From: a virus | Taxonomy: Duplodnaviria; Caudoviricetes | Direction: 5' to 3' (one strand) | Length of the DNA stretch: 64,000 nucleotides | IMG/VR virus record: IMGVR_UViG_3300032038_000010 | Location: 64,001-128,000 of that record | Shown: positions 1-64,000 of the stretch, piece by piece | How positions within the stretch are numbered: position 1 is the first letter of the stretch | How the letters are laid out: every line of letters begins with the position of its first letter | Notes under the pieces: model-generated | The model's database searches: none | Seen by the model: only the letters and a program-made list of their open reading frames with translations | Told to the model about the DNA's origin: nothing | Position numbers and translations under genes: made by a program

Positions 1-207
1 CTGTTGTCCTACTAAAGTATTTTTACATTCTGGAGAACACGCTGTTGAAGTTCCATTAATTAGAGATGTTCCTCGTACTGGTCTAATAGTACCGCACACA
101 TCACATTTACAAAGAAAATATTTTATTCTGTGTTCATTAGTATGGTCAAATTTTAAAACTTCCCAATGACCAAACTTCATTCCTGGTTTAATCTCACTTG
201 GAGTCAT
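1..207 (-). CDS. Intron-encoded putative homing endonuclease (Cys-rich FGxWxV...CxCDxCG unit); runs off the window
   Basis: ATG at 207 with AGGAG SD; MTPSEIKPGMKFGHWEVLKF...FLCKCDVCG; lies inside the intron that starts at 414. Confidence 0.65.
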   Translation of the reverse strand, partial: MTPSEIKPGMKFGHWEVLKFDHTNEHRIKYFLCKCDVCGTIRPVRGTSLINGTSTACSPECKNTLVGQQ

Positions 208-414
208 AATATTCTCAGTCTCCTTTTTCAAGTGCTAAATAATTAACTTATCTGCGGATTGTCCAATCTTTAAACTTTTTACTATACCTTAATGATTAGT
301 TAAGCCCTCATTCGTATCACTACAATGAGTTAGTATTTAAAGCTCTAAGGAGTTTCCCGCAATTCAAGGATTTTATAGACCCCTACTTATACAAAACTGT
401 ATCGGAGGATGCTA
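1..414 (-). mobile_element. Group I intron (partial) in the putative major tail gene
   Basis: Exon ends AGACCCU; IGS GGGGUCU can pair with it; P/Q-like GAATTGCGGGAAACTCC and GGACAATCCGCAG; ORF degenerates after WEGDKTL. Confidence 0.8.
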
Positions 415-623
415 AGGGTCTTGTCACCTTCCCACGCGATCAAACGTGAGTTGCCTCTACCACCCTGGGCATATACTGACGTCGCAGCCTGCTCAAGTGT
501 GGAGGTTGTAGCTGTATCGATATATAATACAGGCTGACCGATATGGAAGGTTTCAGTTCCAATCTTAGTCTCCTGCTTTGCACGGAAGACTAGGTTCGCA
601 CATTCGCGGATTCCGAACTTCAT
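415..623 (-). CDS. Putative major tail (tube) protein, exon 1
   Basis: AGGAGG SD; VYAQGGRGNSRLIAWEG motif; follows head-completion-type genes. Confidence 0.6.
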
Positions 624-640
624 ATATTTATCCTCCTAAA

Positions 641-1393
641 TTATGAATCATCTGACTAATTTAAATCAGACATCCAATTTTTAACTTCTTTTAAATCTTG
701 TGCTCCAGCCATTTTAGCTTGAATATAAATATCAGAAGCCTGTTTCAAGTTAAAACGCTCGAACTCATCAAATAATTGATAAACACTATAATTTGCAAGA
801 GAGTTCAAATCTTTATTCTCTCCTACTGCTAAAATTGAAATGTATCTGCTAATGATTGTTACCTTTTGCCCATTATTTTTTATTTCACGCAATTTCTGAT
901 GCCGCTTACGAAACTTTTCAGCTAGCTTCTAGGCGGCCGCATTTGCCGGATCATACTATTCTGTGGCAGATTGACCAAATATACGGTCAAGGCAGAACAT
1001 TTCTTTTATTAGTTGTTGAAATTCATTATAATTATTAGCATCTATCGAAAATACTTCTTTATCATGTATTAACGCAATAGCTTGTGGAAGTATTTGTATA
1101 GTATAGTCAGGAAATAATAGTGCAAGGACCATTTTCATACAATTAACATTTTGTTGTGATTGAGGGTTCTTGTCCCTAACTATCGTCATTAATATATCAA
1201 AATTTGAAGCGTTTTCTAAACCACTTTTGTCCTCGTCAATTAATCTATCTTTTGTAAAAGTTAGAACTTGACAACCTGTAAAAAAATACTCTTCTCCTAT
1301 ATATCCAATTTCCTTAACTGATGGTTGATGTAAAGTAACTCTCCCTTGCGGAAAAGGCACATCATTATGGGCAAGCAAACCTAACTCATTCAT
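641..1393 (-). CDS. Virion morphogenesis protein (TAG read through at 956, 929, 656)
   Basis: ORFs 956..1393 and 656..892 are in frame and joined only by TAG codons; ends TAA at 641. Confidence 0.75.
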
Positions 1394-2010
1394 TTATTTA
1401 ATTGTTCCTTATCCTCAGAAAAATGGACTCCTCTATAGGAAAGAGTATACATTGATATATCTTGATTTAAAACAGCTTCATTACATCCGAGTAGTTTATA
1501 TTCTCCTACTCCAGATAATTTGATATTTTGATTAGATTTATATAATTGTTTATTTTTATTTGAGATACTATTTAATATGCCATCTATATACCCACAAATT
1601 TGAAGCGGGCGTACCTTATAATCATCAAGACACCAAGCATCCATATAACAAATTATATCGAAGTTAATAGTGTAGTCCAAAAACTCTGGATTTGCAGATG
1701 GGGCAAAATTATCAAAAGAAAGAAGCATATATGCTTTAATAGCTTCATGCTCCCCTCTTTCAATCTTTGGATTTAATCTAATATATCCATCTTTAATCAT
1801 CTTACCAAGAGAATAATCATCAATTAATTCTTTATAATCTTCATTCTCTTCATCTAAGCAGTCTGGATTATGCACAAGCAATAGACGCTTTAATTTATCA
1901 CTATATGGTTTAGTTTCAATAAACAATAACTTCAAAATTTGTTCGGTGTCAGTGCTACAAGAGAGAAAAGATGAAAATAATGGCTTAACAGTAGTTAAAT
2001 CCTTTCTCAT
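1390..2010 (-). CDS. Putative tail-completion protein
   Basis: 206-aa ORF with SD in structural operon; function from position only. Confidence 0.5.
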   Translation of the reverse strand: MRKDLTTVKPLFSSFLSCSTDTEQILKLLFIETKPYSDKLKRLLLVHNPDCLDEENEDYKELIDDYSLGKMIKDGYIRLNPKIERGEHEAIKAYMLLSFDNFAPSANPEFLDYTINFDIICYMDAWCLDDYKVRPLQICGYIDGILNSISNKNKQLYKSNQNIKLSGVGEYKLLGCNEAVLNQDISMYTLSYRGVHFSEDKEQLNK

Positions 2011-2030
2011 AATTAGCTCCTTTTATCTCC

Positions 2031-3089
2031 TTAAACAGTAACAATAGAAACATGAATTGAATTGTCACCATTTATAATGTCAAAACCTTTACGATAAGTC
2101 TTTGTATAAATTACTTCAAGATTTAAATTATTTCCATCAATAGTATAAGAAACTAATTCATCAATAGGAACAGAACCACCTGACTTTAAAGTCCATGCGG
2201 CGGCCGGCGCTCCGACTACACTATAGGTCGCAGTGTCATACGGCGCGAGTGTATCTGGCCCTTCGAGACGAATCTCAGGGGCGGCCGCTTCTTCTTCATC
2301 CTTTTGCTTAATAACATCATCAGTATTAGTATAAGTTTCTTTTAATGCAACTCTAATAATACCAGTTTCTTTATTACTTGAACTAGCTCCATAATTATCA
2401 TTATATGCCTGGACTTCCCAAGGCTTACCATTAACATACACTCTATCAAATCTCTTGAAGAATTGAGTAGTAGTTGCGTCTTTTGTAATATAAAGGAGTT
2501 TAGTATAATTCATATTATTCCAAACTACACCCTTCTTTACATTCCAAAGAATTGATTTTTCATCTGGTCCTGTCGTCCATCCAAAATACTTATGTTCATT
2601 TCCATCGGCATCTACAATAGTAATCTCTTCATCTGCTTGCCGAATCTCTCCTCTAAAATAAGCAGTTTCTTCTGAATATTGCATATATACAATCCAATGT
2701 GTATCTGGAACCCACTCTTCTTTATTACCATGAATCCAAGTAAAAACAGTTCCATTATGAAAATCAGTTTCTAATAAATCTTGATTATCTTTTACTGGAT
2801 CAATACTTACACTATTCTCCTTGAATGGAATAGAAATAATTTTATCTTCATAATCAACTTTTAACTTATCATGATTAATTAAACACCTAAAATAACTGTT
2901 AGTCTGCGCATCTATAGGCTCAGCTGCGTTATACTTTTGAACGACCGCCGCTTGATAACTATAATATAATGGTTTCTTCATACTACGTAATTTATCTTCT
3001 CTCATACGAGTAAATTGATCGGACGAAACATCATCTCCATAGTAACCTATGCGCTTCTTCATTAAATCAAGACTATTCATTTTTAACAC
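2031..3089 (-). CDS. Putative head-closure/neck protein
   Basis: Long ORF in structural operon; function from position only. Confidence 0.5.
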   Translation of the reverse strand: MLKMNSLDLMKKRIGYYGDDVSSDQFTRMREDKLRSMKKPLYYSYQAAVVQKYNAAEPIDAQTNSYFRCLINHDKLKVDYEDKIISIPFKENSVSIDPVKDNQDLLETDFHNGTVFTWIHGNKEEWVPDTHWIVYMQYSEETAYFRGEIRQADEEITIVDADGNEHKYFGWTTGPDEKSILWNVKKGVVWNNMNYTKLLYITKDATTTQFFKRFDRVYVNGKPWEVQAYNDNYGASSSNKETGIIRVALKETYTNTDDVIKQKDEEEAAAPEIRLEGPDTLAPYDTATYSVVGAPAAAWTLKSGGSVPIDELVSYTIDGNNLNLEVIYTKTYRKGFDIINGDNSIHVSIVTV

Positions 3090-3393
3090 ATTCTTCCAAT
3101 GAGCTTAACAATGAAAGACACTCAAAGATTGTTCTCCGATAATTCATAAAATCTTCTTTTTCTGTCAAAGTAAACAATCCTTCAAGCTTGCTCAAAAGAG
3201 AAAAGAAAAGAGGTTGTTGTCCGACAAACAACCTCTGTATTCCAGACAATTCTTCCATTAATGTATTTAATGGCTTCGTCCAATCTGTGCCTTCTTCTCT
3301 CATAGGAAGTAATTTATATGTTTGATTAACAAGTCTTTTAAAACTATTTTCAATAGCAGAATCGTCTATATCTATATTATACTTAATAATCAT
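3073..3393 (-). CDS. Hypothetical protein in structural operon
   Basis: ATGA overlap with the read-through upstream gene; AAGGAG SD. Confidence 0.7.
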   Translation of the reverse strand: MIIKYNIDIDDSAIENSFKRLVNQTYKLLPMREEGTDWTKPLNTLMEELSGIQRLFVGQQPLFFSLLSKLEGLFTLTEKEDFMNYRRTIFECLSLLSSLEECVKNE

Positions 3394-3980
3394 TGGGGCG
3401 CATCTCCTTTCGTGGTTAGCATAACCGCAGGAGTCTACATAATCTTTCCAAATGTAGAATGATACACTCCATTAACATCTTTTATTCTGCGTTTATACAA
3501 TCTCTGTAAATGAAACCCTTCTCGTTCATAATCCTTTTTAAGCTGGAGTAGTTTCTGCATGTGGTTGGCCTGAGATGTAAATTTAAAGTCAGCTCCAGAA
3601 TACTTCATACGCACATTTTCAACAGAAGCAAGCTGTTGCCCAATCCAATTGACAATCATATATACAGCTAAAATGTTCTCTTCCTCTTCGGTAAGTTTAT
3701 GAGTAAAATAATACTCTATTTTAGGGGTATCCTCTTTCGGCTACTCTTCTTTAGTTGTATCATCTGCTGTTTTAGTTGTATCGTCTTCTGACTGTTTTTC
3801 TTCCTTGATATAATCTAAAGGGACACGAGGAAATTCAAATTTTTGAATTGCTACTCGCAATAGCTCAAACAACATTGCTTTAGTTTCATCCTCAGTCAAC
3901 TACATATACATATCGTCTGTAATCTGGTTTAAAAATAAATCATAAACTTGAGTAAAGGGCGTATAATCTTCATTCCCCAT
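3390..3980 (-). CDS. Putative head-tail adaptor (TAG at 3900, 3741, 3435)
   Basis: ATG 3980; continuous frame except three TAGs; TGA overlaps next ATG; ITDDMYM*LT and KYSGADFKFTSQANH. Confidence 0.75.
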
Positions 3981-3998
3981 ATTACACCCCTGTTCTTA

Positions 3999-4586
3999 TT
4001 AAGATTCTTTCTTTATAATCACGCGGCGGCCTTGCTTAGTAGCGTCTCCGACTCCAGCTTCACCCACCGTAACAGCGGCCGCACGTCTTTTAGGAGCTTC
4101 CGCCTTCTTCTCTTCGCCGTCAAATTTAGCATTATTAATCTTAATAGCAGAAGCCACATCAAATCCAATCTGATTATTAATAGCATCCATCTTGTTGGTA
4201 TCTGTCAAAGGAAGTGAAACTGCCATATCTTTAATCATATCAATTACACCCTGTGGGGCAAAATCAAGACAATCCTTGAACTGATCAAGACTACCTTCAG
4301 TCAAAAGATACTTAACTTCAGCTTCACCATAAAAATATTCTGGCATAGTTTCTTTTGTAATATCTGGAAGTAATGCTTTAATCGCTTCTTCATCCTTAAG
4401 AACAAGACAGTTACGCAATTCATACTCGCCGCCACGCTCAAAAGAAAGCTTTTCAAGTTCTTCAAATGTTACTTCCTTTGTTTCTCTCGGTTGGAATTGT
4501 CTCTTAACACCAAGATCAGCAATTTCATAGCCAACGCTTCCACTAGAACGATTAATTACCTTAATAAGTTTATTTTTATCAATCAT
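3999..4586 (-). CDS. Hypothetical protein downstream of capsid gene
   Basis: 195 aa; AAGGAG SD. Confidence 0.75.
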   Translation of the reverse strand: MIDKNKLIKVINRSSGSVGYEIADLGVKRQFQPRETKEVTFEELEKLSFERGGEYELRNCLVLKDEEAIKALLPDITKETMPEYFYGEAEVKYLLTEGSLDQFKDCLDFAPQGVIDMIKDMAVSLPLTDTNKMDAINNQIGFDVASAIKINNAKFDGEEKKAEAPKRRAAAVTVGEAGVGDATKQGRRVIIKKES

Positions 4587-4627
4587 TTGTAGTTATCTCC
4601 TTTTATCTCCAATATATAACAAAAATA

Positions 4628-4655
4628 AGGGGAAGATATTATATACCTTCCCCTA
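4628..4655 (-). terminator. Intrinsic terminator after major capsid gene
   Basis: AGGGGAAG...CTTCCCCT stem flanked by A/T tracts; fits the read-through end of MCP at 4673. Confidence 0.7.
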
Positions 4656-4672
4656 TAAAATTATATCTTAAA

Positions 4673-5707
4673 TCACTTGTTCTCAACAGTGAGAGCAGAG
4701 TTCTGATATACGCAGATACCAGGATTAACAAGATATACTGCAACACCAAGCTTCTGATAAGTCTGGATTTCTCTAGACCAATCTTCCTGACTCTCAACTT
4801 CACGAACCTGTGCCTAACCTTCAAAAGCAACCTTAACAGGTTTCTCTGAACCCGTAGGGATAATATAAGCATAAGAAGGATCGATTACTTTCTTTGCATT
4901 TGTTTCATCTTCAAAGGACTGAGGAAGTACAACTACACCATGTCCCTTGTAAGTTGTAAAGTAACCATTGTCCCAAATCTGCTGCTTCATATTATCAGAA
5001 GCCCAAGTTGCATCAGGCTTCATCTGGGCTGCAAATTCAAAAGTACAATAAATAGTAGACTTGCCATAAGCATCTGCGGTCTGAAGAAGTCTATCCATCT
5101 CCTTCTCGTCGAAAGAAGTCTGAAGTGTCTTGTTTACAGTCTTAATGTCAGCAACCATAGATACAAGACCTTTGGCAATTTCACGATAAACTGCTTCATC
5201 AAGACCTTCAAGAACAATGTCATAAACATCGCTCATCTGGATACGTCCATCAAGGAACTCTTCAAAACCAATCTGGGCAGCTCCGCCGTATGCAGCTGTA
5301 GGAACTTCGAATGAATATCCATCAAGCTTGAATACTTCGTAACGGCCAGCAAGACCTACTCTTGTAACGAACTGCTTAGCTCTCTTGCGGGATGCTTCGC
5401 TAATCTTTACATTAAATACAGGCTTATCACCCTGTGCATAAGTCTTAACATCTGCAAACTGACCATATTCCTGAAGAACCTTCTGAGGAAGAACCTCATT
5501 GATACCAGTTTCAATCAGTTCGAAAACAAGATTTTTATTCTCACGATACTTAGAATAAGTACCTGCAAGTTCATTCATTTCCTTACGGAATGTTTCATTT
5601 AAGGCTTCGAAAGTAAGATTCTTTCCTTCAAAAGCGAAAGTGCTAGAAGGATTCATAGAAGCCTTTGCAGTAGCCTTAGCTAATGCAATAAGATTCGCTC
5701 TATCCAT
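4673..5707 (-). CDS. Major capsid protein, 344 aa (TAG at 4814)
   Basis: Follows portal, protease/scaffold and decoration-type genes; highly expressed codon style; frame continues AFEG*AQVREVE...DWSREIQTYQKLGV to TGA 4673. Confidence 0.8.
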
Positions 5708-5724
5708 TATTTCAATCCTCCTAA

Positions 5725-6240
5725 TTATACTCTCATTAGCTTAACGCCAGGCTGACCATCGGGCATTGTGTACACCTTAACAACCTGGAACTGCGGTCCA
5801 TCTGCCTGACCCTTTGCAAGATAACCTGTTGCAGGATCAACACCAACCATATCACCAACTTCAAGTGCAATACCATCAACTTTAGCAGAATCAGATGTAT
5901 TAGCACCAAATGTATTTGTAGTAAAAGTATCACCAGGCTCAGTTCTTAAGAGTCTTGGATAAATCTTTCCATCTGTAAAATCCTCAGCCTTAAGAGCAAA
6001 ATCCTTGTGATGTTGCTTACGCTCATCATAAAGTTTCTCTTCACTATAAACAAGCATCCAATCTCCCTTACCAGTGAGATCCATCTTGCCTGCTGCCATG
6101 TCATACTTTAAGAACATACCTTGCTCAACGATTTTGATGTTTTCATCAACAGGAAGCTGAGCATATACATGACCATTTTTCTGAGCTGAGAGATGATTAG
6201 GCTCTACCTGGCCGAATCCTGTACGACTAATCTGTGCCAT
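5725..6240 (-). CDS. Putative capsid decoration/head protein
   Basis: 171 aa between scaffold and MCP. Confidence 0.55.
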   Translation of the reverse strand: MAQISRTGFGQVEPNHLSAQKNGHVYAQLPVDENIKIVEQGMFLKYDMAAGKMDLTGKGDWMLVYSEEKLYDERKQHHKDFALKAEDFTDGKIYPRLLRTEPGDTFTTNTFGANTSDSAKVDGIALEVGDMVGVDPATGYLAKGQADGPQFQVVKVYTMPDGQPGVKLMRV

Positions 6241-6258
6241 AATTTATTCTCTCCTTAA

Positions 6259-7689
6259 TTAAATATTGTTCTGAATCTCTTCAACTGCTTTAATCCAGTC
6301 TGGAGTTGAATCAGAATCTGCATTTTCTAAATTAAAAGTTACAGAAGGATTTTCTTCTGTCTTATGATTATCATTTTCAGAAGTAGATGTTGAATCAAAA
6401 TTGACCTTTTTTCTATAGCAAATTACTGCTAATTTAGATTCAATTTCATCAAGAGAATACTTTCTCTTATTTTCAATTACATCTTTCTTATCTTCATCAG
6501 AAAGCATATAGAATTTAGCAATAAGTTCATCTTTCTTCTGATCATCAACAGAGTTCTTAAACTCTACAAGAGTTTCGTTCTCTGCTTTAAGAGCAGCAAA
6601 CTTATTAGTTAATTCTGATACTTGAGCTGCAAGTTTAGCATATTCTTCATCTGTATGTAAAGAGTTTTTAGATGCAGGCTTCTTCTCATCTTCCTTCTCT
6701 TCTTCAGAATTAGAATCGCTGTTATCATCATCAGAATTATCATCTGTGTTATCATCCTTCTTGTCATCTTCCTTATTAGCAAACTCTTCATTTGCCTCAG
6801 AAGCAACAGTAGATTCTACAGATGCTCCTTCTGTATCTTCTTGATTTTCTGTCATATTCGTTTGAACATTACTGTCCTGTGTTGCAGAAAAATTTTCATT
6901 ATCTGTAGTCTGTGCGGCCGCCCCTTCAGTAGGAGCACCAGTAGTAACATCTACAGTTGTATTAGTTTCAGTATTCACTGTATTTCCTCCTTGTAACGCA
7001 AACTCTAATTGTTTAACCATTGAATATAGAGTTTTCGTAAAATTATCATTTATGGAAAAAGTATTACTTACTTCTGGTGCAGTTACGCTTGATCCCTCGA
7101 AGCAAGGCTCTACATCATCACCTAAAATACATAACTTTGAAACTATTGCGTCATTTATAATAAAAAATTCCATACCAGATTTACTATCTTCTGCCCAATA
7201 TCCATCTAAAGAACTATTATCAAGTTCCATGGACTGCGGTTTCCCATCATCATCAAAAACCTTTTGAGCTTCAGGATACTGGCCTGTCCATAAATAACCA
7301 GTAGTCATCAAATAAGTTCTAGTGACTTGATTTCCAAAATCATCAGTCTCATTAAAATCTTTGAACCAAACTTCCGCATCAGTAGGCACAAATCCATATG
7401 GCTTAGTATCAGAACCAAGATGTAAACCTTCATCATCTAATGTTACTCTGTCGCCATGTCCCATGAAATCCTCTTTATTATCATTGTAATATCCAACAAT
7501 AGGATTTCCACGAAGTGTTAATGCCATCTTTTCTGCGGCGTCCTTATTAATAAAACTGCCGTTACGATTTTTTCCTAAATAGAAAACTTTAATCTCACAT
7601 TTAGAAATAAATGGAGAAACATCCAAAGGAGTTAAGTTTACAAATTGGACATTATCCATCGTAGCGACAGATGCGTGTGGTAAACTCAT
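6259..7689 (-). CDS. Prohead protease-scaffold fusion
   Basis: QSMEL and LCILGDDVEPCFEGS protease-type motifs, acidic linker, C-terminal coiled coil. Confidence 0.7.
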   Translation of the reverse strand: MSLPHASVATMDNVQFVNLTPLDVSPFISKCEIKVFYLGKNRNGSFINKDAAEKMALTLRGNPIVGYYNDNKEDFMGHGDRVTLDDEGLHLGSDTKPYGFVPTDAEVWFKDFNETDDFGNQVTRTYLMTTGYLWTGQYPEAQKVFDDDGKPQSMELDNSSLDGYWAEDSKSGMEFFIINDAIVSKLCILGDDVEPCFEGSSVTAPEVSNTFSINDNFTKTLYSMVKQLEFALQGGNTVNTETNTTVDVTTGAPTEGAAAQTTDNENFSATQDSNVQTNMTENQEDTEGASVESTVASEANEEFANKEDDKKDDNTDDNSDDDNSDSNSEEEKEDEKKPASKNSLHTDEEYAKLAAQVSELTNKFAALKAENETLVEFKNSVDDQKKDELIAKFYMLSDEDKKDVIENKRKYSLDEIESKLAVICYRKKVNFDSTSTSENDNHKTEENPSVTFNLENADSDSTPDWIKAVEEIQNNI

Positions 7690-7700
7690 CTGAATCTCCT

Positions 7701-9323
7701 TTACATTGACTAGCGGTTGGCTAGGGTTTTGTCTGACTTCTCGTTATCCTCTTTCTCTGGGCGACCTACATTACCATCAGACCCAGATTGGTTAGACGAT
7801 GAACCGCCGCCCGCAATCTTTGAAATAGTATCACCATTCATAACATTACTTGTAAGAGGTGGAATAAATACTGTAACTAAATTCAATATATTATTTTCCC
7901 AATAAGCATTAGCTAATATAGAACTTTGGCTTTGTCCAAGAGCAATCTGAGGAAGCATTTTAGAATAACCCATCTGTGCCTGCTCTTTATATAACTTGGC
8001 CATCTCTTTATAGTTATAAATAGTGGTTTTTAATATCTGCGCTTTGAAATAATATTTCTTTGGTGATTTATTATAAGGCTCAATAATTAAGTTAAGAAAA
8101 TCTTCAAACTGTAAAAGCAAATTATAAACAGAAGCTTCATCATTTAAAATTGAATTTTGTAATGCAGTATTACCATCGCTATTAAATTGCAGCTGCGATA
8201 CACCTGCTTCATTATATACGCTTCTTTCTACTCTTGTTAAATCATCAGTTTGAGTAGTATTGCTTTTGTCTGACATATCAGCTACATCTACATCAGCAAA
8301 AGTAGTTAATACATCAAGACCAATAGCTCGACTAAGCATTTTAACTGCATTATTATGCAGCTCTTGTGCTTCGTCTACATCAAAAATCAAGTCACCATTT
8401 TTATCCAATGGCATCTTTTGAATAATGATTTTTAATAACTTTTGAGCCATGCGCTTTCTATCCAAATCCTGCGCTTCATCCAAATCAATAATAGCAGGAA
8501 TGACAGATATAAAAGGCGGAAAGTTTTCACCATTTAAACTGAATTTAATAGTTTTAGTTGGATCAAGTAAATACCAACCAGAAGTATCTCCTTTAAATTC
8601 AGCAACTAATTTACCTTGTTTGTACGCCTTATATCCCTTATTGAAATCTTCAGGGAATAATTTTAATATTCTTGTCCTTAAAGTCGCATCTGAATATTGG
8701 TCATCAAAGAACTTCATATTAAACTCTACAGCAGGGCGTCCAGCAACATTATAGCGACTTCTACAATATCCAATAGGTAATTCTTGAACAGATAATTTAT
8801 CATTATCAAGGATATATCCATAATAACATCCATTACGAATTACTTTAAGCGCGACTTCCCCAAAAAATTTCTTAGGCCCAAAATCATCTGTATATTTAAG
8901 GCAAGAGAAAAGGCTGTTAACAATCTTATCTCTCTGCGCTTTTGGCAGCTCTTTGCTATCTTGTAAAATACCAAGTCCGCCATTAATATACGGAGTAATT
9001 AACCAATCATAATTATAAAGATAAGCCATATATCTACAAAGTCTTGAATAAATACCGCTCGTTTTATAAAAGAAATTAGATATTTCTCTCATAGCTTTAA
9101 GATCACCATGGCTTATTGCTTTTAGAACGTATGTTTTATCTCCATATTTTGGATTGACACGCTTTAATTCACCTACATTTACTGTAGCATCGTCTAATGT
9201 TTTAATTCCCACTCTAATTTTAGAAAAATCAGTTGGGACACCAGCGTAATTAGTTGGTATATTATTATCTGCAAGGCGCATATTAAAACCTTTTTTCTTA
9301 ATCTCTTCAATACGATTAATCAA
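7701..9323 (-). CDS. Portal protein (TAG at 7710)
   Basis: About 540 aa preceding protease; C-terminus GRPEKEDNEKSDKTLANR*SM then TAA. Confidence 0.75.
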
Positions 9324-9404
9324 AATAACACCTCACATATCTATTATATAATATAGTATAACATAAATTTTGTTGAAGGTCAACTAGAAGTAATTACAAG
9401 AGCA

Positions 9405-9761
9405 TTAATAACCTGCTCTTTTTAATATATAACTTAAATCTATTCTTCCCTCATCAGTATACGGAATTGCAATTAGAGTATATCCATGAGCTTTACAGTA
9501 TTCGCGTTTTTTCATATCATTATATTGCTGTTTACGTAATCCATCCCAACCACCAAATTTTGACTTTGGCTCATAATGTTGTATACCTTGATATTCAATT
9601 AAAAAATCAATGTCTCCGTCATCATCAAACACACAAAAATCAAAACGTAGCGGATGCCCAGTAGCAGATACTAAGTCAGGGAAGATATACTCTTCTTGAA
9701 AATCCAATCCCGCATCTTGTAGAATTTCAAAAATTTTAATTTCTCCTCGACTAGCTTTCAT
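9405..9761 (-). CDS. Small PD-(D/E)XK endonuclease-like protein
   Basis: LRFDF...IEYQGIQHY...DMKKREYC motif. Confidence 0.7.
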   Translation of the reverse strand: MKASRGEIKIFEILQDAGLDFQEEYIFPDLVSATGHPLRFDFCVFDDDGDIDFLIEYQGIQHYEPKSKFGGWDGLRKQQYNDMKKREYCKAHGYTLIAIPYTDEGRIDLSYILKRAGY

Positions 9762-9886
9762 TGTAATTCCTCCTTACTGATAATATATCAAAATAATATT
9801 GTTTTCATTATCCTCTTTTGTCCCTTGAATTTTTTAAAAAAATATAATATAATTTATATAGGAAAATAAGAAAGAGGTGCTTAGAA

Positions 9887-10672
9887 ATGAAACGCTATGT
9901 ATTTTCAGATATACATGGTTCAAAAGACTTATGGAACCAAATAAAATCTTATGTAAATAAGGACGATTGGCTTTATTGTCTTGGAGATGTGATTGATCGC
10001 GGTCCCGCTGGAGTTGAAATTTTTCTAGATCTATACAAGAGACCAAATACAATCATACTGCGCGGTAACCACGAAGATATGGCGGCCGCAGCTGTCCCGC
10101 CACTTTTAGCTGGCACTGCGCAGATGGATGGTAAGTGGCTTAATGAACATACTAAGCATGGCGAAATAGAAAATACTTATGTATTAGATTGGTATAATAA
10201 TGGCGGTATTCTGACTTGGAGAGCTTTACAAAAATATTCAAAAGAAGAAATCCAAAAAATAAGAGATATATGGGCAACACTCCCAACTAGTTTTATAGTT
10301 TATGATGACCAGAATCATTGGTATTACTATCTAGATCATTGTGGCTTCACACCGAGCTCCCGCGCATATAGATTACCATATTGGGATCGTTTACACTTTG
10401 ATGATGAATGGGATGATTGGGCAGATGGAAAAAATGTAAGAATAATTCATGGTCACACTCCAGTGCAATCTTTTGAGTCTACCTTTTGCCCCAACGGATT
10501 TGTAAGATATACAACACTTCATCCAGAAGATGAGCGAATGATAAATTATATTCCGCAAATAGCTGTCTACTGCGGAGGTCATAAAGTTGATATTGATTTA
10601 GCTGCTATTGATAGCGGTCGCACAATGCTCTTAGATTTAGATAAATTTGAACCTATATATTTTACGACTTGA
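9887..10672 (+). CDS. Metallophosphoesterase (phage Ser/Thr phosphatase-like)
   Basis: SDIHG, GDVIDRG, RGNHE, HGHT motifs. Confidence 0.85.
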   Translation: MKRYVFSDIHGSKDLWNQIKSYVNKDDWLYCLGDVIDRGPAGVEIFLDLYKRPNTIILRGNHEDMAAAAVPPLLAGTAQMDGKWLNEHTKHGEIENTYVLDWYNNGGILTWRALQKYSKEEIQKIRDIWATLPTSFIVYDDQNHWYYYLDHCGFTPSSRAYRLPYWDRLHFDDEWDDWADGKNVRIIHGHTPVQSFESTFCPNGFVRYTTLHPEDERMINYIPQIAVYCGGHKVDIDLAAIDSGRTMLLDLDKFEPIYFTT

Positions 10673-10829
10673 CAAAGTAAAATTTTTTAGATATAATATA
10701 TATGAAAAGAAAAACAAAAAGCCACAAATATTTAATAGAACGTGTGAGAGAGACGCTTCGCGTCTCTCTCACTTTACTTTTTTATTATTTTTTGATATAA
10801 TATTTTTATAAAGAAAGAGGTGATATGTT

Positions 10830-11123
10830 ATGAATAATTTTACTATTAGCAAATTTTATTGTACGAAATGTGGACATGAGGGTATTTCAATTCCAAGAAA
10901 AAATCAAAAGGTTAGAGAACCTGGACATTTAAAGAAACTTTTTTGTATTTATTGTAATAAAGAAGTAAATCATGCGGAGTGCCGCGGATTTGGTAAATAC
11001 AATTATGAAGATTTCTTAATTGAATTTAAAGGTGGAAATTTTGATGAAGAAGGCAATAGGAAAATGCCTTGGAAACAATTCGTAGCGAACTATTATAAAC
11101 AAGAAGGTGATTTAAATGGGTAA
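10830..11123 (+). CDS. Small Zn-ribbon protein
   Basis: CxxC...GHLKKLFCxxC. Confidence 0.6.
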   Translation: MNNFTISKFYCTKCGHEGISIPRKNQKVREPGHLKKLFCIYCNKEVNHAECRGFGKYNYEDFLIEFKGGNFDEEGNRKMPWKQFVANYYKQEGDLNG

Positions 11124-11601
11124 ACTTATTCTTATGTGCGGCGTACCTGGTTCTGGGAAGACTACTTTCTGTAAAAATCATCTAACTGAAAATGATGTTC
11201 ATATTTCTCGTGATGAAGTAAGATTTTCTTTGCTTAAAGATGGTGAAGATTATTTTGCACATGAAGATACAGTTTATAAAGAATTTTGGAGACGAATTAA
11301 TGAAGCTCTTGCTTCAGGTAAGAACGTTTTCGCAGATCAAACTAATCTTTCTCCAAAAGCAAGAAAATATTTACTTAATAATGTAAATGGATATGATGAA
11401 GTAGATTGTCTTTGGTTTAATTGTTCCGTTCAATTTTGCTTAAATAATAATGAAAAAAGAAAAGGTATTGGTCGAACATATGTTCCTCGTGGCGTAATTC
11501 GACGAATGGCAGCACAATTTATTCCGCCTACTCATGAAGAAGGATTTACTCATGTTTGGATGTATTATCCAGAAAAACATTTAATAGGAGGTGAAAACTA
11601 A
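11116..11601 (+). CDS. P-loop kinase (AAA_33 / polynucleotide-kinase-like)
   Basis: GVPGSGKT, SRDEVR, DQTN. Confidence 0.8.
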   Translation: MGKLILMCGVPGSGKTTFCKNHLTENDVHISRDEVRFSLLKDGEDYFAHEDTVYKEFWRRINEALASGKNVFADQTNLSPKARKYLLNNVNGYDEVDCLWFNCSVQFCLNNNEKRKGIGRTYVPRGVIRRMAAQFIPPTHEEGFTHVWMYYPEKHLIGGEN

Positions 11602-12152
11602 TGGGAAAGATATGGTTGACATCAGACTTGCATTTTTCACATAATCAAGATTTTCTTTGGCAGCCACGCGGTTTTGAAAATATTTATGAACATAATGAAA
11701 CTATTATTAAAAATTTTAATGAAGTAGTTGGTTGGGATGATGACCTTTATATTCTGGGAGATTGTTTTCTTAATAATAATGAAGAAGGAATGAAGTGTAT
11801 GCGGCAGCTGCCTGGTAGACTTCATATTATCTGGGGTAATCATGATACATTAACTAGACAAACATTACTTTCAAATGAGCCTCGTGTAATTATACATGGA
11901 TATGCTGATATAATTAAATATAATAATTATCATTTTTATCTTAGCCATTATCCAACAATAACAACCAATTTTGATGATGATAAAAAATTTAAAGCAAGAT
12001 TATTTTCATTATCAGGACATACACATAGTAAAGCTATATGGCAACCCGCATGTGAATCTAGTTATAATGTAGCTCTTGACGCTCATAATAACTATCCTGT
12101 TGATATAGAAACTATAATTAATGATTTGAAGGAGAAACATAATAATGGATAA
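11601..12152 (+). CDS. Calcineurin-like phosphoesterase
   Basis: SDLHFSH, LGD, GNHD, HYP, GHTH. Confidence 0.85.
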   Translation: MGKIWLTSDLHFSHNQDFLWQPRGFENIYEHNETIIKNFNEVVGWDDDLYILGDCFLNNNEEGMKCMRQLPGRLHIIWGNHDTLTRQTLLSNEPRVIIHGYADIIKYNNYHFYLSHYPTITTNFDDDKKFKARLFSLSGHTHSKAIWQPACESSYNVALDAHNNYPVDIETIINDLKEKHNNG

Positions 12153-12405
12153 AACAAATATCCCTGTAGTAATATTTGCTATTATAGGCATAATTGCACT
12201 ATTTATTTTTCTTCCATTTCTTTGCTTTGCTGGAGGATGGATTACTGGATGGCTTATTAAATTAATTTTCGGCAATACTTTTTGTAATGGTCTTGCTCTG
12301 ATTGGAATTCATATTGCTCCTTCTCAGATTCCTCTTTTATGCGGTATTATTGGAGTAATTGGAAGCTTTTTCAAAAATACTATTAATACAAATAAAAAGG
12401 ATTAA
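12145..12405 (+). CDS. Small membrane protein
   Basis: Mostly hydrophobic 86 aa; AAGGAG SD. Confidence 0.65.
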   Translation: MDKTNIPVVIFAIIGIIALFIFLPFLCFAGGWITGWLIKLIFGNTFCNGLALIGIHIAPSQIPLLCGIIGVIGSFFKNTINTNKKD

Positions 12406-12407
12406 TT

Positions 12408-12842
12408 ATGAAATCAGGCATTAAATTAGTATATTCTGATTATAATGAAGAAACAGGCATTTCAATAGTCAGAATACAGACTCCATATGGAGTATTTAAA
12501 GGTAAAGCAAGGCTCAATCCGAAAGATGCTAATATTGCTTCTCATTATGAAGGATGTAAATATGCAGAAATGCGGGCTTATATTAAATATTTTAAATTTA
12601 TGATTAAAATAAAGCGAACTGCTTATGACGAATTACAGAAACTTTATAATCAATTAAAATACAGTACACCCGCAGTCGCCCAAAATGATATTGTTCTTAA
12701 TCTAATTAATGATTATATGACCGATTTAAATAATACTATCCAATCTTATAAAAAAGCTATTACAAAATATACAAACAATATTACAAAATCTATTAACGAA
12801 CGAGAAACAATTCTCAACCGTATTAAAAAAGGTCAAAAATAA
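12408..12842 (+). CDS. Hypothetical protein
   Basis: 144 aa; SD; coiled-coil-like C-terminus. Confidence 0.65.
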   Translation: MKSGIKLVYSDYNEETGISIVRIQTPYGVFKGKARLNPKDANIASHYEGCKYAEMRAYIKYFKFMIKIKRTAYDELQKLYNQLKYSTPAVAQNDIVLNLINDYMTDLNNTIQSYKKAITKYTNNITKSINERETILNRIKKGQK

Positions 12843-12984
12843 GTAATCATTTGCATTTAAAAATTATTACATATAGAGTAATAGGCTTAGGTAAGATATT
12901 TACTATAGTATTTTACCTAAAATTTTATATATGGATTTCTCCTCTTCCATATATTGATACTAGAAAAGGAGCATGATAATATAG

Positions 12985-14220
12985 ATGCAACACTATTTTT
13001 ATGATACTTGTGCATTATTAAATCATAGCAAAATGATTTTTGAACAATCAAAAGAAAAATTTTATATTAGTAATTTAACATTAAAAGAACTTGAAAATAT
13101 TAAAACTTCTTTTAATAAAGATGCTGAAATAAAATATAAAGCAAGAAGAGTGGCACAAGAATTAATTACTTATGAAGATAAATATGAAGTAATTAATTAT
13201 AAGCAAAGCTATGATGAACAATTAAAACAATACGATGTATTATCTGATAATATGGACAGTAGAATTATTTTAACTGCATTGGCAACAAAGGATTGTATCT
13301 TTGTAACTGATGATCTCTATTGTTCTCAAATTGCAAAATCCTTAAATATTCCTGTTAAATTTCTTTTTACAGAAAATGACAATTATAAAGGGTATACAAT
13401 TATTACTCCAAAGGATGAAGATGAAATGGCGTATACTTATAAGACCATTTTTGATAATCCATCTGAATTTAATTTAAAAAATCATGAATACCTTTTAATT
13501 AGAACAGATGAAGGTATCGTTGATAAATATATTTTAATTGACAATGAATTAGAAAGATTAACAGATTTTATTTCATTTGATAGCACCCAGTTTGGTAAGG
13601 TTAAAGCAAGAGACGCTTATCAAGCTATTGCTATGGATAGTTTAAGAAGAAATAAAATTACTGCATTGCGGGGACCCGCAGGGAGTGGTAAATCATATCT
13701 AGCTATGTCCTATCTTTTTAGTCAACTAGAACATGGAAAAATTGATAGAATTGTTATTTTTTGTAACACAGTCGCAACTAATGGCTCTGCAAAATTAGGA
13801 TATTACCCAGGAACAAAAGATGAAAAGCTGTTAGATTCACAGATTGGAAATTTTTTAACTAGTAAAGTGGGAGACCGCATCCAAGTTGAGAAATATATGG
13901 GTGAAGGACAAATTATTCTACTTCCAATGTCTGATATTCGTGGTTTTGATACTACTGGTATGAACGCTGGTATTTATATTACAGAAGCACAAAATATGGA
14001 TATTGAATTAATGAAGCTTGCTTTACAAAGAATTGGAGAAGATTCAATTTGTATTCTTGATGGTGATGATACTGCTCAGGTTGATTTAGGTATATATGCT
14101 GGATCAAATAATGGCTTGAGAAGAGTATCTCAAGTATTTAGAGGAGAAAATATATATGGAGAAGTAACACTTCCAAATATATATAGAAGCAAAATTGCAA
14201 AGATTGCACAGAAAATGTAA
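12985..14220 (+). CDS. phoH: PIN-PhoH (PhoH2-type) protein
   Basis: N-terminal PIN (YDTCAL...D...VTDD); GPAGSGKS, LGYYPG, IRG, EAQN, GDDTAQVD. Confidence 0.85.
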   Translation: MQHYFYDTCALLNHSKMIFEQSKEKFYISNLTLKELENIKTSFNKDAEIKYKARRVAQELITYEDKYEVINYKQSYDEQLKQYDVLSDNMDSRIILTALATKDCIFVTDDLYCSQIAKSLNIPVKFLFTENDNYKGYTIITPKDEDEMAYTYKTIFDNPSEFNLKNHEYLLIRTDEGIVDKYILIDNELERLTDFISFDSTQFGKVKARDAYQAIAMDSLRRNKITALRGPAGSGKSYLAMSYLFSQLEHGKIDRIVIFCNTVATNGSAKLGYYPGTKDEKLLDSQIGNFLTSKVGDRIQVEKYMGEGQIILLPMSDIRGFDTTGMNAGIYITEAQNMDIELMKLALQRIGEDSICILDGDDTAQVDLGIYAGSNNGLRRVSQVFRGENIYGEVTLPNIYRSKIAKIAQKM

Positions 14221-14228
14221 TCTTAATA

Positions 14229-14262
14229 TTAGCTCTAGGTGTAAAAGCCTAGAGCTAATTTT
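14229..14262 (+). terminator. Intrinsic terminator
   Basis: TAGCTCTAGG...CCTAGAGCTA followed by T tract. Confidence 0.65.
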
Positions 14263-14284
14263 TATACAAAAGGAGAACTAGTAT

Positions 14285-14719
14285 ATGTTATTATTCAGAA
14301 AGAAACAATATTACCAAAAACGTGCAAATAAAATGCGTAATACTCTTGAAAAATGGGATATTGAAAAAGAAACTCTTAAACAACAGGAAGAAATAAATCA
14401 TGAATACCAAGAAATTAAACAGATAAATGCAAAAAAGAAAATGGCTACATCTAAAGTTATTTTATTCTTATTTATAGGAATGTGTTTATTTGGTATGTTT
14501 TTAACGGGATGGGCTACAATTCAATCTGTAACTATAGCGGCCGCCCTTGGTGTTATGCCAGACTTCGCCCCTATTGTTGCATTTATTGGATCCGTAGTAG
14601 CTCCAATTATTCCAATCTTTAGATATTATCAAAAATCAGAAAATGAAAATACTAAAGGTGGAATTGTTTATGATTCAGTCATTTCTAATAATGAAGATGA
14701 CAGTAATGGAGTCGGTTAA
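14285..14719 (+). CDS. Holin-like membrane protein
   Basis: Two hydrophobic segments; directly upstream of amidase. Confidence 0.5.
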   Translation: MLLFRKKQYYQKRANKMRNTLEKWDIEKETLKQQEEINHEYQEIKQINAKKKMATSKVILFLFIGMCLFGMFLTGWATIQSVTIAAALGVMPDFAPIVAFIGSVVAPIIPIFRYYQKSENENTKGGIVYDSVISNNEDDSNGVG

Positions 14720-14771
14720 GAAATGGAATCTCACCTAATATGATTTTCAAAAGGAGGAGAAAAATAAAACA

Positions 14772-15593
14772 ATGGCAATCAATATAATTAAAAAAACTGG
14801 AACTCATGGTATGTATCATAAAGCAAGACAAATTAAATATCTTGTAATTCACTATACCGCTGGAGTAACATCAAAAGTAGGCGCAGCTAGGAATACTGCA
14901 TCTTGGTTTTCAAATCCTAACGCGGGAGGAACTGCAGATTTCATTGTAGATGATGGTGAAATTGTGCAATATAACCCAGATCCTTTAAACTATGCTTGCT
15001 GGGCTGTTGGCGGCAGTAAGTACAATAATAAGGGTGGGAAGCTATATAAAGTAGCTACGAACATGAATTGTATTTCTATTGAAATTTGTAGCTCTAACAA
15101 AACAGGCAAAGCGACTACTCCGAATGATAAAAACTGGTATTTTACTGATGCCGCAATTAATAATGCTATAAAGTTATCAAAATATTTGATGCAGAAATAT
15201 AATATTCCAGCGAGCAGAGTAATTCGCCACTATGATGTTACTGGTAAGCTTTGTCCTGGCATTTATGGGTGGAATGCAAATTCTGGCTCTGAAGCCACTT
15301 GGAATAATTTTAAATCAAGACTTGGCGGCGGTGCCTCTGTAACGCCCCCTACTCCAGCTCAACCATCTGCTCAACCGGCTGCCGCAAATACTGTACCAAG
15401 TGGTTCATTTACTGTAGAAGTATTAGTAAATGATTTAAATATTAGAAAAACTCCTAACGGAGAAAAAACTGGTAAAGTAACGGGCAAAGGTAAGTTTACT
15501 ATTGTTCAAACTCAAAACGGATGGGGACTGTTAAAATCTTATGCAAAAAATAAAAATGGTTGGATTAATTTGAAATATACAAAAAGGGTATAA
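14772..15593 (+). CDS. Endolysin: N-acetylmuramoyl-L-alanine amidase (Amidase_2) with SH3b-like domain
   Basis: VIHYT, SIEIC, RHYDVTGKLCP; Pro/Ala linker; LNIRKTP...GWI. Confidence 0.9.
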   Translation: MAINIIKKTGTHGMYHKARQIKYLVIHYTAGVTSKVGAARNTASWFSNPNAGGTADFIVDDGEIVQYNPDPLNYACWAVGGSKYNNKGGKLYKVATNMNCISIEICSSNKTGKATTPNDKNWYFTDAAINNAIKLSKYLMQKYNIPASRVIRHYDVTGKLCPGIYGWNANSGSEATWNNFKSRLGGGASVTPPTPAQPSAQPAAANTVPSGSFTVEVLVNDLNIRKTPNGEKTGKVTGKGKFTIVQTQNGWGLLKSYAKNKNGWINLKYTKRV

Positions 15594-15601
15594 ATAATAA
15601 T

Positions 15602-15632
15602 ATGGGCTTATGCTTCTGCATAAGCCCATTTA
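15602..15632 (+). terminator. Intrinsic terminator after endolysin
   Basis: ATGGGCTTATGC TTCT GCATAAGCCCAT perfect stem. Confidence 0.7.
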
Positions 15633-15823
15633 TATCCATTTTGCCCAACCTACCCCACAGGAATAGTTTATTATATTAATAGACTATTCCATTTTTTTTG
15701 TTTCTATTTTTAACAAAATTTTTATTTGGAAACATATAGAACTCTATAATCTAAAAAATTTTGACAAATACAAAAAAATCTGATATAATATATTTATAAA
15801 AATAATATAGAAAGGAATATTTT

Positions 15824-18795
15824 ATGGCTACTGATAAAACTCTATATACAGATAAATCGATCGAATCACTCAGCCCCTTAGAGTTCACCAGACTCAGACC
15901 TCAGGTGTATGCAGGTGACTGCTCATATAGCACACAGCTCCTGGTCGAAATTGTTTCTAACGCTATTGATGAGTTCCGACTTGGTCATGGTTCTAAAATT
16001 GAAGTTAATATAAATAAAGATATTGTTTATGTTCGAGATTATGGACAAGGTTTTCTTGTCAACTCAATGAGAGACGATGGTAAGACTGTCCTTGAAGCTG
16101 CGTTTAGTATATTAAATACATCTGGTAAATATCGTGATGATGGAACTTATGAAGGAACTTCTCTTGGTTCTTTTGGTATTGGTTCTAAAATTACGACTTT
16201 TCTTTCTCATCATACTGAAGTTGAAACTTGGAGAGATGGACAGACTGAATCAATAGGCTTTACAGAAGGCGTTTTTAATGGCGATCGCAAGGTCGGCCCT
16301 TCAAAAGAACCGAATGGAACATATGTTCGGTGGCAGCCTTCAGAAGAGTTCTTCACGCATACTGAAGTTGAAATTGATAAAGTAAAGACACTTTTTAATA
16401 CATTAGTTTGCCTTTGTCCTGGTTTAACAATTGAATTAGATTATAATGGAAAGAAAACTACTTATGTATCACAGCATGGTCTCAATGACCTTGTAGATGA
16501 GGCTGTGAAAGATAAGGAACTTATTTCAAATCGTTTTAATATGAATTTTGCAGAAGGCAAAAATAAGATGGATATGGTTCTTACATATACATCTAATTAT
16601 TCTTCTACCATTATTCCTTATGTTAATACAGGCCTTACTGAATCTGGCCAGCATATTACACAGGTCAAAACAACACTAACTCGTGTATTTAATAAATTCT
16701 TTAAAGAAAAGAAATGGCTTAAAAATAAAGATGAAAACTTAACAGGCGATGATATTCAAGAAGGAATGTATATTGTATTTAATATTACAGCTCCTAACGT
16801 TGGATATGACGCACAGGTTAAGTCAAGAATTACTAAAATTGATATGGCTCCATTTACTGGGATGTTATCTGAAAATCTTGAATATTGGCTTAATAACAAT
16901 GAAAAAGAAATTAAGCAGATATTTGATAAAGCAGCATCCGCAAAGAAAGCAAGAGAAGCTGCAAAGAAAGCAAGAGAAAGAGTTCGTGAACAAGGTAAGA
17001 AGAAAGAAAAAGCACTCAAGTTCGATTCTAAACTTGCAGATTGCTGGTCTAAAGACCGCTCTAAATGTGAAATTTATGTTACCGAAGGTGATAGCGCTAG
17101 TGGTAATTTGAAAACTGCTCGTAACAATGAATTTCAAGCAGTATTACCTGTCCGTGGTAAAATTCTTAACGTAAGGAAAGCTTCACTTGAGAAAATTCAA
17201 AAAAACGCAGAGATTATGACAATGATTGAAGCTTTTGGTCTTAAAGTTGATTTAAAGACAATGAAATTGACATATGACCCAGCTGATTTGAGATACGACA
17301 AGATCATTATTGAATCGGACGCAGATGTAGATGGTGAACCAAGTGTTAGTGCCAATGAAAAACTTTACGCTTAATCAGGCGGGTAATGCTTTTGGGCAAA
17401 ACATATTTATGTGATCCATACGGATTTCATATAAATATGAAAGAGAAAAAGCATTGCTAACGGGGCATCCTAAACTATTAAGCATGGAAATCCCGTGGGA
17501 AACTTATATTTATCCATTTCTCTTTCAATTAAATATAAAAATGGGGGAGAAATACAATGATTGGTATTTATAAAATTATTGATAAAGATGACCCAACAAA
17601 ATTTTATGTTGGTCAATCAAATGATATTGAAAGGCGTATTAAAGAACATATCCAAAAATCATATAAACAATCACGAATCCCATTTGATGATTATATTAAT
17701 CAGAGAGGGAAAGAAAACTTCACTTTTGAAGTTTTAGAAGAATGTTCATTAAATGAATTAAATGAAAAAGAAAGATATTGGATACAAAAATTAAATGCAA
17801 CATCTTCTGGTAACAAATTTAATGGTGGTACTACTAATGTAATTGGAGAAAATAATCCAAGAGCAAAATTAACTGAAGAAGATGTAAAAATTATCCGTAC
17901 TGCTTATAAAAATCATTTAAAACAAAAAGATGTATACGAACAATTTAAAGATAAAATTTCATTTGGATATTTTCAAAATGTGTGGCAGGGAAAATCTTGG
18001 TCACATATAATGCCTGAAGTTTTTACAAAAGAAAATAAAAAATATTATATATACCAAAATAGTAATGGCTCTCAAGGAGCAAGCGCACAATTTACTGACG
18101 ATGAAGTTATAACAATTCGTCAAAGATATGTAAATGAAAGCGCAAAACAAATTTACGAAGATTATAAAGATCGAGTAAAATATCAAACTTTTCAAGCTTT
18201 ATTATGGGGAAGAAGTTATAAAAATCTTCCAATCTATAAAAAGAAAGAAAAGAAATGGATAAATATTTGAACCTGTATCGACTATCTCCTTTGCCTTCTG
18301 GGCGGGAGAGTAGGGCTGCTATTGATACGCAGTTCGAAATGGTTTCCTCTCTATCATGAGAGTAAAAGATAGTCAGTGCTAATGGAAACATTAGATAACA
18401 CGGCCCATATCAAGAACCTATTTTATACCTTTATCTGGACTTTCTGTCCTCAACTAATCCTGGATGGTCATGTCTACGCAGGCGTGCCGCCGCTTTACAA
18501 GATTACAGAAACAAAAGATAAGTATGTATATCTTAAAGATGATGCCGCACTTATTGAATACAGAAATAATCATAAAGGTAAAAAGTACCAGGTTAATCGC
18601 CTCAAGGGACTAGGGGAGATGTCCGCAGACGAGACCTCTATCCTCGTAGAGGCCGATCAGAGAATTATTAGACAGGTTACAGTGGCAGACATTGATATTG
18701 CTAATAAACTGTTTGATGATTTAATGGGAACGGCAATTCTTCCTCGTAAAAAATATATTCAAGAACATTCAAAAGAAGCGACGTATAATGTTTAA
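15824..18795 (+). CDS. gyrB: Type IIA topoisomerase B subunit; exons 15824-17335 and 18403-18795
   Basis: NAIDE, DYGQG, EGDSA, PVRGKILN; splicing restores DADVDG|AHIKNL; RLKGLGEM. Confidence 0.9.
17336..18402 (+). mobile_element. Group I intron in gyrB
   Basis: Exon ends in U, intron ends in G; GCTAACGGGG, AATCCCGTG, GTATCGACTA and AAGATAGTC core-like elements; splice restores the conserved motif. Confidence 0.9.
17557..18270 (+). CDS. Intron-encoded GIY-YIG homing endonuclease
   Basis: GIYKI...FYVGQS...RR..EH...EKERYWI. Confidence 0.9.
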   Translation: MIGIYKIIDKDDPTKFYVGQSNDIERRIKEHIQKSYKQSRIPFDDYINQRGKENFTFEVLEECSLNELNEKERYWIQKLNATSSGNKFNGGTTNVIGENNPRAKLTEEDVKIIRTAYKNHLKQKDVYEQFKDKISFGYFQNVWQGKSWSHIMPEVFTKENKKYYIYQNSNGSQGASAQFTDDEVITIRQRYVNESAKQIYEDYKDRVKYQTFQALLWGRSYKNLPIYKKKEKKWINI

Positions 18796-18883
18796 AATAT
18801 TTTATGCATTTTTAGTCAAAATTGACAAAAATAGTCTACTTAATTTTAAAGTATATTAATAGACAAAGGAAGGAGAGTCAATT

Positions 18884-19783
18884 ATGACTAAAGAAGAATT
18901 TTGTCAACAATATGGATATAGTTTACAAACTTTAAAAACTAGTTTTAATAGAACTAAAGAATCCTTATCGCATAAAGGATACATATTAACAAGGGAGGGA
19001 AGTTGGCCAAATGCCAATTATACTGTAGTTGAAGATAAAAGTTTAATTCCTCCTAAAAAAATTACATTAAGTACACGATTAATTGGACAAAGATTTGGAC
19101 ATTTAACTGTATTAAAAGATACTGGGAAAAGATTTTATCGAAGTATTGTATGGGATTGTGTATGTGATTGCGGAAGACATCATGAAGCAACATCTAATAA
19201 TTTAAGTGGTGGGCATGTTAAAAGTTGTGCTAATATGGATTGTCCTTATAGCAAAACCTATGATGATTTAACTAATCAAAAATTTGGTTTATTAACAGCT
19301 TTATATCCGACAAGTATGAAAGATGGATCTCATATGTACTGGATGTGCAAGTGTGATTGTGGTAATTTAAAAGAAGTATCTTCTAGCTCATTAAAATCTC
19401 ATACAGTACAATCTTGCGGATGTTTAAAACAATCTGTAGGAGAATTAAATATTAAAAAAATTTTAGAACAAAATAATATTAATTTTTGTGAACAATATAC
19501 TTTTGCAGATTTAAAAAATAAAAAACCTTTACGATTTGATTTTGCTATTTTTAAAGACAATCAATTATTTAGACTAGTTGAATTTGATGGTATTCAACAT
19601 TATGAAGAACAAGCATATTTTTCTCATTCACTCGCAGAAATTCAACAAAATGATAAAATAAAGAATGAATATTGTCAACAGCATAATATAATTTTAGTAC
19701 GTATTCCATATTGGGAACGAGACAATATAACTTTAGATATGATAATGGGAGATAAATATATATATGGATCAACAACAAATTGA
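18884..19783 (+). CDS. Free-standing endonuclease (repeated CxCDCG units plus PD-(D/E)XK-like C-terminus)
   Basis: Two FGxLT...CxCDCG...SC units; LRFDF...VEFDGIQHY. Confidence 0.75.
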   Translation: MTKEEFCQQYGYSLQTLKTSFNRTKESLSHKGYILTREGSWPNANYTVVEDKSLIPPKKITLSTRLIGQRFGHLTVLKDTGKRFYRSIVWDCVCDCGRHHEATSNNLSGGHVKSCANMDCPYSKTYDDLTNQKFGLLTALYPTSMKDGSHMYWMCKCDCGNLKEVSSSSLKSHTVQSCGCLKQSVGELNIKKILEQNNINFCEQYTFADLKNKKPLRFDFAIFKDNQLFRLVEFDGIQHYEEQAYFSHSLAEIQQNDKIKNEYCQQHNIILVRIPYWERDNITLDMIMGDKYIYGSTTN

Positions 19784-22106
19784 ATTAAATCACGAATTGG
19801 GTGCTAACTTTATTGAATATGCTGCAGCCTGTAATACAGATAGAGCTATTCCAGACGCAAAATGCGGTTTGAAGCCAGTGGCACGCCGTATACTCTACGG
19901 AGCTCTTGAGGGTGGAAGAGTTTCATCCAAGCCTTATGTTAAGAGTGCTAGAATTGTTGGTGATGTAATGGGACAGTTACATCCGCATGGAGATTCTAGT
20001 ATTTATGGAGCATTAGTAAGACTAGCTCAAGATTGGGTAATGCGCTACCCTCTTATTGATTTTCACGGTAATGTTGGTAGTATTGGCGGAGACGGTCCTG
20101 CCGCATCTCGATATACAGAAGCAAGATTGTCAAAACTTAGCGAAGATGGATTGCTAATTGGATTAAAGAAGAAGAATGTTAATTTCGTACCAAATTATGA
20201 TGAAACTATGGAAGAGCCTGAAACTCTTCCAGCTATCTTCCCTAATCTTCTTTGCAATCCAAACAGCGGGATCGGCGTTGCTATAGCTTGTAACTGGGCG
20301 CCGCACAATCTTCGAGAAGTAGCTCAAGCTATTGAAGATTATATGGATGGGAAAACACCAGTTCTTCCTGGCCCTGATTTCCCAACGGGCGGTCAAATTA
20401 TAAATAAGAATGATATTCCTAATATCATGGCAACAGGTCATGGTAGTGTTAAAATTAGAGCAAGATATAAAGTAGAAAAAAATCAAATTATTTTCTATGA
20501 AATTCCGTATGGAACTACTATTGAAGGATTGATTGCAGAAGTCGGTGCAGCTTGCGATAATAAAGAACTTGAAGGTATTACTGACATCCATGATGAAAGT
20601 AATAAAAAAGGAATTAGAGTTGTTGTAACTTGTGATAAAGGAGTGTCACCAGACGCAATAGTACAGAAAATTTATCAAAAAACTAATTTTCAGACTTCAT
20701 TCTCATATAATCAAGTTGCTCTTGTCGATAAGACTCCTGTTGAGCTAAATCTGAAAGATTGCATTAAGATTTATATTCAGCATAATATTGATTGCTTAAT
20801 TAAAGAAAGCAATTTTGATTTAGAAAAAGCAAAAGCAAGACTAGAAGTAGTTGAAGGACTAATTAAAGCACTCGAAGATATTGATAATATTATCGCATTA
20901 ATTAAAAAATCAGAAAGTGCGGCCTCCGCTAAGACTATACTAATGGTTCAGTATAATTTTACTGAAAATCAGGCTAAAGCTATCCTTGCGATGAGATTAA
21001 GCTCTCTTGCTAAACTGGAAAAGGTTGAGCTGCAAGAAGAAAAGAAATCTCTTATTAGCCAAATTGAAGATTTAAATGACATTCTCATTAATAAAGAACG
21101 TCAGATTAATATTATCAGAGCTAGACTTGATACGCTAGTAAAAAAATATGGCGATGACCGTAGAACAGAACTCGCTCAAATTGATATTAAGCCAGAAGAT
21201 AAAGAAGTAGAAACTGTTATTCCTGAAGATGTAGTTGTTGTTGTAACTAAATCTGGTGATGTAAAAAGAATAGCAAAAAATAGCTTTAAGACTCAAAGAA
21301 AAAATGGTAAAGGTGTAAAAACTTTAGATGATGTTATTCTTACAACAATTTCTACTAATACTATTGATACACTAATGATTTTTACTAATAAAGGTAAAAT
21401 GTTTAGACTATTAGTAGATAATATACCAGCAGGAACAAATGCTTCAAAAGGACAAAATCTTGCTACAATTATTAAGATGGACTCTGATGAGAGTATTTCT
21501 GCGGTAACCTCTTTGCATCATCAAACTAATGCAGAATATGCAATCTTCTTTACAAAGAATGGTTTGATTAAGAAATCTGCTTTAACTGAGTATAAAAACA
21601 TCAAGAAAAGCACTGGTATTCAAGCTATTAAACTTAAAGATGGCGATGAATTAGTTAATGTAACCTTTTTAAAAGATGAACCTGTGATTGTTATTACTAA
21701 GAATGGCTTTGCAATCAAGTTTGATACTAAAGATATTGCTGCAACAGGTAGAGTCACAAGTGGAGTAAAAGCAATTAAATTAAGTGAAGATGATTCAGTT
21801 TTAATTGGATTGCCAATTAGTCCTAAAAAGAAATATTTAGCAATAGTATCAGCAAACGGAGTTGGAAAGAAAACAGATATTAATGAATTTCCACTTCAAG
21901 GCCGAGGCGGTAAAGGACTATTTGCTTATAAATCAGATAAACATATTGCAGGCGCCGCATTAGTCGATGATACTGATAGCGTCTTGATTCGCGGCGTCCC
22001 TAATTCAATATGTATCGCAGCTTCAGATTTGCCTCTTGTGAGTCGAATTGGAATTGGTAATATCCTTATTAAGAATACGAATGTTACTGGTGTAATTAAA
22101 TTATAA
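19764..22106 (+). CDS. gyrA: Type IIA topoisomerase A subunit
   Basis: GLKPVARR, HPHGD, AASRYTE, GPDFPTG, beta-pinwheel CTD with QRKNGKG. Confidence 0.93.
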   Translation: MDQQQIELNHELGANFIEYAAACNTDRAIPDAKCGLKPVARRILYGALEGGRVSSKPYVKSARIVGDVMGQLHPHGDSSIYGALVRLAQDWVMRYPLIDFHGNVGSIGGDGPAASRYTEARLSKLSEDGLLIGLKKKNVNFVPNYDETMEEPETLPAIFPNLLCNPNSGIGVAIACNWAPHNLREVAQAIEDYMDGKTPVLPGPDFPTGGQIINKNDIPNIMATGHGSVKIRARYKVEKNQIIFYEIPYGTTIEGLIAEVGAACDNKELEGITDIHDESNKKGIRVVVTCDKGVSPDAIVQKIYQKTNFQTSFSYNQVALVDKTPVELNLKDCIKIYIQHNIDCLIKESNFDLEKAKARLEVVEGLIKALEDIDNIIALIKKSESAASAKTILMVQYNFTENQAKAILAMRLSSLAKLEKVELQEEKKSLISQIEDLNDILINKERQINIIRARLDTLVKKYGDDRRTELAQIDIKPEDKEVETVIPEDVVVVVTKSGDVKRIAKNSFKTQRKNGKGVKTLDDVILTTISTNTIDTLMIFTNKGKMFRLLVDNIPAGTNASKGQNLATIIKMDSDESISAVTSLHHQTNAEYAIFFTKNGLIKKSALTEYKNIKKSTGIQAIKLKDGDELVNVTFLKDEPVIVITKNGFAIKFDTKDIAATGRVTSGVKAIKLSEDDSVLIGLPISPKKKYLAIVSANGVGKKTDINEFPLQGRGGKGLFAYKSDKHIAGAALVDDTDSVLIRGVPNSICIAASDLPLVSRIGIGNILIKNTNVTGVIKL

Positions 22107-22109
22107 TTA

Positions 22110-22145
22110 ATGGTGCAGTCTTAAGACTGCACCATTTTATTTTTA
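22110..22145 (+). terminator. Intrinsic terminator
   Basis: ATGGTGCAGTC TTAA GACTGCACCAT plus T tract. Confidence 0.75.
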
Positions 22146-22185
22146 TCAAAAATTATTATATAATATATATATAGAAATAAGAGAG

Positions 22186-22773
22186 GTGATAAATATGATT
22201 GATTGTTTATATCAACCATTTAAACATTGGGCAAATAATAAAGCTATTTGGATTTATAGTGATACTCATTTTGAAGATTCTGATTGCCATTTAATGGATT
22301 CAAATTGGATTACTCCAACTGAGCAAATCAAAATTTTAAATAGCCAAGCAGGTCGTAAAGATACTTTAATTTTACTTGGAGATATTGGAAATCCTGAATG
22401 GCTAAATAAACTTCATGCAAGCTATAAAATATTAATTACGGGCAATCATGATAAAGGAACATCAATATATAAATCTTATTTTGATGAAATATATAACGGG
22501 CCACTTTTAATAGCAGATAAAATTTTACTTAGCCATGAACCTATTAATGGATTAGATTGGTGCCTTAATATACATGGGCATGATCATGGCTCTAATGGCG
22601 GCCGCGTTAATTTAAATCATTATTGTGTTTGTTCAAATACTGTTCAATATAAAGCATTAAATTTAAATAGTTTTATTAAAAATGGAGGATTGGCACATAT
22701 TCCTTCAATTCATCGTTTAACAATTAATTATGCAACAGAACATAGTTTACATAAAGAGGTAGATAATGGATAA
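22186..22773 (+). CDS. Calcineurin-like phosphoesterase
   Basis: SDTHF, LGD, GNHD, SHEP, HGHDH. Confidence 0.8.
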   Translation: MINMIDCLYQPFKHWANNKAIWIYSDTHFEDSDCHLMDSNWITPTEQIKILNSQAGRKDTLILLGDIGNPEWLNKLHASYKILITGNHDKGTSIYKSYFDEIYNGPLLIADKILLSHEPINGLDWCLNIHGHDHGSNGGRVNLNHYCVCSNTVQYKALNLNSFIKNGGLAHIPSIHRLTINYATEHSLHKEVDNG

Positions 22774-24691
22774 ATTAGAAATGGGAGCTTTGGTTAATAA
22801 ACTTAATAAATATACTGAAGCTTATGATGCAGGAACACCTCTTATTTCTGATAAAGAATGGGATGAATTATATTTTCAATTAGTGGAAGCAGAAAAAGAG
22901 ACTGGAATTATCTTACCTAATTCACCAACTCAGTCCATTCATTTTCAGACTGTTACTAAACTAAATAAAGTAAAACATAATCATCCAATGCTTTCATTAG
23001 ATAAAACAAAAGATGCTAATACAATTCAATCGTTCCTTGGAGAAAAAGATTGGATTGCTATGTGTAAAATGGATGGATTAACTTGTTCTTTAAAATATGA
23101 AGATGGAAAATTAGTTAGCGCGGAGACAAGAGGAAATGGAGAAATAGGAGAAGATATACTCCATAATGCACTTTGTGTAAAATCTATTCCTCATAGTATT
23201 CCATTTAAAGATGAACTAATTGTAGATGGAGAAATAATTTGCACTTATAATAATTTTAAACTATTTTCTGAACAGTATAAAAATCCAAGAAATTTTGCAT
23301 CGGGCAGTATAAGATTGCTTGATTCAAAGGAATGTTTTAAACGTAATCTTGATTTTATTGCTTGGGATGCTATTACTAATTTTGCAAGTACATTATCTAT
23401 CAAATTACTTATATTGCAATCTTATGGTTTTACTGTTGTACCAAGAATTATCAAAGATGATTCAATTACAATAGAAGACGCTATTAATGAACTTCAAGAA
23501 AGAGCAAATGAGTCATCATATCCAATTGATGGCATTGTATTTAAATATGATTTAGTAACAGATTATAATGCGGCAGGCCGCACAGACCATCATTTTAAGG
23601 GTGGAATGGCATATAAATTTTATGATGAAACTTATTCCACTAATTTAAAATATATTGATTGGACAATGGGGAAAACAGGTATTCTTTCTCCTGTTGCTGT
23701 ATTTAATCCAGTAGATATTGATGGTACTACTGTAGAAAGAGCTTCTTTACATAATATTAGTATTATGCAAGAAACAATGGGTATTCCTTATGAGGGAGAA
23801 GCTCTTGAAATCTTTAAAAGTAATCAAATCATTCCGCAGGTATATTCTGCTGAAAAGAAAAATGATATTATACCTTTAGAGATACCTAAGATTTGTCCTA
23901 TATGCGGTCAGCCTACTGAAATTAAAGAAGATGGTATTGCTAAAATATTATATTGCTCAAATCCTAATTGTGAAGGTAAACTATTAAATCAATTAGACCA
24001 TTTTTGTGGTAAAAAAGGATTAGATATTAAAGGATTATCAAAAGCAACACTATCTAAACTAATTGATTGGAATTGGGTGTCTTATTTTAAAGATATTTAT
24101 AGATTAAATGAACATAAAAAAGAATGGATACAGAAACCTGGATTTGGTGATAAATCTGTTCAAAATATTTTAAATGCAATAGAAGAAAGTAGAAAACCAG
24201 AATTATGGCGAGTGATTGCGGCCGCCTCTATTCCAAATATAGGTGGAGTTGCATCTAAAGAATTAGCTAGTTATTTTAAAACTTATGCTAATTTTAGAAA
24301 AGCAGTTGAAGATAATTTTGATTTTACTCAACTAGAAGATTTTGGAGAAGTCGCAAATTATGATATTTTGAATTTTAATTATACAAATATTGATGATGTA
24401 GTATCTTATGCTTTTGAAATTCAAGACGCGGCGGCCGCCCCTCAGGAGATGTCGCTAGACAAGGTTCAGTTTTGTATCACTGGTAAATTACAGCATTTTA
24501 AAAATAGGGACGAATTAAAAGCAAAGATTGAGTCTCTTGGCGGTAAAGTAACTGGATCAGTATCAAGCAAAACTAATTATCTTATTAATAATGATATTAA
24601 TTCAACTAGTGGTAAAAATAAGACAGCTAAATCTCTTAATGTTCCAATCATTAGTGAAGATGACTTCCTGCAAATGGTATCTTCTAATTGA
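22766..24691 (+). CDS. ligA: NAD-dependent DNA ligase
   Basis: HPMLSL, KMDG, TRGNG, NPRN, DGIV, Zn finger, BRCT. Confidence 0.95.
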   Translation: MDKLEMGALVNKLNKYTEAYDAGTPLISDKEWDELYFQLVEAEKETGIILPNSPTQSIHFQTVTKLNKVKHNHPMLSLDKTKDANTIQSFLGEKDWIAMCKMDGLTCSLKYEDGKLVSAETRGNGEIGEDILHNALCVKSIPHSIPFKDELIVDGEIICTYNNFKLFSEQYKNPRNFASGSIRLLDSKECFKRNLDFIAWDAITNFASTLSIKLLILQSYGFTVVPRIIKDDSITIEDAINELQERANESSYPIDGIVFKYDLVTDYNAAGRTDHHFKGGMAYKFYDETYSTNLKYIDWTMGKTGILSPVAVFNPVDIDGTTVERASLHNISIMQETMGIPYEGEALEIFKSNQIIPQVYSAEKKNDIIPLEIPKICPICGQPTEIKEDGIAKILYCSNPNCEGKLLNQLDHFCGKKGLDIKGLSKATLSKLIDWNWVSYFKDIYRLNEHKKEWIQKPGFGDKSVQNILNAIEESRKPELWRVIAAASIPNIGGVASKELASYFKTYANFRKAVEDNFDFTQLEDFGEVANYDILNFNYTNIDDVVSYAFEIQDAAAAPQEMSLDKVQFCITGKLQHFKNRDELKAKIESLGGKVTGSVSSKTNYLINNDINSTSGKNKTAKSLNVPIISEDDFLQMVSSN

Positions 24692-24727
24692 AAGTTATGA
24701 AAAATTTTGATATAATATATTTAAGAA

Positions 24728-24910
24728 ATGAATAAGAGAGAACAAAAAAAAATCGCTAATCGAGTAGCGAAACTCGAAAGGAATATATCATTGGGCAAAA
24801 ATGTTAAAGAAGCTCAAGCTGAAATTGAAAATATAATGACTACCCTTTCGATAGAAGATTTTATTTACATTGATAATTATATTCAAGAAATATTTTCATT
24901 GACAAAGTGA
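24728..24910 (+). CDS. Small hypothetical protein
   Basis: 60 aa after a TGATATAAT promoter. Confidence 0.55.
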   Translation: MNKREQKKIANRVAKLERNISLGKNVKEAQAEIENIMTTLSIEDFIYIDNYIQEIFSLTK

Positions 24911-25015
24911 AAAATTTTTGATATAATATATATATAATAAAGGAAGAAAATTATTAAACTACTACTTCCAATATTAAAAACTACTAATAATAATTTTTTT
25001 AAGGAGAAAACAACT

Positions 25016-25294
25016 ATGGCACTTAAGGAAAATTCACGCAAGGTTTATGATTATGTTTCTGCACATGATGGCGAGGACTTTACAGCAAAGGATATTGCTG
25101 CAGCACTCGGACTTGATGCTCGTCAGGTAAATGGTATCGTTACTTCAGCTTTCCAGCGTAAGGGACTTATGGAGAGAGTTGAGGCAGAAGTTGAGAACGC
25201 AGACGGTACGCATGATAAGGTTAAGCTCGTTAAGCTGACAGACGCTGGCCGCGAGTTCGATCCAGATGCTGATCCTGAGAAGAAGGCAGAGTAA
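25016..25294 (+). CDS. Small winged-helix DNA-binding protein
   Basis: TAKDIAAALG...KGL...LTDAG pattern; strong promoter and SD. Confidence 0.65.
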   Translation: MALKENSRKVYDYVSAHDGEDFTAKDIAAALGLDARQVNGIVTSAFQRKGLMERVEAEVENADGTHDKVKLVKLTDAGREFDPDADPEKKAE

Positions 25295-25361
25295 TATATA
25301 ACATACATAGTATGCCAATAGGGTTGGGTTATATGACCCAGCCCTATTATTTTATAAAATT

Positions 25362-26294
25362 ATGATAATTGTTTTAACAATATTGATTATAATATTAATC
25401 ATATTGTTATTGAAAATGTGGCAAGATTTAAAACAAACAAAAGCATTTAAAGCAAAATAGATTGCTGATGCGACCGCCGCGCAAGAACAATATGATAATC
25501 TTATAAAGTCAATTAATGATTTAAACCTTGAAAAGGTTAAATTATATAGTGAAATTGAAACTCAAAAGAAAAATATAAATTCAATATATGAATCTGAAAC
25601 CGCTCGTATTCAATCTGAGATTGAACGATATAAAGATAAAGCTACTTACGCTGCTGAAGAATATGTTAATTCATTAAAACAATCATATGTGAAAGCAAAG
25701 TAGCAGCATGACGCACAATTATTACAGTTAGAAGAGGATAAAAAAGAATCCGAATTAGCTTTAGATAAAATACGTCAATCTTTAAGCGCGGGGGTCCAAG
25801 CTAAATTAAGATAGCAAGAAAAACGCACTCAATTAGATTTTTATAAATTAAACATTACAAATACTGAACTACAAGATATACAATTACTAGAAAATGTAAA
25901 ATTAAATTTACATAATCCGATAATTTTAAGTAAACTTATCTGGAGTACATATTTTCAAAAACAAACTAATGAACTATGTAATAGAGTAGTTGGTGTAGAT
26001 AAAAAATGTGGTATTTATAAAATCACAAATATCAATACTGAACAAGTATATATTGGACAAAGTGTTGACATTGGTTCTCGTTGGAAACAACATATTAAGT
26101 GCGGTCTGGGAATAGACGCTCCCGCAACCAATAAGTTATATAACTCTATGCAAAAAGATGGAGTTTGGAATTTTTCTTTTGAAGTTCTCGAAGAATGTCC
26201 GAAAGATCAACTAAATGAAAAAGAAGCTGAATGGATTAATATGTATCAAAGTGATAAATTCGGATATAATAGTACAAAAGGTAATAAAAGTTAA
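25362..26294 (+). CDS. Membrane-anchored coiled-coil GIY-YIG protein (TAG at 25458, 25701, 25812); absent from the ORF track
   Basis: N-terminal IIVLTILIIILIILLL; C-terminal GIYKITN...YIGQS...RWKQH; only TAG interruptions. Confidence 0.8.
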
Positions 26295-26305
26295 GGAGTT
26301 TAAAT

Positions 26306-26932
26306 ATGGTAGAAATTCCTACGATTGCAGATACGCTGCAGAAGGTAAAAAATAGTAAGTAGGCTTATAAAACATATGAAAATGCTATAAACAGTCTATC
26401 ATATTGGAAGCGACATTTAATTCTTGGAGTAATCGAGGATGATACTGGAGAATCTATTGAAAGTATGATTAAATTCTGGAACGCTCAAGATGATGAAGCT
26501 AATGTTCCAGTAGATAAAAGACAACCTATTTTACTCTTTGTTGATTCACCTGGTGGAGATTTATCTGCTGCTTTTACAATTATTGATTCTATTGCTTTTT
26601 CAAAAACACCTGTATATACTATTAACATAGGCTGCGCATATAGTGGTGGTTTCTTTGTATATATTGCAGGTCATAAACGGTTTACCTATCCGCACGCATC
26701 TTTCCTTTACCACGAAGGAAGTACAGAAATTGGTGGAGACGCAGGTAAATTTCAAAACTTTTCTGATTTCTATAAAGAACAGTTAACTGAATTAAAAAAC
26801 ATAACCTTGAAATATACAAAGATTTCAGAAGAACTTTATAATGAGAAACGTCGAGATGATTGGTGGATTACTGCTGATGAATCTATTGAATTAGGCGTTA
26901 GTGATGAAGTTTTAGACCATTTTATATATTGA
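26306..26932 (+). CDS. clpP: ClpP-like protease (TAG at 26360)
   Basis: AAGGAG SD before ATG 26306; DSPGG, AYSGG, LYHE, DWWITADE. Confidence 0.8.
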
Positions 26933-26941
26933 GGTTTATTA

Positions 26942-27613
26942 ATGAAATTTGAAAATACAGAAGTAATGAATTTTAAAGGGGCTTTCAGAGGATTGCGTAA
27001 TCCTCTTGAGTCCTGGTCTAAATCAGATAGCTCATTTGATAATGGGATGACCATAATCGGAGAAAAAGACTTGAATCTGGCGCAACGCATGATTAAAGCT
27101 GGATCAAGTGATTCTAAATTTCTTCGACAGATTTTTGTGTCTGTAGACATCACGGGCCCGTTATACTGGCTCAAGTAGCTAGACACTTACAAAGTAGCGA
27201 CTGTTGCTAATAGCACCTCAACGATGCACAAATTAGCGTCCACTCCTATTACAAAAGAATGTTTTGAAATGGGAGATTATAACAATCTTAAAGTATATGA
27301 TAATGAACCATATAAAATTAATGATTATACTGATGATTGTTGGGATGAAATAATTAATATTTGCGAAACACTTCGTCAAAGATACAATGAAACAAAAGAC
27401 CAAAGGTACTGGAAAGAATTAATTCGTATCTTACCAGAGTCTTGGCAACAGACTAGAACTTGGACAAATAATTATGCGGGCCTCCGCAATATTTACTTTC
27501 AAAGAAAAAATCATCGTTTAACTGAATGGTCAAATGATTTTTGCTCTTGGATTAAAACTCTTCCCTATGCAGCAGAATTAATTACATACCAGCCAGAGAA
27601 ATCTACTGATTGA
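26942..27613 (+). CDS. ThyX-like flavin-dependent thymidylate synthase family (TAG at 27176)
   Basis: PLYWLK*LDTYKV...STMHKL...LPESW.Q.RT...R.NHRL.EW; two track ORFs are in frame. Confidence 0.7.
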
Positions 27614-27695
27614 TTTTTTAAAAAACTTTTGCTATAATATTTATAGAAAGTTAAGAAAGAACAGCTATTATTATTTTCTATTAAGGAGAAAACTA

Positions 27696-28625
27696 ATGAG
27701 AAAGAACACAAATCAGGAACAGATTGAAGGAAGAATTTATCAGCATAATCTTCAGGAAAAGATTACTGGAGAAACCAGTAAGCATCCTGGAACACCATTT
27801 ATTGCTGGTACAATTGATGTAGCAACAGATGAACGGGGACTCAATATTCTCACAGTTCATTATACATATGTAACTGAATCTACAAAGAATGGTAATAAGA
27901 ACGCTTCTTATGCAAATCTCAAGAGGATCATTGATAATGGTAAGACTATTACTAATGATGGCATTGAGAACGCATGGAAGGTAAGACTCACGCCTGCAAT
28001 CGCACTGAATGATTTCTACCCACAGGGGCAGGATGATCTCGTATCTCAGCCTCGAAATGAGGGCGGTTTTGTATCTATTATTTCAGAGCTTCATCCAGAG
28101 GGAATCGAGAGAAATAAGTTTACAGCGGATGTCCTTATTAATAAGGTAGACCATGTTGATGCAGATGAAGAGAAGGGTATCACAGAAGATTTCGTTCGTA
28201 TGAACTGTGCGGTATTTAATTTCCGTAATGATATTCTTCCATTTACTTTCGTAGCAAAGAATAAGGATGCTATGAAGTATTTTGAAGGACTTGAACTTCC
28301 TTGCTATACTAAGGTATGGGGCAAGATTGTAAGCTCTACTCAGACTGTTAGACATAAGACTGAATCTGCTTTTGGCGGAGACGCAGTTGATACAACAGAG
28401 AAAAGAGTTCGTGAGTGGGTTGTAACAGGCGCTCAGAAGGAGCCTTATGAGTTCGGAGAAGAGAATGTTATGACCGCTGATGAAGTTAAGGAAGCGCTTG
28501 CAAATCGTAATGTAATGCTTGCTGAAAACAAGAAGAGAAGCGAAGAGTATTACGCAAAGAACGGAGCTACTTCAACATCTTCCAAGACAGATGCGGCAGT
28601 CCCCGCAGGTGGATTTAATTTCTAA
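27696..28625 (+). CDS. Putative single-stranded DNA-binding protein
   Basis: Heads the replication module; flexible tail ending in GGFNF. Confidence 0.5.
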   Translation: MRKNTNQEQIEGRIYQHNLQEKITGETSKHPGTPFIAGTIDVATDERGLNILTVHYTYVTESTKNGNKNASYANLKRIIDNGKTITNDGIENAWKVRLTPAIALNDFYPQGQDDLVSQPRNEGGFVSIISELHPEGIERNKFTADVLINKVDHVDADEEKGITEDFVRMNCAVFNFRNDILPFTFVAKNKDAMKYFEGLELPCYTKVWGKIVSSTQTVRHKTESAFGGDAVDTTEKRVREWVVTGAQKEPYEFGEENVMTADEVKEALANRNVMLAENKKRSEEYYAKNGATSTSSKTDAAVPAGGFNF

Positions 28626-28701
28626 TTAATCACTATTTTATGTAGAGGGGATTATTGATAAAATAATCCTCTCATATTTTTCTATGAAAGGATGACTAAT
28701 A

Positions 28702-29736
28702 ATGGCAGATATTAATATTTTTAACATTCAGCCGCATCAGGTTAGTCGTGATATGAGAGGATATTCCGTATTCTTCTACGGCGAACCAAAGAGTGGCAAG
28801 ACTACCACCGCATCAAAGTTTCCAAAGAGTCTTTTGCTTGCATTTGAAAAAGGTTATAATGCGCTACCTGGAGTTATGGCACAGCCTATCAATAGCTGGG
28901 CAGAGTTTAAAAAGGTTCTTCGCCAGCTGAAAGAATCTCAGGCGCATGAGATGTTTGAAACAATCATTATTGATACATCTGATATTGCGTATGACTATTG
29001 CACAAAATATATCTGTGATAATGCGCCTCGTTCAGATGGTGGATTTGGTGTTGACTCTATCTCAGATATTCCTTATGGTAAAGGATATGGAATGATTTCA
29101 AAAGAATTTGATTCATGTCTTCGTTCTATTGTAATGATGGATTATGGTCTTGTTATCATTTCTCATGCAACCGATAAGACTTTCACTGATGAACAGGGTC
29201 AGCAGTATAATAAGATTGTTCCTACTCTTGACAAAAGAGCAAATAATATTGTATCTCGTATGTGCGATATTATTGGATATTCACGTATTGTAACCGATAA
29301 AGAAGGCGTTGAATCTACAAAACTTTTTATTCGCGGTACTTCACGTTTTGAAGCTGGATCAAGATTTAAGTATACTCCAGATTATATTGATTTTAATTAT
29401 AAGTCTCTTGTCAATGCTATTGGTGATGCTATCGACAAACAGGCTAAAGAAGATGGAGAAGAGTATTTTACTGATACTCGTAGCAATCTTTATGAAGATA
29501 CTACTAAGAATCTTGATTTCGATGAACTTATGGCTACATTCAATAGCCTAGTTAAATCTATTACGGATAAGGCTTCTGATGAAGAAATGCAATCTTTTTG
29601 GGCGCCTCGTATTCAATCTATTACAGATAAATATCTTGGTAGAGGAAATAAGGTTAATAATATGTCAAGAGAGCAGGTTGAAGCTCTTTCACTTATCAAT
29701 GATGACTTGTCTGAATTAATTAATTCAAAAAAGTAA
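28702..29736 (+). CDS. AAA_24 / Sak4-like ATPase
   Basis: YGEPKSGKT, IIIDT, YGKGY, ISH, DIIGY. Confidence 0.75.
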   Translation: MADINIFNIQPHQVSRDMRGYSVFFYGEPKSGKTTTASKFPKSLLLAFEKGYNALPGVMAQPINSWAEFKKVLRQLKESQAHEMFETIIIDTSDIAYDYCTKYICDNAPRSDGGFGVDSISDIPYGKGYGMISKEFDSCLRSIVMMDYGLVIISHATDKTFTDEQGQQYNKIVPTLDKRANNIVSRMCDIIGYSRIVTDKEGVESTKLFIRGTSRFEAGSRFKYTPDYIDFNYKSLVNAIGDAIDKQAKEDGEEYFTDTRSNLYEDTTKNLDFDELMATFNSLVKSITDKASDEEMQSFWAPRIQSITDKYLGRGNKVNNMSREQVEALSLINDDLSELINSKK

Positions 29737-29848
29737 ATTCTTTAATATATACTAGATTTTTTTAAGAGGAAGATAGATAATATCTTCCTCTTTACTTTTT
29801 TATAAAAATATGATATAATAAATATAAGAATGAGGTGATATATTTATT

Positions 29849-30373
29849 ATGACAAAACATATTGTAATATGTCCATTCTGTAAACAATCTTTCGATGCAC
29901 AACCCGAAGGAGAAAATAAAGAATGGATTAAAATCAAACGCCGTTATGCTCATATGTCGTGTTATATTGATCATGAACAAAGCATGACTCAAGAGGAAAA
30001 AGATTTAAGAGATTTAGTAACATATATACAACAATTATTAGGTGATGATTATGTATATATGAAGGTAAAGAAACAAATAGAAGAATATCATAATAAATTT
30101 CAATATTCATATACAGGAATGTTGTCGTCTTTAAAATGGTATTATGAAGTTCAAAACAATAAAACAGATAAAGCTAATGGTGGCATAGGAATAATTCCAT
30201 ATATTTACAACGATGCTAAAAAATATTATTATAATATTTATTTAGCACAGCAGAAAAATGCCACTATAACAAACTACCAAGTGCCAGTGAAAGAAATTTC
30301 AATCCAGTCCCCTCGGATGTATGAGCGGCCGCCGCACTTATGGTTTGAAAATGATGAGGAGGATGAAGATTAA
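29849..30373 (+). CDS. Zn-binding protein upstream of helicase (possible loader)
   Basis: CPFC...HMSC; GIGIIPYIY. Confidence 0.55.
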   Translation: MTKHIVICPFCKQSFDAQPEGENKEWIKIKRRYAHMSCYIDHEQSMTQEEKDLRDLVTYIQQLLGDDYVYMKVKKQIEEYHNKFQYSYTGMLSSLKWYYEVQNNKTDKANGGIGIIPYIYNDAKKYYYNIYLAQQKNATITNYQVPVKEISIQSPRMYERPPHLWFENDEEDED

Positions 30374-31917
30374 TGGCACAACCAAGATATGTTGATATTC
30401 CAGCTATTGTACAAGTCATTGGAAGCGTTTATCAAAACCCAAATCTATTAGATAATGAAGCGTATCATATTACAGAAGATGATTTTACTGAAAAATTTCA
30501 TAAAGTAATTTTCGGTTCTATTTATAATCTTCATATGCTAGGCGCACAAAAAATTAATATCAATACAATAGAAGATTATCTTGGACAAAGACCAACAAAA
30601 TTAGCTATCTATAAAACTAATAAAGGGCCAGAATATCTGGAAAATCTTCAAGAATCAACTCAGGTCGAGTCTTTTGATTATTATTACAAAAGAATGAAAA
30701 AAATGACTTTACTCCGTATGTATAATGAGCGAGTCGGAATGGATTTATCATGGTTGTATGATATTAATAATATTCTTGACATAAAGAAAAAACAAAAGCA
30801 AGAAGATTGGTTAGATAATACTCCTATTGAAGATATAGCTAATCAAGTTAATGATAAAATTGAACAAATCAAATCAAAGTATGTTGATAATGCAGATGAC
30901 AGCTTTTCCGAAGCAGGAGAAGGTATTGAAGATTTAATCGTCCGTTTACAAAAATATCCTGAAGTTGGTTATCCTCTTTATGGTGCTTTAAATAACTCTA
31001 TACATCGCGGCGCCCGCCTCGGTAAGTTATATCTTCGCAGCGCGGCTACAGGAGTTGGTAAAACTAGAGCCATGGTGGCAGATTGTTGCACTATTGGATG
31101 TGCAGAATTATATGATTCTACCACGGGTTCATGGATAGCAAATGGAACTAAAGAGCCAGTTGTATTTGTAACTACTGAGCAGCAGCTAGATGAAATCCAG
31201 ACTATGATGTTAGCTTTTATAGCTAATGTCAATGAAGATCATATTCTTGACAACTCGTATGGAACAGATGAGTTAGAGAGAGTCATGCACGCCGCACAAA
31301 TCCTCAAAGAGTCTGACATTCATATCAAAAGATTACCAGACTTCAGTTTGCAAGATATTGAAAACACAATTAAATTTAGTGTACGAGAATATCATGTAAG
31401 ATATTTCTTCCATGATTATATTCATACTTCAATTAAAATTCTTAGTGAGATTAGTTCAAAAGCTAGAGTTCAAGGATTGCGTGAAGATAATATTTTGTTT
31501 ATGATTGCGGTCCGCCTAAAAGATTTAGCAGTTGAGAATGGTATCTTTATTGAAACGGCTACTCAGTTGAATGGTGATTATCGAACAGCTCAAACTTACG
31601 ACCAAAATCTTCTGCGTGGAGCAAAAAGTATTGCAGATAAAATTGACGTAGGTGAAATAATGCTTGATGTATCTCAAGAAGATAAAGAAGCATTAAAGAA
31701 ATTAATTGAACAAAATGGTTTTCCGATTCCAGATACTAAAATATCAATTTATAAAAATCGTAGAGGAAAGTATAAAGATATATTAGTTTGGTGTTCAAGT
31801 GATAAGGGCTGTTGTAAAATCAATCCTACTTTTGTAACTAATTATCAATATGAATTACTAGATATTCCAGCATTAAAAATTACTGTTACTCCGAGAGAAG
31901 AGGAGTCCGCATTTTGA
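30373..31917 (+). CDS. Replicative DnaB-like helicase
   Basis: SAATGVGKT, TTEQ, HDYI, ATQLN, KNRRG. Confidence 0.85.
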   Translation: MAQPRYVDIPAIVQVIGSVYQNPNLLDNEAYHITEDDFTEKFHKVIFGSIYNLHMLGAQKININTIEDYLGQRPTKLAIYKTNKGPEYLENLQESTQVESFDYYYKRMKKMTLLRMYNERVGMDLSWLYDINNILDIKKKQKQEDWLDNTPIEDIANQVNDKIEQIKSKYVDNADDSFSEAGEGIEDLIVRLQKYPEVGYPLYGALNNSIHRGARLGKLYLRSAATGVGKTRAMVADCCTIGCAELYDSTTGSWIANGTKEPVVFVTTEQQLDEIQTMMLAFIANVNEDHILDNSYGTDELERVMHAAQILKESDIHIKRLPDFSLQDIENTIKFSVREYHVRYFFHDYIHTSIKILSEISSKARVQGLREDNILFMIAVRLKDLAVENGIFIETATQLNGDYRTAQTYDQNLLRGAKSIADKIDVGEIMLDVSQEDKEALKKLIEQNGFPIPDTKISIYKNRRGKYKDILVWCSSDKGCCKINPTFVTNYQYELLDIPALKITVTPREEESAF

Positions 31918-33005
31918 AATATGATAAAGATGAAATAAAAAATTCATTAACAATAGAGCAAGTAGAACAATTAGTAGCAGAACTTGGCGGCGAACCTCGC
32001 CGTCAAGGAAACTATTTAGTATGTGCTACTATATGCCATAATCATCCAGGCGAAGGCTCACATAAATTGTATTATTATAATAACACAAAATTGTTTCGTT
32101 GTTATACTGAATGTGACGATACTTTTGATATATTTCAATTACTTATTAAAATTCATAAACAAAATGGAGAAGATTGGACACTATATAATGCAGAATCTTA
32201 TATAGTAAATTACTTCTCGCTTGATTTTGAAGAAGATTTTTTTGAAGAACGTTCAAATCTTCAAGATTGGCAAATTTTTTCCAAATATAAAGAAAATAAT
32301 CAAAAATCTGATAGTAAAAAAATAATCAATCTTCAAACTTTTGACGATGCATTTTTACATAATCTGCCGCAGCCGCATATTATTCCATGGGAAAAAGAAG
32401 GTATCAGTTATAACATTGAACAATTAAGAGGTATCAGATTTGATCCTGCTAATTATGGAGTAGTTATTCCACACTATAATATAGATAATAAATTAGTAGG
32501 GGTCCGCGAACGAACTCTAGTAAAAGAAAATGAAATATATGGAAAATACCGACCAGCAGTAATAAATAGAAAAATGTATAACCACCCGCTTGGGTATAAT
32601 CTTTATAATTTAAACAATAGTAAAACAGCAATAGCGGCACTCCATAAAGTCGTAGTCTTTGAAGGCGAGAAGTCTAGTCTCTTATATGCGTCTATGTTTG
32701 GTCCAGATAATGATATATCTGTAGCTTGCTGTGGAAGTAATTTAATTTCATATCAATTTAAATTACTTTATAATCTTGGAGTTAATGAAATTATCATTGC
32801 TTTTGATAGACAATTTCAAACCCTTAAAGATAAAGAATGGCAAGGTTGGACAAAGAAATTAAAAGATATACATAATAAATATGGCTCAATTGTGCAAATT
32901 AGTTTTATGTTTGATTTAGATAATAAATTAAATTATAAAGATAGTCCAATAGATCAAGGCAAAGATACTTTTATGTATTTATTTCAAAATAGAATACAGC
33001 TGTAA
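31914..33005 (+). CDS. DNA primase (Zn finger plus TOPRIM)
   Basis: ICHN...CYTEC; FEGEKS; AFDR. Confidence 0.8.
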   Translation: MKYDKDEIKNSLTIEQVEQLVAELGGEPRRQGNYLVCATICHNHPGEGSHKLYYYNNTKLFRCYTECDDTFDIFQLLIKIHKQNGEDWTLYNAESYIVNYFSLDFEEDFFEERSNLQDWQIFSKYKENNQKSDSKKIINLQTFDDAFLHNLPQPHIIPWEKEGISYNIEQLRGIRFDPANYGVVIPHYNIDNKLVGVRERTLVKENEIYGKYRPAVINRKMYNHPLGYNLYNLNNSKTAIAALHKVVVFEGEKSSLLYASMFGPDNDISVACCGSNLISYQFKLLYNLGVNEIIIAFDRQFQTLKDKEWQGWTKKLKDIHNKYGSIVQISFMFDLDNKLNYKDSPIDQGKDTFMYLFQNRIQL

Positions 33006-33084
33006 GGAGATGTCATGAATTGACATCTCTTTTTTTTTATGTTATAATAAAAATAGAAATAAAAAGTAAAAAGGACAGATTAAA

Positions 33085-34851
33085 ATGAAATATAAATTAA
33101 TTAAACCTATCAATCCGCAGTATTCTACGGTTGAACAAATACTAACTAATCGCGGCATCCCTATTCAAGAAATTCATCATTATCTTAATACAACAGATAA
33201 TGATATTAATTCACCTTCTCTATTTGGAGAAGATAATTTAAAAAGAGGGGCGGCCGCACTTATAAACACTATCAAGTCAGATAATACAATGATTATTGTA
33301 GTAGATGCTGACTGTGATGGCTTTACATCATCTGCAATATTAATTAATTATTTACATGATTTATTTCCACATTGGGTAGAAACTAAATTATCTTGGTATT
33401 TACATTCAAGCAAACAACATGGATTGAATGATTGCATAGATTGGATTATTGATAAACAATTTAATTTAGTATGTTGCCCAGATTCATCTAGTAATGACTA
33501 TAATGAACATCAGCGTTTAAAGGAATTGGGTATTGATACGATCGTATTAGATCACCATGAAGCAGATAAAATTGATGATAATGCAATTATTATTAATAAT
33601 CAATTATCATCATATCCAAATAAAGAATTATCTGGGGCAGGTGTGACCTGGCAATTTTGTCGTTACATAGATAAATTATTAAATACTACTCATGCCAATA
33701 ATTATTTAGATTTAGTGTCTCTCGGCGATAATGCAGATATGATGAGTATGACTTCTTTTGAAACTAAACATTTAATTCAAAAAGGGCTAGAAGATGAAAA
33801 CCTAAAAAATCCATTTATAACATACATGGCAGATAAGAATAGTTTTTCATTAAAAGGAAAATTAACTCCTATCAATGTTGCATTTTATATTGCACCATAT
33901 GTTAACGCTATAGTAAGAAGCGGCACTCTTGAAGAAAAACAAGTTGTATTTGAATCAATGTTGCAATTTAGAGCTTTTGAACGAGTTCCTTCTATAAAGC
34001 GTGGGCATAAATTAGGAGATACTGAGTCAATAGTAGAACAAGCAACACGAATTGCTACTAATGTAAAAGCTCGTCAGACAAAAGCTCAAAATGAAGGAAT
34101 GTTGACTATTGAAAATATGATTCAAGAACAACACCTTCTTGACCATAAAGTTTTATTATTCCTTATTGAAGCTGGTGCTATTGATAAAAATATTGCTGGA
34201 TTAATTGCAAATAAAATAATGTCTAAATATCAAAGACCAGTTTGCATTTTAACAAAAGTAAATGATGAAGGTACTATCTCTTATCAAGGCTCCGCTCGTG
34301 GATGTGATAAAACTGGAGTAAATAATTTTAAAGATATATGCAGTCAAACTAATGCTATTTTATATGCGGAAGGCCATCAAGGTGCTTTCGGACTCGGCAT
34401 AGAAGAAGATAAAATTCAAGATTTTATAAATAGAACAGATGAAATATTAAAAGATATTAATGATGAACCTATTTATTTTGTAGATTATATTTATCAATCT
34501 AATACTATCAACCCTCAGAATATCTTAAATATTGCAGACATGGATAATTTATGGGGGAAAGATATTAACGAAGCACTAGTCGCTGTTGAAAATATAAAAG
34601 TTACTTCAGATATGGTAACTGTATATTCAAAGAAAAATTTAACAATTAAAATCAATTTACCAAATAATATTAGTGCGATGATTTTTAACGCTTCAGATGA
34701 AGAAGTAGCAAAATTACAAACTAATAATACAGGATATGTTGAAATTAATCTTATAGCAAAATGCAATCGTAATGAATGGATGGGCAATATTACACCTCAA
34801 TTATTTATCGAAGATTGGGAAACTACAGACTCAAATAAATACTATTTTTAA
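33085..34851 (+). CDS. recJ: RecJ-like DHH exonuclease
   Basis: DADCDG, HG, DHH, SGAGV, GSAR, GHQGAFG. Confidence 0.88.
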   Translation: MKYKLIKPINPQYSTVEQILTNRGIPIQEIHHYLNTTDNDINSPSLFGEDNLKRGAAALINTIKSDNTMIIVVDADCDGFTSSAILINYLHDLFPHWVETKLSWYLHSSKQHGLNDCIDWIIDKQFNLVCCPDSSSNDYNEHQRLKELGIDTIVLDHHEADKIDDNAIIINNQLSSYPNKELSGAGVTWQFCRYIDKLLNTTHANNYLDLVSLGDNADMMSMTSFETKHLIQKGLEDENLKNPFITYMADKNSFSLKGKLTPINVAFYIAPYVNAIVRSGTLEEKQVVFESMLQFRAFERVPSIKRGHKLGDTESIVEQATRIATNVKARQTKAQNEGMLTIENMIQEQHLLDHKVLLFLIEAGAIDKNIAGLIANKIMSKYQRPVCILTKVNDEGTISYQGSARGCDKTGVNNFKDICSQTNAILYAEGHQGAFGLGIEEDKIQDFINRTDEILKDINDEPIYFVDYIYQSNTINPQNILNIADMDNLWGKDINEALVAVENIKVTSDMVTVYSKKNLTIKINLPNNISAMIFNASDEEVAKLQTNNTGYVEINLIAKCNRNEWMGNITPQLFIEDWETTDSNKYYF

Positions 34852-34986
34852 CTGAGCGGCTTGATTGCGGCTGCTATTATCGTAGTCCAAGATTAAACAT
34901 AGTCTTGGACTTTTTTAATGTGAATTTTACTTTTGAGAAAAAATATAGTATAATAAATTATAAAAAGATAGTAAAAGAGGTTAAAT

Positions 34987-36159
34987 ATGATACTTACAAA
35001 TAAACAAGAAGAAGGTCTTAAACTGGCTGTACAACGCCATAAAGACGGAGAAAAGTACACAGTAATATCTGGATATGCTGGTACAGGTAAGTCAACCCTA
35101 GTGCGTTTTATTATCGACGCCTTAAATGTAGAGGAAGACAGAGTATGTTATACTTCATTTACTGGCAAAGCAGCAGAAGTGCTCCGTAAAAAAGGTAATA
35201 GAAATGTATCTACATTGCATAGGCTTTTATATGAACATATCCCGCGGCCCGCAGGTGGCTTTATTCGTAAAAAGAAGCCTATGATTGATTACGATATAGT
35301 AGTCGTAGATGAGGTATCAATGGTTCCGAAGAGTCTTATGGAAGTATTGTTTACTCATCCTTGTTATGTTATTTGCCTAGGCGATCCATTCCAGCTTCCA
35401 CCAATAGATAAAGATGAAGATAATCATTTACTTGACCATCCGCATATTTTTCTTGATGAAATTATGCGGCAGGCCGCAGATTCAGAAATTATCCAGCTTA
35501 CTATGAAAATAAGAAATAAAGAACCTATTTCTTTATTTAATGGTGATAATGTTAAAGTGTTACCAAAAGATCAACTAAATACTGGTATTCTTACTTGGGC
35601 GGATCAGGTATTAGTTGCTACTAATGCTAAACGTCAAGCGATTAATAACCAAATGCGTATGTTATATCATCATGGCGGCCGCCCTGAAGATGGAGATAAA
35701 GTAATATGTCTTCGTAATTATTGGGAAGATACAAATTTAAATGGTGATGCTCTTGTCAATGGCACTCTTGGTTATATTCATAACCCGTATGAAAGTTTTA
35801 ATATGCTTCCATCATTTTGTAAAAAGCGACAAGTAGATACTCTTGAAGCCGAATTTGTAGCAGATGATGGCAACTCGTTTGGCGGATTACAAATGGATTT
35901 AAATATGATGCTCACAGGTGATTGCTCTCTTGACTGGCGAGATAAATATAAACTTGGAAAAAATCGTAAAACGCAACATCTAGTGCCAAAGGAGTTCGTT
36001 TATGGATATGCTATAACTGGTCACAAAGCGCAAGGGTCTGAGTGGGATAAGGTTACGGTTCTAGAAGAAAAGTTCCCATTCGACAAAAATGAACATGCCC
36101 GCTGGCTATATACAGCTTGCACCCGTGCCGCGGATAAACTTGTATTGATTCAACAATAA
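34987..36159 (+). CDS. Dda/RecD-like SF1 helicase
   Basis: GYAGTGKS, DEVSM, GDPFQLPP, HKAQGSEW, YTACTRA. Confidence 0.88.
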   Translation: MILTNKQEEGLKLAVQRHKDGEKYTVISGYAGTGKSTLVRFIIDALNVEEDRVCYTSFTGKAAEVLRKKGNRNVSTLHRLLYEHIPRPAGGFIRKKKPMIDYDIVVVDEVSMVPKSLMEVLFTHPCYVICLGDPFQLPPIDKDEDNHLLDHPHIFLDEIMRQAADSEIIQLTMKIRNKEPISLFNGDNVKVLPKDQLNTGILTWADQVLVATNAKRQAINNQMRMLYHHGGRPEDGDKVICLRNYWEDTNLNGDALVNGTLGYIHNPYESFNMLPSFCKKRQVDTLEAEFVADDGNSFGGLQMDLNMMLTGDCSLDWRDKYKLGKNRKTQHLVPKEFVYGYAITGHKAQGSEWDKVTVLEEKFPFDKNEHARWLYTACTRAADKLVLIQQ

Positions 36160-36175
36160 AAATTGGAGGTAAATT

Positions 36176-36448
36176 ATGATAAAAGGCAAACATCCAAACA
36201 AATTTATGTGGACAGCAGATAATTATAGATGGCAGAGAAATGATGGTACTATAATTAAAGGTTGCGAAAAATTTTTAGAATATAATGTTACTATCAATAT
36301 GAGGGGACAAGCTGTTACATTAAATTTTATTTCAGATTATCCAACTGAAGAAGTTATAGCGCAATTAGAAAATTTTACCTCTAATATGATCAATAATTGT
36401 CCCAATTGTATATGGAAAAATTATAAAACTAATAAAGAAGGAGAATAA
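36176..36448 (+). CDS. Hypothetical protein
   Basis: GGAGGT SD. Confidence 0.6.
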   Translation: MIKGKHPNKFMWTADNYRWQRNDGTIIKGCEKFLEYNVTINMRGQAVTLNFISDYPTEEVIAQLENFTSNMINNCPNCIWKNYKTNKEGE

Positions 36449-36450
36449 TT

Positions 36451-36603
36451 ATGGATGTAATTGCTTTTATAAATAAAATGAAAGATGTTTTTTCAGCTCT
36501 TCCTGATGAAGAAATAGATACATATAATGATTTATATAATGATGCTCCAACTGAAGAATTTATTGCATGGATTAATAGAAAGTGTGATGAATTGTGCAAA
36601 TAA
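36451..36603 (+). CDS. Small hypothetical protein (50 aa, below track cutoff)
   Basis: AAGGAG SD; open frame to TAA. Confidence 0.55.
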   Translation: MDVIAFINKMKDVFSALPDEEIDTYNDLYNDAPTEEFIAWINRKCDELCK

Positions 36604-37055
36604 AAACTTCATATTTTTATCAAATCAGAAATTTTAAGCCGTGGATGATACCTGTATCTACGGCTTTAAGTGATCCAATTTGGTACCGTCCGCCGCAAGG
36701 AAAAGAATGGTTTGTAGACAAACGAGGAGTAATTAACGGTTTAAAATATAAACCACTTATAGTGCAATATGACTGTAATATGTTATGCCCTATATGCGAA
36801 GAAAAAGATATTTTAAAAGGTAATTGTTTTACAATGCTTGAATATCGTAAGGCTCTTGATACAATAAATAAAGATACTATGTATAAAGCTTTTGAACATT
36901 GTATAAATTATTTTAAATTACCTTTTGATGATAATGAACCTATGATAGTATTAATGGTACATGAGGCTCCACAAAATCCATGTAGTGAACGTATTGCATT
37001 ACAAGATTATTTTAAATGTGAAGAATTAAAATATCCAATTGAAGATAATTATTAA
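36594..37055 (+). CDS. DUF488-like hypothetical protein
   Basis: IKTSYF...P.WY...LMVHE.P..CSER pattern. Confidence 0.45.
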   Translation: MQIKTSYFYQIRNFKPWMIPVSTALSDPIWYRPPQGKEWFVDKRGVINGLKYKPLIVQYDCNMLCPICEEKDILKGNCFTMLEYRKALDTINKDTMYKAFEHCINYFKLPFDDNEPMIVLMVHEAPQNPCSERIALQDYFKCEELKYPIEDNY

Positions 37056-37133
37056 TGAACCACAGTTGTGCTCATTTTTGACTTTTTGAGAAAAAAATGA
37101 TATAATATTTATATAAAATAAAGAGGTATCAAT

Positions 37134-37544
37134 ATGAAAGAAGTAAAAAGAACTGAGCGCGGATGGGCTGGACATTTTTGCTGTTCTAGGGACTGCGCCT
37201 TCCGCAGAAATACTTTGCTTGAGTATAAAAATAAAAAATGGATAATTTCAACAGTAGGTTTACAAATTTGCAGGCATACTATATCGCCCTATTGTAAAGA
37301 AGGTGATGTAATGACCATTGGATACAATCGTTGGTATGAAACAATGGCATTTGAATCCCTTTATAATGAATATGATGACGCGGATGTTACAAAAGAGATT
37401 GAATTTGAAAGTGACTGGGGCATTTGGGGAGAGACATGGGAAGAGGTTATGGAAAAATATAATCAGCATCCTGATCTTGCAGCAAATGAAATGCATGAAA
37501 AAATTGTTGAAGAATTGATGGAGAAAATTAAAAATGAAATATAG
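37134..37544 (+). CDS. Hypothetical protein
   Basis: TTGACT-17-TATAAT promoter; GAGGT SD. Confidence 0.7.
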   Translation: MKEVKRTERGWAGHFCCSRDCAFRRNTLLEYKNKKWIISTVGLQICRHTISPYCKEGDVMTIGYNRWYETMAFESLYNEYDDADVTKEIEFESDWGIWGETWEEVMEKYNQHPDLAANEMHEKIVEELMEKIKNEI

Positions 37545-37725
37545 ATTAGTAGAAGAGAATAAATTAAGACGTTTAATTGAATCTGAGATGATATATAATG
37601 AACTTTGCGCTTGGGGAGTAGATAATTGGACTGGATTTGATGAAGTTAAATTTCCAGATATTGATGATGTTGAAAAAGAGTTAAATAAGTTTGATAAATT
37701 CGAGGAGCGTGATTCTGATGATTAA
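37534..37725 (+). CDS. Small hypothetical protein
   Basis: Overlaps upstream stop; GVDNW motif. Confidence 0.6.
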   Translation: MKYRLVEENKLRRLIESEMIYNELCAWGVDNWTGFDEVKFPDIDDVEKELNKFDKFEERDSDD

Positions 37726-37808
37726 ATCATTATATCCACAATTACAAACATTGGATATACAGGATTTGATGTAAAAAGGAGGTGGTTAAAATAAATACTC
37801 AGGATAGA

Positions 37809-40800
37809 ATGGAAATACACTCTCATACTGAGTATTCCTAATGTCTAACATTAGGTTACTCGATTGTATCAATAAGCCAATAGATCTTGTTAATCGGGCA
37901 ATAGAGATTGGTCTTAAAGGTATAGTAATCACAGACCACGAGACTCTTTCAAGTCATGTTAAATTAAATAAATATCAATTTGAGATTCAGAAAGAACATC
38001 CTGACTTTAAAATTGGATTAGGCAATGAGATTTATCTTACAGATACAAGAGATAAAAATCAAAAATATTATCATTTTATTTTAATTGCAAAAAATAAAGA
38101 AGGATGGAAACAACTTCGTATTTTATCTTCGAGAGCATGGATGCAAAGTTATTATGATCGAGGATTCGAAAGAGTTCCGACTTTGAAATCAGAAATTGAA
38201 GATGTAATATTGAAGAACCCAGGCAATATTATTGCAACTTCAGCTTGTATCGGCGGAGAGTTATCATCTTCAGTCTTAGCGATGGAAAAGGCTAGACAAG
38301 TTGGAGATATAGCGGGAACCGCCGCAGCTTATAATCAAATTACATCATTTATTGAGTGGTGTTTAAAAGTATTTGGTGAGGACTTTTTCATCGAATGTGC
38401 TCCTAGCGCAAGTAAAGACCAAATTATTGTAAATAAAAAACTTGCAGATATAGCAAAAGTATATGGAATCAAAATGGTAATTGGTTCTGACGCTCATTAC
38501 CTTAAAAAAGAAGATAGATTTGTTCATAAAGCATATCTTAATTCAAAAGGTGGCGAACGTGAAGTAGATAGTTTCTATGAATATGCTTATCTTCAAGATG
38601 AAAATGATATTATCGCAAATTTGACTCCATCTATTGTTGACCAATATAATATTATGTGTCAGAATAGTATGGAAATATATGATAAAATTGAAGTTTATGA
38701 TATTTTACATAATCAAGTTATTCCAAGAGTAGAAGTAAAAGATTATCCTAAGAAAGATATTAAAGATGACAAGCATCCAATTTTATCTGATATGTATAAG
38801 AGTGATAATCAATATGAAAGATATTGGATTAATGAGTGTGCGGCCGCCCTCCGTCAGAAAAGACTGGATTCGAAGTCAGAATACTGGGATCGTCTTGAAG
38901 AAGAAGCAGATATAAAAAGAACGGTAGGAGAGAAACTGGGAACAAATATGTTTTCATATCCTATTACACTCCAGCATTATGTTGATTTATTCTGGGAGTG
39001 TGGATCTCTCGTAGGTGCGGGCCGCGGTTCTAGCTGTTCAGGATTAAATCATTATCTTCTAGGTATCACTCAGCTTGATCCAATCCAGTGGAATCTTCCG
39101 TTCTGGAGATTAGAACTTTAAGAAATAGTCTCCCTTCATTGTGAAATGAAGTATAAAAAATTTTGTGAACTCTATTACTCAGAGGTGTGAAAAGAACGTA
39201 TAGTTTTAGTAGGAAATGACTGATTAATCTTTTTGCTAACCGGGAAGCCTGAGCGGTATGGCCGCAGGTAATCCAGTGCCAAGACTAGAAATAGTAAGGT
39301 GTAACGACTATCCGAAAGGAGTAGGGTGGAAGTTGAGTTACCATCCGAAGTGCAAAAATCTTTAAATATTTTCTGCCACATTGGACAAAACGGTAGAATT
39401 TAGTAATCTCAAAAATCATATTATAATAGAAAATATGAAAGGAGATTACTAGCATGTTAATCTACAAAATAACAAATAAAATAAATGGAAAATGTTATAT
39501 TGGTCAAACAATTAAATCTGCTGAACAACGATGGAAAAAACATCAATCTCATGCTTTTGGTACTCATCCAAATGATATAAATAAAACTTTATATCAAGCG
39601 ATAAGAAAATATGGATTAGAAAATTTCACTTTTGAAGTAGTGCAAGACAATATTGAGACTTTCGAGCAATTAGATAAAGCAGAAATATATTGGATTGATT
39701 ATTATAATAGTTTTGTAAAAGGATACAATGAAACGTTTGGAGGGCAACAATATCATCAAATACTTCCAAACAAAGAAATAATTCAAGATTATTACAAAAC
39801 TAGAAGCGCAAGAAAAACAGCTTTAAATTTTGGAATTGATCATTCTACTGTAGATGATATTTTAAATCAAAATAATATTCCAAGATTTACTTTTAGACAA
39901 GCAGCTGGTCAAAGAATAAAAATTTCAAAAGATGGTTTTGAGAAAGAATTTGATTCAGTTAAAGATTGCGCTGAATGGTTTGTTAATAATAAAATTTGCA
40001 AAACTGATAAAGTAGAAAGCGCTAGAGCAGGATTAAAAACTGCTCGCAGCGAAAAAGGTAATGGTTTCTACTATGGTTATTTTATAGAAAATATTTAAAG
40101 AATAAGATATAGTCTGTGCCATTAGAAATAATGGATAACACGATTTAAACAAAGATCGAATCGAATTAGGTGATATTGATATTGATATTTGTCCAAGCAA
40201 AAAAGGCATCATTCTTAAAAAGATTAAAGAAGAACGCGGACAAAAATTTAATTCAGATGTAGATGAACTTTCAAGGGAAAATCTTGGATGTGTATTAGTT
40301 GCAACTTTTGGTACAGAAGGGACTCGTTCTACTATCTTAACGGCCTGCCGCGGATATAGAAGTGAAGAATATCCAGATGGAATTGATGTAGACACAGCAC
40401 AGTTTTTAGCATCATTAGTTCCACAGGAAAGAGGATTTTCTTGGAGTCTTTCTGATGTAGTTTATGGTAATAAAGAAAAAGATAGACAAGCATCTGACTT
40501 GTTTATTAATGAAGTAAATCAATATCCAGGACTTCTTAATATTATGATGGCTATTGAAGGTCTAGTAAATAAAAGAAGTAGTCATGCATCTGGTGTTATC
40601 TTCATGGATGAAGATCCATATGAATTTGGTTCATTTATGAGAACACCAAAGGGTGAAGTAATCACAGCATTTGATTTGCATGATTGTGAAGCTATTGGTA
40701 TGACAAAGTATGATTTTCTTGTAACTGAAGTTCAGGATAAATTAGTTCAAACAATTAAGTTCTTACAGGAATATGGAGAAATTGAAAAAGATTTATCATT

Positions 40801-42787
40801 AAGAGAGATATATGATAAATATTTTCATCCAAATGTAATTCCTATTGATGATAAGCAGACATGGGAAAATATTAAGAATGGAACAATATTAAATATTTTC
40901 CAGTTTGACAGTGAAGTTGGTAGCCAAGCCGCAAAGAAAATTCAACCTAGCACAATTTTGGAGTTGGCAGATGCTAATGGTCTTATGCGTCTTATGACAT
41001 CTGAAAAGGGCGCAGAAACTCCTATGGAAAAATATATAAGATTTAAAAATAATCTTGATTTGTGGTATAGAGAAATGAATAATGCAGGACTCACAAAAGA
41101 AGAACAAAAAGTCCTTGAACCATACTTTAAAAAATCTTATGGAGTGCCGCCTTCACAAGAGCAATTAATGATGATGTTAATGGATAAAGATATTTGTAAT
41201 TTTAGTCTTAAAGACGCAAATGCGGCAAGAAAAATTGTCGGGAAGAAACAAATGTCTAAAATCCCAGCTCTAAAAGAACAAGTATTAGCGCAAGCATCTT
41301 CTCCAGCATTAGGACAATATGTATGGAAATGTGGAATCGGCCCTCAGATGGGTTATTCATTTAGTATTATTCACGCTCTTGCCTATTCATTTATAGGCTA
41401 TCAGACCGCGTATATTGCAACAAGATGGAATCCAATTTATTGGGATACTGCATGCCTTATTGTTAATAGCGGCAGCCTTGAAAATGATGATATGGAATAT
41501 GAAGAAGATGAAGATGGTGACATCATTGGAGCAGCTAAGAAAAAAGAGTCTGCAACTGATTATTCAAAATTAGCAAAAGCATTAGGTGAAATTATTGGTG
41601 CTGGTATCAATGTTAGTTTGATTGATATTAATAAATCTTCATATGGATTTGAACCTGATATTGACAATAATCAAATTTTGTTTGGTATGAAGGCATTAAG
41701 TAATATTGGAGCGCCAATTATTGAAAAGATTATTGAAAATAGACCATATAATAATTTCAAAGAATTTTTAAGAAAATGCCCATTAAATAAAACTGCAATA
41801 ATTAGTTTGATTAAAAGTGGGGCATTTGACAAACTTGAAGATAGTGTTGCTCAAAAGATGAATATTGAGCCACGGAAATTAATTATGGCATATTATTTAT
41901 CTATTGCGAGTGAACCAAAAGCTAAATTAACATTACAGAATTTTAATGGATTAATTGAAAAAGGTTTAATTCCAAAAGAATTAGATTTTGAAAAAAATAC
42001 TTTTATTCTTAACAAGATTTTGAAAAAGAATAAAATAAAAGAGTATTATAATGTAACTCCAGCAAATATTGATATTAATAAATTAATTGAATACTTTGGA
42101 GATATATTTGAAGTAATCAATAATCAATATTTAGTAAATCAAAAAACTTGGGATAAAGTATATAAAAATGTGATGGACAAAGCTAGAGATTGGCTTAAAC
42201 AAAATCAAAACGAAGTATTAAATCAATATAATACAATTTTGTTTAAAGAAACATGGAATAAATATGCTTCTGGTACAATTTCAGCATGGGAAATGGAAGC
42301 ATTATGTTTTTATTATCATGACCATGAACTACAAAATATTGATACTGCTAAATATGGAGTTATAGATTTTAGTAACTTATCAACTAATCCTGTGATAGAT
42401 AGAACTTTCAAAAGAAATGGAAAAGAAATTCCGTTGTATAAATTAACTAGAATTGCAGGAACAGTAATTAGTAAAAATGATGCAAGACATTCTGTAGCTT
42501 TATTGACAACATCAGGAGTGGTAAATGTAAAATTTACAAAAGACTATTATGCACTTTATGGGCGGCAGCTTAGTCAAGTACAACCTGATGGAACTAAAAA
42601 AGTTATGGAAAAAGGTTGGTTTGTTCGTGGAACTAAATTATTAATAACAGGATACCGCCGCGATGATACATTTGTATCAAAAAATTACAAATCTAACGGT
42701 GGGCATCAGTTATATAAAATTCTTAACGTCGAAGGTAAAAATATAATAATTACGCATAACAGATGGGGACAAACAGATAATGACTAA
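37809..42787 (+). CDS. dnaE: DNA polymerase III alpha (DnaE-type): 5' piece 37809-37838, exon 37841-39110, exon 40143-42787
   Basis: PHP motifs HSHTEY, TDHE, SDAHY; GAGRGS; splice restores FWR|YLNKDR..GDIDID; HASG; GYSFS..HA. Confidence 0.9.
39111..40142 (+). mobile_element. Group I intron in dnaE
   Basis: Exon GGAGAU pairs with IGS GUCUCC; GCTAACCGGGAA, AATCCAGTG, GTAACGACTA, AAGATATAGTC; terminal G. Confidence 0.9.
39454..40098 (+). CDS. Intron-encoded GIY-YIG homing endonuclease
   Basis: IYKITN...YIGQT...RW..H...GYN. Confidence 0.9.
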   Translation: MLIYKITNKINGKCYIGQTIKSAEQRWKKHQSHAFGTHPNDINKTLYQAIRKYGLENFTFEVVQDNIETFEQLDKAEIYWIDYYNSFVKGYNETFGGQQYHQILPNKEIIQDYYKTRSARKTALNFGIDHSTVDDILNQNNIPRFTFRQAAGQRIKISKDGFEKEFDSVKDCAEWFVNNKICKTDKVESARAGLKTARSEKGNGFYYGYFIENI

Positions 42788-43091
42788 TAACGTAAATCAT
42801 CCTTCACATTATGAAGGTAACACTTCTATTGAATGTATTGATGCTATGCGGCTTGGTCTTGGCGACCAAGCTGTATATGATTTTTGTTTATGCAACGCAT
42901 TTAAATATATGTGGCGATACAAAAATAAGAACGGAGCTGAAGATTTAGATAAGGCTGAATGGTATATTAAAGAAGCCAAGAAAATCAATATTGACTTATT
43001 TAATCAGCCGCTTTTTTCACAGTCTGATAAGCAGCTTGGCTCTTTCACTAGCGTATTGACAGAGATTCGAAACAAGGACAAAAATAATTAA
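42780..43091 (+). CDS. DUF3310 family protein (T7 gp1.7-like)
   Basis: VNHPSHY...IECID...NAFKY.WR..K...EDL.KA.WY. Confidence 0.8.
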   Translation: MTNNVNHPSHYEGNTSIECIDAMRLGLGDQAVYDFCLCNAFKYMWRYKNKNGAEDLDKAEWYIKEAKKINIDLFNQPLFSQSDKQLGSFTSVLTEIRNKDKNN

Positions 43092-43172
43092 TCTACTATA
43101 TATGCTTTTCATATATAATAAGATTCCCATAGGAATCCAGAATTAACATAATAATACTTAGGAGGATTCATA

Positions 43173-46100
43173 ATGTTGAATATTCAAAAAAGAGATGGGC
43201 GTATTGTCCCATTCGATCATTTTAAAATTGTAGATGCAGTATTAAAAGCTTTCCAGCAAGTAGACGGTGAACTCACTGATTATGCTTATGAAAAAGCTGG
43301 TAATATTGCTGATTATATTAAAGAATACGCAGAAGAAGCAAAACATCCGCTTACAGTAGAAGAAATTCAAGACCTTGTTGAAAACGGCTTGATGGCTACA
43401 AAGCGCAAAGATGTTGCAAAAACATATATTAAATATAGAGAAAATCGTACTCATGTAAGAGAAGGCAAAGCAGATTGGATGCAATTAGTTGCAGAAAAAG
43501 TAAAAGCAGCTAATGTTCAAAATCAAAATGCTAATGTAGATGAACATTCATTTGGCGGCCGCAAGGGCGAAGCTGATTCTGTACTGATGCGAAAAATTGC
43601 TCTTGACTATATTATGTCCGATTTAGCAAAGAATAATCATCTTAATAATGAAATTTATACTCATGATTTGGATAGCTATGCAGTGGGTATGCATAATTGT
43701 TTAACTATTCCTTTTGATGATTTACTTGCTAATGGGTTTAACACAAGACAAACTGATGTTCGACCTGCAAGTAGCATAAATACTGCTTTCCAGTTAGTAG
43801 CAGTTATTTTCCAGCTTCAGTCACTGCAGCAATTTGGTGGTGTGAGCGCATCTCATATTGATTGGACAATGGTTCCTTATGTGAGAAAATCTTTTTATAA
43901 ACACTGGAAAGATGGATGTAAATATATTTTAAAAATTGATGTTTCTAAATATGATGGTATTATTACAAATGATATGTCTATTACTGACGGATCATATAAA
44001 ACTTTTGCAGGCGCTTATGATTATGCGATGGACATGACTATAAAAGAAACATACCAAGCAGTAGAAGGAATGTATCATAACCTTAAATAATTAGGGCGAC
44101 TTAATAGTAATATTAAGAACTTAGCTATCTAAACGGGGAAACTCTTAAGGCAAAAGACAATCCCGTGCTAAATTTGTATCATCAAATAAAAAAGAAAGGA
44201 GGTATATAATGTATATAGTATATCAACATAAAAATAAAATAAATGGAAAAGTTTATATTGGTATAACAATGCAAGACCCAGAACGAAGATGGCGTCATGG
44301 AGAAGGTTATAAATCAAGTCCACATTTCTATGCAGCTATTCAAAAATATGGATGGGATAATTTTGAACATAATATATTATTTGAGAATTTAACTAAAGAA
44401 GAAGCTTGTCAAAAAGAACAAGAATTAATTACAGAATTTAATTCTATAAATAGAAAATATGGATATAACTCTACATCTGGTGGAGATGTATTCACTATGA
44501 ACGATGAAACTAAACAAAAAATTTCTCAAGCAATGATGGGAAATAAAAATGGTTTAGGACATCCTTGCTCAGAAGAAAAAAAGAAAAAAATTAGTGAAGC
44601 TCAAAAAGGGAAAAAATTAACAGAAGAACATAAACAAAAACTTTCTGAAGCGGCTAAAAAACGACATACACCTTGTTCTGAAAAAGCTAAAGAAAATATA
44701 CGAAAAGCTTCTCATAAAAAACCTGTTTATTGTGAAGAATTAAATCAAGTTTTTGAATCAGTGCAAGAGTGTAGCCGACAATTAGGTATCCCTGCTACAA
44801 ATATTTCAAAATTATGTAATGGAAGAGGTAAAACACTTAAAGGATACCATTTAAAATATTATGATGATACAATAAATGCCTAACGACTATCCCTATAAAA
44901 CGGGGAGTAGAGTCAAGCGACTCGAAATGGTAGCCTCCTCTATTTAGAGGGCGAAGATATAGTCTAATCTTTATGGTGACATAAAGAAGTTCATAAGAGA
45001 ACTGCATAAGATTAGCGACCTTATGTGAATATAAATGTAATACATTACAAAGTAGAAGCGGTAATCAGCTGCCTTTTACTTCTATTAATTATGGTACTTG
45101 CACACTTCCTGAGGGTCGTCTTGTTATTAAAGCAATACTTGATAAATCTATTGAAGGTGTTGGAAAACTTCATAAGACAGCTATTTTCCCTTGTGGAATA
45201 TTCCAATGCATGACTGGAATAAACCGTAAACCAGAAGATCCTAATTATGATTTATTTAAATTAGCACTTCGTTCTACATCACAAAGATTGTATCCTAACT
45301 ATGTAAATGTAGACTGGTCAGTCAATGAAGGATATGACCGAGACGATCCACGTACCTATGTTAGCACAATGGGATGTAGGACCTACAACGGAAGTGACAT
45401 GAATGTGGACCCTGGAGTTAACTCACAGACAAAAGATGGAAGAGGCAATATTGCTCCTGTAACAATTATTATGCCTACTCTCGCGATGGAAGCAAAACAA
45501 TATATACTTGACCATGATATTACTTATGTTGATGAACAACAACATCAGCAAATTATCATTGATACTTTCATGGAAATTCTTGATAGAAAAATTCATGAAG
45601 CAAAAACAATCCTTGAAGAAAGATTTAATTGGATTTGCGCTCAAGATCCATCTTCTGCAAAATTTATGTATGAAAATAAAACTATGCTTGGATATGATGG
45701 CAAAACAGTATTCAGTGCTATGAAACATGGAACATTAGCTCTTGGTCAATTAGGTCTTGCAGAAACGCTTCAAATTTTAATTGGTAAAAACCAAACAACA
45801 GATGAAGGAATGAAACTTGCTAAACAAATTGAATCTTTGTTTAATAAGCGTTGTTTTGAATTTAAGCATGAATTACATCATACTGAACAATGGGGAGATT
45901 ATTATCTCAATTATGGAGTATATTATACCCCTGCAGAAAACTTATGCTATACTGCAATGAAAAAATTTAAAGATAAGTATGGTGTAATTGACAAGGTATC
46001 TGACAAAGACTTCTTTACCAATAGTATTCATGTACCAGTTTGGGAAAAAATTAGTCCTTTTGATAAAATTGATATTGAAGCACAATTAACTGGATACAGT

Positions 46101-46430
46101 AATGCAGGATGTATTACTTATGTTGAACTTGATAGTGGAACTAAAAATAATCTTGAAGCTCTTGAAACAATAGTAAATTATGCTATGGATAAAGACATTC
46201 CATATTTTGCTATTAATGTTCCTGCTGATACCTGCCTTGACTGCGGATACCAAGATGAAATTAATGATGAATGTCCTAAGTGCGGCAGCCACAATATTCA
46301 AAGACTTCGTAGAGTTACTGGATACTTAACTGGTGACTATAAAACTGCATTTAATAAAGGCAAACAACAAGAAGTAGAATTAAGATATAAACATTCAAAT
46401 AAATTAGCAAAGGATTTTTGGAAGAAATGA
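43173..46430 (+). CDS. nrdD: Anaerobic ribonucleotide reductase; exons 43173-44083 and 45038-46430
   Basis: ATP cone, HDLD, HNC; splice restores HNL|NTLQSRSGNQLPF; MGCR; TPAE; CxxC pairs; RVTGY glycyl motif. Confidence 0.93.
44084..45037 (+). mobile_element. Group I intron in nrdD
   Basis: AAACGGGGAA, GACAATCCCGTG, CTAACGACTA, AAGATATAGTCT; terminal G. Confidence 0.9.
44209..44883 (+). CDS. Intron-encoded GIY-YIG homing endonuclease with NUMOD-type repeats
   Basis: VYIGIT...RW..G.GY; repeated E.KxKIS motifs. Confidence 0.88.
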   Translation: MYIVYQHKNKINGKVYIGITMQDPERRWRHGEGYKSSPHFYAAIQKYGWDNFEHNILFENLTKEEACQKEQELITEFNSINRKYGYNSTSGGDVFTMNDETKQKISQAMMGNKNGLGHPCSEEKKKKISEAQKGKKLTEEHKQKLSEAAKKRHTPCSEKAKENIRKASHKKPVYCEELNQVFESVQECSRQLGIPATNISKLCNGRGKTLKGYHLKYYDDTINA

Positions 46431-46903
46431 GACTTGCTGGATTAAATAAAAATGATGTAGCCAATGGAGAGGGAATATGTGTTTCCCTCTTCGTTCAAGG
46501 CTGCCCGCATCATTGTAAAGGATGTTTTAATGAAGAAACCTGGAACTTCAATGGCGGGATAGAGGCGCCACAAGATATAGATGATATTATATGTGATGCT
46601 ATACAAGATAATGGAATACAGCGTAATTTTAGTCTTTTAGGTGGCGAACCGCTCGCGCCAGAAAATATTAAATTCTCTCGTCACATAATTAATATTGTAA
46701 GAGATAAATTTCCTAATATAAAAATTTTTGTTTGGACTGGATATGTTTTAAATGATTTAGTCTTAAATGAAGATTTGGTTAATATATTATCAAATATTGA
46801 TATTTTAATAGACGGCCCCTTTAAACTAGAAGAACGTGATGTAACACTTAAATTAAGGGGCAGCCGCAATCAAAGAATATTACAAAGAGGAATTGATTTC
46901 TAA
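46427..46903 (+). CDS. nrdG: Anaerobic RNR activase (radical SAM)
   Basis: CPHHCKGC, LGGEP, RGSRNQR; ATG overlaps nrdD stop. Confidence 0.92.
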   Translation: MRLAGLNKNDVANGEGICVSLFVQGCPHHCKGCFNEETWNFNGGIEAPQDIDDIICDAIQDNGIQRNFSLLGGEPLAPENIKFSRHIINIVRDKFPNIKIFVWTGYVLNDLVLNEDLVNILSNIDILIDGPFKLEERDVTLKLRGSRNQRILQRGIDF

Positions 46904-46968
46904 TCAACTTGATTTCTCTTAAAATTTTTGATATAATTAATTTATAAAAGTAAGGAGAAATTAAGTGT

Positions 46969-47364
46969 ATGAATAAAGATACAAAAGTTATTGATATGGG
47001 AGCAACTGTTTATGATATAAATAAACAGCTTGTAAAAAAATTAACTCCTCTTTCAGAATTAGAGCTGCCACAAAAGCAAAAGGCTCTTGAAGATTGGTTC
47101 AATATGCATTGTGATTGTTATGCTATGTTACTTTGTCATGAACAAAGAGATTATACTGTATTTCATATGTATGACAACCCGCCCGCTAATCCGAACCCCC
47201 CTGCTATTGCTGCAAAAGAGCTTATTGAGTGTCTTAAAAATAGAGGGGTAATTATTTCAATAGACCCAACTCAAGATGGAGCTTGGGAAATTTGGTTACA
47301 AATCGGAGATGAATCATATTGTTACTATTTGTTCCGATATGATGATGCAGTAATAGAGTGCTAA
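46969..47364 (+). CDS. Hypothetical protein
   Basis: Promoter and AAGGAG SD. Confidence 0.7.
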   Translation: MNKDTKVIDMGATVYDINKQLVKKLTPLSELELPQKQKALEDWFNMHCDCYAMLLCHEQRDYTVFHMYDNPPANPNPPAIAAKELIECLKNRGVIISIDPTQDGAWEIWLQIGDESYCYYLFRYDDAVIEC

Positions 47365-47374
47365 AGGAGCAAAT

Positions 47375-47629
47375 ATGAGATTGTTTTTAAATATTAAGCC
47401 TTTTGCATTTACACAAAATGCTTATGTAATAGAAAATAATGAAATTATAAAAGAAGAAACATTCAAATTAAAAGATATTAATAATTTCATTTTTTCTCAT
47501 TCCAATCTTGAAGAAGTAGTTTTTGTAGGAGCTTCCAAGTTTGTCACCAAATATGTTCACGAAGCAAAAGACTTTGAATCAACAAAATTTAATCATAATA
47601 TAATTAAATATATAATTAAGGAGAAGTAA
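47375..47629 (+). CDS. Hypothetical protein
   Basis: AAGGAG SD. Confidence 0.65.
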   Translation: MRLFLNIKPFAFTQNAYVIENNEIIKEETFKLKDINNFIFSHSNLEEVVFVGASKFVTKYVHEAKDFESTKFNHNIIKYIIKEK

Positions 47630-47630
47630 A

Positions 47631-47876
47631 ATGGCATATCTAGTAAGAACAACAGAAGTGTATAGACTGGATTCTGAATCTTCTGCTAAAGCATTTATTG
47701 AAGAGCAAAAGAAAAATGGCTCTTATGAAATCGTTAAATATTCTAGCGAACTTCGCCAGACAAAAGTAAAAGGCGAAATTGCTGATGAATGGTATCGAGT
47801 TACTATTGTAAAATCATTTAATAATGAAAAAGAACCCACAGAAGAAATTACAGTACATTATGGAGATGAAGATTAA
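47631..47876 (+). CDS. Hypothetical protein
   Basis: AAGGAG SD; TAATG coupling to dut. Confidence 0.7.
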   Translation: MAYLVRTTEVYRLDSESSAKAFIEEQKKNGSYEIVKYSSELRQTKVKGEIADEWYRVTIVKSFNNEKEPTEEITVHYGDED

Positions 47877-48307
47877 TGAATATTAAAGTATTAAACGATC
47901 TAGCAACAATTCCGACAAGAGGCAGTGAATATGCGGCGGGCCTCGATCTGTATGCAGCAACGTCTGGACCTGTAGATATTGCACCGCACTCTACAGTAAA
48001 AGTAGGGACTGGTATTGCAGTAGAAATTCCAGAAGACAATTTTGGTGCTATATTCGCAAGATCTGGTCTTGCTACAAAACGTGGACTGCGTCCCGCAAAT
48101 TGCGTAGGCGTGGTTGATAGTGACTACCGGGGCTAGGTAATTGTTGCACTCCACAATGATACTGATGAACTTATGACTATCGAAGCGAAAGAACGTATCG
48201 CGCAACTTGTAATTGTGCCTTATGTCGCTGTTGATGTAACACCTGTTGATGATTTAACTGATACACAGCGTGGTAATGGTGGTTTTGGTTCTACTGGGAG
48301 AATGTAA
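47876..48307 (+). CDS. dut: Trimeric dUTPase, 143 aa (TAG at 48134)
   Basis: All five motifs present only with read-through: [34 protein letters not shown]. Confidence 0.93.
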
Positions 48308-48534
48308 TGAGAAAAGAAAAAACTATTACTTTGCATAATATTAATGATATAACAACTTTTGTACGTTTAGCTACTCTTGTAGAAGAAGATATAGATGTAC
48401 AAAGTGGGCGATATATTGTTGATGGAAAATCTATTATGGGGATTATGTCAATTGATATTTCTAAACCGTGTAAAGTAACGTATCCAGAAGATGCTACTGC
48501 TTTTGAGGATTTTCTAATTCAATTTGAAATTTAA
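48307..48534 (+). CDS. HPr-like protein
   Basis: SGRYIVDGKSIMGIMS (Ser46 region); no GLHARP His15 motif. Confidence 0.75.
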   Translation: MRKEKTITLHNINDITTFVRLATLVEEDIDVQSGRYIVDGKSIMGIMSIDISKPCKVTYPEDATAFEDFLIQFEI

Positions 48535-48537
48535 GTA

Positions 48538-48566
48538 AAAGAGAGGCGAAAGCCTCTCTTTTTTTA
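48538..48566 (+). terminator. Intrinsic terminator
   Basis: AAAGAGAGGC GAAA GCCTCTCTTT plus T tract. Confidence 0.8.
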
Positions 48567-48770
48567 TGCAATTTTAAATCAGTTGCCGTTCTGTAAGTAA
48601 AATTTTTCATTTTTAACCTTATCTTCATTAAGACAAAATTCGATAATCTTTTTATCTAAAATTTTATATAATCATAGAACTAGTATTGACTTTTCAAAAA
48701 TTTTATGTTATTCTAGAGTCAGAATAAAGAATACATAAGATTAATCTATATGAAAGGATATAAATAGACT

Positions 48771-49265
48771 ATGATTATATTAGCATTAGATATTTCTACT
48801 CACAGTACTGGCATAGCTGTATTTGATGATACAAAATTAATACATTATGAATGTGCAGTTGCATCTTCTACTAATACTTTTAATAGAATTGATAAAATTA
48901 CAACACAAATTGAAAATGTTGTTGAAAAATATAAACCCACTAAAGTAGCTATAGAAGATCCATTACCAGCAGAGTCTGGCCATAATATGTCTACATATAA
49001 AAAACTTACCTGGGCGCAAGGCATTATTGGAGATATGTTAAATCAACATAAACTGAATTTTGATAGGCTATATACTTCTTCAGAGTGGCGCTCTAAAGTA
49101 GGAATCGCAACAGGAAAAGGCCGCAAAAGAGAAAGCCTTAAACCAAAAGATATAGCAAAAGCTAAAGAACTATTTGGAGTAGAAGAAAATGATGATATTG
49201 CAGATGCGATTCTAATCGGTAAAGCATATGCAGACTAGGCTTGTAATGAAATAAATTGGGAATAA
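48771..49265 (+). CDS. RuvC-like Holliday junction resolvase (TAG at 49236 probably read through)
   Basis: LALDIST..TG, AIED, WRS, DDIADAILIG. Confidence 0.8.
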
Positions 49266-49320
49266 AAAGATGCGGGAGCCCGTCCAATGTATGGATATAA
49301 CTGGCTCCCGCGATTTTTGT

Positions 49321-52011
49321 TTAACTAAAGAATAACATATCTCCAATATTATGGCTATGTCTTTTTCTTTTTTTATCTTCCTCCTGCTTTATATAATATA
49401 GTCCATATATAAAAGCAGAGAATTTATCTTTAGGTATTCCTCTATTACTTTGTTTCAGAATAATATTAACGCCTTCATTATCTTCAACAAGATTAAGCAT
49501 TTGCTATTTTAATCTAGTTGTCAAATTGAACGGTACAAGATAAGTATTTCGCTCATCTGAAGTCATCGTCTGTCCGCGCTTAGTCCCCATCAATTTAAGT
49601 TTAGCCTGCTGTTCATCAATTAAGAATTTAATCTTACCACTGCTCATTTGAGTTTGTGCATAAGAATACGCTTCTGTATTAATAGGAGCATTAGCCTTCA
49701 TTAAGAACATAGCGTCATTCTCAAAGTCTGGGCCTTTTGCTTTTTTATACTGATTAGCAACATCTTCATTAGTTCCGCCCTCAACCCCAAATGGAGGTAA
49801 ATTATCTCCAGTCTCAGGATCAATTTGAGCTTTTGTCATAAAATCAATCAAACCGACACCAAGACCATTAGCATCAATAGATAATATTCTAGCATGATAT
49901 TTATAATACAATTTCTTTAATTTAACTGCTTGTACTTCAAAGTCTTCTGCTTCATAAGTATATATATTAACTAATGATTTAAGCGCCGCCCCTTGCGGCT
50001 GAGGATAAACTTTAAATACACAAGCTTCTGTAGTACATCCGATACGGCCTACATCAACCCCAATTACATAATAAGCATTTTTAGCATTGCGCGAACTGTA
50101 CTCATATTCAGGCTGATTTAATGTTCTATGTTTATCAAACTTCTCTGCTGAATAAAAAGCATTTTCTGCATCACCAGACCAAATTGAACGATATTCTCGA
50201 TCAAAAGAATCTTCATTATATGTACCTTGTAATTTTAATTGATCTACAAAGTCTTCATCAAGAAGTCCTTCATTAACTGGTGTTTCATAAGTACCGCCAA
50301 GAATCATATATTTATCTGGTTCAATAACTGATTGAACAAAGATTTCAATTAGCTTGTCATAAGCAAAAGAGTTTTTCCAACCTGCGGTAGTAATATAAAT
50401 TTGCGATTTATTAGGTAATTCAGTTCTATCTCTTGAACCGTCAGGTAAAAGTCTATCTACGTTAGTAGTAGGAATAAGAACTTCATTAAGAATATCTCCA
50501 TCAATTAATACACATTCCTCAAGGAGAAGACTATTACGACGTTGGCCTCTAGAACTTTCTCTTGCTGCAAGAATGTCAATTTCTGAACCGTTTTTAAATA
50601 CATAATGAACATCATCTTTTGTGTGCTTAGTTTTACCACGTTCCCAGTTAATTTCATTGGCAAGAGGTGGAATCAGCCGACAAATTTCATCTATCTTAGC
50701 GATGGTAATGGAGGCAGCCTGTTCTTTCAGGATTGTTATCATAAGGCTTTTTATCCTTATTTCTTATACTTGTTATTCGTATAAGCTCAGCATATCTTTT
50801 CATCTACGACTTTACGTTTAGATGTCGCGGCCTCGTGGAGGGATTATACTTGTCAATCTCACCCTCTATGCGTTGCCCCTGACTCCTTATCTGCTAAAGA
50901 AGCCTTCGGTTCGGATTAGCATTTCAGCTTTCCCGCTTAATTCCGCGATTTAAAGGTTTTATATATTAAATTTCTTTAATATTGGGCAAATTAATATTTT
51001 TATGATATTGACTACCATTAGTAATAAAGTCTTGATAATGTTCATATTTTCTATCTAAATAAATATTACTATCTTTATATAAATAAGTAAGAAAATTATA
51101 AACATCTATTAGACTACTAAAAACATATCTTTTTGCTCCGTCTTCTCTATGGCAAATAAAAATTTTATTATTTTTATTAATATCTAAATCTAGGGCATTT
51201 AAACTGCCTTTAATAAAGTCTTCTGTTCCAATCCATCCAACTTGAAAACAACTAGACGTATTAGTAAACCATCCATCTCCATCAAAATATCCTCTTAAAA
51301 AATGTCTCGTTAATTCAGAAGGAACTTGTTCCTAAGTCGGATATTTTAAAATTAATGATTTTTTAGGAACACAGCCTTTATTAATTAAATCTTGTTTACA
51401 TTTATCACTTCTAAAACTCATTCGATATGATTTAGAAGATTCTCTATACCCAATTTTATTAGATATTCCCATAAAATTTCTAAATTTTTCAATTTGATGT
51501 AAATCTTTTTCTGCTAATCCCAATTCGATTTTATCTTCTTTAGAACCAACAGAACCATCTGCGTAAAGAAAACCAAGCCAATATGCTTTTTCTTCTGTGT
51601 CAATATGCTCAAATTGTGTAAGGACGTTTTTTGTACTCATTTCGTACTCCTCCTGTAAAAATATTAAATAAAAAGTTTACCCCCTGTACTAATCGCGGCG
51701 TGCTACCCTGGGTAGAACACTGCTCTTAGCATCAAGCCCATCATTGATAAGAAAGATTTAGAGAAAGCACGAGGGAAAGTAGCATACACAAAGCGATGCC
51801 GCATGATCACTCTTAAATAAACTCTTTGATAATAGAAGAATTTAAAAGTTGAATCTTCGCCTTTTATTTGATCAACAAATATATCTGGATAAGCTCGATA
51901 AAAAGAAATCAAATTCCGCATTTCAGGAAGAATTGCTCTAATTCTATCTTCAGTTACGTCTTGCTGGACAATCTTATCATCAGATAGAGACAATAAATTA
52001 GCTAGACTCAT
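49321..52011 (-). CDS. Terminase large subunit; exons 52011-51679 and 50727-49321; TAG at 51703 and 49504
   Basis: PRAFSKS Walker A variant; splice restores TGG|KEQ; LLEE Walker B; GVDVG, IDANG and KDKFSA nuclease motifs (the last only after read-through). Confidence 0.88.
50728..51678 (-). mobile_element. Group I intron in terminase gene, ORF located 5' of the core
   Basis: Exon GGGU pairs with GCCC after the ORF; AATTAAGCGGGAAAG, CTAATCCGAACC, GCAACGCATA, AAGATATGCTG; terminal G. Confidence 0.85.
50966..51640 (-). CDS. Intron-encoded LAGLIDADG endonuclease, 224 aa (TAG at 51332)
   Basis: AYWLGFLYADG and FLRGYFDGDG motifs lie on either side of the TAG. Confidence 0.88.
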
Positions 52012-53273
52012 GACTCTTCCTCCTCAGACTCGCCTGCATCTTTAGCGGCTTCCGCGGCTTTAAACTCCTCAAAGTCAGCCATATCTTGATCTGTGACTGG
52101 CACATAATTAAGTCCTTGAGATTTTGCTTCCTATCTGTCTCGCTTTTGAGACTCTTGAATCTCTTTCTTCTTCATGTAATCTTCAATTTCTCTTGACAGC
52201 GAAGGATCTTCTTTAACAAGATTACTATAATATTCTTTCATATCATTAATATCTTTATCAACTATATCAAGAGGAACTTCAAGATTCCATTGAGGTATTT
52301 TTCCACCTTCTTTTTCACAAAATGCTACTACTTGACCAATAGCATCAAAGATACCATCTTTATCGACCTTATTCTGTGCAGCGGTAAAGTTTGCGGATTT
52401 TCTTAAAGACTCATAGGTTCTAGTTAATTTAGAGAATCCATCTAGGTCTCCCATGTCAAGAGCCTGATTCATTTTAAGATTAACTTTGCAAATAGTAATC
52501 AATGTATTTTGGCTGTCTGGAGTTTCATCGCTGATACCAAATTTCTTAGCCATTTTAACATAATTACTTTCAAGCTGTACCCATTCGTTAGGCTTATAAA
52601 GGCGGCCCCACTTCATAGCAAGATATTTTTTATCATCATCTGTAAGGTCGGCCGCAGGATTCGGGAGGTCAGTCTCGCTAATGAAAGCATCCTAGTCCAT
52701 CCGATTACCGACCGCCGCATCTATGTCTTTACTATCTGTTGGTGCAAGCTCCGCATTTTGTATCTCTGTTGGCATGAGAGTTTGATATTCCGCTTTAGAA
52801 ATCTTACCTTCCGCAAGGTCATTCCGTAGTTTTTGTTCATACTCATGCCGCTCTTGTATTTCTTCTTCTGTCTCTTTCCGCGCTTTTGCTTTATTCATTT
52901 CAAGAAGCATTTCTGTGTCATCCCAACCATAGCTAGTCCATGGTTTGATCTTCATAGCAGACAAATACTTACCTACGACAGAAATACCAGTTAGATTTGG
53001 ATTTTTAGCAAAAGCGCGGTCTCTTAATGTATTCCACTTCTCTGGAATATAAGGAACATCCAAATCTTTCAAAATCCATGTAAAAGTTTCTGGGTCAAAA
53101 TTATCTACATGCATAGTAAGACAACGCTTACACATTTTTGTCTTACTACCATCTTTGTACTGATAAAAATTATTTGATTTGCTCCAAGTTCTTTCCTTTT
53201 CACAATAGCACATATCTTTTTCATCAGGGATTTGACCTTTTGGCTCGACTTTTTTAGTTTCTTCTTCAGCCAT
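52008..53273 (-). CDS. Zn-finger protein upstream of terminase, possible small subunit (TAG at 52692, 52131)
   Basis: Two track ORFs joined by TAG; TGA overlaps terminase ATG; CKRC and KWGRLY. Confidence 0.7.
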
Positions 53274-53279
53274 TAATTA

Positions 53280-54425
53280 TCAAACTCCTTTCACTAATTT
53301 AATTTGCTTATGCTTATTTTTTGCATTGCGGCAATCTTTACATATAGAATAAAAGCCATCTTTACTTGTCTTATTTTTTGAAAAGAACATACTGTGAGCT
53401 AATTTAATTTGACCACAGCGTGAGCATCTCTTCCATTTACCCTTTTCTACATTGGTATAATACCAGGTCAAATAATCTTTTTGAGCGTGGTCCGCAATCA
53501 TTTTAGGTATTTTTTTGCGCCAGAGAGACGAAAGATATTCAATGGAGTGCCGCACACCAAAATCTCGTTGAAGAAGGCTTTGTATTTCTTCATTAGTCTT
53601 ACCATCAATTTTATAAATAACTAAATCATAATACATAGGATATTCTTCTTCAAGAGTCTAATCAATAAGATTTTCTAAATCAATAATTGCCCATTTAGCA
53701 TCACTATTGACTTTATCCCAACTATCCATTTTTAGTTTAGAATAATGACATAGCACTGCGCTTACTACATCTGGGTTGAGGAAACTGAAGCCTCTAACCT
53801 ATAGAGTTCCATCTTCTTTAATTTTAATATCTTCTTCCCAAGACATAGTAGAGAAGCTCTTGATGCCATTTGAATAAGGCATTGTAGGATGATAGGCTGC
53901 TTTAAGTACATATTGGTCTTTCCGCATTTCTATCATTTGCTTTTTCAATAAATATTTCTTTTTACCTGTTGCTAAATCGCATTGCTTTTCAATTTCCGCA
54001 ATACTATCTCTAAGTTCTTTTAGCCCAGGTATTTCTGCGACATCTGTTTCAGTAATTCCAATTTTAGGTGTGAAGATAATATTTTTATCATTTGCAATCA
54101 TATTATAAATACCATCTTCGCCATTTTCAAAAGTAGCAACTAAACCTTCAAAAGACATTTCACGCTTATTGACAGTTACCATTCTATTCTAAGTAATAAT
54201 CTTCTTTTGTTTACGTTCTTCTTTGTCCATAGCAAATACTATATAGTCAGATAAAATTTCTAAGTAACGTGGTGTTAATTTTTCTGAAGGAGTTTGCTCA
54301 ATAATTTTTTTAACTAATTCATTGCGGGCAGCCGCTGTCTAGAGCTTATAGTCTAGTTTAAGTGGTTGATTAGACTCGTCTAATTCCGCATTAGACGGGG
54401 CCGCCGCATTATTATATTCTTCCAT
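53280..54425 (-). CDS. Putative transcription regulator with HTH-like segment and C-terminal Zn finger (TAG at 54339, 54189, 53799, 53658)
   Basis: AAGGAG SD, ATG 54425, 381 codons with only TAG interruptions; TNEEIQ...YLSSLW; CSRC...CKDC. Confidence 0.65.
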
Positions 54426-54603
54426 GCTTAAGTACTCCTTTTATGTTTATTAGCCTCCAACTTCAGGTAAGCCTTATTTCAATTCTATACTTATAGTATA
54501 CCAGAAAATTTTTGAATTGTCAAGACTCGATTAAACACTTTTGACTTGAAAGTTACAAAAAATTATTATATAATATTTATATAAAGTAAAGGAGATAATA
54601 ATT

Positions 54604-54780
54604 ATGAGTAAATATATTGATCCAAATAATCCTGGGTATGAAGATCCAAGAGAACAATCGATTGGATGGCGTGGCGAAGGGCGGCCGCTTGGGATTAAAA
54701 CAGAGGCGTGCCCAGTTGATGGACATTATTGTGAGCAGCCGCAATGTGAGAACTGCAATTTTGAAGAGGTGTCTCAATGA
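54604..54780 (+). CDS. Small Cys-rich protein (58 aa, below track cutoff)
   Basis: AAGGAG SD; TGA overlaps next ATG. Confidence 0.55.
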   Translation: MSKYIDPNNPGYEDPREQSIGWRGEGRPLGIKTEACPVDGHYCEQPQCENCNFEEVSQ

Positions 54781-55214
54781 TTATTACATTAACTGGTCAT
54801 AGACCGCCAAGATTACGGGGACAAGAGAAAGAAATCAAAACTTGGCTAAAAAATATTTTACATTCTTTTGGAGAAAATAATATTTGCATTTCTGGGATGG
54901 CTGCAGGGGCAGATCAATTATTTGCGTATACAGCAATAGAAGAAAACAATAAATTATGGTGCGCTTGGCCTTATCATAAAAAGAATCGAGATTATGCAGA
55001 ATATTTAGAAGATCATGCTGATAATATTATTTTTGTAAATCAAGATTATAGTCCTGATTGTTATACCATAAGAGATAAATTTATGGTAGACCAAGCTGAT
55101 ATTGTATTAACTGTTTGGGATGGGAAACCATGGGGCGGCACTTATAATACAATAAAGTATGCAGAACAGCAAAATAAAACAATCATTGAATATAGAGGAT
55201 TAAAAAATGAGTGA
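54777..55214 (+). CDS. SLOG-superfamily (YspA/DUF1273-like) protein
   Basis: TGHRP, SGMAAGAD, RD.FMVD, VWDG..GGT..T..YA. Confidence 0.8.
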   Translation: MIITLTGHRPPRLRGQEKEIKTWLKNILHSFGENNICISGMAAGADQLFAYTAIEENNKLWCAWPYHKKNRDYAEYLEDHADNIIFVNQDYSPDCYTIRDKFMVDQADIVLTVWDGKPWGGTYNTIKYAEQQNKTIIEYRGLKNE

Positions 55215-55941
55215 AGCATTAAAAGCGCGGGCGGCCGCTCGTCACCAAATGATACTGGACCGATTTGCGGGAGCGACGGCCGCAAGTATTAAATCAAGTA
55301 AAATTTATAAAGAAAATAGTGTATTTATTCCAAAGGGTAGCTGGGTTAATACACATACTGTCTTAGCTGATAACAACTCTGTGGGGGCGATTGATAGATA
55401 CTCCGAAGGGCGGACTGCAGTCCTTAATTTTGCGAGCTTCCGCAATCCAGGCGGCGGTTACATGCAGGGAATGATGGCGCAGGAAGAGGCACTATGTTTC
55501 GCATCTAATCTTTATGAGGTTTTATCTAATTTTGAAGATTATTATGAAGAAAATCGAAAAGATTTAAATGGCGGGATGTATTATGATAGAGCTATTTATT
55601 CGCCTGATATAATCTTTATGTATCATAATAAACAAATTAAGTGCGATGTTATTACCTGTGCGGCGCCCAATTTAAGAAACGCTCAAGGAGATAGAATAAG
55701 GAATCATAAGGTATTGGTCCAGCGCGCGCACTTCATTAATCAAATAGTTGAAGATAATAATGTTGATACATTAATTCTTGGCGCATATGGATGCGGAGTT
55801 TTTAGACAGAATCCTTATGAAGTTGCGGAAATATTTAAGAATGAATTTAAAAATACTACGGTAAAGAAGATTATTTATGCGGTTCCCGCAAATTTAAATG
55901 AAGAAAATTATTATGCTTTTGAAGAGGTGTTAAATAAATGA
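55207..55941 (+). CDS. Microbial-type PARG macrodomain (TIGR02452/DUF2263-like)
   Basis: VLNFAS..NPGGG...AQEEALC, ITCAAPN, LILGAYGCGVF.QNP. Confidence 0.88.
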   Translation: MSEALKARAAARHQMILDRFAGATAASIKSSKIYKENSVFIPKGSWVNTHTVLADNNSVGAIDRYSEGRTAVLNFASFRNPGGGYMQGMMAQEEALCFASNLYEVLSNFEDYYEENRKDLNGGMYYDRAIYSPDIIFMYHNKQIKCDVITCAAPNLRNAQGDRIRNHKVLVQRAHFINQIVEDNNVDTLILGAYGCGVFRQNPYEVAEIFKNEFKNTTVKKIIYAVPANLNEENYYAFEEVLNK

Positions 55942-56234
55942 TTATACAAGATTTACGATATGAAGAGTTAGTACCTTCTCCATATAAATATCTTGCTTTT
56001 GAATTACCTGTTGATAAAAAGGGTTAGTTATTGTATGATATAGAACAATCAATGAGGATTCTTCAAGTAATTCAAGAAGGTACTGGGAAAAATTATGCTG
56101 GCTATTTTGCTATTATGCCACAAAATGTAATAAGAGAAATGGCTAAAGAAGATATTAAACAATATATTAAAGTATTAGAGAGGATGATAACAGATGGCGA
56201 GACGAACGAATGTTCTGAAGATGACAGCGACTAA
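55938..56234 (+). CDS. Hypothetical protein (TAG at 56025)
   Basis: GAGGTG SD; ATG overlaps upstream stop; frame joins track ORF 56031. Confidence 0.6.
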
Positions 56235-56608
56235 ATATAAGAAGAAAGCAAAAAATGCGGCGACCCAGGCGGTGTATATGGGACTGATCACTGATACCTA
56301 CGGTATCAGTGATGAAGGTGTCGTATTCTAAAATTTTGAAGAGAATACCGTATTCTGAAATCAAAAAAACTTTTGGAGAGAATTTTGCGCAGCACAAGTC
56401 ATTTTTTCACTTTTTTAAAATTTTCTCCCGAAAATACACCCCCCAGTAGGACACTAGATGAACAATCTCAAACAAATTCTCTCTTCATCACGACCCGCCG
56501 CAAACAAGCCTAGCCGCACAGACTCAGCAAGGCTTGACCATCTATTCTTTCATCGAACATTAATCAATAGAACAACACACAACACATAAACTATTTATTA
56601 ATCAATAG

Positions 56609-56690
56609 AACAAACTAATTAAAATGATTACAAATAAAATAAACAAACTAATTAAAATGATTACAAATAAAATAAACAAACTAATCAAAA
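56609..56690. repeat. 33-bp tandem repeat, about 2.5 copies
   Basis: AACAAACTAATTAAAATGATTACAAATAAAATA twice plus a partial copy. Confidence 0.85.
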
Positions 56691-56962
56691 GAAATACAAT
56701 AACAATAGTACATACATAGTATTAGTCTCAGGCTCGCGGTCGGATGTCGCGAGCCTCTTTTCATTTATTTGTAACATCTCACCATTTAATTGTTTGACTT
56801 TTGCACTTTTATTATACTATACTCGATCCTGAAATGTCAATAGGCAAAGTGTACAAATTTTATCTGCTATCTTTGTGCAACATTACCTATTGCATTTTTT
56901 TCTGCTCTGTGCTATACTATAATCATCAAGAGGAGATAACAAAGAAAAGGTTGGTAATAAAA

Positions 56963-57103
56963 ATGTTTAAACTTTGGATTGAATGGTGGGACACAGGTCT
57001 TAAGGTTGAGGACGAATTCGATACCTATGAAGAAGCAATCAAGGCAGAGAAGAGTTACTCTAAAATGTATGGATTCATCACATCAGAAATCACTAAAGAA
57101 TAA
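56963..57103 (+). CDS. Small early protein
   Basis: Own promoter and SD; start reassigned to MFKLW. Confidence 0.6.
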   Translation: MFKLWIEWWDTGLKVEDEFDTYEEAIKAEKSYSKMYGFITSEITKE

Positions 57104-57189
57104 AAAAAATAAAAAAAGCACTTGACAAAATCATTAAAAAGTGCTATACTATAATCATCAAGAGAGATAAAGAAAGTGAGGTAACACTT

Positions 57190-57360
57190 ATGATGAATGT
57201 TCACATTAACAATCTTAAAGAGTATGCAAAAGAGTATAAGTACATTGTAGCAAAGGTTATTGATAATGAGCTTTGGTTTTGGGGCGCTTGGGACGACCTG
57301 CTTAAGGCTGAGAAGGTAGCTCATGAACTTGGCAATGCTGTTGTAGTAGCTAACACTTAA
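57190..57360 (+). CDS. Small early protein, paralogue of 58902
   Basis: EYKYIVA...ELWFWGAW; GAGGT SD. Confidence 0.75.
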   Translation: MMNVHINNLKEYAKEYKYIVAKVIDNELWFWGAWDDLLKAEKVAHELGNAVVVANT

Positions 57361-57593
57361 TCGTAAGAGTAAGTCGAAAGACTTGCTCTTTTATTGCCCT
57401 GGCGCGCTGGCGTCCGGGCCAGCGCGCTTTTCCATTATACCATAGCCATCGAGTTTTGTCAATAGGCAAATTGTACAAAGATCTGAGGGAAAAATATCCC
57501 AAAATTGGGCAAAAAATTTTTCAAAAACCGCTTGACTTTTCGGGCGCATGATGGTATAATTAAATCATCAAAAGAAAGAAAGAGGTAAATAAA

Positions 57594-57725
57594 ATGACAA
57601 CTACTTACTACAGACTTAGATACAGAAATGGTGAACATGGTGCTTGGACAACTGATTATGAAAGAATTGTGAAAGATGCAAAATTCTTTAAAGCTGAAAT
57701 TGAAACAAGAGAATTTAAGAGATAA
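57594..57725 (+). CDS. Small early protein
   Basis: Promoter and GAGGT SD; 43 aa. Confidence 0.65.
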   Translation: MTTTYYRLRYRNGEHGAWTTDYERIVKDAKFFKAEIETREFKR

Positions 57726-57803
57726 AAATCTCTTAAAACTCTTGACAAGAGAAAAAAGATCGACTATAATTAAATCATCAAAAGAAAGAAAGAGGTATAC
57801 AAA

Positions 57804-57971
57804 ATGACAAATTGCTTATACTGTAGAAATGCTGATACATATCCATACATTGTAGCATCAGATGATTGTGAAGAGTTTGAAGAAAACTTTGAGCATCATT
57901 GGGAAATGATGGATGACATTGAGCGAGAAGAATATAACTCATACATAGATGAATGTGAAGAGGATGAATAA
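57804..57971 (+). CDS. Small acidic Cys-containing early protein
   Basis: Promoter and GAGGT SD; CLYC and Asp/Glu-rich tail. Confidence 0.65.
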   Translation: MTNCLYCRNADTYPYIVASDDCEEFEENFEHHWEMMDDIEREEYNSYIDECEEDE

Positions 57972-58058
57972 ATCCCAAACATTTTTCAAAAAAGTGTTGA
58001 CAAACAAATCAACCCATGATATAATAATTATAGAGTTAAGGAAAAGAGGTAAATAATT

Positions 58059-58241
58059 ATGTATAGATATTTTATTATGAGCGAGTCACTTGTTATTGAG
58101 GGTTGTACTTCTTGTGAGTGCAACACTTACCCATTAAGTAAGGAAGTGTGTGAGCGCAAGATGGCTCAAGCACTGAAGTCAATTGCACTTCATGGTGCTA
58201 GACGAGTTATTCGCTCGTGGATTGAAGAAGTTACAGAGTAA
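58059..58241 (+). CDS. Small early protein
   Basis: Promoter and GAGGT SD. Confidence 0.65.
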   Translation: MYRYFIMSESLVIEGCTSCECNTYPLSKEVCERKMAQALKSIALHGARRVIRSWIEEVTE

Positions 58242-58696
58242 CTTCTTCAAAAACAATAAAAAAAGTGTTGACAAACAAGATCCAATGTGCTATTATAATA
58301 ATGTAAGGAAGAGAGGTGTTGAAAATGAGAAGTCCCCCTAATTAAAACCCACAAGTTCAGAATAGTGGCAACCTACCAGTAGGAGAGACCCACCGCGCTT
58401 CAGCCTATCCCCTTTAGGGCGCGAAAACAATTCAGGCGGGGTTGAGGACAAGGGGATGACCTCAACCAAGAGAAAGAGTGCGACAGAATAAGTTCGGCAC
58501 TCTTTTTTCTTTGTGCGGGCGGCGCGTGCACTGGCGTTTCGCGCCGAAATTTCAGTATACCACATGAGCCACATTTTGTCAATAGGAAATTTGCACAAAA
58601 ATTTTATCTAGTTGATCCTGAAATTTTGTGCAATTTTACCACTTGCTTTTTCTTTTTGTTTGTGTTATACTATAATCAGAAAGTGAGGTAAGTAGT

Positions 58697-58852
58697 ATGG
58701 CACAAGAAAAGATAGTCCTCGTAAAGGTATTATTAAATATTACAAGAGATAGACAAACTGTTTACAACTTTGTTAAATTTTGTAAACTTGCTAGCTATGA
58801 AAAATCTGTTGAATATTTTTTAAGAATTTCTAAAAAAGTGCTTGACATTTAA
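58697..58852 (+). CDS. Small early protein
   Basis: Promoter and GAGGT SD; 51 aa. Confidence 0.55.
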   Translation: MAQEKIVLVKVLLNITRDRQTVYNFVKFCKLASYEKSVEYFLRISKKVLDI

Positions 58853-58901
58853 ATTAGAATCTGTTATAATATAATCATCAAGAGAAAAGGAGATACAAAT
58901 C

Positions 58902-59057
58902 ATGATTAATAACCTTCCTACTTACGCTAATGAATACAAGTACATTGTTGCTCGTAGAGTTGATGGAGAGCTCTGGTTCTGGGGAGCATGGAATGACCGC
59001 AACAAAGCAAATGAAGTTGCTATCGAGATTGGCGGTGAAGTGGTCACAAATCAGTGA
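58902..59057 (+). CDS. Small early protein, paralogue of 57190
   Basis: EYKYIVA...ELWFWGAW; AAGGAG SD. Confidence 0.75.
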   Translation: MINNLPTYANEYKYIVARRVDGELWFWGAWNDRNKANEVAIEIGGEVVTNQ

Positions 59058-59135
59058 CCACCAAATAAAAAAGAGTTGACAATTTAATCTTTATGTGATA
59101 TACTTAAATCATCAAAAAAAAGAGAGGTAACAATA

Positions 59136-59381
59136 ATGACTTACATTATTTCTATCAATGCTGGACACAATTTTGAAATCACTGGTGATGAAGCTGCTTA
59201 CGAAGCTTATACAAAGGCTTGTGAATTTGCTGAAACTATCGGTGCGAGAGTTGATTTTCTTGATGCTGAAACTGGTGAAGTACTTGCATCATCTGACGAT
59301 GATGAAGATTATGAGCCTGATGACATTGACTCAGATTTCGGTTATGACCCTTACATAGGAGAATGTACTTACGATTGTTAA
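59136..59381 (+). CDS. Small acidic early protein
   Basis: Promoter and SD; DAETGEV; GYDPYIG tail. Confidence 0.7.
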   Translation: MTYIISINAGHNFEITGDEAAYEAYTKACEFAETIGARVDFLDAETGEVLASSDDDEDYEPDDIDSDFGYDPYIGECTYDC

Positions 59382-59601
59382 GCAAGGCACCCCGAAAGAG
59401 GCGCTTTTTTGTTTGCGGTGTGCCGCGGTGGGGCGCCGCGGCACGAAATTTCATTATAACATACCTGAGCTACTTTTGTCAATTGATATTTTGCACAAAA
59501 ATATTCTTGAATTAATCCTAAAATTTGTGCAAAATTACTACTTGTATTTTACATAGAAAGTGCTATACTATAATCAGAAAGAAAGAAAAGAGGTAAACAA
59601 A

Positions 59602-60048
59602 ATGATGAACGAAAAGATAATCGCTTTTGATATGGATGGGACTTTCGTAGACCTCTATGGCGTTGATAATTGGTTACAGATGTTACAGAATAAAGAAACT
59701 ACTCCTTATGAGATTGCAAAGCCTATGTATGATATGAACGATTTTAACAAGGCTCTCAATCGGTTGAAAACAAAAGGTTTCAAGATTGTGGTGATTAGTT
59801 GGTGCGCAAAGGTTAATGATAAAGCCTATGACGCAAGAGTAAGAAAAGCAAAAAAGAATTGGTTAAAGGCTTATAACGTACCTGTTGATGAAATTCACAT
59901 TGTAAAGTATGGAACACCTAAAGCCTATACAATTAAAGGTAACGCAATCTTAGTTGACGACGAAAAACCTAACAGAGATAAGTGGCATAGAGGTCGTACA
60001 ATAGACGCAACAAAAAATATTCTTGAAGAGCTTGAAAAAATCGCTTGA
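59602..60048 (+). CDS. HAD-superfamily phosphatase/nucleotidase-like protein
   Basis: FDMDGT, ISW, K, LVDD motifs. Confidence 0.8.
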   Translation: MMNEKIIAFDMDGTFVDLYGVDNWLQMLQNKETTPYEIAKPMYDMNDFNKALNRLKTKGFKIVVISWCAKVNDKAYDARVRKAKKNWLKAYNVPVDEIHIVKYGTPKAYTIKGNAILVDDEKPNRDKWHRGRTIDATKNILEELEKIA

Positions 60049-60103
60049 CAAAATCATAAAAAGATGATATAATAAAATCATCAAAAGAAAGGAAGAAAAA
60101 ACA

Positions 60104-60340
60104 ATGACAAGAGAAGAAAAAATGGCAATAACAATACTAACGAGTATGCGTGATGGCTTGCATGAAACAGGTAAAGATTTTCCGTATCGGGATGAGTGTA
60201 TCCCATATATGAAAAAATCTTGTGACATGGCTATTGAAGCATTAAGACGACAAGATAGAATATTACAGATTCTTGATGATTGTGACCTTGAAGCATGGGA
60301 AATGTTGGAAAAGATAAAGGGGGTGATGAGAAATGACTAA
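60104..60340 (+). CDS. Small early protein
   Basis: Promoter and SD; MAIEAL motif. Confidence 0.65.
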   Translation: MTREEKMAITILTSMRDGLHETGKDFPYRDECIPYMKKSCDMAIEALRRQDRILQILDDCDLEAWEMLEKIKGVMRND

Positions 60341-60551
60341 GACAACATGGATTATCACCGACCCCGATGAAAACATCAAAACTGAGCTGACCTATTACCA
60401 CTTTGGAAAAGAACCTAGGGTCCCAAGCTGGTACATGGAAAGGGGTAAGGTTTATGAAATTGAAATGATTGGGAGTTTCAAACTCCTCCGCACTCCGAAA
60501 CTGTTTTTCAAGTGCCTTACCCATTTTTGCATCATGAAAGCCGCCAATTAA
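60333..60551 (+). CDS. Small early protein
   Basis: GGGGTG SD; overlaps upstream stop. Confidence 0.55.
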   Translation: MTKTTWIITDPDENIKTELTYYHFGKEPRVPSWYMERGKVYEIEMIGSFKLLRTPKLFFKCLTHFCIMKAAN

Positions 60552-61011
60552 AATGGCGGTTTTTCTCTGTGCGGCGCGCCGCTCTCGCCTGTCGCGGCGC
60601 GAAATCTCCATTATACCACACGTTGCACCTTTTGTCAATAGGAAAAATGCACAAAAATTCATTAGACTAGATCCCGATTTTTTGTACAAAATTACTACTT
60701 GTATTTTGAAAAATTTTTTGCTATAATGTATTTACAAGGTAAGGAAAGAAAAGCACTTCACTTCTCGGCGGTTCCGCCACAAAAAAAACTTCAAAAAAGT
60801 GCTTGACAAACAAAAAACCTTGTGATATAATATAATCAAGAAGTGAGAGATAGAAATGAAGGTCATTGAGTTGACAAGTGCGCATAGCCAACCCAGACCT
60901 CCCCACCAAATAAAAATCTTAAAAAACTTCTTGACAAATAAAACTTAATATGTTATAATGTATTTACAAAGTAAGAAAACAACAAATCATTTTAAGAAAG
61001 AGGTGTTCTCT

Positions 61012-61362
61012 ATGGCAAACTCAAACAAGGTTACTAAGGCTCAAATGTTCGCTCTTATCGCTGAGAAGGTCGCTGACAATCAAGAAATGGTTGACTTCCT
61101 TAACAAGGAAATCGAGCTTGTTAATAAGCGCAACGCTCGCAAGTCCTCTAAGCCTTCTAAGAAGGATGTTGAGAATGAAGCTATCAAGGCTTCTATCGAG
61201 GAAGTCCTGTCTAATGCCGAAAGTGGTATGACCGTTACGGAAATCACCAAGGCTCTTGACGGTGACTTCTCTACTCAGAAGATTAGCGCACTGCTCCGTC
61301 AGATGGACGGCGAGGTTGTCAAGACCTACGAGAAGAAGGTTGCCAAGTTCACGCTTGCGTGA
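61012..61362 (+). CDS. Small DNA-binding protein with C-terminal winged-helix-like segment
   Basis: MTVTEI...STQKISALLRQ; GAGGTG SD. Confidence 0.65.
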   Translation: MANSNKVTKAQMFALIAEKVADNQEMVDFLNKEIELVNKRNARKSSKPSKKDVENEAIKASIEEVLSNAESGMTVTEITKALDGDFSTQKISALLRQMDGEVVKTYEKKVAKFTLA

Positions 61363-61626
61363 CCTTCGCTCTTCGGAGGGTAACAATTGAATAATGTCAA
61401 TAGGCAAGGTTCACAAAACCTTGCCTATTTTTTTGTGCAATTTTTTACTTGACAAATGAACTGCGGCGTGCTATAATGGCGGCCCGCGGTTGATCGCCGC
61501 GGGCTGTTTTTTGTCAAGTAGTAATAGTTCACAAATTTTCCATCCAAATTTTGTGCAATTTTACCTCTTGCATTTATCCCGTAATGTGCTATAATTAAAT
61601 CATCAAAAGGAAAGAGGTAAACAGTT

Positions 61627-61857
61627 ATGACTAGACACTCTATTGAAAACCTTCAGTATTTTGTTCTTATGGCTCTTATTCTCGCTCAGTGTGTTGTGGG
61701 AGAGGCCTTCTATATTGGGCAGGGTATTTATTTAATAGCAAATGCGCTTTCAGTTTTTCGTTCTTTTGCTTTAAGGCGTCCCGCAAGTGATAAAGTTAAA
61801 GATGTCGCTTGTTTGGCTATTACAATCGGTTTGATACTTTTTAAAATTTTTGCTTGA
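61627..61857 (+). CDS. Small membrane protein
   Basis: Three hydrophobic segments; promoter and SD. Confidence 0.65.
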   Translation: MTRHSIENLQYFVLMALILAQCVVGEAFYIGQGIYLIANALSVFRSFALRRPASDKVKDVACLAITIGLILFKIFA

Positions 61858-61907
61858 CAAACTTTCTATATTATGATATTATAATTATAGAAAGAGAGGT
61901 AAGAGTT

Positions 61908-62360
61908 ATGGAAAAACAGTTAGTGCTTGATATGGACGGAACATTCGTTGATTTGTATGGCGTTCAAAATTGGTTGCCAATGCTCAAGGTAGAAAGTGTA
62001 GAACCTTACGCAACCGCTAAACCGCTTTATGATATTGATGTAATCAATGCTTTACTTAATATTCTTAAAGGCTACGGCTTCCGCATTATCGTTGTTTCTT
62101 GGACTGCTAAAAATGGCTCAAGAGCCTACAATCAAGCGGTTAGAAAAGCTAAAATTGAATGGCTCAAGGCTCACAAAATGCCGATTGATGAAATTCACGT
62201 TGTCAAGTATGGCACACCAAAATATCGACTTGTCAAGGGTAACGCAATTCTCATTGATGATGAAGAACCAAACCGCAATAGTTGGACAAGAGGAAAAGCA
62301 ATCGACCCCACAGACGGGCTGATTGATAAATTGCTCGATTTGGTACTCGAAAACTCTTGA
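61908..62360 (+). CDS. HAD-superfamily protein, paralogue of 59602
   Basis: LDMDGTFVDLYGV...DEIHVVKYGTPK...GNAILIDD. Confidence 0.8.
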   Translation: MEKQLVLDMDGTFVDLYGVQNWLPMLKVESVEPYATAKPLYDIDVINALLNILKGYGFRIIVVSWTAKNGSRAYNQAVRKAKIEWLKAHKMPIDEIHVVKYGTPKYRLVKGNAILIDDEEPNRNSWTRGKAIDPTDGLIDKLLDLVLENS

Positions 62361-62417
62361 CAAAACCGCCGCAAGGCGATATAATAAAATCACAAAAGAA
62401 CAAAAGGAGGTTCTAAT

Positions 62418-62558
62418 ATGACAGCAGTATCTTATGAAATCTACAATGCGTTCGGAACTGTGGTTGAGGTTGTAAAGTCTTGGGAACTTGCAAAGGCAAG
62501 AGCAAAGGCAGTTGGAGGAGCTTACAAAATTATTTATACGCCAGTTAATGCATTTTAA
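62418..62558 (+). CDS. Small early protein
   Basis: AGGAGG SD; 46 aa. Confidence 0.65.
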   Translation: MTAVSYEIYNAFGTVVEVVKSWELAKARAKAVGGAYKIIYTPVNAF

Positions 62559-62765
62559 TGCGGGCGCCCGCTCAGAAATCACTCCTGGGCGGGTTTTTTG
62601 TGGCTCGCGACCGGGCGCCGCGAGCCATTCTTTCATTATAGCATACCTATACCACTTTTGTCAATGGTAAATTTGCACAAAAAATTTCTTAATTTAATCC
62701 CAAAATTGTGCTTGACATTTTTCTTATCTTTTGTTATAATGTATTCAGAAAGTGAGGTAAGGCTT

Positions 62766-63014
62766 ATGAACAATATTAAACTCATTAAAAGCGATAATAA
62801 TTATAGATTAGAGTTATGGGGCGCAAGCACTAAACACCCTGATGTTGTTTATGATATGGAAAATGACATCAAAGAAGGGCGGTTTTGCCTTTGCCCTTAT
62901 GAAGAGAGCAAAGAGTGGAACTTATACCAGTGGGTTCTCTACTGCGCAAGCCGTACAATGTGGAGAACAACAGCGATTCAGTTAGTAGAGTATGCGAATA
63001 TTTTACTGAATTAA
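62766..63014 (+). CDS. Small early protein
   Basis: Promoter and GAGGT SD. Confidence 0.65.
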   Translation: MNNIKLIKSDNNYRLELWGASTKHPDVVYDMENDIKEGRFCLCPYEESKEWNLYQWVLYCASRTMWRTTAIQLVEYANILLN

Positions 63015-63383
63015 TTTTAAGAGGGCGGGCGACCGCTCTCTTTTTTGTCGGTCTGTGTGCGGCCGCCCACAGACCGAAATTTTATTATAGCACACCTAGC
63101 GACATTTTGTCAATAGGAATTTTGCACAAATATTTTCTTGATTTGATCCTGATATTTGTGCATTATTACCAGTTGACTTTTACAGCTGACCGCGTTATAA
63201 TGTATTCAGAAAGTGAGGTAATATTTATGAAGATTATCCCTATTGTAATTAAGCGCAAACTAAAAACAGAAGTCAATCTTGATGAATTAAGAAAAAACTT
63301 TTAGAAAAAAATCAAAAAATGCTTGACAAGGCTTCAATTATGTGTTATACTAAAGTCATCAAATGAAAGAGAGGTTAAAATCC

Positions 63384-64000
63384 TTGGATAAAAGAATTAG
63401 TTACAAAATTGTGCTTGATACAGAAACTTGCCCTATTGATAAAGACTTTCAAGGGGTTGACCCTTCTAATATGTGGGTGTACGATTGCGGTTGGGCGGTT
63501 GTTGACAAGCGGGGGAATGTTTACAAAACAAGGTCTTTTGTAAACGCTGACATTTTCCTTGGTGAAAAGGACTTGATAAAATCGGCTTACTATGCGAACA
63601 AAATTCCTAAATATTGGGAAGAAATCAAAAGTGGAAAGCGGATTTTGACAAGTTTCTACAATATCCGCAAGGCTCTTTTGGAAGATGTGGAAATGTTTCA
63701 CGTGAAACAAGTCTACGCCCACAATATGCGGTTTGACCTTGGTACATTGAACGTAACAGAACGCTGGCTCACAAAATCAAAATATCGCTACTTTTTTCCC
63801 TATGGCGTTGAAATCTGCGATACGCTTAAAATGTCAAGAGATGTAATCGCTACAATGCCAACTTACAGAAAATTCTGTGAAGAAAATAATTACTTCACAA
63901 AAAATGGTCAAGTTCGGCTTACTGCTGAAATTATTTACAGATTTATTACAAAAGATAATGACTTCACTGAAAAACATACAGGGCTTGAAGATGTGATGAT
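63384..64000 (+). CDS. DEDDh 3'-5' exonuclease; runs off the window
   Basis: TTG start with GAGGT SD; VLDTET, AHNMRFD, DTL, HTGLED. Confidence 0.85.
   Translation, partial: MDKRISYKIVLDTETCPIDKDFQGVDPSNMWVYDCGWAVVDKRGNVYKTRSFVNADIFLGEKDLIKSAYYANKIPKYWEEIKSGKRILTSFYNIRKALLEDVEMFHVKQVYAHNMRFDLGTLNVTERWLTKSKYRYFFPYGVEICDTLKMSRDVIATMPTYRKFCEENNYFTKNGQVRLTAEIIYRFITKDNDFTEKHTGLEDVM

Follow-up and report, generated by a model that had tools for sequence, protein, structure and literature searches.

In-frame TAG codons in the genes of the window

The window analysed is a 64,000-nucleotide stretch (positions 64,001 to 128,000) of the virus record IMGVR_UViG_3300032038_000010, which represents a 137-kb phage of gut or rumen; its contig, a linear one, has a completeness of about 89%, and further parts of the genome could therefore be missing. 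All 25 TAG coordinates listed in an earlier note on this DNA were recovered as TAG (or as CTA on the plus strand for minus-strand genes) and lie in frame, and the ORFs around all of them are bounded by TAA or TGA, as had been claimed for the credible genes. On the minus strand, the codon occurs in the phrog_4051 protein (641-1393, 250 aa; TAG at 956, 929 and 656), the phrog_3853 protein (3390-3980, 196 aa; 3900, 3741 and 3435), the phrog_4088 protein (4673-5707, 344 aa; 4814) and the portal protein (phrog_2739, 7701-9323, 540 aa), where TAG at 7710 is codon 538 of 540. Further along the same strand it is found in both pieces of the terminase large subunit, C-terminal (49321-50742; TAG at 49504; phrog_15503 125-243, phrog_24618 and phrog_2) and N-terminal (51664-52011; 51703; phrog_15503 31-125), in the LAGLIDADG homing endonuclease between them (50966-51640; 51332), in the phrog_3314 protein (52008-53273, 421 aa; 52692 and 52131), and in a sigma-factor-like protein with a C-terminal HNH-like part (phrog_5767, 53280-54425; 54339, 54189, 53799 and 53658). 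The plus strand contributes a GIY-YIG nuclease (PF01541, 25362-26294; 25458, 25701 and 25812), a ClpP-family protease (PF00574, 26306-26932; TAG at 26360, codon 19), the phrog_6721 protein (26942-27613; 27176), a trimeric dUTPase (PF00692, 47876-48307; TAG at 48134 in the motif DSDYRG-x), a RuvC-like resolvase (PF02075, 48705-49265; 49236) and a 98-aa ORF of no family (55938-56234; in-frame TAG at 56025). The ThyX label once attached to the phrog_6721 ORF from its motif YWLK*LDTY found no backing in ThyX family or Pfam matches, and the 98-aa ORF, whose former label was likewise not confirmed, matched neither ThyX nor any other family.

Family matches cross the TAGs in the dUTPase, portal, terminase and LAGLIDADG genes: the PF00692 match to the dUTPase runs through the TAG at codon 87 and covers positions 3-129 of the 129 in the profile, and the PF14528 and phrog_4645 matches of the LAGLIDADG endonuclease cross or come after its TAG. 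In the whole genome (136,945 bp), 216 in-frame TAGs were counted in 173 ORFs delimited by TAA or TGA, about 12 more in the ORF list probably lying upstream of the true gene starts. Coding density (greedy) rises from 0.750 under code 11 to 0.889 when TAG is taken as sense, compared with 0.777 for TGA and 0.849 for TAA, and the longest ORF grows from 781 aa to 3141 aa; ORFs of up to about 3140 aa hold 20-23 in-frame TAGs each and are otherwise undisrupted.

The placement of TAG is non-random, being confined to late modules. The codon accounts for 14% of Glu-type codons in the minus-strand late block (with peaks of 34% in 10-kb stretches) versus 1.4% in the replication module (9887-47364, plus strand), a nearly TAG-free contrast region encoding topoisomerase II subunits, NAD ligase, DnaB, RecJ and Pol III alpha; in absolute numbers, 138 TAGs in 13,642 codons stand against 11 in 11,693. 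By blocks, the share is 0-3% in the early ones and 19-34% in those of the tail. As a terminator TAG is almost absent from the genome: only one early gene (37134-37544) may end in it, with a TAA five codons further on. G002 and G006, two relatives with heavy recoding, have TAG in every genome module.

The amino acid at TAG columns

The meaning of the codon was assessed by a Codetta-like test, in which tblastn columns against related phages were scored with substitution profiles taken from the genome's own sense codons. At 108 alignable TAG columns the relatives carry Glu in 30%, Lys in 9.5%, Ser in 8.5%, Asp in 8% and Gln in 7.5%, a profile that fits the genome's own GAA/GAG columns, unlike its CAA/CAG columns. 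The likelihood is highest for Glu (Gln -25, Asp -40 and Lys -41 nats), which is 21 nats ahead in a leave-one-codon-out calibration and obtained in 1998 of 2000 bootstraps, with Gln in the other 2. When only two standard-code relatives were used, Glu was 59 nats ahead of Gln, with E in 54 of 154 columns and S, the next commonest residue, in 16. The codons facing TAG in these genomes are mostly GAA (23 and 24), with fewer GAG (9 and 4), which argues that the Glu signal is not an effect of the one-base mutational neighbourhood. Conservation is lower at TAG columns than at true Glu columns (E 30% vs 45%); the Gln shares of the two are similar (7.5% vs 6.8%).

As controls, 59 of the 61 sense codons were recovered, the failures being only the single-codon Met and Trp; TGA of the relative G005 was assigned to Trp, and TAG of phAss-1, a distant relative with a 40% identical portal (proposed 'Phassvirus', OQ749652, PMC10607447), to Gln, as published. 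TAG columns aligning mainly with Gln were thus seen for phAss-1 and seven other relatives and not for the phage studied here, so the method can separate the two residues. Glu had been preferred over Gln in the earlier note from remembered motifs, and the computed alignments agree. They support the reading TAG=Glu; what alignments of this kind display is the residue favoured by selection rather than the one put into the protein.

Among the listed positions, 22 have data; eight columns show a Glu majority and none a Gln majority, and Glu is 11.6 nats ahead of Gln (1997 of 2000 bootstraps). At portal position 7710, E occupies 71 of 71 sense codons of relatives, another 12 relatives have TAG, and the same C-terminal extension is kept beyond it. 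E likewise prevails in relatives at 3900 (48/49), 3435 (13/19), 52692 (41/44) and 49504 of the terminase (50/60, with TAG in 16 relatives), as well as, in fewer sequences, at 25812 (3/3 plus one TAG), 27176 (2/2), 51332 (3/5) and the dUTPase codon, where Glu had been proposed from the motif (6/7; in the three best solved dUTPases the residues there are E, T and E). Other columns are mixed: D/S/E, R/K/A and S in the phrog_4051 protein; E 14, D 9 and A 9 of 38 at 52131; K/E, D/E, mixed and K/E/R/D at 54339, 54189, 53799 and 53658, respectively; K, D or T at 49236; and A or S at 51703. Position 3741 is variable, and 25458 and 25701 have few homologues. Gln is the commonest residue in a single column of the window, 4814, at 19/57 and with no majority. 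No aligned column was obtained among relatives for 26360 of the ClpP-family protease, and no aligned relatives for the 98-aa ORF.

Two proteins were also compared with distant homologues. Against 119 homologues (42-48% identity) of the DGR-type reverse transcriptase, the TAG columns include ones with 100%, 88% and 76% Glu, the first being an invariant Glu (119/119), while among its CAA/CAG columns four are at 97-100% Gln and none exceeds 32% Glu. The lead of Glu over Gln in these comparisons is 2.4 nats for the reverse transcriptase and 1.1 nats for the tail protein, whose column 472 has Q at 61%, a figure that may be inflated because public gene callers render TAG as Q (as seen for P0001).

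Related phages and suppressor tRNAs

Per-locus calls for 104 portal-bearing relatives, in which Glu and Gln are each separated by tens of nats, gave TAG=Glu in 31-32, TAG=Gln in 8 and TGA=Trp in 19; at the level of the clade, 2955 TAG observations yielded E in 1414 and Q in 359, and for G002 Glu was ahead by 126-162 nats. The portal tree unites 28 Glu-type phages in a single supported clade, and close relatives of the phage studied here use the standard code or TGA=Trp on it. The same TAG usage recurs across dozens of independent assemblies. These computations show TAG at sites where relatives and distant homologues have Glu, and they show it likewise for some 30 related phages of gut and rumen that make up a clade, with sister lineages assigned to TAG=Gln, to TGA=Trp or to the standard code.

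A tRNA with the CUA anticodon, whose presence elsewhere in the genome had been suggested as a check, does exist: a single one at genome positions 23216-23289 (L002:7216-7289), in a tRNA cluster outside the window, which both ARAGORN and Rfam missed. It has C1-G72, A73, a D arm UC-GUCU...GGAU and a 4-nt variable loop, together with an unusual T loop (GGCAGCA) and a mismatch of G7 with G66; a search for a close homologue found none. By a cloverleaf scan, tRNA(CUA) was detected in 6 of 6 near-complete TAG-recoded genomes and in 0 of 3 that are not TAG-recoded. Suppressors with C1-G72 are present in all four Glu-type phages (G000, G002, G006 and the separate 175-kb contig L205), while in those of the Gln-type phages (G007, G010, and phAss-1 with its three) the D arms are shorter and the first pair is U1-A72, A1-U72 or a mismatch at U1. 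The tRNA of L205 led to a prediction of Glu, which then proved to be the best meaning (Gln -7.8 nats, 12 columns). Overall sequence similarity assigns the suppressors to no isotype. The phage also encodes tRNA-Gln(CUG) and tRNA-Gln(UUG); no gene for GluRS, GlnRS or a release factor is present in the phage genome, the first and the last of these having been suggested as checks.

Decoding of TAG, alternative explanations and significance

The best explanation, to which we give a probability of about 0.8, is that TAG is a Glu sense codon, mainly of late genes, decoded via a phage tRNA(CUA) that stays charged with Glu. It would be written mainly into virion, tail, packaging and DGR genes and a few nucleases, TAA and TGA remaining as stops, and tRNA(CUA) would probably be made early or mid-infection along with the TAG-free genes. 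By identity rules from model bacteria, the host glutamyl-tRNA synthetase would load it with Glu; the CUA anticodon retains U35, and position 36 is its sole difference from Glu and Gln anticodons. The logic proposed is that of the indirect Gln-tRNA pathway (non-discriminating GluRS and GatCAB), in which a tRNA of the Glx type initially receives Glu and the Gln outcome is set by the first base pair and the D loop, bacterial GatCAB telling U1-A72 from G1-C72 and reading the D loop (PMC2811023); for the tRNAs considered here, with CUA (A36), the likeness is an analogy. Both GatCAB and GlnRS are expected to depend on a first pair of the U1-A72 type, and Glu-tRNA(CUA) would escape GatCAB, and GlnRS where present, because a strong C1-G72 and a larger D loop may make it a poor substrate. 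Since the suppressor would be required, full translation of late genes would occur only once it is present, as proposed for other recoded phages.

That the TAGs are true stops (pseudogenes, split genes, low-level read-through or assembly errors) is hardly conceivable: those at 7710, 3073 and 37542 lie few codons from TAA or TGA and could in principle terminate, yet the giant ORFs are undisrupted, family matches cross TAGs, the usage is repeated between assemblies, and even at 7710 relatives keep Glu and the extension. Decoding as Gln (NCBI table 15), the Glu signal then reflecting tolerated Glu-to-Gln replacements, would conform to the sole TAG meaning reported for phages with a code unlike their host's, among which only TAG-to-Gln and TGA-to-Trp have been seen (10.1101/2021.08.26.457843), with proteomic proof for TAG-recoded code 15 phages (PMC9523058). 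Both tRNA-Gln genes, columns 4814 and 472 and the Gln-using sister lineages also speak for it. Nevertheless, it is very improbable, being 21-59 nats worse than Glu with 2/2000 bootstraps, placing Gln at an invariant Glu of the reverse transcriptase and requiring a suppressor that lacks the U1-A72 and G73 of Gln-type ones, and the test is not blind to Gln, as phAss-1 and seven relatives demonstrate.

Ambiguous decoding, with partial amidation or partial GlnRS charging leading to a Glu/Gln mix at tolerant sites, is somewhat easier to entertain, though still improbable. In E. coli, amber suppressors with a tRNA-Glu body put in mostly Gln, conservation at TAG columns is lower than at GAA/GAG ones, and Glu leads by just 1-2 nats in the two distant-homologue tests; against it, Gln at TAG columns does not exceed its level at true Glu columns, invariant Glu positions are written as TAG, and the split between C1-G72 and U1-type suppressors tracks that between Glu and Gln phages. 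It is also unlikely, if a more serious option, that Glu is already the meaning of TAG in the host (with loss of RF1 and a tRNA-Glu(CUA) of its own) and the phage conforms, as code-25 phages do; TAG would then still be Glu, without a phage-driven code switch. The presence of TAG in all modules of G002 and G006 and its near absence as a terminator would suit such a host, but the sharply modular usage, the tRNA(CUA) carried by the phage itself and the different codes of close relatives on the portal tree argue against it. So does rpoB, which has no in-frame stop in four MAG bins with Glu-type phage contigs (a fifth had no rpoB match), such bins being weak evidence for host identity.

Compared with known systems, the phage with Glu as the preferred meaning of TAG resembles code 15 phages (crAss-like, Lak, Garnet/Topaz) in the concentration of TAG in late structural genes, a phage tRNA(CUA), TAA and TGA kept as stops, depleted TAG terminators and standard-code close relatives, and differs in its Glu columns, the C1-G72 suppressor in place of Gln-type features and the absence of an RF2 gene. 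It is like phAss-1 in size (about 136 kb), in encoding Pol III alpha and a large set of tRNAs, and in using TAG within virion genes; phAss-1, however, is filed by NCBI under 'Caudoviricetes code 15 clade', its authors give TAG=Gln (PMC10607447), with which our test agrees, and its three suppressors combine G73 with a weak first pair formed by U1 or A1. The 'Agate' clade described by Borges et al. (10.1101/2021.08.26.457843) comes from the guts of cattle, pigs and tortoises, has genomes of about 127-154 kb and mixes TGA-recoded with standard-code members and a few that use TAG. Compared by description only, it is similar in genome size, habitat, multiple alternatively coded modules, close genomes with different codes and a homing endonuclease with recoded stops; it is described with TGA=Trp and two TAG genomes with RF2, and Glu was not reported. 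In the literature searched, we came across no phage described as reading TAG as Glu. Among eukaryotes, Glu is the meaning of UAG in the nuclear codes of peritrich ciliates (NCBI table 30) and Blastocrithidia (table 31). There, too, UAG is read by a tRNA-Glu-type suppressor; UAA likewise stands for Glu and the whole genome of the cell is affected, whereas in the phage the main stop is TAA and the change is carried by the phage itself, with a bias to certain modules. With TAG most probably read as Glu and not as glutamine, which has so far been assumed for all recoded phages, standard "code 15" annotation would therefore mistranslate this phage.

In-frame TAG codons and layout of the genome

The phage contig (136,945 bp, linear, 34.7% G+C, with an estimated completeness of ~89%) carries in the window a virion block on the minus strand (641-9323) with the portal gene and phrog families of no known function, a replication block on the plus strand (9887-47364) encoding topoisomerase II subunits, NAD ligase, DnaB, RecJ and Pol III alpha, and a packaging block on the minus strand (49321-54425) with a split terminase, a LAGLIDADG endonuclease and a sigma-factor-like protein. 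The two pieces of the terminase large subunit (51664-52011 and 49321-50742, minus strand) match consecutive parts of phrog_15503 and are separated by the LAGLIDADG endonuclease gene (50966-51640). This interruption looks like an intron or an intein-type insertion; no group I intron was found around the endonuclease gene with Rfam. Two plus-strand genes at 54777-55941 may represent a counter-defence or NAD/ADP-ribose module: the product of the first is SLOG/DprA-like, with weak matches to PF02481/PF06908, and that of the second is a poly(ADP-ribose) glycohydrolase of the microbial type (PF10021, E 1e-26).

All 25 TAG codons from which reassignment was proposed in the earlier note lie in frame within ORFs bounded by TAA or TGA, and the whole genome contains 216 such codons. 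With TAG as a sense codon, greedy coding density reaches 0.889, compared with 0.750 under code 11; the corresponding values for TGA and TAA are 0.777 and 0.849. Family matches extend across the TAG positions. The observation of TAG read-through stands, far beyond chance. TAA is the terminator of 113 of the 173 ORFs, and TAG possibly terminates one early gene only. A TAA lies five codons beyond the TAG of this gene (37134-37562, plus strand), the only one of its kind in the replication block; after a code switch, read-through would thus lengthen its product by no more than five residues. No match to PF00472 (release factor) was detected in the contig, nor does the ~89% complete sequence carry any synthetase or release factor gene; some Lak and Agate phages encode release factor 2, which is not a required feature.

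The use of TAG is uneven, since it makes up 14% of the Glu-type codons in the late block versus 1.4% in the replication block, which agrees with the enrichment of recoded codons in late, structural or lysis modules that is characteristic of stop-recoded phages. The heaviest users are located just upstream of the window: an ORF of 3140 aa with 20 TAGs (genome 51016-60438, locus L004:6016-15438, minus strand), a tail fibre protein of 1612 aa with 23, and tail proteins of 879 and 679 aa with 22 and 21 TAGs, respectively. Homologues of the 3140-aa ORF contain 56 TAG, 8-10 TGA or zero in-frame stops, according to the code of the phage. A DGR-type reverse transcriptase related to PF00078 and phrog_1423 (genome 31843-33078, locus L003:843-2078, minus strand, outside the window) has 13 in-frame TAGs versus 18 GAA/GAG codons; of its four Glu columns with the highest conservation, three hold TAG.

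Residues aligned to TAG

The meaning of TAG was analyzed with a Codetta-like test, in which each ORF, with X at TAG, was searched with tblastn against relatives and the aligned residues were tallied per query column. The comparison set comprised ~90 portal-region loci from IMG/VR and MAGs and four whole relative genomes. A search for related loci with the 879-aa and 744-aa tail genes retrieved none, and whole relative genomes were used instead. Sense codons of the same genes served to train a substitution profile for each of the 20 amino acids, and these profiles were then applied to the TAG columns. In leave-one-codon-out calibration, 59 of 61 sense codons were recovered, including CAA and CAG as Gln and GAA and GAG as Glu; ATG and TGG failed, each being the sole codon of its amino acid and so leaving nothing on which a profile could be trained. 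TGA of a TGA-recoded relative (G005) was called Trp by 143 nats, and TAG of phAss-1, a distantly related phage annotated with table 15, was called Gln. Since these controls gave correct calls, the method separates Gln from Glu among the relatives of this phage.

At the 108 TAG columns of this genome Glu was the best assignment, with Gln worse by 25, Asp by 40 and Lys by 41 nats. The residue mix at these columns (E 0.30, K 0.10, S 0.09, D 0.08, Q 0.075) is like that at GAA/GAG columns (E 0.45, Q 0.07) and unlike that at CAA/CAG columns (Q 0.34, E 0.11). When the comparison was restricted to two standard-code relatives, Glu exceeded Gln by 59 nats, and the codons opposite TAG in these relatives were mostly GAA, not the one-step neighbour GAG. 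Column bootstrap returned Glu in 1998 of 2000 replicates for all columns and in 1961 of 2000 for the window columns, while the positions on which the Glu proposal had been based yielded Glu on their own in 1997 of 2000. At the portal TAG column (7710), all 71 sense codons of the relatives encode Glu (71 of 71). Thus, the choice of Glu over Gln made in the earlier note was borne out by the alignments: Glu accounts for 30% and Gln for 7.5% of the aligned residues, Gln is worse by 21-59 nats, and the likelihoods reject code 15 (TAG=Gln) for this genome. As judged from sequence comparison, TAG is very probably a Glu codon here, its columns being mainly Glu and including invariant Glu sites.

More distant homologues were also considered. 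In the alignment of the reverse transcriptase with 119 homologues (42-48% identity), Glu was found at TAG columns in 119/119 (column 128), 105/119 and 90/119 sequences, and four CAA/CAG columns were 97-100% Gln, with none exceeding 32% Glu; the formal margin was small, Glu being ahead by 2.4 nats over 12 columns. For the 679-aa tail protein, compared with 150 cluster representatives, Glu was ahead by 1.1 nats, two TAG columns being 81% and 90% Glu and one 61% Gln. The dUTPase TAG lies within DSDYRG-x, at a position held by E, T and E in the three best solved structures. The public protein P0001, 96% identical to the reverse transcriptase, has Q at all 12 of the 13 TAG positions that it covers; it was rejected as evidence for Gln, since it carries no information because its gene caller used TAG=Q. 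Public proteins of recoded relatives are often translated in this way (verified for P0001), so distant-homologue tests are pushed towards Gln. Near-identical public proteins, namely those of the Logan contigs L086 and L087 and P0001, contain Gln, introduced by the caller, where the evidence says Glu.

Suppressor tRNAs and genetic codes across the clade

The search for a tRNA with a CUA anticodon, which the earlier note had suggested, revealed one outside the window (genome 23216-23289), found by reading and folding together with a cloverleaf scan. It forms a cloverleaf with the anticodon loop CUCUAAA, C1-G72, A73, a D stem GUCU/GGAU, a 4-nt variable loop AGAA and an unusual T loop, GGCAGCA. 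In the surrounding tRNA cluster (genome 17.5-25.8 kb, L002:1500-9900), ARAGORN detected 13 and Rfam 18 tRNAs, and neither ARAGORN (default, relaxed or with introns allowed) nor Rfam reported a CUA anticodon. Default ARAGORN misses 6 of the 19 cluster tRNAs (Glu, Tyr, Pro, both Gln and the suppressor), and several tRNAs of the cluster possess non-canonical T loops, for example GGCAGCA, GGCAGGA and AGCGUAA. With the custom cloverleaf scan, each of the six near-complete TAG-recoded genomes gave a single tRNA(CUA), and the three genomes not recoding TAG gave none. Suppressors of this kind are frequent, though not universal, in phages that read TAG as sense.

The suppressors differ between phages according to the residue assigned to TAG. 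Those of the Glu-type phages (this phage and relatives G002 and G006) have C1-G72 and D arms of 17-18 nt; those of the Gln-type phages (G007, G010 and phAss-1) have U1-A72, A1-U72 or a U1 mismatch, G73 in all but G007, which has A73, and D arms of 16 nt in the three measured by scan. The Gln-type features, i.e., the weak pair of the U1-A72 type and G73, are absent from the suppressor of this phage. For a separate 175-kb contig (L205) with a C1-G72 suppressor Glu was predicted, and its 906-aa protein then gave Glu as the best assignment, with Gln worse by 7.8 nats. Marks of bacterial tRNA-Glu, as established in E. coli, are U11-A24, U13-G22, a 4-nt variable loop without residue 47, a strong 1-72 pair and the anticodon YUC. 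On inspection, the suppressor displays the D stem GUCU/GGAU, a 4-nt loop and a strong first pair (C-G, not G-C), its anticodon being CUA. Overall similarity of suppressors to 198 phage tRNAs was uninformative as to isotype, all values being ~60-70%; for this suppressor the phage's own tRNA-Glu tied with Lys and Gly at 64-65%. An anticodon-arm search for its homologues returned only unrelated suppressors. The suppressor of G006 (L162-L168, a 129,983-bp contig; 114330-114420, minus strand) has a 22-nt extra arm and G3-U70, a pair known as the classic alanine identity mark; despite it, Glu accounts for 64 of 108 at the TAG columns of G006.

When TAG-recoded loci were each scored against standard-code proteins, ~30 were assigned TAG=Glu and eight TAG=Gln, with per-locus margins for either residue from tens to more than 100 nats. 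The pooled TAG observations (n=2955; 39 TAG-recoded sets, phAss-1 left out) comprise 1414 Glu, 359 Gln and 287 Asp. The portal tree, built from 104 sequences, places 28 of the Glu-type phages in a single supported clade; this phage falls within a sister group together with standard-code genomes and another Glu-type contig, and lineages with TGA=Trp or TAG=Gln are found on other branches. In the nearest standard-code relative (G001, L106-L112) TAG terminates only 6 of 132 ORFs, which fits with loss of the stop codon preceding its reassignment. The likeness of this phage to the ‘Agate’ clade (Borges et al.) is one of size, habitat and mixed codes.

Proposed charging route, alternatives and significance

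Bacterial GatCAB distinguishes U1-A72 from G1-C72 and reads the D loop (PMC2811023). From this recognition and the suppressor features we infer that the host GluRS would charge the suppressor with Glu and that the Glu-tRNA would stay unamidated: the strong C1-G72 pair and the larger D loop would let it escape both GatCAB and GlnRS, and a first pair of the U1-A72 type would make the suppressor a Gln-tRNA. To judge from the correlation with the first pair, suppressor identity, the host Gln-tRNA pathway and the resulting code may be linked in a simple way. Our overall reading, that large Bacillota phages of gut and rumen include an entire lineage naturally using UAG for Glu and that a simple switch in the suppressor tRNA sets Glu versus Gln, is given a probability of roughly 0.45.

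Besides code 15, two alternatives were weighed. The phage might follow a host with the same TAG=Glu code, which would alter who drives the code and leave the residue the same; this seems rather unlikely, given that TAG use differs sharply between early and late genes, that the phage has a suppressor of its own and that rpoB lacks in-frame stops in the four MAG bins of Glu-type phages where this gene was found. The bins of the relatives, assigned to Bacilli, Erysipelotrichaceae, Acholeplasmatales, Clostridia and even Methanobrevibacter, are a weak clue to the host. The GlnRS-type C-terminal domain occurs in one of five bins with Glu-type versus three of five with Gln-type phages, a suggestive distribution that is not statistically significant. 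That TAG stands for a mixture of Glu and Gln is more improbable still.

Phage recoding described in the papers searched includes only TAG=Gln, TGA=Trp and host-matched TGA=Gly, and nothing beyond the former two has been seen in phages with a code unlike that of the host, as the authors state (10.1101/2021.08.26.457843). In the Lak paper TAG was at times aligned to E, yet Gln was concluded. Our literature search turned up no phage or bacterium described as reading TAG as Glu. UAG is a Glu codon in some eukaryotic nuclear codes (NCBI tables 30 and 31); in these UAA also means Glu, whereas in this phage TAA is a stop (113 of 173 ORFs).

Two types of stop recoding, TAG=Gln and TGA=Trp, have so far been distinguished in phages, and prodigal-gv, Pharokka-gv, the NCBI ‘code 15 clade’ and large protein collections rest on this view, while the same codon appears to mean Glu in ~30 sampled relatives of this phage. 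With table 15, ~8% of the glutamate codons of the genome (216 of 2844), and up to one third in tail genes, become Gln, catalytic or invariant Glu residues among them, and the error is already public in P0001. If our reading is true, table-15 protein translations from such phages hold Gln in place of Glu, and the indirect Gln pathway is an evolutionary hinge between two phage genetic codes. The occurrence of four codes (standard, TGA=Trp, TAG=Gln and TAG=Glu) in a single portal tree offers a natural system for the analysis of how codon meaning is chosen, and the clade may provide natural Glu-inserting amber suppressors.

Follow-up and report, generated by a model that had tools for sequence, protein, structure and literature searches.

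GCGGCCGC, a highly iterated palindrome in an AT-rich phage genome and its relatives

The sites and the genes that carry them

The phage record is a 136,945-bp viral contig (34.7% GC), and the window analysed is the 64,000-nucleotide stretch at its bases 64001-128000. We found 36 sites of the palindrome GCGGCCGC over the whole contig, a density of ~0.26 per kb or roughly one per 4 kb. The window holds 17 of these, exactly those that the initial annotation had placed there.

Most window sites are in genes and read as alanines. Four Ala-Ala-Ala sites are in minus-strand genes: 933..940 (gene 641-1393), 2281..2288 (gene 2031-3089; relatives have QST or QTQ here), 4075..4082 (gene 3999-4586) and 6914..6921 (gene 6259-7689, in a variable, indel-rich stretch). 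Ala-Ala-Ala is also encoded at 14537..14544 (gene 14195-14719), at 24218..24225 in the NAD-dependent DNA ligase gene (22730-24691), at 33250..33257 in a RecJ-like exonuclease gene (a site common to relative G001), at 38840..38847 in the Pol III alpha (PHP part) gene, where relatives have WNK or LIK at the same ungapped position, and at 55231..55238 in a PARG-like gene (55207-55941). The metallophosphoesterase gene (9887-10672) has Ala-Ala-Ala-Ala at 10082..10089, and two relatives keep AAAA there by means of other GCS codons. Three sites read Gly-Gly-Arg: 22598..22605 (gene 22186-22773), 35675..35682 (SF1 helicase gene, 34987-36159) and 43555..43562 (NrdD N-terminal gene, with identical codons in G001). 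Two sites are extended into triple words, namely GCGGCGGCCGC at 24428..24438 in the ligase gene (an extra GCG adjoining the NotI core at 24431, encoding Ala4) and GCGGCCGCCGC at 30325..30335 (Arg-Pro-Pro, gene 29849-30373), whose 8-mer is common to relative G002. The site at 54681..54688 is in a spacer or a short doubtful ORF (54577-54777), while that at 63059..63066 forms the middle of a perfect inverted repeat that extends beyond it, with 10-bp arms, TCGGTCTGTG and CACAGACCGA, in a GC-hairpin region.

Similar words are interspersed with these. The direct double word GCCGCCGC is found on the plus strand at 18486..18493 and 54400..54407 and on the minus strand at 4023..4030 and, as a one-off core variant, at 2197..2204. 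All the spaced GCGG-N1-6-CCGC variants named in the initial annotation are present: N1 at 31507..31515 and 39017..39025; N3 at 20919..20929 (Ala-Ala-Ser-Ala in gyrA) and 55879..55889; N4 at 13668..13679, 23570..23581, 27476..27487, 35466..35477 and 54324..54335; and N6 at 28593..28606.

With TAG read as sense, 24 of the 36 sites encode Ala-Ala-Ala, 7 are of the (x)-Gly-Arg type, 4 of the Arg-Pro type and 1 is intergenic, leaving 12 of the 36 outside the Ala frame. The use of different reading frames (Ala-Ala-Ala, Gly-Gly-Arg and Arg-Pro), asserted earlier from the sequence, is borne out by this translation. The pentamers GCGGC and GCCGC are equally frequent on sense strands (161 and 149) and occur at 2.5/kb in genes and 1.9/kb in spacers; the word shows no strand bias, and its flanks are symmetric (K-GCGGCCGC-M, that is, G or T upstream and C or A downstream). 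The use of all frames, the spacer sites and the strand symmetry support the proposal of a DNA-level, HIP1-like iterated palindrome. It is placed randomly along both gene arms and the spacers, wherever the protein tolerates it and mainly as Ala-Ala-Ala; inter-site spacing is Poisson-like, and no periodicity was detected. One consequence is a raised Ala-Ala-Ala content of the phage proteome (observed/expected 5.1-8.0 in the clade that carries the word versus 1.5-3.2 in sister phages).

Abundance and the word family

The enrichment of GCGGCCGC far exceeds every non-circular null. Against the 17 window sites, 100 dinucleotide-preserving shuffles average 0.05 and never exceed 1, and the Markov expectation for the whole contig is 0.11, 0.18, 0.48 and 2.9 at orders 0, 1, 2 and 3; it climbs to 16-36 at orders 4-6 only because the sites themselves contribute most of the sub-words. 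Synonymous-codon shuffling gave 0.94 +/- 1.0 against 30 observed. A codon-pair model gave 0.24 against 32 observed when trained on sister phages, and 4.8 +/- 2.1 when trained on the phage itself, which is a circular null. The enrichment, which the initial annotation had thought might vanish under codon-pair or higher-order Markov correction, persists under these corrections, so that attempt at refutation fails. Over-representation is ~75-200x. GCGGCCGC is the top over-represented 8-mer of the genome (z = 51) and the only GC-only palindromic 8-mer with >3 copies. Other palindromes are strongly avoided in the same phages (GATATC, 3 vs 45 expected; GAATTC, 5 vs 33; CCGG, 29 vs 143), and CGGCCG is the sole palindrome enriched in 4/4 NotI-clade genomes tested.

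GCGGCCGC is more than two overlapping GCSGC pentamers. Over 472 kb of the clade there are 108 copies of GCGGCCGC, 59 of GCGGCGGC and 57 of GCCGCCGC, with only 5 of GCCGCGGC; by overlap class of two pentamers this is 108 and 116 versus 5 for the near-missing one. The NotI core is in all the triple words of the same 472 kb (17 + 17), pure GCG or GCC runs numbering 0. Arrangements at offset 6 are convergent only (12, 4, 16 and 9 copies vs 0-1 for direct forms), and enrichment of Ala4 runs is limited to the palindromic form GCGGCNGCCGC. One-off variants at synonymous positions are plentiful around the core, giving a graded family.

Might the palindrome be a role-free by-product of a clade-wide GCSGC excess combined with Ala-Ala codon context? 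GCSGC is indeed 3-5x enriched in the phage family at large, the published Phage Phass-1 shows ~2.8x, and GCC and GCG codons are favoured ahead of another Ala codon. Yet independence predicts ~3 doubles in this genome where 63 are seen, and sister phages (588 kb) with an equal pentamer excess, 3-5x, have 1-4 copies per double word; sisters without GGCC avoidance are likewise essentially free of doubles. The missing overlap class, the palindromic core in every triple word and the failure of even the self-trained codon-pair model to exceed 4.8 also argue against a by-product, which we regard as distinctly unlikely.

The spaced forms bring in a structural account, by which the words would serve single-stranded DNA or RNA as short GC clamps or hairpins (for instance in priming, pausing or stability) and would not be recognized by protein. 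GCGG-N(s)-CCGC has 36, 7, 4, 25 and 13 copies at s = 0-4, against ~1.1 expected per spacing, so the N3 and N4 forms are enriched; the longer perfect hairpins at 63059 and at genome position 129100, in the right-end spacer region, have GCGGCCGC at their tip, and the phage has its own primase gene adjoining DnaB. However, the reversed arrangement CCGC..GCGG would fold equally well and has just 0-2 copies per spacing, the commonest form has no spacer and so cannot make a hairpin, sense and antisense strands do not differ, and the Ala reading frame accounts for most of the N3 and N6 classes (frame 0 in 18/23 genic and 4/4 cases). We therefore consider the structural account very unlikely. The reading that we tentatively prefer takes GCGGCNGCCGC, GCCGCCGC/GCGGCGGC and the pentamer GCSGC as probable near relatives of GCGGCCGC in one word family.

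Constraint and distribution

Constraint was examined as conservation of third-position G/C at Ala codons between genomes 90% and 95% identical. Retention is 94% and 100% respectively inside double words and 64% and 92% inside single pentamers, against 45-62% for the remaining GCS codons (those before G among them) and 52-65% across all four-fold NNS codons (one-direction Fisher test, p = 2e-6). Synonymous positions within the words are thus constrained, which favours the earlier DNA-level proposal; that double words are far more constrained than single pentamers is a further point against a by-product. Exact conservation of GCGGCCGC in close pairs (18/29 vs 13.7 expected) is alone not significant, the constraint being clear only when codons are compared and the word family is pooled. 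The word is shielded from the genome's G/C-to-A/T drift, and is gained and lost by point substitution, not insertion. At 69% nucleotide identity its positions have mostly turned over; together with the Poisson-like spacing, this indicates that neither position nor regular spacing is selected.

Independent metagenome assemblies share sites (6 in G003 and G005; 3/3 in G001 and L008). NotI sites are frequent in cloning linkers, and the phage sites could in principle be artefacts of library or assembly, for example NotI-containing linkers or chimeric joins, but the shared sites, the in-frame positions within conserved genes without indels and the graded variants around them make such an origin hardly credible.

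Five related contigs have 18, 28, 13, 5 and 8 sites, whereas the reversed control word never occurs in them. In five MAGs (1.1-2.3 Mb) with related phage contigs among their sequences we counted 4-13 sites per bin, almost all of them on phage-like contigs, MAG binning being weak host evidence. Across 121 genomes of one candidate host family the count per genome is 0-7, and in 401 Bacilli genomes neither the 10-mer nor the 8-mer exceeds the reversed control. As far as sampled, the word is phage-only, with ~520 sampled Bacilli genomes, candidate hosts at most and the phage-bearing bins among them, showing no enrichment. It may be the trait of a single lineage of large, AT-rich, TAG-recoded rumen/gut phages. 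Only two small genes, within the tail module, are ORFs exclusive to the NotI clade in the comparison. An apparent link between the word and the NAD ligase failed to hold.

Candidate readers and known systems

Profile searches of the contig gave no match to N4/N6 methyltransferase (PF01555), Vsr (PF03852), TGT (PF01702), NotI (PF12183) or Bsp6I (PF09504). The C5 methyltransferase profile (PF00145) likewise had 0 matches in the contig, three NotI-rich relatives and two 93-95% complete sister genomes, so the link to phi3T-type multispecific C5 methyltransferases suggested in the initial annotation finds no support; with the contig 89% complete, a gene for a reader or enzyme could be missing from it. 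The two wHTH proteins that had been proposed as readers (25016 and 61012) have no informative family match, and sister phages without the palindrome also encode the 25016 protein, which weakens the case for it as a specific reader.

The word could also be the footprint of a host methyltransferase and repair ratchet (Elhai's HIP model): with cytosine methylation of GCSGC, GGCC or CGGCCG, methyl-directed or very-short-patch repair would bias correction such that a functionless word accumulates and resists decay. A repair bias restoring the word would yield the same apparent constraint and thereby tells against selection. Synonymous one-off variants near the core are abundant, as in HIP1 genomes, and restriction of the trait to a clade with its own tail-module ORFs is consistent with a host switch. 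Such a ratchet should, however, mark the host chromosome, and neither the phage-bearing bins nor the sampled Bacilli are enriched; a host-wide footprint, as entertained earlier, is less likely because the sampled candidate hosts lack the word. The contig yielded no gene for a C5 methyltransferase, an N4/N6 methyltransferase or Vsr, nor did five relatives yield a C5 methyltransferase, and a GCSGC-specific process does not predict the near-absence of GCCGCGGC. The known VSP effect on E. coli word frequencies, moreover, is far below the 75-200x seen here. On balance we judge the ratchet unlikely.

We lean, tentatively, toward GCGGCCGC as a selectively maintained, phage-lineage-specific recognition word in duplex DNA with a putative reader, although none of the enzyme families searched is matched in the contig. 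A twofold-symmetric factor would read it on double-stranded DNA, probably within, or cooperating with, the phage replication, recombination or packaging machinery, and the word would set phage DNA apart from host DNA, which is nearly devoid of it in the genomes sampled. GCGGCCGC would then fit the 'watermark' idea put forward for Chi, DNA uptake sequences and HIP1, and a HIP1-like repeat, unexplained in cyanobacteria, would here be carried by a virus and absent from the sampled bacteria.

HIP1, GCGATCGC, is the highly iterated palindrome of cyanobacteria (PMC5861425; PMC4390886; PMC13756078). It too is 8 bp with the outer GCG...CGC, the two central bases alone differing (AT in HIP1, GC in GCGGCCGC). 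Both occur in genes and spacers, spread by substitution without indels, read mostly Ala-x-Ala, have overlapping and one-off variants and show evidence of constraint between related genomes; over-representation in the phage is of the same order or higher than the 15-300x of HIP1. They differ in that HIP1 belongs to a cellular chromosome and GCGGCCGC to a virus, in density (lower in the phage, against up to ~1 per kb or more for HIP1), in the periodic spacing not detected for the phage word and in the GATC- and CGATCG-specific methyltransferases that accompany HIP1, no cognate one having been found for the phage. Another case, and one in favour of the ratchet, is the alternate HIP GCsGC of Cyanothece PCC 7822, which co-occurs with a GCsGC-specific methyltransferase (Elhai, 2015; PMC4390886). 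The same pentamer is over-represented throughout the wider phage family, but the methyltransferase was not found in the phage, and the clade adds a second layer of palindromic 8-mer and 11-mer with GCCGCGGC near-absent.

GCGGCCGC holds one GGCC and two GCNGC sites. These are the targets of the multispecific C5 methyltransferases of the Bacillus phages phi3T, SPbeta and rho11s, although we know of no report that those phages enrich such sites. The replication genes of SPbeta-like phages are distantly related to those of this phage (RecJ/YorK ~33% identical). Chi sites and DNA uptake sequences are dispersed 'self' words read by RecBCD/AddAB or the competence machinery; like GCGGCCGC they are short, GC-rich and kept at high density, and Firmicute Chi sites share the GCGG core, but they lack symmetry, have a strand orientation and abound in the host chromosome, whereas GCGGCCGC is palindromic, without strand skew and shows no excess in the bacteria sampled. 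Cluster A mycobacteriophages likewise carry tens of copies of a short word, the stoperators (~25-35 repressor sites scattered over each genome), with a phage-protein reader that is established there and putative here; stoperators are 13 bp, asymmetric, mostly intergenic and oriented with transcription, while the words of this phage are palindromic, mostly intragenic and orientation-free.

Abundance and symmetry of the iterated word

We found 36 copies of the palindrome GCGGCCGC in the whole contig, including all 17 that the initial annotation had counted in the window, where dinucleotide shuffles expect 0.05. Markov models predict 0.11, 0.18, 0.48 and 2.9 copies at orders 0, 1, 2 and 3, respectively; orders 4–6 come near the observed count because the sites furnish nearly every copy of their own 6- and 7-mers, and since the signal is absorbed in this way these orders were dropped as a null. 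Of all 8-mers in the genome GCGGCCGC is the most over-represented (z = 51); every other palindromic 8-mer made of G and C alone has at most three copies. Synonymous shuffling of genes of at least 100 codons, with protein and codon usage fixed, gave 0.94 ± 1.0 copies (300 runs, maximum 4) against 30 observed. Training a first-order codon-pair model on this same genome, which makes for a circular and generous null, gave 4.8 ± 2.1 (200 runs, maximum 10) against 32 observed; when trained on the sister phages, more distant relatives without the palindrome excess, the model expects 0.24. The enrichment thus survives the codon-pair correction under which its loss had been proposed as the decisive objection, and at one to two orders of magnitude over Markov and codon-aware nulls it is of the size that marks the class of highly iterated palindromes (HIPs).

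The spaced forms noticed earlier also occur. With about 1.1 copies expected at each spacing, GCGG-N(s)-CCGC reaches 36 at s = 0, 25 at s = 3 and 13 at s = 4; the opposite order, CCGC-N(s)-GCGG, shows no enrichment. The two orders are equally foldable, which weakens the suggestion that hairpins or other nucleic-acid structure are the object of selection, an account that we consider quite improbable.

With TAG read as sense the coding fraction goes up from 83% to 92%, and all frame analyses therefore use that reading. Of the 36 sites, 24 encode Ala-Ala-Ala (GCG GCC GCN), 7 x-Gly-Arg and 4 Arg-Pro, while one is intergenic; this split bears out the initial view that sites in differing frames reflect a signal at the level of DNA. 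The pentamer GCSGC, two copies of which overlap inside the palindrome, is balanced between its forms GCGGC and GCCGC (162 and 170 overall, 161 and 149 on sense strands), is spread evenly across both gene arms, and occurs at 1.9/kb in spacers against 2.5/kb in genes. The only Ala tRNA carried by the phage is tRNA-Ala(UGC), so tRNA supply was ruled out as the cause of GCG/GCC use. A strand or orientation bias like that of Chi was ruled out as well: Chi is asymmetric, strand-biased and host-enriched, whereas this word is palindromic, has no strand skew (the pentamer forms being at parity) and is not in excess in the sampled bacteria. The flanks of the sites are symmetric (G/T on the 5′ side, C/A on the 3′ side), which extends the word to the 10-mer KGCGGCCGCM, and they are unrelated past ±1 base; orthologous positions are of equal length at many sites. 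Neither feature fits a mobile GC-rich mini-element (MITE, REP, RPE or mitochondrial GC cluster).

Knowledge of HIPs in cyanobacteria goes back to the 1990s, and their function is not agreed. The nearest known systems are HIP1 of cyanobacteria and the alternate HIP GCsGC. The proposed likeness to HIP1 holds for over-representation, for dispersal in genes and spacers by substitution rather than insertion, and for conservation. Unlike HIP1, the word is carried by a virus rather than by a cyanobacterial chromosome (the IMG/VR contig has the portal, terminase and tail genes of a phage), its density is lower, and neither a periodicity nor a cognate methyltransferase was found. Regular spacing was ruled out, as the gaps look Poisson: their coefficient of variation is 0.6–1.2 in four genomes, and no palindromic word is significantly non-random. 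Periodic or regular chromosomal spacing and conservation beyond neutral are described as HIP features (Xu et al., 2018), as is a cognate DNA methyltransferase in the same genome (Elhai, 2015); the present genomes, in which HIP-class periodic spacing was not seen, are too short for periods of 10–90 kb.

The pentamer background extends more widely than the palindrome: most relatives have a 3–5x excess of GCSGC, one has 1.9x, and Phage Phass-1, a published distant relative, has about 2.8x. The palindrome might then be a by-product of pentamers and codon context and nothing more, an explanation that appears unlikely. In the NotI clade, comprising this phage and its GCGGCCGC-rich relatives (472 kb), the double words formed by two overlapping pentamers number 108 for GCGGCCGC, 59 for GCGGCGGC and 57 for GCCGCCGC, with merely 5 copies of the fourth possible overlap, GCCGCGGC. 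In 588 kb of sister phages whose pentamer excess is the same, each double word occurs 1–4 times, and this genome has 63 doubles against about 3 under independence. All triple words, in which one more GCG or GCC is added (17 and 17 copies), contain the palindromic core, and pure GCG or GCC runs number 0. Of the forms at offset 6, the convergent palindromic GCGGCNGCCGC is the one that occurs (12, 4, 16 and 9 copies), with direct forms at 0–1. The scarcity in sister phages, the count against independence, the near-absence of GCCGCGGC, and the core in every triple and in GCGGCNGCCGC all set the double words apart as a layer separate from the pentamers. In sum, one-off variants at synonymous positions surround a palindromic core, and both stand on a wider pentamer background.

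Silent-site constraint and effects on proteins

Constraint was examined in two independent genome pairs (90% and 95% identical), scoring third-base identity at four-fold codons whose bases 1–2 are conserved. GCS codons in double words kept the third base in 94% of cases in the 90% pair and 100% in the 95% pair, those in single pentamers in 64% and 92%, other GCS codons (including those then followed by G) in 45–49% and 59–62%, and all other four-fold NNS codons in 52% and 65%; codons ending in W kept it in 78–80% and 87–91%. For double words against other GCS codons the one-direction Fisher p was 2e-6. Silent G/C therefore decays fast in this AT-rich genome unless it lies inside a word. Conservation beyond neutral, in the sense used for HIPs (Xu et al., 2018), is thus found at silent G/C, while for the exact 8-mer alone it is not significant, 18 of 29 aligned copies being retained where 13.7 would be expected. 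At 69% identity few site positions are still common to both genomes. The genomes preserve that the words are there and how many there are, but not precisely where they lie.

The words also leave a mark on proteins. The observed/expected ratio of Ala-Ala-Ala is 5.1–8.0 in this phage and its NotI-rich relatives, and 1.5–3.2 in sister phages. Relatives often have very different residues at the orthologous position in an ungapped alignment: in Pol III alpha, CAAAL here aligns to CWNKL and CLIKL, and at a second site EAAAP here is matched by DQSTD and QQTQD. Between genomes about 90% identical, the word sites differ by 1–2 point changes, for example GCGGCAGC, GCGGCTGC and GCAGCTGC. These gap-free residue differences and point changes indicate gain and loss of words by substitution, in parts of proteins that tolerate change. 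The same substitution-borne origin and decay has been reported for HIP1 (PMC13756078). Triplet-repeat slippage was ruled out, with pure (GCC)3 and (GCG)3 runs absent and mixed, core-containing triples common.

Phage relatives, candidate enzymes and host

Five IMG/VR contigs with DnaB at least 70% identical contain 18, 28, 13, 5 and 8 GCGGCCGC sites, and each has 0 copies of the reversed control word. Five more distant relatives, three of them 93–95% complete, have 0, 0, 0, 1 and 3 sites, and Phass-1 has 1 in 50 kb. A 23-kb contig (G010:C37) in an Anaeroplasmatales-labelled metagenome-assembled genome (MAG) has 8 sites in 16 kb, denser than in this phage, and is probably a further clade member mis-binned into a bacterial genome. 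In practice the sites cannot be artefacts, since they recur in independent assemblies. The iteration of GCGGCCGC is one phenomenon of one phage clade; a literature search returned no report of an iterated palindrome of this type in phages.

Strong avoidance of other palindromes is general to the phages compared. This genome avoids GATATC (3 against 45 expected), GAATTC (5 against 33) and CCGG (29 against 143), as well as ACATGT, CTCGAG, GGTACC and GGATCC, and CGGCCG alone among palindromes is enriched in each of the four NotI-clade genomes tested. The sister phage G011 avoids another set (GATC, 0 of about 390; GGCC, 9 of about 76), and such differences among phages suggest unmodified DNA under different host restriction repertoires. 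Two sister genomes are nearly devoid of GGCC (9–10 against about 120 expected) and GATC (0–5 against about 400); the palindrome is missing as well from sister phages that do not avoid GGCC. Here 81 of 165 GGCC lie in the half-words GCGGCC/GGCCGC, and outside these GGCC is about 2x under-represented (84 against about 181 expected), so it may be mildly avoided save inside the iterated word.

The initial annotation had looked to a multispecific C5 methyltransferase of the phi3T/SPbeta type; this expectation failed for the phage, with PF00145 (C5 methyltransferase) having no match in the contig, three NotI-rich relatives or two near-complete sister genomes. The contig also gave no match to PF01555 (N4/N6 methyltransferase), so that the cognate enzyme typical of HIP genomes was not found with these two families, nor to PF03852 (Vsr), PF01702 (TGT/DpdA), PF12183 (NotI) or PF09504 (Bsp6I, GCNGC). 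About 80 ORFs scanned against Pfam and PHROG yielded replication, nucleotide-metabolism, homing-endonuclease and structural genes, and no candidate for a "reader", that is, a protein recognizing the word. By presence and absence against four sister genomes, only two small tail-module ORFs, at genome 37171–37563 and 39877–40170, are clade-specific. An apparent link of the NAD-dependent ligase to the word vanished across 30 DnaB-centred loci.

MAG bins holding related phage contigs are labelled Bacilli, Erysipelotrichaceae, Acholeplasmatales, Anaeroplasmatales, Clostridia and even Methanobrevibacter, a mixture such that binning does not fix the host; the genes for cell-wall hydrolases are in keeping with a host that has a wall, most likely a Firmicute. 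Five MAGs with related phage contigs have 4–13 sites per 1.1–2.3 Mb, nearly all on phage-like contigs, and in no bin is the word enriched. Among 121 genomes of one candidate host family there are 0–7 sites each, the maximum being in a bin that holds phage fragments, and none of 401 Bacilli genomes has a 10-mer or 8-mer excess over the reversed control. As far as the sampled genomes show, the word is a feature of the phage rather than of bacteria.

These surveys bear on the ratchet of methyltransferase and repair that Elhai proposed for HIPs (PMC4390886), here with a host methyltransferase. Such a ratchet would mimic constraint too, but under it the host chromosome should carry these words as well, and the missing GCCGCGGC is left unexplained; we regard the ratchet as rather doubtful.

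Phage genomes usually lose short palindromes, which restriction enzymes cut. A palindrome that has accumulated, is conserved at silent sites and costs protein change points to a positive function on the phage DNA itself. Our tentative reading, plausible without being assured, is that GCGGCCGC serves as a recognition word on duplex DNA, specific to the phage and under selection. The grounds are that the word is symmetric, disregards frame and strand, is constrained at silent sites, comes at a cost to proteins and is absent from the sampled bacteria. A more specific reading, on balance a speculative one, is that the word family forms a virus-borne "self" watermark, absent from the host chromosome, by which phage machinery would tell phage from host DNA. 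Its reader might be the phage's DnaG-type primase/DnaB replisome, a recombination or packaging factor, or a factor shielding DNA from a phage nuclease; the proteome would have been bent, with extra Ala-Ala-Ala, to carry it. Phage proteins that come first as possible readers are the primase (window 31914–33005), the proteins adjacent to DnaB (27696–30373), the small conserved proteins at 25016 and 60958, and the two clade-specific ORFs. If the watermark reading is true, no functional HIP-type element would have been assigned to a virus before, and the phage would offer a tractable way into the HIP1 question, now 30 years old.

The phage version of the phenomenon is useful in that its small genome, the lack of a cognate methyltransferase among the families searched, the lack of a host counterpart among the sampled genomes, and the sister lineages without the trait separate it from methylase-linked models. 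Lineages with and without the word offer natural contrasts for finding its reader. The word also serves as a simple signature by which to recognise this clade in metagenomes of rumen and gut, and to spot those of its contigs that have been mis-binned into bacterial MAGs.

Other features of the phage genome

The contig (136,945 bp, GC 34.7%; linear according to IMG/VR and 89% complete according to CheckV) is of a large tailed phage, with portal, terminase and a long tail module; the window covers its bases 64001–128000. It encodes DnaB, primase, a split Pol III alpha, gyrase A and B, NAD-dependent ligase, a RecJ-like exonuclease, a RuvC-like resolvase and an anaerobic ribonucleotide reductase. 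The closest named relatives are remote (Geobacillus virus E3, Phage Phass-1 and SPbeta-like phages; RecJ identity about 33–36%), and megablast against 50,697 phage records found no near relative.

Homing endonucleases of the GIY-YIG, HNH and LAGLIDADG types are many. Three genes of replication and nucleotide metabolism are split by free-standing GIY-YIG genes (window positions): gyrB (N part 15824–17374, endonuclease 17557–18270, C part 18322–18795), Pol III alpha (PHP part 37841–39121, endonuclease 39454–40098, remainder 40499–42787) and nrdD (43173–44090 and 45210–46430, endonuclease 44209–44883). An HNH endonuclease gene (18884–19783) precedes gyrA, and a LAGLIDADG gene lies at 50966–51640.

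In the right-end spacer region GCGGCCGC centres longer perfect inverted repeats, at window 63048–63077 and genome 129085–129125; the one around 63059 has 10-bp arms, TCGGTCTGTG and CACAGACCGA. The left arm (genome 2930–3796, 8410–9498, 9871–10800 and 10810–11712) carries a metabolic and RNA-repair gene set out of the ordinary for a phage: a FolD-like methylene-THF dehydrogenase/cyclohydrolase, Rnl1-like and Rnl2-like RNA ligases, and DUF7666 proteins, one of them with pentapeptide repeats. A reverse transcriptase (RVT_1) gene on the minus strand (genome 31843–33078) adjoins the tail-fibre region and possibly belongs to a diversity-generating retroelement. Finally, a protein with a PARG (microbial-type poly(ADP-ribose) glycohydrolase) domain (window 55207–55941) adjoins a DprA/SLOG-like protein (54777–55214), and the pair may serve in counter-defence against ADP-ribosylating host systems.

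Follow-up and report, generated by a model that had tools for sequence, protein, structure and literature searches.

A stop-containing 8-nt gap in the PHP motif of a phage dnaE gene: a possible hit-and-run mark of homing-endonuclease attack that may be decoded by a short ribosomal hop

In the 64,000-nt stretch of phage DNA analyzed here (the window), the gene for the DNA polymerase III alpha subunit (dnaE) is interrupted within motif I of its PHP domain by eight nucleotides that begin with a stop codon and displace the reading frame. We propose that this insert is a 'hit-and-run' indel, which would confer immunity to a homing endonuclease and would be decoded by a short ribosomal hop from the serine codon TCC to the serine codon TCT; in our judgment this combined reading has about an even chance of being correct. 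Inserts of 5–11 nt that start with a stop codon occur at the same junction in related phages. These could be, with similarly balanced prospects, the first natural and selected 'stop-hop' bypass elements, namely minimal gaps that would have been left as scars or immunity marks when homing endonucleases attacked the dnaE PHP motif and would be crossed by hopping of tRNA-Ser without signals of the gene 60 type. A literature search found no paper describing such gaps.

The elements of the interrupted gene are compiled in Table 1. As read from the sequence, the 5' mini-frame ..DRMEIHSHTEYS has as its last codon Ser TCC (37836–37838), followed by TAA (37839–37841); counted from ATG 37809, its codons are GAA ATA CAC TCT CAT ACT GAG TAT TCC. 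The stop is overlapped by ATG 37841–37843 (TAATG), after which TCT (37844–37846), AAC (37847), ATT AGG TTA CTC GAT continue in the main dnaE/yorL frame, whose register is offset by 8 nt from that of the mini-frame. Take-off codon and landing codon are thus synonymous, not identical. Upstream, the main frame is closed by TGA 37829–37831, so that any change of frame is confined to 37832–37841. The mini-frame is open from 37770, and its start is uncertain because GTG 37782 and ATA 37791 are also in frame. Two Shine-Dalgarno (SD)-like sequences, AGGAGG (37777–37782) and AGGA (37801–37804), lie 5' of the mini-frame, and inspection of the sequence revealed none before ATG 37841. On re-reading, all codons, the stop, the stem and the SD-like sites named in the initial annotation were present, and its placement of SD-like sequences before the mini-frame, with none before ATG 37841, was reproduced. 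Its claim that 8 nt interrupt an otherwise intact PHP motif I likewise proved genuine: their removal yields the family-typical HSHTEYSNIRLLD, with the spacing found in SPbeta YorL and more than 180 contiguous relatives.

Table 1. Features of the interrupted dnaE locus (positions in the window).
Feature	Position	Strand	Basis or remarks
Probable 3' stub of a free-standing homing-endonuclease gene, otherwise deleted	37721..37774	+	reads ..IKSLYPQLQTLDIQDLM, TAA 37772–37774
Shine-Dalgarno-like AAAGGAGG ahead of the mini-frame	37775..37782	+	sequence; same position after the endonuclease stop in cassette-bearing relatives
dnaE 5' mini-frame (V)VKINTQDRMEIHSHTEYS, PHP motif I (HxH)	37782..37838	+	start GTG 37782, ATA 37791 or ATG 37809
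Proposed take-off codon TCC (Ser)	37836..37838	+	last sense codon 5' of TAA
Perfect 8-bp hairpin CCTAATGT-cta-ACATTAGG	37837..37855	+	arms 37837–37844 and 37848–37855, loop CTA
8-nt coding gap TAATGTCT	37839..37846	+	TAA 37839–37841, overlapping ATG 37841–37843, landing codon TCT 37844–37846
Main 5' dnaE/yorL-like Pol III alpha frame, PHP domain without motif I and start of NTPase domain	37841..39121	+	Pfam
Intervening sequence of ~1 kb inside dnaE	39122..40138	+	frame resumes ..GDIDIDI.. from 40139
GIY-YIG endonuclease ORF within the intervening sequence	39454–40098		Pfam GIY-YIG 4e-9
dnaE 3' part: rest of NTPase domain, fingers, HhH	40139..42787	+	Pfam DNA_pol3_finger, HHH_6, DNA_pol3_alpha

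The main 5' frame matches the Pfam families PHP (8.5e-23, from profile position 7) and DNA_pol3_alpha, and shares 39–40% identity with SPbeta YorL; the closest solved structure is that of Taq DnaE (2hpi). Its homology stops near 39109, ahead of the intervening sequence, and an Rfam search over 37000–43000 (E <= 0.1) identified neither a group I intron in that ~1-kb segment nor an RNA element at the gap. The residues H33, E63, H78, C136, D217, and H219 are invariant in the family alignment and intact in the window protein; judging from known DnaE structures, we take them to be metal ligands. With the HxH motif supplied by the mini-frame, the protein thus combines HxH with the other putative metal ligands of a PHP domain. 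No other polymerase family was found in the 137-kb record besides dnaE. Since no other replicative polymerase was found and all putative PHP metal ligands are kept, a full-length polymerase presumably must still be made. Reassignment of stop codons was rejected as an explanation, because no reassignment repairs an 8-nt frame offset; TAG is a sense codon in late genes of this phage, and TAA is not reassigned. A phage-encoded suppressor or Ser tRNA was rejected as well, none being found among the 13 phage tRNAs.

The junction can be compared across the family. SPbeta YorL begins with M-IGCHCHTDRSNIRLLD, uninterrupted, and HxHTxYS-N(I/L)RLLD is contiguous, with the spacing obtained by deleting the 8 nt, in 182 of ~205 relatives (designated by L numbers below) plus 10 that were missed by the regular expression. 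Every family member examined contains HxH, and in the uninterrupted relatives L181 and L190 the N-terminus has exactly the sequence RMEIHSHTEYS of the mini-frame. At precisely this codon boundary, related phages carry some 14 different inserts, 5–11 nt long and covering all three frames, among them TGATGTCT/A, TAGTGTCT, TAACC, TAGTCT, TAGGTCT, TAGGTATCT, and TAGGTAAGTCC. Each opens with a stop triplet, and almost every one finishes in a Ser-like NCY codon. In the homology-derived, de-duplicated and unbiased set, eight of ~150 dnaE genes carry inserts of 6–9 nt at the junction, each of them stop-first; a pattern scan added 23 alleles, but it demanded T-R-R after the Ser codon, so that the stop-first rule is partly built into this subset. 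In each of the 21 interrupted relatives, the codon directly before the gap is Ser TCY. The landing codons (TCT, TCA, TCC, ACC, ACT, GCT, and TTT) can pair with tRNA-Ser at two or more positions, are TCN or xCY in 18 of the 21 alleles, and co-vary with the take-off codon in one (TCC..TCC). The comparison of related dnaE genes that the initial annotation had called for thus revealed that a Ser codon, an adjacent stop, and a Ser-like landing codon recur independently, with gaps of 5–11 nt.

On the tree the interrupted alleles are scattered, 14 interrupted rows requiring 13 state changes. A single inherited insert in L071, L084, and L102 was rejected, as these alleles are interspersed with contiguous ones; the synonymous-only differences among the three may reflect recombination. 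In the TAACC clade, which comprises at least five lineages with 89–94% nucleotide identity, all members have kept the insert, and synonymous exceed nonsynonymous differences about 4:1 in the main frame and by three to none in the mini-frame. Insert-bearing genes are under continued purifying selection. This bears on the possibility that the gene is simply non-functional, the indel having disabled it in a phage that is defective, decaying, or replicated by a helper or host polymerase, so that no full-length polymerase is produced. Such a reading would suit a metagenomic, linear record of an estimated 89% completeness, a dnaE that is also split by an endonuclease-bearing segment without recognizable group I intron, and interrupted alleles that are mostly singletons on the tree. 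We nevertheless consider it unlikely, because the ~1,300 dnaE codons contain no further stops or frameshifts, the mini-frame is unchanged relative to the N-terminus of uninterrupted relatives, the clades in which inserts persist show purifying selection, and dnaE is the sole polymerase found in the genome. Moreover, random indels would not all be stop-first, NCY-ending, and located at one junction.

The origin of the gap is suggested by the adjacent DNA. About half of the distinct inserts sit directly 3' of a free-standing homing-endonuclease gene. A gene of this type (phrog_374/559/9084) ends 33–50 nt upstream in five of eight interrupted, but in none of 135 contiguous alleles (Fisher p = 1.2e-7). 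In L226, L071, and L102 the endonuclease genes lie directly upstream of dnaE, and the segment preceding the window's mini-frame aligns to their 3' ends (local alignment, 1000 shuffles, p = 0.004–0.008), its reading frame paralleling ..IPLIRIPYTKLGTLNLQDLML* of L071. Such probable 3' stubs of the endonuclease gene are present in the window (~50 nt) and in L084; no intact endonuclease was found at the window stub by tblastn. Judged from these sequences, the gap probably belongs to a homing-endonuclease cassette, which would explain its origin and which the initial annotation had missed. A second type of linked change points in the same direction: sister alleles that adjoin an HNH endonuclease gene carry the prfB heptamer CTT TGA C, which restores ..NIRLL-D.. 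(6/7 vs. 1/135, p = 4.8e-9). In dnaE, then, indels linked to endonucleases appear as a rule to be recoded.

On this basis, TAATGTCT (37839–37846) can be regarded as the putative surviving half of a mobile homing-endonuclease cassette. A free-standing endonuclease gene would have been inserted directly upstream of dnaE, as in the relatives, while the short insert would break the Tyr-Ser|Asn junction, a conserved part of PHP motif I and the presumed endonuclease target. If the analogy with T4 MobA and gene 60 holds, the broken target would protect the carrier genome from cleavage; an immunity function is suggested by this parallel together with the linkage and the polyphyletic distribution of the inserts. 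In the window, the endonuclease gene would later have been deleted ('hit and run'), leaving the ~50-nt stub and the insert. During translation, the ribosome would have peptidyl-tRNA-Ser paired with TCC while TAA occupies the A site; the peptidyl-tRNA would then detach, slide 8 nt, and re-pair on TCT, and decoding would resume at AAC. The product, ..IHSHTEYS-NIRLLD.., would contain no added residue. As the decoding of the gap, the hop itself is our inference from sequence. Hopping fits as a family-wide mechanism, and frameshifting or reinitiation do not, because the gaps of 5–11 nt fall in all three frames and 9 of the 21 alleles lack a start codon.

A programmed -1 (or +2) frameshift within 37832–37841, giving ..HTEYS-LM-SNIR.. 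or similar, is a further reading; a -1 shift was among the alternatives raised in the initial annotation. An 8-nt offset equals -1, and a stop with a downstream hairpin resembles frameshift stimulators. We nonetheless regard it as very improbable: no X XXY YYZ slippery heptamer exists within this interval, tRNA-Ser on TCC cannot re-pair with TTC or CTA, and the gaps of 5, 6, 7, 9, and 11 nt in relatives would need different shifts or readthrough. It would also add two to three residues to a motif that keeps the same length in every relative but one. A prfB-type shifty stop, a motif confined to sister alleles, was not found in the window, which has TTA CTC GAT at the corresponding position.

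The main rival is termination and reinitiation, in which ribosomes having translated the mini-frame would terminate at TAA and begin again at the overlapping ATG 37841, yielding a polymerase MSNIRLLD.. without HxH. The HxH peptide of 10–19 amino acids would be discarded, or would rejoin the PHP barrel non-covalently as its strand beta-1. TAATG is a classical coupled stop-start, and ATG 37841, which has no SD sequence and is buried in the stem, could be used only by ribosomes arriving from the mini-frame. ATG or GTG directly precedes the landing codon in all five 8-nt alleles (window, L071, L102, L084, and L215) and in the 9-nt allele L361; its retention is a prediction of reinitiation and is unneeded for hopping. 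In L071, L102, and L084, TGA is read as Trp, so that 'TCC TGA TG TCT' contains no stop after the take-off codon, an observation that runs against a hop, as do the non-identity of the take-off and landing codons in the window and the lack of hairpin conservation. With the stop of the stop-hop gone, the mini-frame of these phages reaches a TAA 10 nt past the ATG, from which back-scanning reinitiation is still possible. Against reinitiation, HxH is universal in the family members examined and the other PHP ligands are intact, so that a protein lacking HxH is expected to be impaired. Furthermore, no ATG, GTG, or TTG is available near the junction in the 9 start-less alleles among the 21, related inserts in which indels of 1–2 nt have abolished the ATG or GTG (TAGGTCT, TAGTGCT, and TAGGTATCT) still persist, and in the TAACC clade, which has no start codon, purifying selection acts on the mini-frame. 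Taken together, we consider reinitiation a possibility to be reckoned with, although not a probable one. The programmed bypass put forward in the initial annotation thus stands with respect to the contiguous product after gap removal, the matched Ser codons, and the adjacent stop, but the hairpin is not conserved, and for the 8-nt class TAATG reinitiation is a live rival.

Within the hairpin lie the stop, the ATG, and a portion of the landing codon. Its minimum free energy of -7.8 kcal/mol (z = -3.2; 1.5% of shuffles equally low) is lower than any value for the corresponding 35-nt segment of 135 uninterrupted relatives (minimum -6.9). The perfect stem described in the initial annotation therefore exists in the window, but it is not a conserved signal: similar stems occur in L200, L005, L071, and L215, strong ones in only 4–5 of ~20 alleles, and in most interrupted relatives, with z about 0, no take-off stem-loop is conserved. 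As a family-wide signal the hairpin was rejected, since most other alleles have no comparable stem. Within the proposed hop, a stop-containing hairpin may aid take-off in the window allele without being a general requirement in the family.

The stem also raises the question whether the insert is real, because CCTAATGT matches exactly the reverse complement of ACATTAGG, which lies 3 nt further on, and a template-switch chimera formed during assembly or amplification could have copied the adjacent 8 nt in inverted orientation. However, the MEGAHIT contig k141_2215747 in ENA (ERZ27256903; 136,689 bp) shares 4,281 bp without any difference, insert included, and identical DNA in a second public assembly implies that the insert is not an artefact. 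The near-identical inserts TGATGTCT and TAGTGTCT are found at the same junction in unrelated samples without such complementarity, and the insert is linked to the endonuclease stub. An exact 26-mer scan of viral contigs, the window's own record excluded, yielded no further copy. The template-switch mutation or assembly artefact considered in the initial annotation is not supported by the second assembly and the sister inserts, and we regard an artefact as extremely improbable.

Essentially the only known cases of efficient translational bypassing in nature are T4 gene 60 and one yeast mitochondrial genome. The dnaE junction offers dozens of natural variants at one codon junction, which differ in gap length, stop, landing codon, presence of a hairpin, and genetic code (three in all), and thus constitute a ready-made mutational series on the minimal needs of the ribosome for hopping. 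They would give wider validity to the notion that recoding signals move together with homing endonucleases as mobile cassettes and, if true, would together with the CTT TGA C alleles mean that selfish nucleases repeatedly push essential phage genes into translational recoding. Gene callers annotate such polymerases from MSNIRLL.. or as pseudogenes, which affects phage annotation and the calling of 'defective' phages.

Several known systems resemble parts of this arrangement. Like prfB (RF2) with its +1 frameshift, the sister alleles L035, L036, L058, L069, L120, L168, L221, and L307 carry CTT TGA C/T, located 15 nt downstream of the window's gap site, where a +1 slip would lead to ..NIRLL-D..; unlike prfB, these alleles lack an upstream SD stimulator, are linked to HNH endonucleases, and do not serve RF2 autoregulation, and the window has CTC GAT there. 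Translational coupling at TAATG or TGATG shares the motif and the dependence of the downstream start on upstream translation, but usually joins two complete genes, whereas here it would sever a catalytic motif from its own domain. Short stop-hops in E. coli constructs are about 1% efficient, which weighs against a hop in dnaE. In these synthetic 'stop-hops', matched codons surround a stop (Weiss et al., 1987, as summarized in PMC5009743), and the short hop of a peptidyl-tRNA over a stop to a matching codon is what we propose for dnaE; TCT TAG TCT of L005 is exactly this design. Unlike in the engineered cases, the hop in the window would be +8 and out of frame, and no natural in-frame stop-hop was known according to the 2016 Atkins review (PMC5009743). 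The 'byps' of Magnusiomyces capitatus mitochondria are likewise numerous short mobile coding inserts with matched codons and an unreadable A-site codon, but are 27–55 nt long, GC-rich, mitochondrial, and without an endonuclease link (in part from PMC5009743).

T4 gene 60 is the closest precedent in genomic context, as in both cases a non-coding insert lies in an essential gene of DNA metabolism with a free-standing homing endonuclease adjacent (here in relatives, and as a probable stub in the window). The T4 gene 60 bypass lies within the MobA homing-endonuclease cassette, as reported by Bonocora and colleagues in 2011. Both have a stop directly after the take-off codon and a matched landing codon, and the window shares the stem-loop around the stop. 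The dnaE gaps differ in being 5–11 nt long (8 here) instead of 50 nt, with no room for internal SD or 3' structures, in a nascent peptide of only ~10–19 residues, and in the use of Ser TCC/TCT instead of Gly GGA. Host gene (dnaE PHP motif I), nuclease family, and lineage (gut Bacillota-type phages related to SPbeta) differ as well, and the hairpin is not conserved among dnaE alleles. As in the T4 MobA cassette, for which 'hit and run' cases are part of the precedent (PMC5009743; Manning and Atkins, 2022, preprint 10.1101/2022.08.31.505936), insertion recurs at one site, and in 'hit and run' cases the gap persists although the nuclease is gone.

The interrupted gene lies on an IMG/VR phage contig of 136,945 bp and encodes a YorL/DnaE-type Pol III alpha, the only polymerase family detected in the record, which shares 39–40% identity with YorL of SPbeta (N-terminus M-IGCHCHTDRSNIRLLD) and has Taq DnaE as its nearest solved structure. 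Translation of the upstream frame gives MEIHSHTEYS*, and an ATG overlapping its stop opens the long dnaE frame, offset by 8 nt (see table). The Pfam PHP match on this long frame begins only at profile position 7; the HxH motif is therefore missing from it. Since a TGA closes the downstream frame, any frame switch is confined to 37832–37841. According to sequence, translation and folding, the codons, stop, offset and stem of the junction are in every detail as the initial annotation had described them. Its claim that removal of 8 nt restores the PHP motif was also borne out: among approximately 205 relatives drawn from viral, metagenome and MAG collections, HxHTxYS-N(I/L)RLLD is contiguous in 182, with 10 more outside the regular expression's pattern, and the removal reproduces the spacing of these contiguous relatives exactly. 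Motif spacing is not absolutely fixed, however, as an uninterrupted relative (L209) carries a natural one-residue insertion. The presumed downstream PHP metal ligands, H33, E63, H78, C136, D217, and H219, do not vary within the family, and the window protein retains all of them.

Features of the dnaE locus, related loci and interrupted alleles (unprefixed positions, window; G000:C1, phage record; L handles, related phage sequences carrying dnaE)
Feature	Position	Strand	Sequence or remark
dnaE 5' end, upstream ATG	37809		ATG GAA ATA CAC TCT CAT ACT GAG TAT TCC TAA TG TCT AAC ATT AGG TTA CTC GAT
Upstream mini-frame open back to	37770		in-frame GTG 37782, ATA 37791
TGA closing downstream frame	37829–37831
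Take-off codon	37836		TCC
Stop of mini-frame	37839		TAA
ATG of long dnaE frame	37841		MSNIRLLDCINKP..
Landing codon	37844		TCT
8-bp stem	37837–37844/37848–37855
Upstream 63-aa ORF	37534–37725		resembles T7 gp5.9 RecBCD inhibitor (PF25708, 3e-4, below cut-off; phrog_6234)
Stub-like segment	37721–37774		..YPQLQTLDIQDLM*
Second dnaE interruption, ~1 kb	39122–40138		between ..NLPFWR and ..GDIDIDI..
GIY-YIG endonuclease ORF	39454–40098		inside second interruption
Class b endonuclease paralogue	19082–19738	+
Class b endonuclease paralogue	9423–9761	-
Class b endonuclease paralogue	G000:C1:63356–64186	-
Class b endonuclease paralogue	G000:C1:27473–28198	+
Amber-recoded region	G000:C1:34100–60468	-	just upstream of window
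One-residue motif insertion	L209:1501–1600		HSHTDKGSNIR
Class a example	L035:520–545		TTA CTT TGA C/T
7-nt class b style insert	L350:10743 region	-	TCT TAGTGCT AAT
In-frame TGA in nuclease repeats	L071:621, 822, 1008		conserved W of 'ARW.C.CDCG'
Class b, window			TCC TAATGTCT AAC
Class b, L071 and L102			TCC TGATGTCT
Class b, L084			TCC TGATGTCA
Class b, L215			TCT TAGTGTCT
Class b, L005			TCT TAGTCT
Class b, L022			TCT TAAATTT
Class b, L200			TCT TAGGTATCT
5-nt allele, L226			TCC TAACC AAC

The relatives contain two classes of interrupted alleles. In class b, 6–9 nt are inserted immediately 3' of the Ser codon in HxHTxYS; such stop-first inserts recur at the same junction in L071, L102, L084, L215, L005, L022, and L200, which answers the call for a check on conservation in related dnaE genes. 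Class a (L035, L036, L058, L069, L120, L168, L221, and L307) has a single additional T approximately 60 nt into dnaE, creating the exact prfB +1 frameshift heptamer, and a +1 slip restores ..NIRLL-D... Two of its carriers, L035 and L036, are the closest relatives of the window (76% amino acid identity). In a tree of 149 de-duplicated sequences, 13 state changes are required for 14 interrupted rows, and the nearest neighbors of interrupted alleles are mostly uninterrupted. An extended search with a nuclease-gene query and a degenerate DNA pattern yielded the 5-nt allele of L226 and 23 further matches, and one 7-nt allele was recovered from a second sample; the additional inserts include TAACC, TAGGTCT, TAACTCT, TAGTGCT, TAAACT, TAGGTGTCA, and TAGGTAAGTCC, the last in the context TCC..TCC. 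As the pattern demanded T-R-R after the Ser codon, the stop-first rule is partly built into the pattern-scan subset; in the unbiased set, a stop triplet starts all seven distinct inserts (chance probability ~5e-10). That the window insert is an artefact is unlikely, because a contig in an ENA assembly, which differs in length from the record, matches it without any difference over 4,281 bp, insert included, albeit possibly from the same sample of origin.

The landing codon immediately before AAY is TCT, TCA, TCC, ACC, ACT, GCT, or TTT, and insert lengths fall in all three frames. On sequence grounds, a frame-independent mechanism, i.e., hopping, would alone fit the whole allele series, and a frameshift at the junction is unlikely. 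The clade with the TAACC insert comprises at least five lineages of 89–94% nucleotide identity, all of which kept the insert; its main frame shows about four synonymous changes per nonsynonymous one, which makes a dead gene unlikely, and its 15-codon mini-frame has three synonymous and no nonsynonymous changes. No ATG, GTG, or TTG was found within 60 codons of its downstream frame. Start-less alleles, a mini-frame under selection and the invariant PHP positions together imply that the mini-frame is needed and would have to be joined to the protein body. For the window allele, the best single explanation is that ribosomes hop from TCC to TCT, a reading to which we give about an even chance. It is placed ahead of termination at TAA with reinitiation on the overlapping ATG, a less probable reading that ranks second as a serious rival, since each of the five 8-nt alleles, as well as a single 9-nt one, has an ATG or GTG directly before the landing codon, some of them in phages that read TGA as Trp; against it, 9 of 21 alleles, the TAACC clade included, lack a nearby start codon. 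Both processes could also occur together.

The altered code characterizes a clade including L071, L102, and L084. In-frame TGA codons there occupy the conserved W position in the repeats of the nuclease, and the L071-group dnaE has five of them (codons 498, 638, 792, 826, and 831). This clade carries the same 8-nt insert, which therefore exists under a code where its TGA is no stop; 'TCC TGA' is not Ser-stop there, and the mini-frame continues to a TAA 10 nt past the ATG. The window phage itself is amber-recoded: ORFs of 3150, 1616, 882, and 689 codons, with 20–23 in-frame TAGs each, are visible only with TAG as sense. No in-frame TAG occurs in dnaE and its neighbors, and aragorn called no suppressor tRNA in the phage.

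The hairpin proposed in the initial annotation is strong in the window (-7.8 kcal/mol, z = -3.2; lower in energy than the equivalent span of every one of 135 uninterrupted relatives), but is not a general element. L200, L005, and L071 likewise have a strong hairpin and L215 a weaker one; folding found none in most other interrupted alleles. The window hairpin may act as an enhancer peculiar to this allele, or it may be a relic of the insert's formation.

Both allele classes are linked to homing endonucleases. In class a, an HNH gene (Pfam HNH above cut-off; phrog_1035) ends approximately 45 nt before the HxH codons; among non-redundant sequences it adjoins six of seven class a alleles vs. one of 135 contiguous ones (Fisher p = 4.8e-9). 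In class b, a different nuclease-like gene with CxCxCG repeats, a weak DUF2726 match and matches to phrog_374 (1e-48), phrog_559 (1e-33), and phrog_9084 'homing endonuclease' ends 33–50 nt upstream, and was found beside five of eight non-redundant alleles and none of the 135 contiguous ones (p = 1.2e-7). About half of the alleles from the extended search have no adjoining nuclease, and L350, whose class b style insert adjoins an HNH-type endonuclease, departs from the pairing of nuclease and indel type that holds cleanly elsewhere. Upstream of the window dnaE the ORFs are unrelated to the class b endonuclease gene, which was not found there. A stub-like segment nevertheless aligns to the endonuclease gene 3' ends of L226, L071, and L102 (shuffle p = 0.004–0.008; L071 end ..PYTKLGTLNLQDLML*), and L084 has a similar stub. 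Judged from these remnants, the window appears to be a 'hit-and-run' case, in which the insert was kept while the nuclease was lost. Four class b endonuclease paralogues (36–42% identity), one with an in-frame TAG, are encoded elsewhere in the genome. The window interruption is real and recurrent, and it is probably derived from a nuclease cassette.

The gene is split a second time by a segment that contains a GIY-YIG endonuclease ORF and in which Rfam gave no group I intron hit at E ≤ 0.1; this segment is a candidate intron or true gene split.

A literature search found no description of the dnaE insert. Stop-hops have been demonstrated in synthetic constructs, with no natural occurrences known as of a 2016 review (PMC5009743). 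The nearest known parallel is found in T4 gene 60 and MobA, where nuclease and bypass insert form one mobile cassette; cassettes of this type have been described as inserting repeatedly, with some 'hit and run' cases among them (2022 preprint, 10.1101/2022.08.31.505936).

Follow-up and report, generated by a model that had tools for sequence, protein, structure and literature searches.

Promoter-palindrome units between early gene blocks of a large uncultured phage as candidate cis-acting transcription boundaries

Closest described systems

The closest described elements are the promoter-early stem-loop (PeSL) cassettes of T4-type phages (PMC2839356; PMC4122927). They resemble the units described here in being small, repeated and intergenic, in lying on either side of small ORFan genes within the variable early region of a large phage, in the pairing of a stem-loop with a host-type promoter close to consensus, and in a presumed role of limiting read-through. 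The PeSL promoter drives the downstream gene and has the stem-loop within or beside it, whereas the hairpin-linked promoter found here is gene-less and mostly points backward. In the 400 nt that follow each of the 10 backward units no SD-led ORF was found except for one weak TTG frame, which bears out the initial annotation of promoters without SD or credible ORF. The phage unit also differs in its constant 27-nt palindrome, in a module that includes a two-spacing dyad and a second promoter, and in that recombination at the module is weakly supported.

Converging transcription into one stem-loop is known from bidirectional terminators between two convergent E. coli genes, where head-on polymerase collisions are required against read-through and have to be positioned by a stem-loop in the nascent RNA (Wang, Watters, Ju, Liu 2022, bioRxiv 10.1101/2022.10.23.513370). 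The likeness of the phage unit to these is at the sequence level only, and includes a stem without strand bias, as a two-way element would need. One partner would here, however, be a dedicated gene-less promoter only about 30 nt away, and the flanks of the palindrome are not the usual A-tract/U-tract pair.

Three further systems share single features with the unit. The lambda OOP RNA (pO-oop-tO) is a short cis-antisense RNA to the 3' end of cII, with its own terminator and a 77-nt product. Both have a phage promoter that is antisense to the end of an upstream early gene and is followed by no ORF, but no dedicated 3' end was found for the phage unit, which occurs in 12 copies per genome. The pR and pL promoters of coliphage 186 are placed face to face 62 bp apart, in a single copy, and both drive genes. 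What they share with the present case is that convergent promoters lie close together in a control region of a phage, with interference that depends on relative strength. The face-to-face pairs seen in relatives of the phage and in phage phAss-1 differ in that they flank one palindrome, with about 38 bp from -10 to -10, and recur at many gene-block borders. The REP/BIME elements are extragenic palindromes of enterobacterial chromosomes, conserved in sequence and with no attached promoter. They are, like the phage palindromes, GC-rich and found just past operon ends, but the phage unit does have an attached promoter.

Units in the genome and in its relatives

The window is the 64-kb stretch analysed from the record (136,945 bp, ~137 kb) of an uncultured gut or rumen phage. 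It contains seven backward and one forward promoter-to-hairpin units (Table 1), and four further units are found just beyond it, at window-equivalent positions 64179, 65125 and 66182 (-) and 66889 (+). Ten of the 12 units in the whole record are backward. The units are sited between early gene blocks, with a density of 12 within 10 kb of early region. The coordinates first annotated for the repeated cassette were all correct to within 1 nt, and the plus-strand unit of promoter, hairpin and T-run at 61449-61514 is real. The hairpin does lie beside the promoter in six minus-strand units (3-9 nt from the -10), but in the atypical unit 1 the distance is about 55 nt. No Rfam family was found at gathering score anywhere in the window, and no earlier description of the promoter-hairpin unit was found in the literature, as far as could be found.

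Table 1. Features of the promoter-hairpin units (window positions). On the plus strand the minus-strand -35 elements read TGTCAA and the -10 elements ATTATA or AGTATA; single positions are starts.
Feature	Position	Strand	Details
Unit 1, GC hairpin	56730..56756	-	-17.3 kcal/mol, z -4.95
Unit 1, gene-less consensus promoter	56811..56840	-	TTGACA-N18-TATAAT; -10 56811, -35 56835
Unit 1, dyad	56850..56879		TGTACAAA..TTTGTGCA; 22-bp spacing class
Unit 2	57401..57462	-	hairpin 57401-57428, -10 57434-57439, -35 57457-57462
Unit 3	58520..58582	-	27-nt hairpin 58520-58546, -10 TATACT 58554-58559, -35 58577-58582
Unit 3, dyad (range includes the promoter below)	58592..58671	+	TGCACAAA (58592)..TTTGTGCA (58625); 33-bp class, ATCC-YR-AAATTT extension
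Unit 3, rightward gene promoter	within 58592..58671	+	weak -35 TTGCTT (58643), TATACT (58666)
Unit 4	59420..59482	-	hairpin 59420-59444, -10 59453, -35 59477; 55.9 bits
Unit 4, dyad	59492..59531	.	32-bp class
Unit 5	60575..60638	-	27-nt hairpin 60575-60601, -10 60610, -35 60633
Unit 5, dyad	60648..60688	.	TGCACAAA..TTTGTACA; 33-bp class
Terminator of 61012-61362 gene	61399..61436	+	stem made from copy of -35/half-site module
Forward (inverted) unit	61432..61514	+	TTTGTGCAA, TTGACA 61449, TATAAT 61472, hairpin 61478-61508, T-run
Unit 6	62601..62664	-	27-nt hairpin 62601-62627, -10 62635, -35 62659; left half-site 62674
Canonical terminator of upstream + gene	63019..63047	+	hairpin + T-run; abuts unit 7 hairpin
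Unit 7	63048..63113	-	hairpin 63048-63077, -10 63084, -35 63108
Unit 7, dyad and rightward promoter	63123..63201	+	dyad 63123 / 63155 (32-bp class); TTGACT-N17-TATAAT

Read in the direction of the genes, the first element is an intrinsic terminator that closes the upstream operon, and the GC palindrome of about 27 nt comes right after its U-tract. A gene-less, near-perfect sigma-A promoter follows 3-9 nt on, aimed back into the palindrome, and then the dyad TGCACAAA..TTTGTGCA and a promoter with a weaker -35 for the next genes. These plus-strand promoters had also been annotated; they are real and are part of one conserved module, in which the two back-to-back promoters have a common upstream motif. 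The terminator of the plus-strand gene upstream of unit 2 ends at about 57390. The order of promoter and hairpin is kept when the unit is inverted, and 3' of the forward unit a -35/half-site module without a -10 (61509-61535) precedes the dyad and promoter of the 61627 gene.

The minus-strand promoters were said to be of consensus type and to fire into the hairpin, and all seven match the consensus at 12 of 12 positions except the one at 58554 (11 of 12). Their spacers are 17-18 nt, and in six of these promoters the -10 is of the extended TGn type; by our own base-composition estimate about 0.01 exact matches per strand are expected by chance in 8 kb. The backward promoters are nearer to consensus than the gene promoters. 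The sequence of their spacers has diverged while the hexamers and TGn are retained, indicating selection for function as a promoter. Promoters of the class TTTGTGCAA-N8/9-TTGACA-N17/18-TGnTATAAT lead into a GC hairpin in all 12 cases in the genome, or in 12 of 14 if the minus-strand TTGACA...TATAAT-type matches at genome positions 61213 and 118523 are included, both outside the early region and with no TTGTGCA box listed. None of the 21 other plus-strand promoter matches in the genome leads into a GC hairpin, as judged from positions.

Related IMG/VR phages contained 135 distinct copies of the unit, and phage phAss-1 has one copy, unannotated. Half of the family units are without the TTGTGCA motif, yet the order of promoter and then palindrome is retained. 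The hairpin is carried by 61 of 159 antisense strong promoters as against 54 of 916 sense ones, and the long-leader units in relatives are all antisense to early genes (47/47, with orientation set by the exonuclease gene). A canonical terminator within 70 nt faces 55 of 85 long-leader units, and 31 of those 55 have 8-14 nt between the end of the terminator stem and the palindrome. The module is the DNA best conserved between diverged relatives, and in the early regions of these phages no other non-coding DNA is as conserved. In metagenomic phage contigs the 24-nt box TTTGTGCAA-N-TTGACA can serve to mark early regions and the borders of gene blocks.

The spacing of the TGCACAAA/TTTGTGCA dyad is 21-22 bp in 86 cases, 31-33 bp in 68 and between these in four, so that the two classes differ by one helical turn. 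Such inverted half-sites in helical phase are consistent with a candidate operator for a dimeric DNA-binding protein, and the two spacings lend support to the earlier suggestion of one operator-binding factor. The inverted pair described at the outset is a real dyad that is conserved in the module, although its right half-site TTTGTGCA is degenerate or absent in units 2 and 6 and the TGTACAAA/TTTGTACA variants occur in units 1, 2 and 5. The dyad gives a defined DNA target for finding its putative regulator.

Fold and strand symmetry of the palindrome

All seven minus-strand hairpins fold at -14.5 to -24.6 kcal/mol. The length of the palindrome is nearly constant, 27 nt, in the phage and its relatives, and the CpG positions are fixed. 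The loops of 7-13 nt vary in length and sequence, and no loop motif common to the whole family was found. That pairing is kept while the sequence varies, as had been proposed, is evident from 79 distinct stem sequences: 91.4% of cells were paired, compared with 65.3% for shuffles and 32-48% for slid controls, and 148 double-sided changes were observed where 41.5 were expected, a number that none of 500 shuffles reached. Alignment A2 had itself been fitted to the structure, a point against reading the unit as a boundary.

The wobbles in the stem, 22 G.T and 19 A.C, give no strand bias on the promoter strand, in a test based on 41 mismatches in which past exchange of promoters across the palindrome could blur a bias. 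Canonical terminators of the same loci have 121 G.T against 40 A.C, and those matched for GC content have 35 against 11 (Fisher p 0.04). A U-rich tail past the hairpin in the promoter direction is present in only 9 of 134 units, and the tail in the gene direction is GAAATTTCC-ATTATA. The hairpin has neither the direct U-tract nor the tolerance of G.U over A.C of an intrinsic terminator. No minus-strand terminators were found in 56000-64000.

With a start 5-7 nt past the -10, no more than about 4 nt of 5' leader would precede the stem. For short-leader units the start site is likely inside the 5' arm of the stem, and the RNA could then not form the full hairpin.

Transcription boundary and other readings

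The unit is tentatively read as a cis-acting transcription boundary between early gene blocks of a large Firmicute-type phage, with a probability somewhat short of even; as between a boundary in cis and free small RNAs, the boundary is the most likely. The reading builds on the sequence architecture, conservation, orientation bias, covariation and absence of stem strand bias, to which it adds a predicted promoter activity, a collision or roadblock step and an operator role. RNA polymerase at, or fired from, the backward promoter would meet read-through polymerases head-on at the palindrome. Because the palindrome would fold as a hairpin in both nascent RNAs, upstream transcription is proposed to stay out of the next block, and very strong upstream promoters would be kept from leaking into a separately controlled set of genes. 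A putative factor binding the dyad may set both back-to-back promoters and make the boundary adjustable in time. The fuller version, a self-contained, operator-gated collision insulator at every early-operon border with a dyad-bound phage factor that opens and closes the borders during infection, is possible but rather unlikely. In it the sole purpose of the gene-less consensus promoter would be to drive polymerase head-on into the constant-length palindrome, foldable on both strands. The unit may also act as an RNA polymerase sink, as proposed in the initial annotation, or as a roadblock.

Several observations sit uneasily with a boundary. That a second device is needed is an assumption, since the upstream operon is already closed by its own terminator. 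An elongating polymerase usually dislodges a promoter-bound one, as is reported from work on coliphage 186, so a roadblock may be weak. The forward units at 61449 and 66889, like the face-to-face pairs, can be accommodated only if antisense transcripts must be stopped as well. The fixed CpG positions and the 27-nt length are unexplained and hint at sequence-specific recognition.

Transcription in large gut and rumen Firmicute phages is almost unstudied. Should the backward promoters act as boundaries, they would insulate adjacent transcription units compactly with host polymerase alone, would bear on how phages time gene expression and could be reused as synthetic insulators in Gram-positive hosts. 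A collision insulator, if true, would amount to a novel means of setting up transcription boundaries and timing across a large uncultured gut and rumen phage clade.

The units could instead produce cis-antisense RNAs of the lambda OOP type, in which a 5'-terminal stem-loop guards against 5'-end-dependent decay and the body of the RNA base-pairs to the upstream early mRNA over its terminator and 3' end, altering that mRNA's stability or processing. This alternative is unlikely. In its favour, the promoter opposes the 3' end of the upstream operon in antisense, its transcript must traverse the terminator there and there is no ORF behind it. Stem-loop stabilisers at 5' ends are known in Bacillus, and the short leader of the unit matches them. 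The RNA would, however, have no dedicated 3' end. The upstream terminator read in reverse has 0-4 U in the 8 nt after the stem, and terminators beside units are no more A-rich 5' than others (3.47 vs 3.67 A in 8 nt, p 0.58) and are thus not adapted to stop a backward RNA. The stem without G.U preference on the promoter strand, the short-leader units and the forward units also misfit.

Quite improbably, the palindrome is read as DNA, for example by the phage type II topoisomerase relieving positive supercoils between converging transcription in a REP/BIME-like manner, or as a PeSL-like recombination hot spot that shuffles early genes. The equal rarity of G.T and A.C, the constant length and fixed CpG positions, the conservation of the module between diverged relatives and the two topoisomerase II subunits encoded by the phage would suit such an element. 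Cruciform extrusion is unlikely given the loops of 7-13 nt and GC-rich centres, and the perfectly conserved promoter at 3-9 nt is left unaccounted for. A supercoiling device, as in the initial annotation, is hard to reconcile with a unit that works in tandem orientation as well. For recombination at cassette borders the support is weak: the array contains paralogous genes and there is one clear case, a 1.6-kb insertion exactly at a module (L163 vs L170), but of the 21 indel borders between close relatives just 4 come within 150 nt of a module.

It is very unlikely that the units make free small hairpin RNAs with a trans role, serving as decoys or sponges for RNA-binding or defence proteins of the host, which was the main idea of the initial annotation. 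The many copies with very strong predicted promoters, the stem kept under a varying sequence, the promoter-then-hairpin order in both orientations and the T-run of the forward unit at 61449, with a predicted RNA of about 30 nt, count in favour of tiny discrete RNAs. The rarity of U-rich tails, the missing minus-strand terminators, a stem constraint that shows no strand bias and no G.U preference on the promoter strand, the lack of a family-wide loop motif and the likely short-leader start inside the stem all speak against them, and a trans-acting RNA has no need of strict antisense placement behind terminators.

Least probable of all is that the hairpins are ordinary or back-up terminators, acting only on upstream genes, and the backward promoters by-products of an inverted promoter-operator duplication: the hairpins at 56730, 57401 and 59419 do pass a lenient plus-strand terminator scan and the back-to-back promoters have the same upstream motif, but a canonical terminator distinct from the hairpin mostly lies ahead of it, wobble use is unlike that of true terminators and the hairpin accompanies the promoter when the unit is inverted, three points on which the refuting scenario of the initial annotation fails; the backward promoters are the nearer to consensus, their spacers have diverged, and the TTGTGCA-less half of the family still has promoter and then palindrome.

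Promoter-hairpin units of the early region

The window covers bases 64001-128000 of an IMG/VR phage record of 136,945 bp (completeness 89%, GC about 33%), which encodes portal, large terminase, two topoisomerase II subunits, NAD ligase, RecJ, DNA polymerase and NrdD. Among named phages, phAss-1 from the human gut has the most similar portal protein (40% identity). Megablast and blastn searches of the GenBank phages with the region and with one cassette gave no match. A scan of genome contigs returned mostly chance matches, together with phage-like contigs placed in MAGs whose taxonomies disagree, and allows no host call. The stretch from 56.7 to 67 kb in window coordinates is of early type. 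Its many ORFan genes (40-160 codons) are almost all plus-strand, and all have a strong SD, most also a TTGACA-N17-TATAAT promoter of their own. Rfam and tRNA scans of the window gave no match.

The seven minus-strand promoters listed in the initial annotation were all recovered in place. They match the consensus at 11-12 of 12 positions, six of them have a TGn extended -10, and each is aimed at a GC hairpin; the chance expectation, estimated from base composition, is about 0.01 exact promoter matches per strand in 8 kb. A forward copy of this unit is also present in the window (see the table) and four further units lie just past its end. Each of the 12 hairpins folds into one stem-loop (-14.5 to -24.6 kcal/mol). 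Throughout the genome, the box TTTGTGCAA at 8-9 nt before the -35, combined with consensus TTGACA and TATAAT, has a hairpin after it in 12 of 12 cases, at 3-9 nt from the -10 except in the atypical unit 1, where the distance is about 55 nt. Other forward promoters of the TTGACA...TATAAT type have a hairpin in 0 of 21 cases, as read from match positions, and none is present at two more minus-strand promoter matches, genome 61213 and 118523, which lie outside the early region. The backward units were said to lead into no credible ORF, and this was borne out. No minus-strand ORF is taken to be functional: the long frames on that strand use the ATG within TATAATG, which lies upstream of where the transcript begins, and they run antisense to real genes.

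The cassette had been described correctly. In gene direction, its standard form begins with the intrinsic terminator of the upstream operon, followed by the GC palindrome, GAAATTTCC, the backward -10 and then the backward -35, TAGG-N-TTGCACAAA, 10-20 variable bases usually including ATCC-YR-AAATTT, and finally TTTGTGCAA with a gene promoter of weak -35, the SD and the genes. The back-to-back promoters thus share one upstream box in mirror image, and the rightward genes are headed by this box with a -35 such as TTGCAT, TTGCTT or TTGTAT. Two gene terminators are made from copies of the -35/half-site module, which is evidently re-used freely. The paralogous pair of HAD-type genes points to a segmental duplication within the array.

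Features of the window and of related sequences (window coordinates unless a prefix is given; G000, apparently whole-record coordinates)
Feature	Position	Strand	Basis or remark
Forward copy of the unit	61449-61514	+	promoter/hairpin scan
27-nt palindromes (examples)	58520-58546; 60575-60601; 62601-62627		CpG spacing of about 5 nt, as in all units
Gene terminators made from -35/half-site module copies	61399-61436; G000 128062-128100		copy in the stem; copy in the loop
116-aa protein, three paralogs	61012-61362; G000 128673-129017; G000 130467-130813
Repeated promoter with leader TATAATGTATTTACAAGGTAAGGAAA	60700-60800; G000 128270-128420; G000 130390-130440		copy at 60726: about 60 nt without ORF, then the next promoter
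33-bp AT-rich repeat, three in tandem	56587-56707		adjoins the first cassette on its left, at the early region's left edge; candidate iterons or border element
Transcription unit without gene	58268-58510		own promoter, 6-codon micro-ORF, GC-richer hairpin-forming RNA of about 160 nt; no Rfam match
Paralogous HAD-type 5'-nucleotidase-like genes	59581-60048; 61908-62360		77% identity over 84 nt of DNA
SLOG-like protein and microbial-type PARG	54777-55941		just left of the early array
phAss-1 copy of the module	OQ749652.1, about 130,640-130,830		single copy
Insertion at a divergent module	L163 8802-8846		1.6 kb, in one of two 97% identical loci (L163, L170)

Conservation and covariation in related phages

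The box TTGTCAAT-N7-TTGCACAAA was found in at least 119 IMG/VR contigs, many of 100-200 kb, in most of which the hairpin and ATTATACCACA accompany it as they do here. Another 56 loci, retrieved by means of the DEDDh-like exonuclease gene at 63363, form a second set, and the two sets together gave 135 distinct promoter-to-GC-hairpin units. The cassettes are the best-conserved DNA between diverged relatives, with 70-80% identity over 100-150 nt, while the intervening genes differ. There is a sharp peak of hairpin length at 27 nt (60 of 135), independent of how it is divided between stem and loop. The leader from the -10 to the stem falls into two classes, a long one of 7-8 nt (GGAAATTT) and a short one of 2-4 nt. 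Hairpin positions 6-7 and 21-22 are almost always CpG (29/31), and CpG is common at 1-2, 11-12 and 26-27. The loop motif CGACCCA/TGGGTCG recurs in relatives in both orientations.

A MAFFT alignment (A1) was out of structural register for some copies, and a covariance model built from the in-genome copies was used instead, giving 93 matches. It was proposed that pairing is kept while the sequence varies, and the model agrees: on 79 distinct sequences 91.4% of cells are paired, against 65.3% in column shuffles and 32-48% in slid controls, the alignment being fitted to the structure but in agreement with the slid controls and a promoter-anchored analysis. Double-sided changes occur at all 8 pairs (148 cells, 41.5 expected; none of 500 shuffles as high).

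In phAss-1 the single copy consists of a face-to-face promoter pair around a GC-rich segment, then the inverted pair of half-sites (the dyad) and a gene promoter. It is not annotated as a feature, and a hypothetical-protein CDS (130698-131642) is called across it. The phAss-1 paper describes TAG recoding and makes no mention of promoters or repeats. Literature searches with the motif strings gave primers and unrelated matches only, and no published description of the promoter-hairpin unit was found. The module is real and widespread, and it appears to be undescribed. Since the stem sequences differ between copies, the idea of a CRISPR-repeat mimic (RNA anti-CRISPR) was rejected. With 12 copies, GC-rich rather than AT-rich and tied to operon ends, the module is also not taken for a replication origin or packaging site.

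Terminators, orientation and strand constraint

The hairpin is not a normal terminator of the backward promoter. A T-rich tail follows it in the direction of the promoter in only 9 of 134 units and an A-rich tail in 38, the latter because the U-tract of the upstream terminator is read in reverse. The terminator scan gave no minus-strand terminators in 56000-64000, and terminators adjoining backward units are no richer in A on the 5' side than other terminators (p 0.58). Nor do the hairpins merely terminate the upstream genes, the outcome that would have overturned the initial annotation: of 85 long-leader units, 55 have a separate canonical terminator ahead of the hairpin (31 of them with the terminator stem ending 8-14 nt from the palindrome), and in inverted units promoter and hairpin remain together.

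With the relatives oriented by the exonuclease gene, the palindrome accompanies 61 of the 159 strong promoters that are antisense but 54 of the 916 that are sense, and all 47 long-leader matches to the covariance model are antisense. Promoters facing this way could yield hairpin-capped cis-antisense RNAs, an explanation we consider unlikely. Many borders in close relatives have a face-to-face pair around the palindrome, in which the gene-side ordinary early promoter has the 2-4-nt leader and the long-leader promoter fires from the opposite side. Transcripts with the short leader likely start inside the 5' arm, so that the full hairpin could not form in them, which argues against the hairpin being the product of the nearest promoter. 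The genome studied here has lost the gene-side partner in most cases, and remnants such as TTGACTTTTGG are left beside the palindrome.

An RNA hairpin tolerates G.U but not A.C, and the transcribed strand should therefore be richer in G.T than in A.C. This is seen in canonical terminators from the same loci (G.T 121, A.C 40; p 1e-10) and in a GC-rich matched set (35 and 11). The promoter-linked palindromes gave 22 and 19 (Fisher p 0.04 against the matched set), a comparison with few mismatches in which promoters may have switched palindrome sides during evolution. Single-promoter units with a long leader, the type seen in the window, gave 26 and 19 with next-inner pairs included, and wobble pairs are likewise rare in the covariance alignment (7 of 628 cells). 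The near-equal numbers are suggestive of equal constraint on both strands, as expected if the palindrome folds in RNAs of both directions or is read as DNA. A DNA-level role, e.g. as topoisomerase site or recombination hot spot, would suit the second case and is slightly less probable than antisense RNAs. Of 21 indel borders in comparisons of close relatives, 4 are no more than 150 nt from a module. The one clear case is the 1.6-kb insertion separating L163 from L170, two loci of related phages; it is exactly at a divergent module, with flanks overlapping by 33 nt.

A proposed transcription boundary and its dyad

We tentatively read the module as a cis-acting transcription boundary. Polymerases escaping the upstream terminator would run into the palindrome and collide head-on with a second polymerase, either sitting on the backward promoter some 30 nt away or already fired from it; a hairpin could form in either nascent RNA. 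A phage factor on the dyad would tune the backward promoter, presumed active, and the next gene promoter together, and so gate the boundary. Single-molecule work has shown that read-through at bidirectional terminators is stopped only with head-on collisions, the placement of which needs a stem-loop in the nascent RNA (bioRxiv 10.1101/2022.10.23.513370). Free decoy RNAs, the least supported part of the initial annotation, are improbable, and a module of no special function slightly more so. Supercoiling coupling of divergent promoters was set aside since the unit also occurs in tandem orientation.

Large phages are known to have boundary cassettes made of a promoter and a stem-loop, and the module is classed as a variant of these. 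Among described elements it comes closest to the PeSL cassettes of T4-type phages (PMC2839356, PMC4122927), likewise composites of a consensus promoter and a stem-loop in variable early regions. The PeSL promoter, however, drives the next gene, whereas the hairpin-linked promoter here is gene-less and backward, and the module is therefore not a PeSL. Shuffling of the PeSL kind may occur at the module, on the indel borders given above. Lambda OOP, the face-to-face promoters of phage 186 and REP elements each have one trait in common with it.

The distance from TGCACAAA to TTTGTGCA in the dyad falls into two classes across the family, 21-22 bp in 86 distinct cases and 31-33 bp in 68; only four cases lie between, and the sequence between the half-sites is variable. 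The two classes are one helical turn apart, as would be needed by a protein gripping both half-sites on one face of the DNA, and this spacing lends support to the idea that the dyad is an operator. Phased contacts of the two polymerases themselves are a possible alternative. Both proteins put forward as binders, encoded at 61012 and 25016, have weak family matches only. The former, of 116 aa with a winged-helix-like C-terminus (phrog_19455, function unknown), is a candidate DNA-binding early protein. With tblastn it has 85 matches across 60 related loci, a phage often having 2-3 of them, and its gene is not consistently next to modules (14 of the 85 matches).
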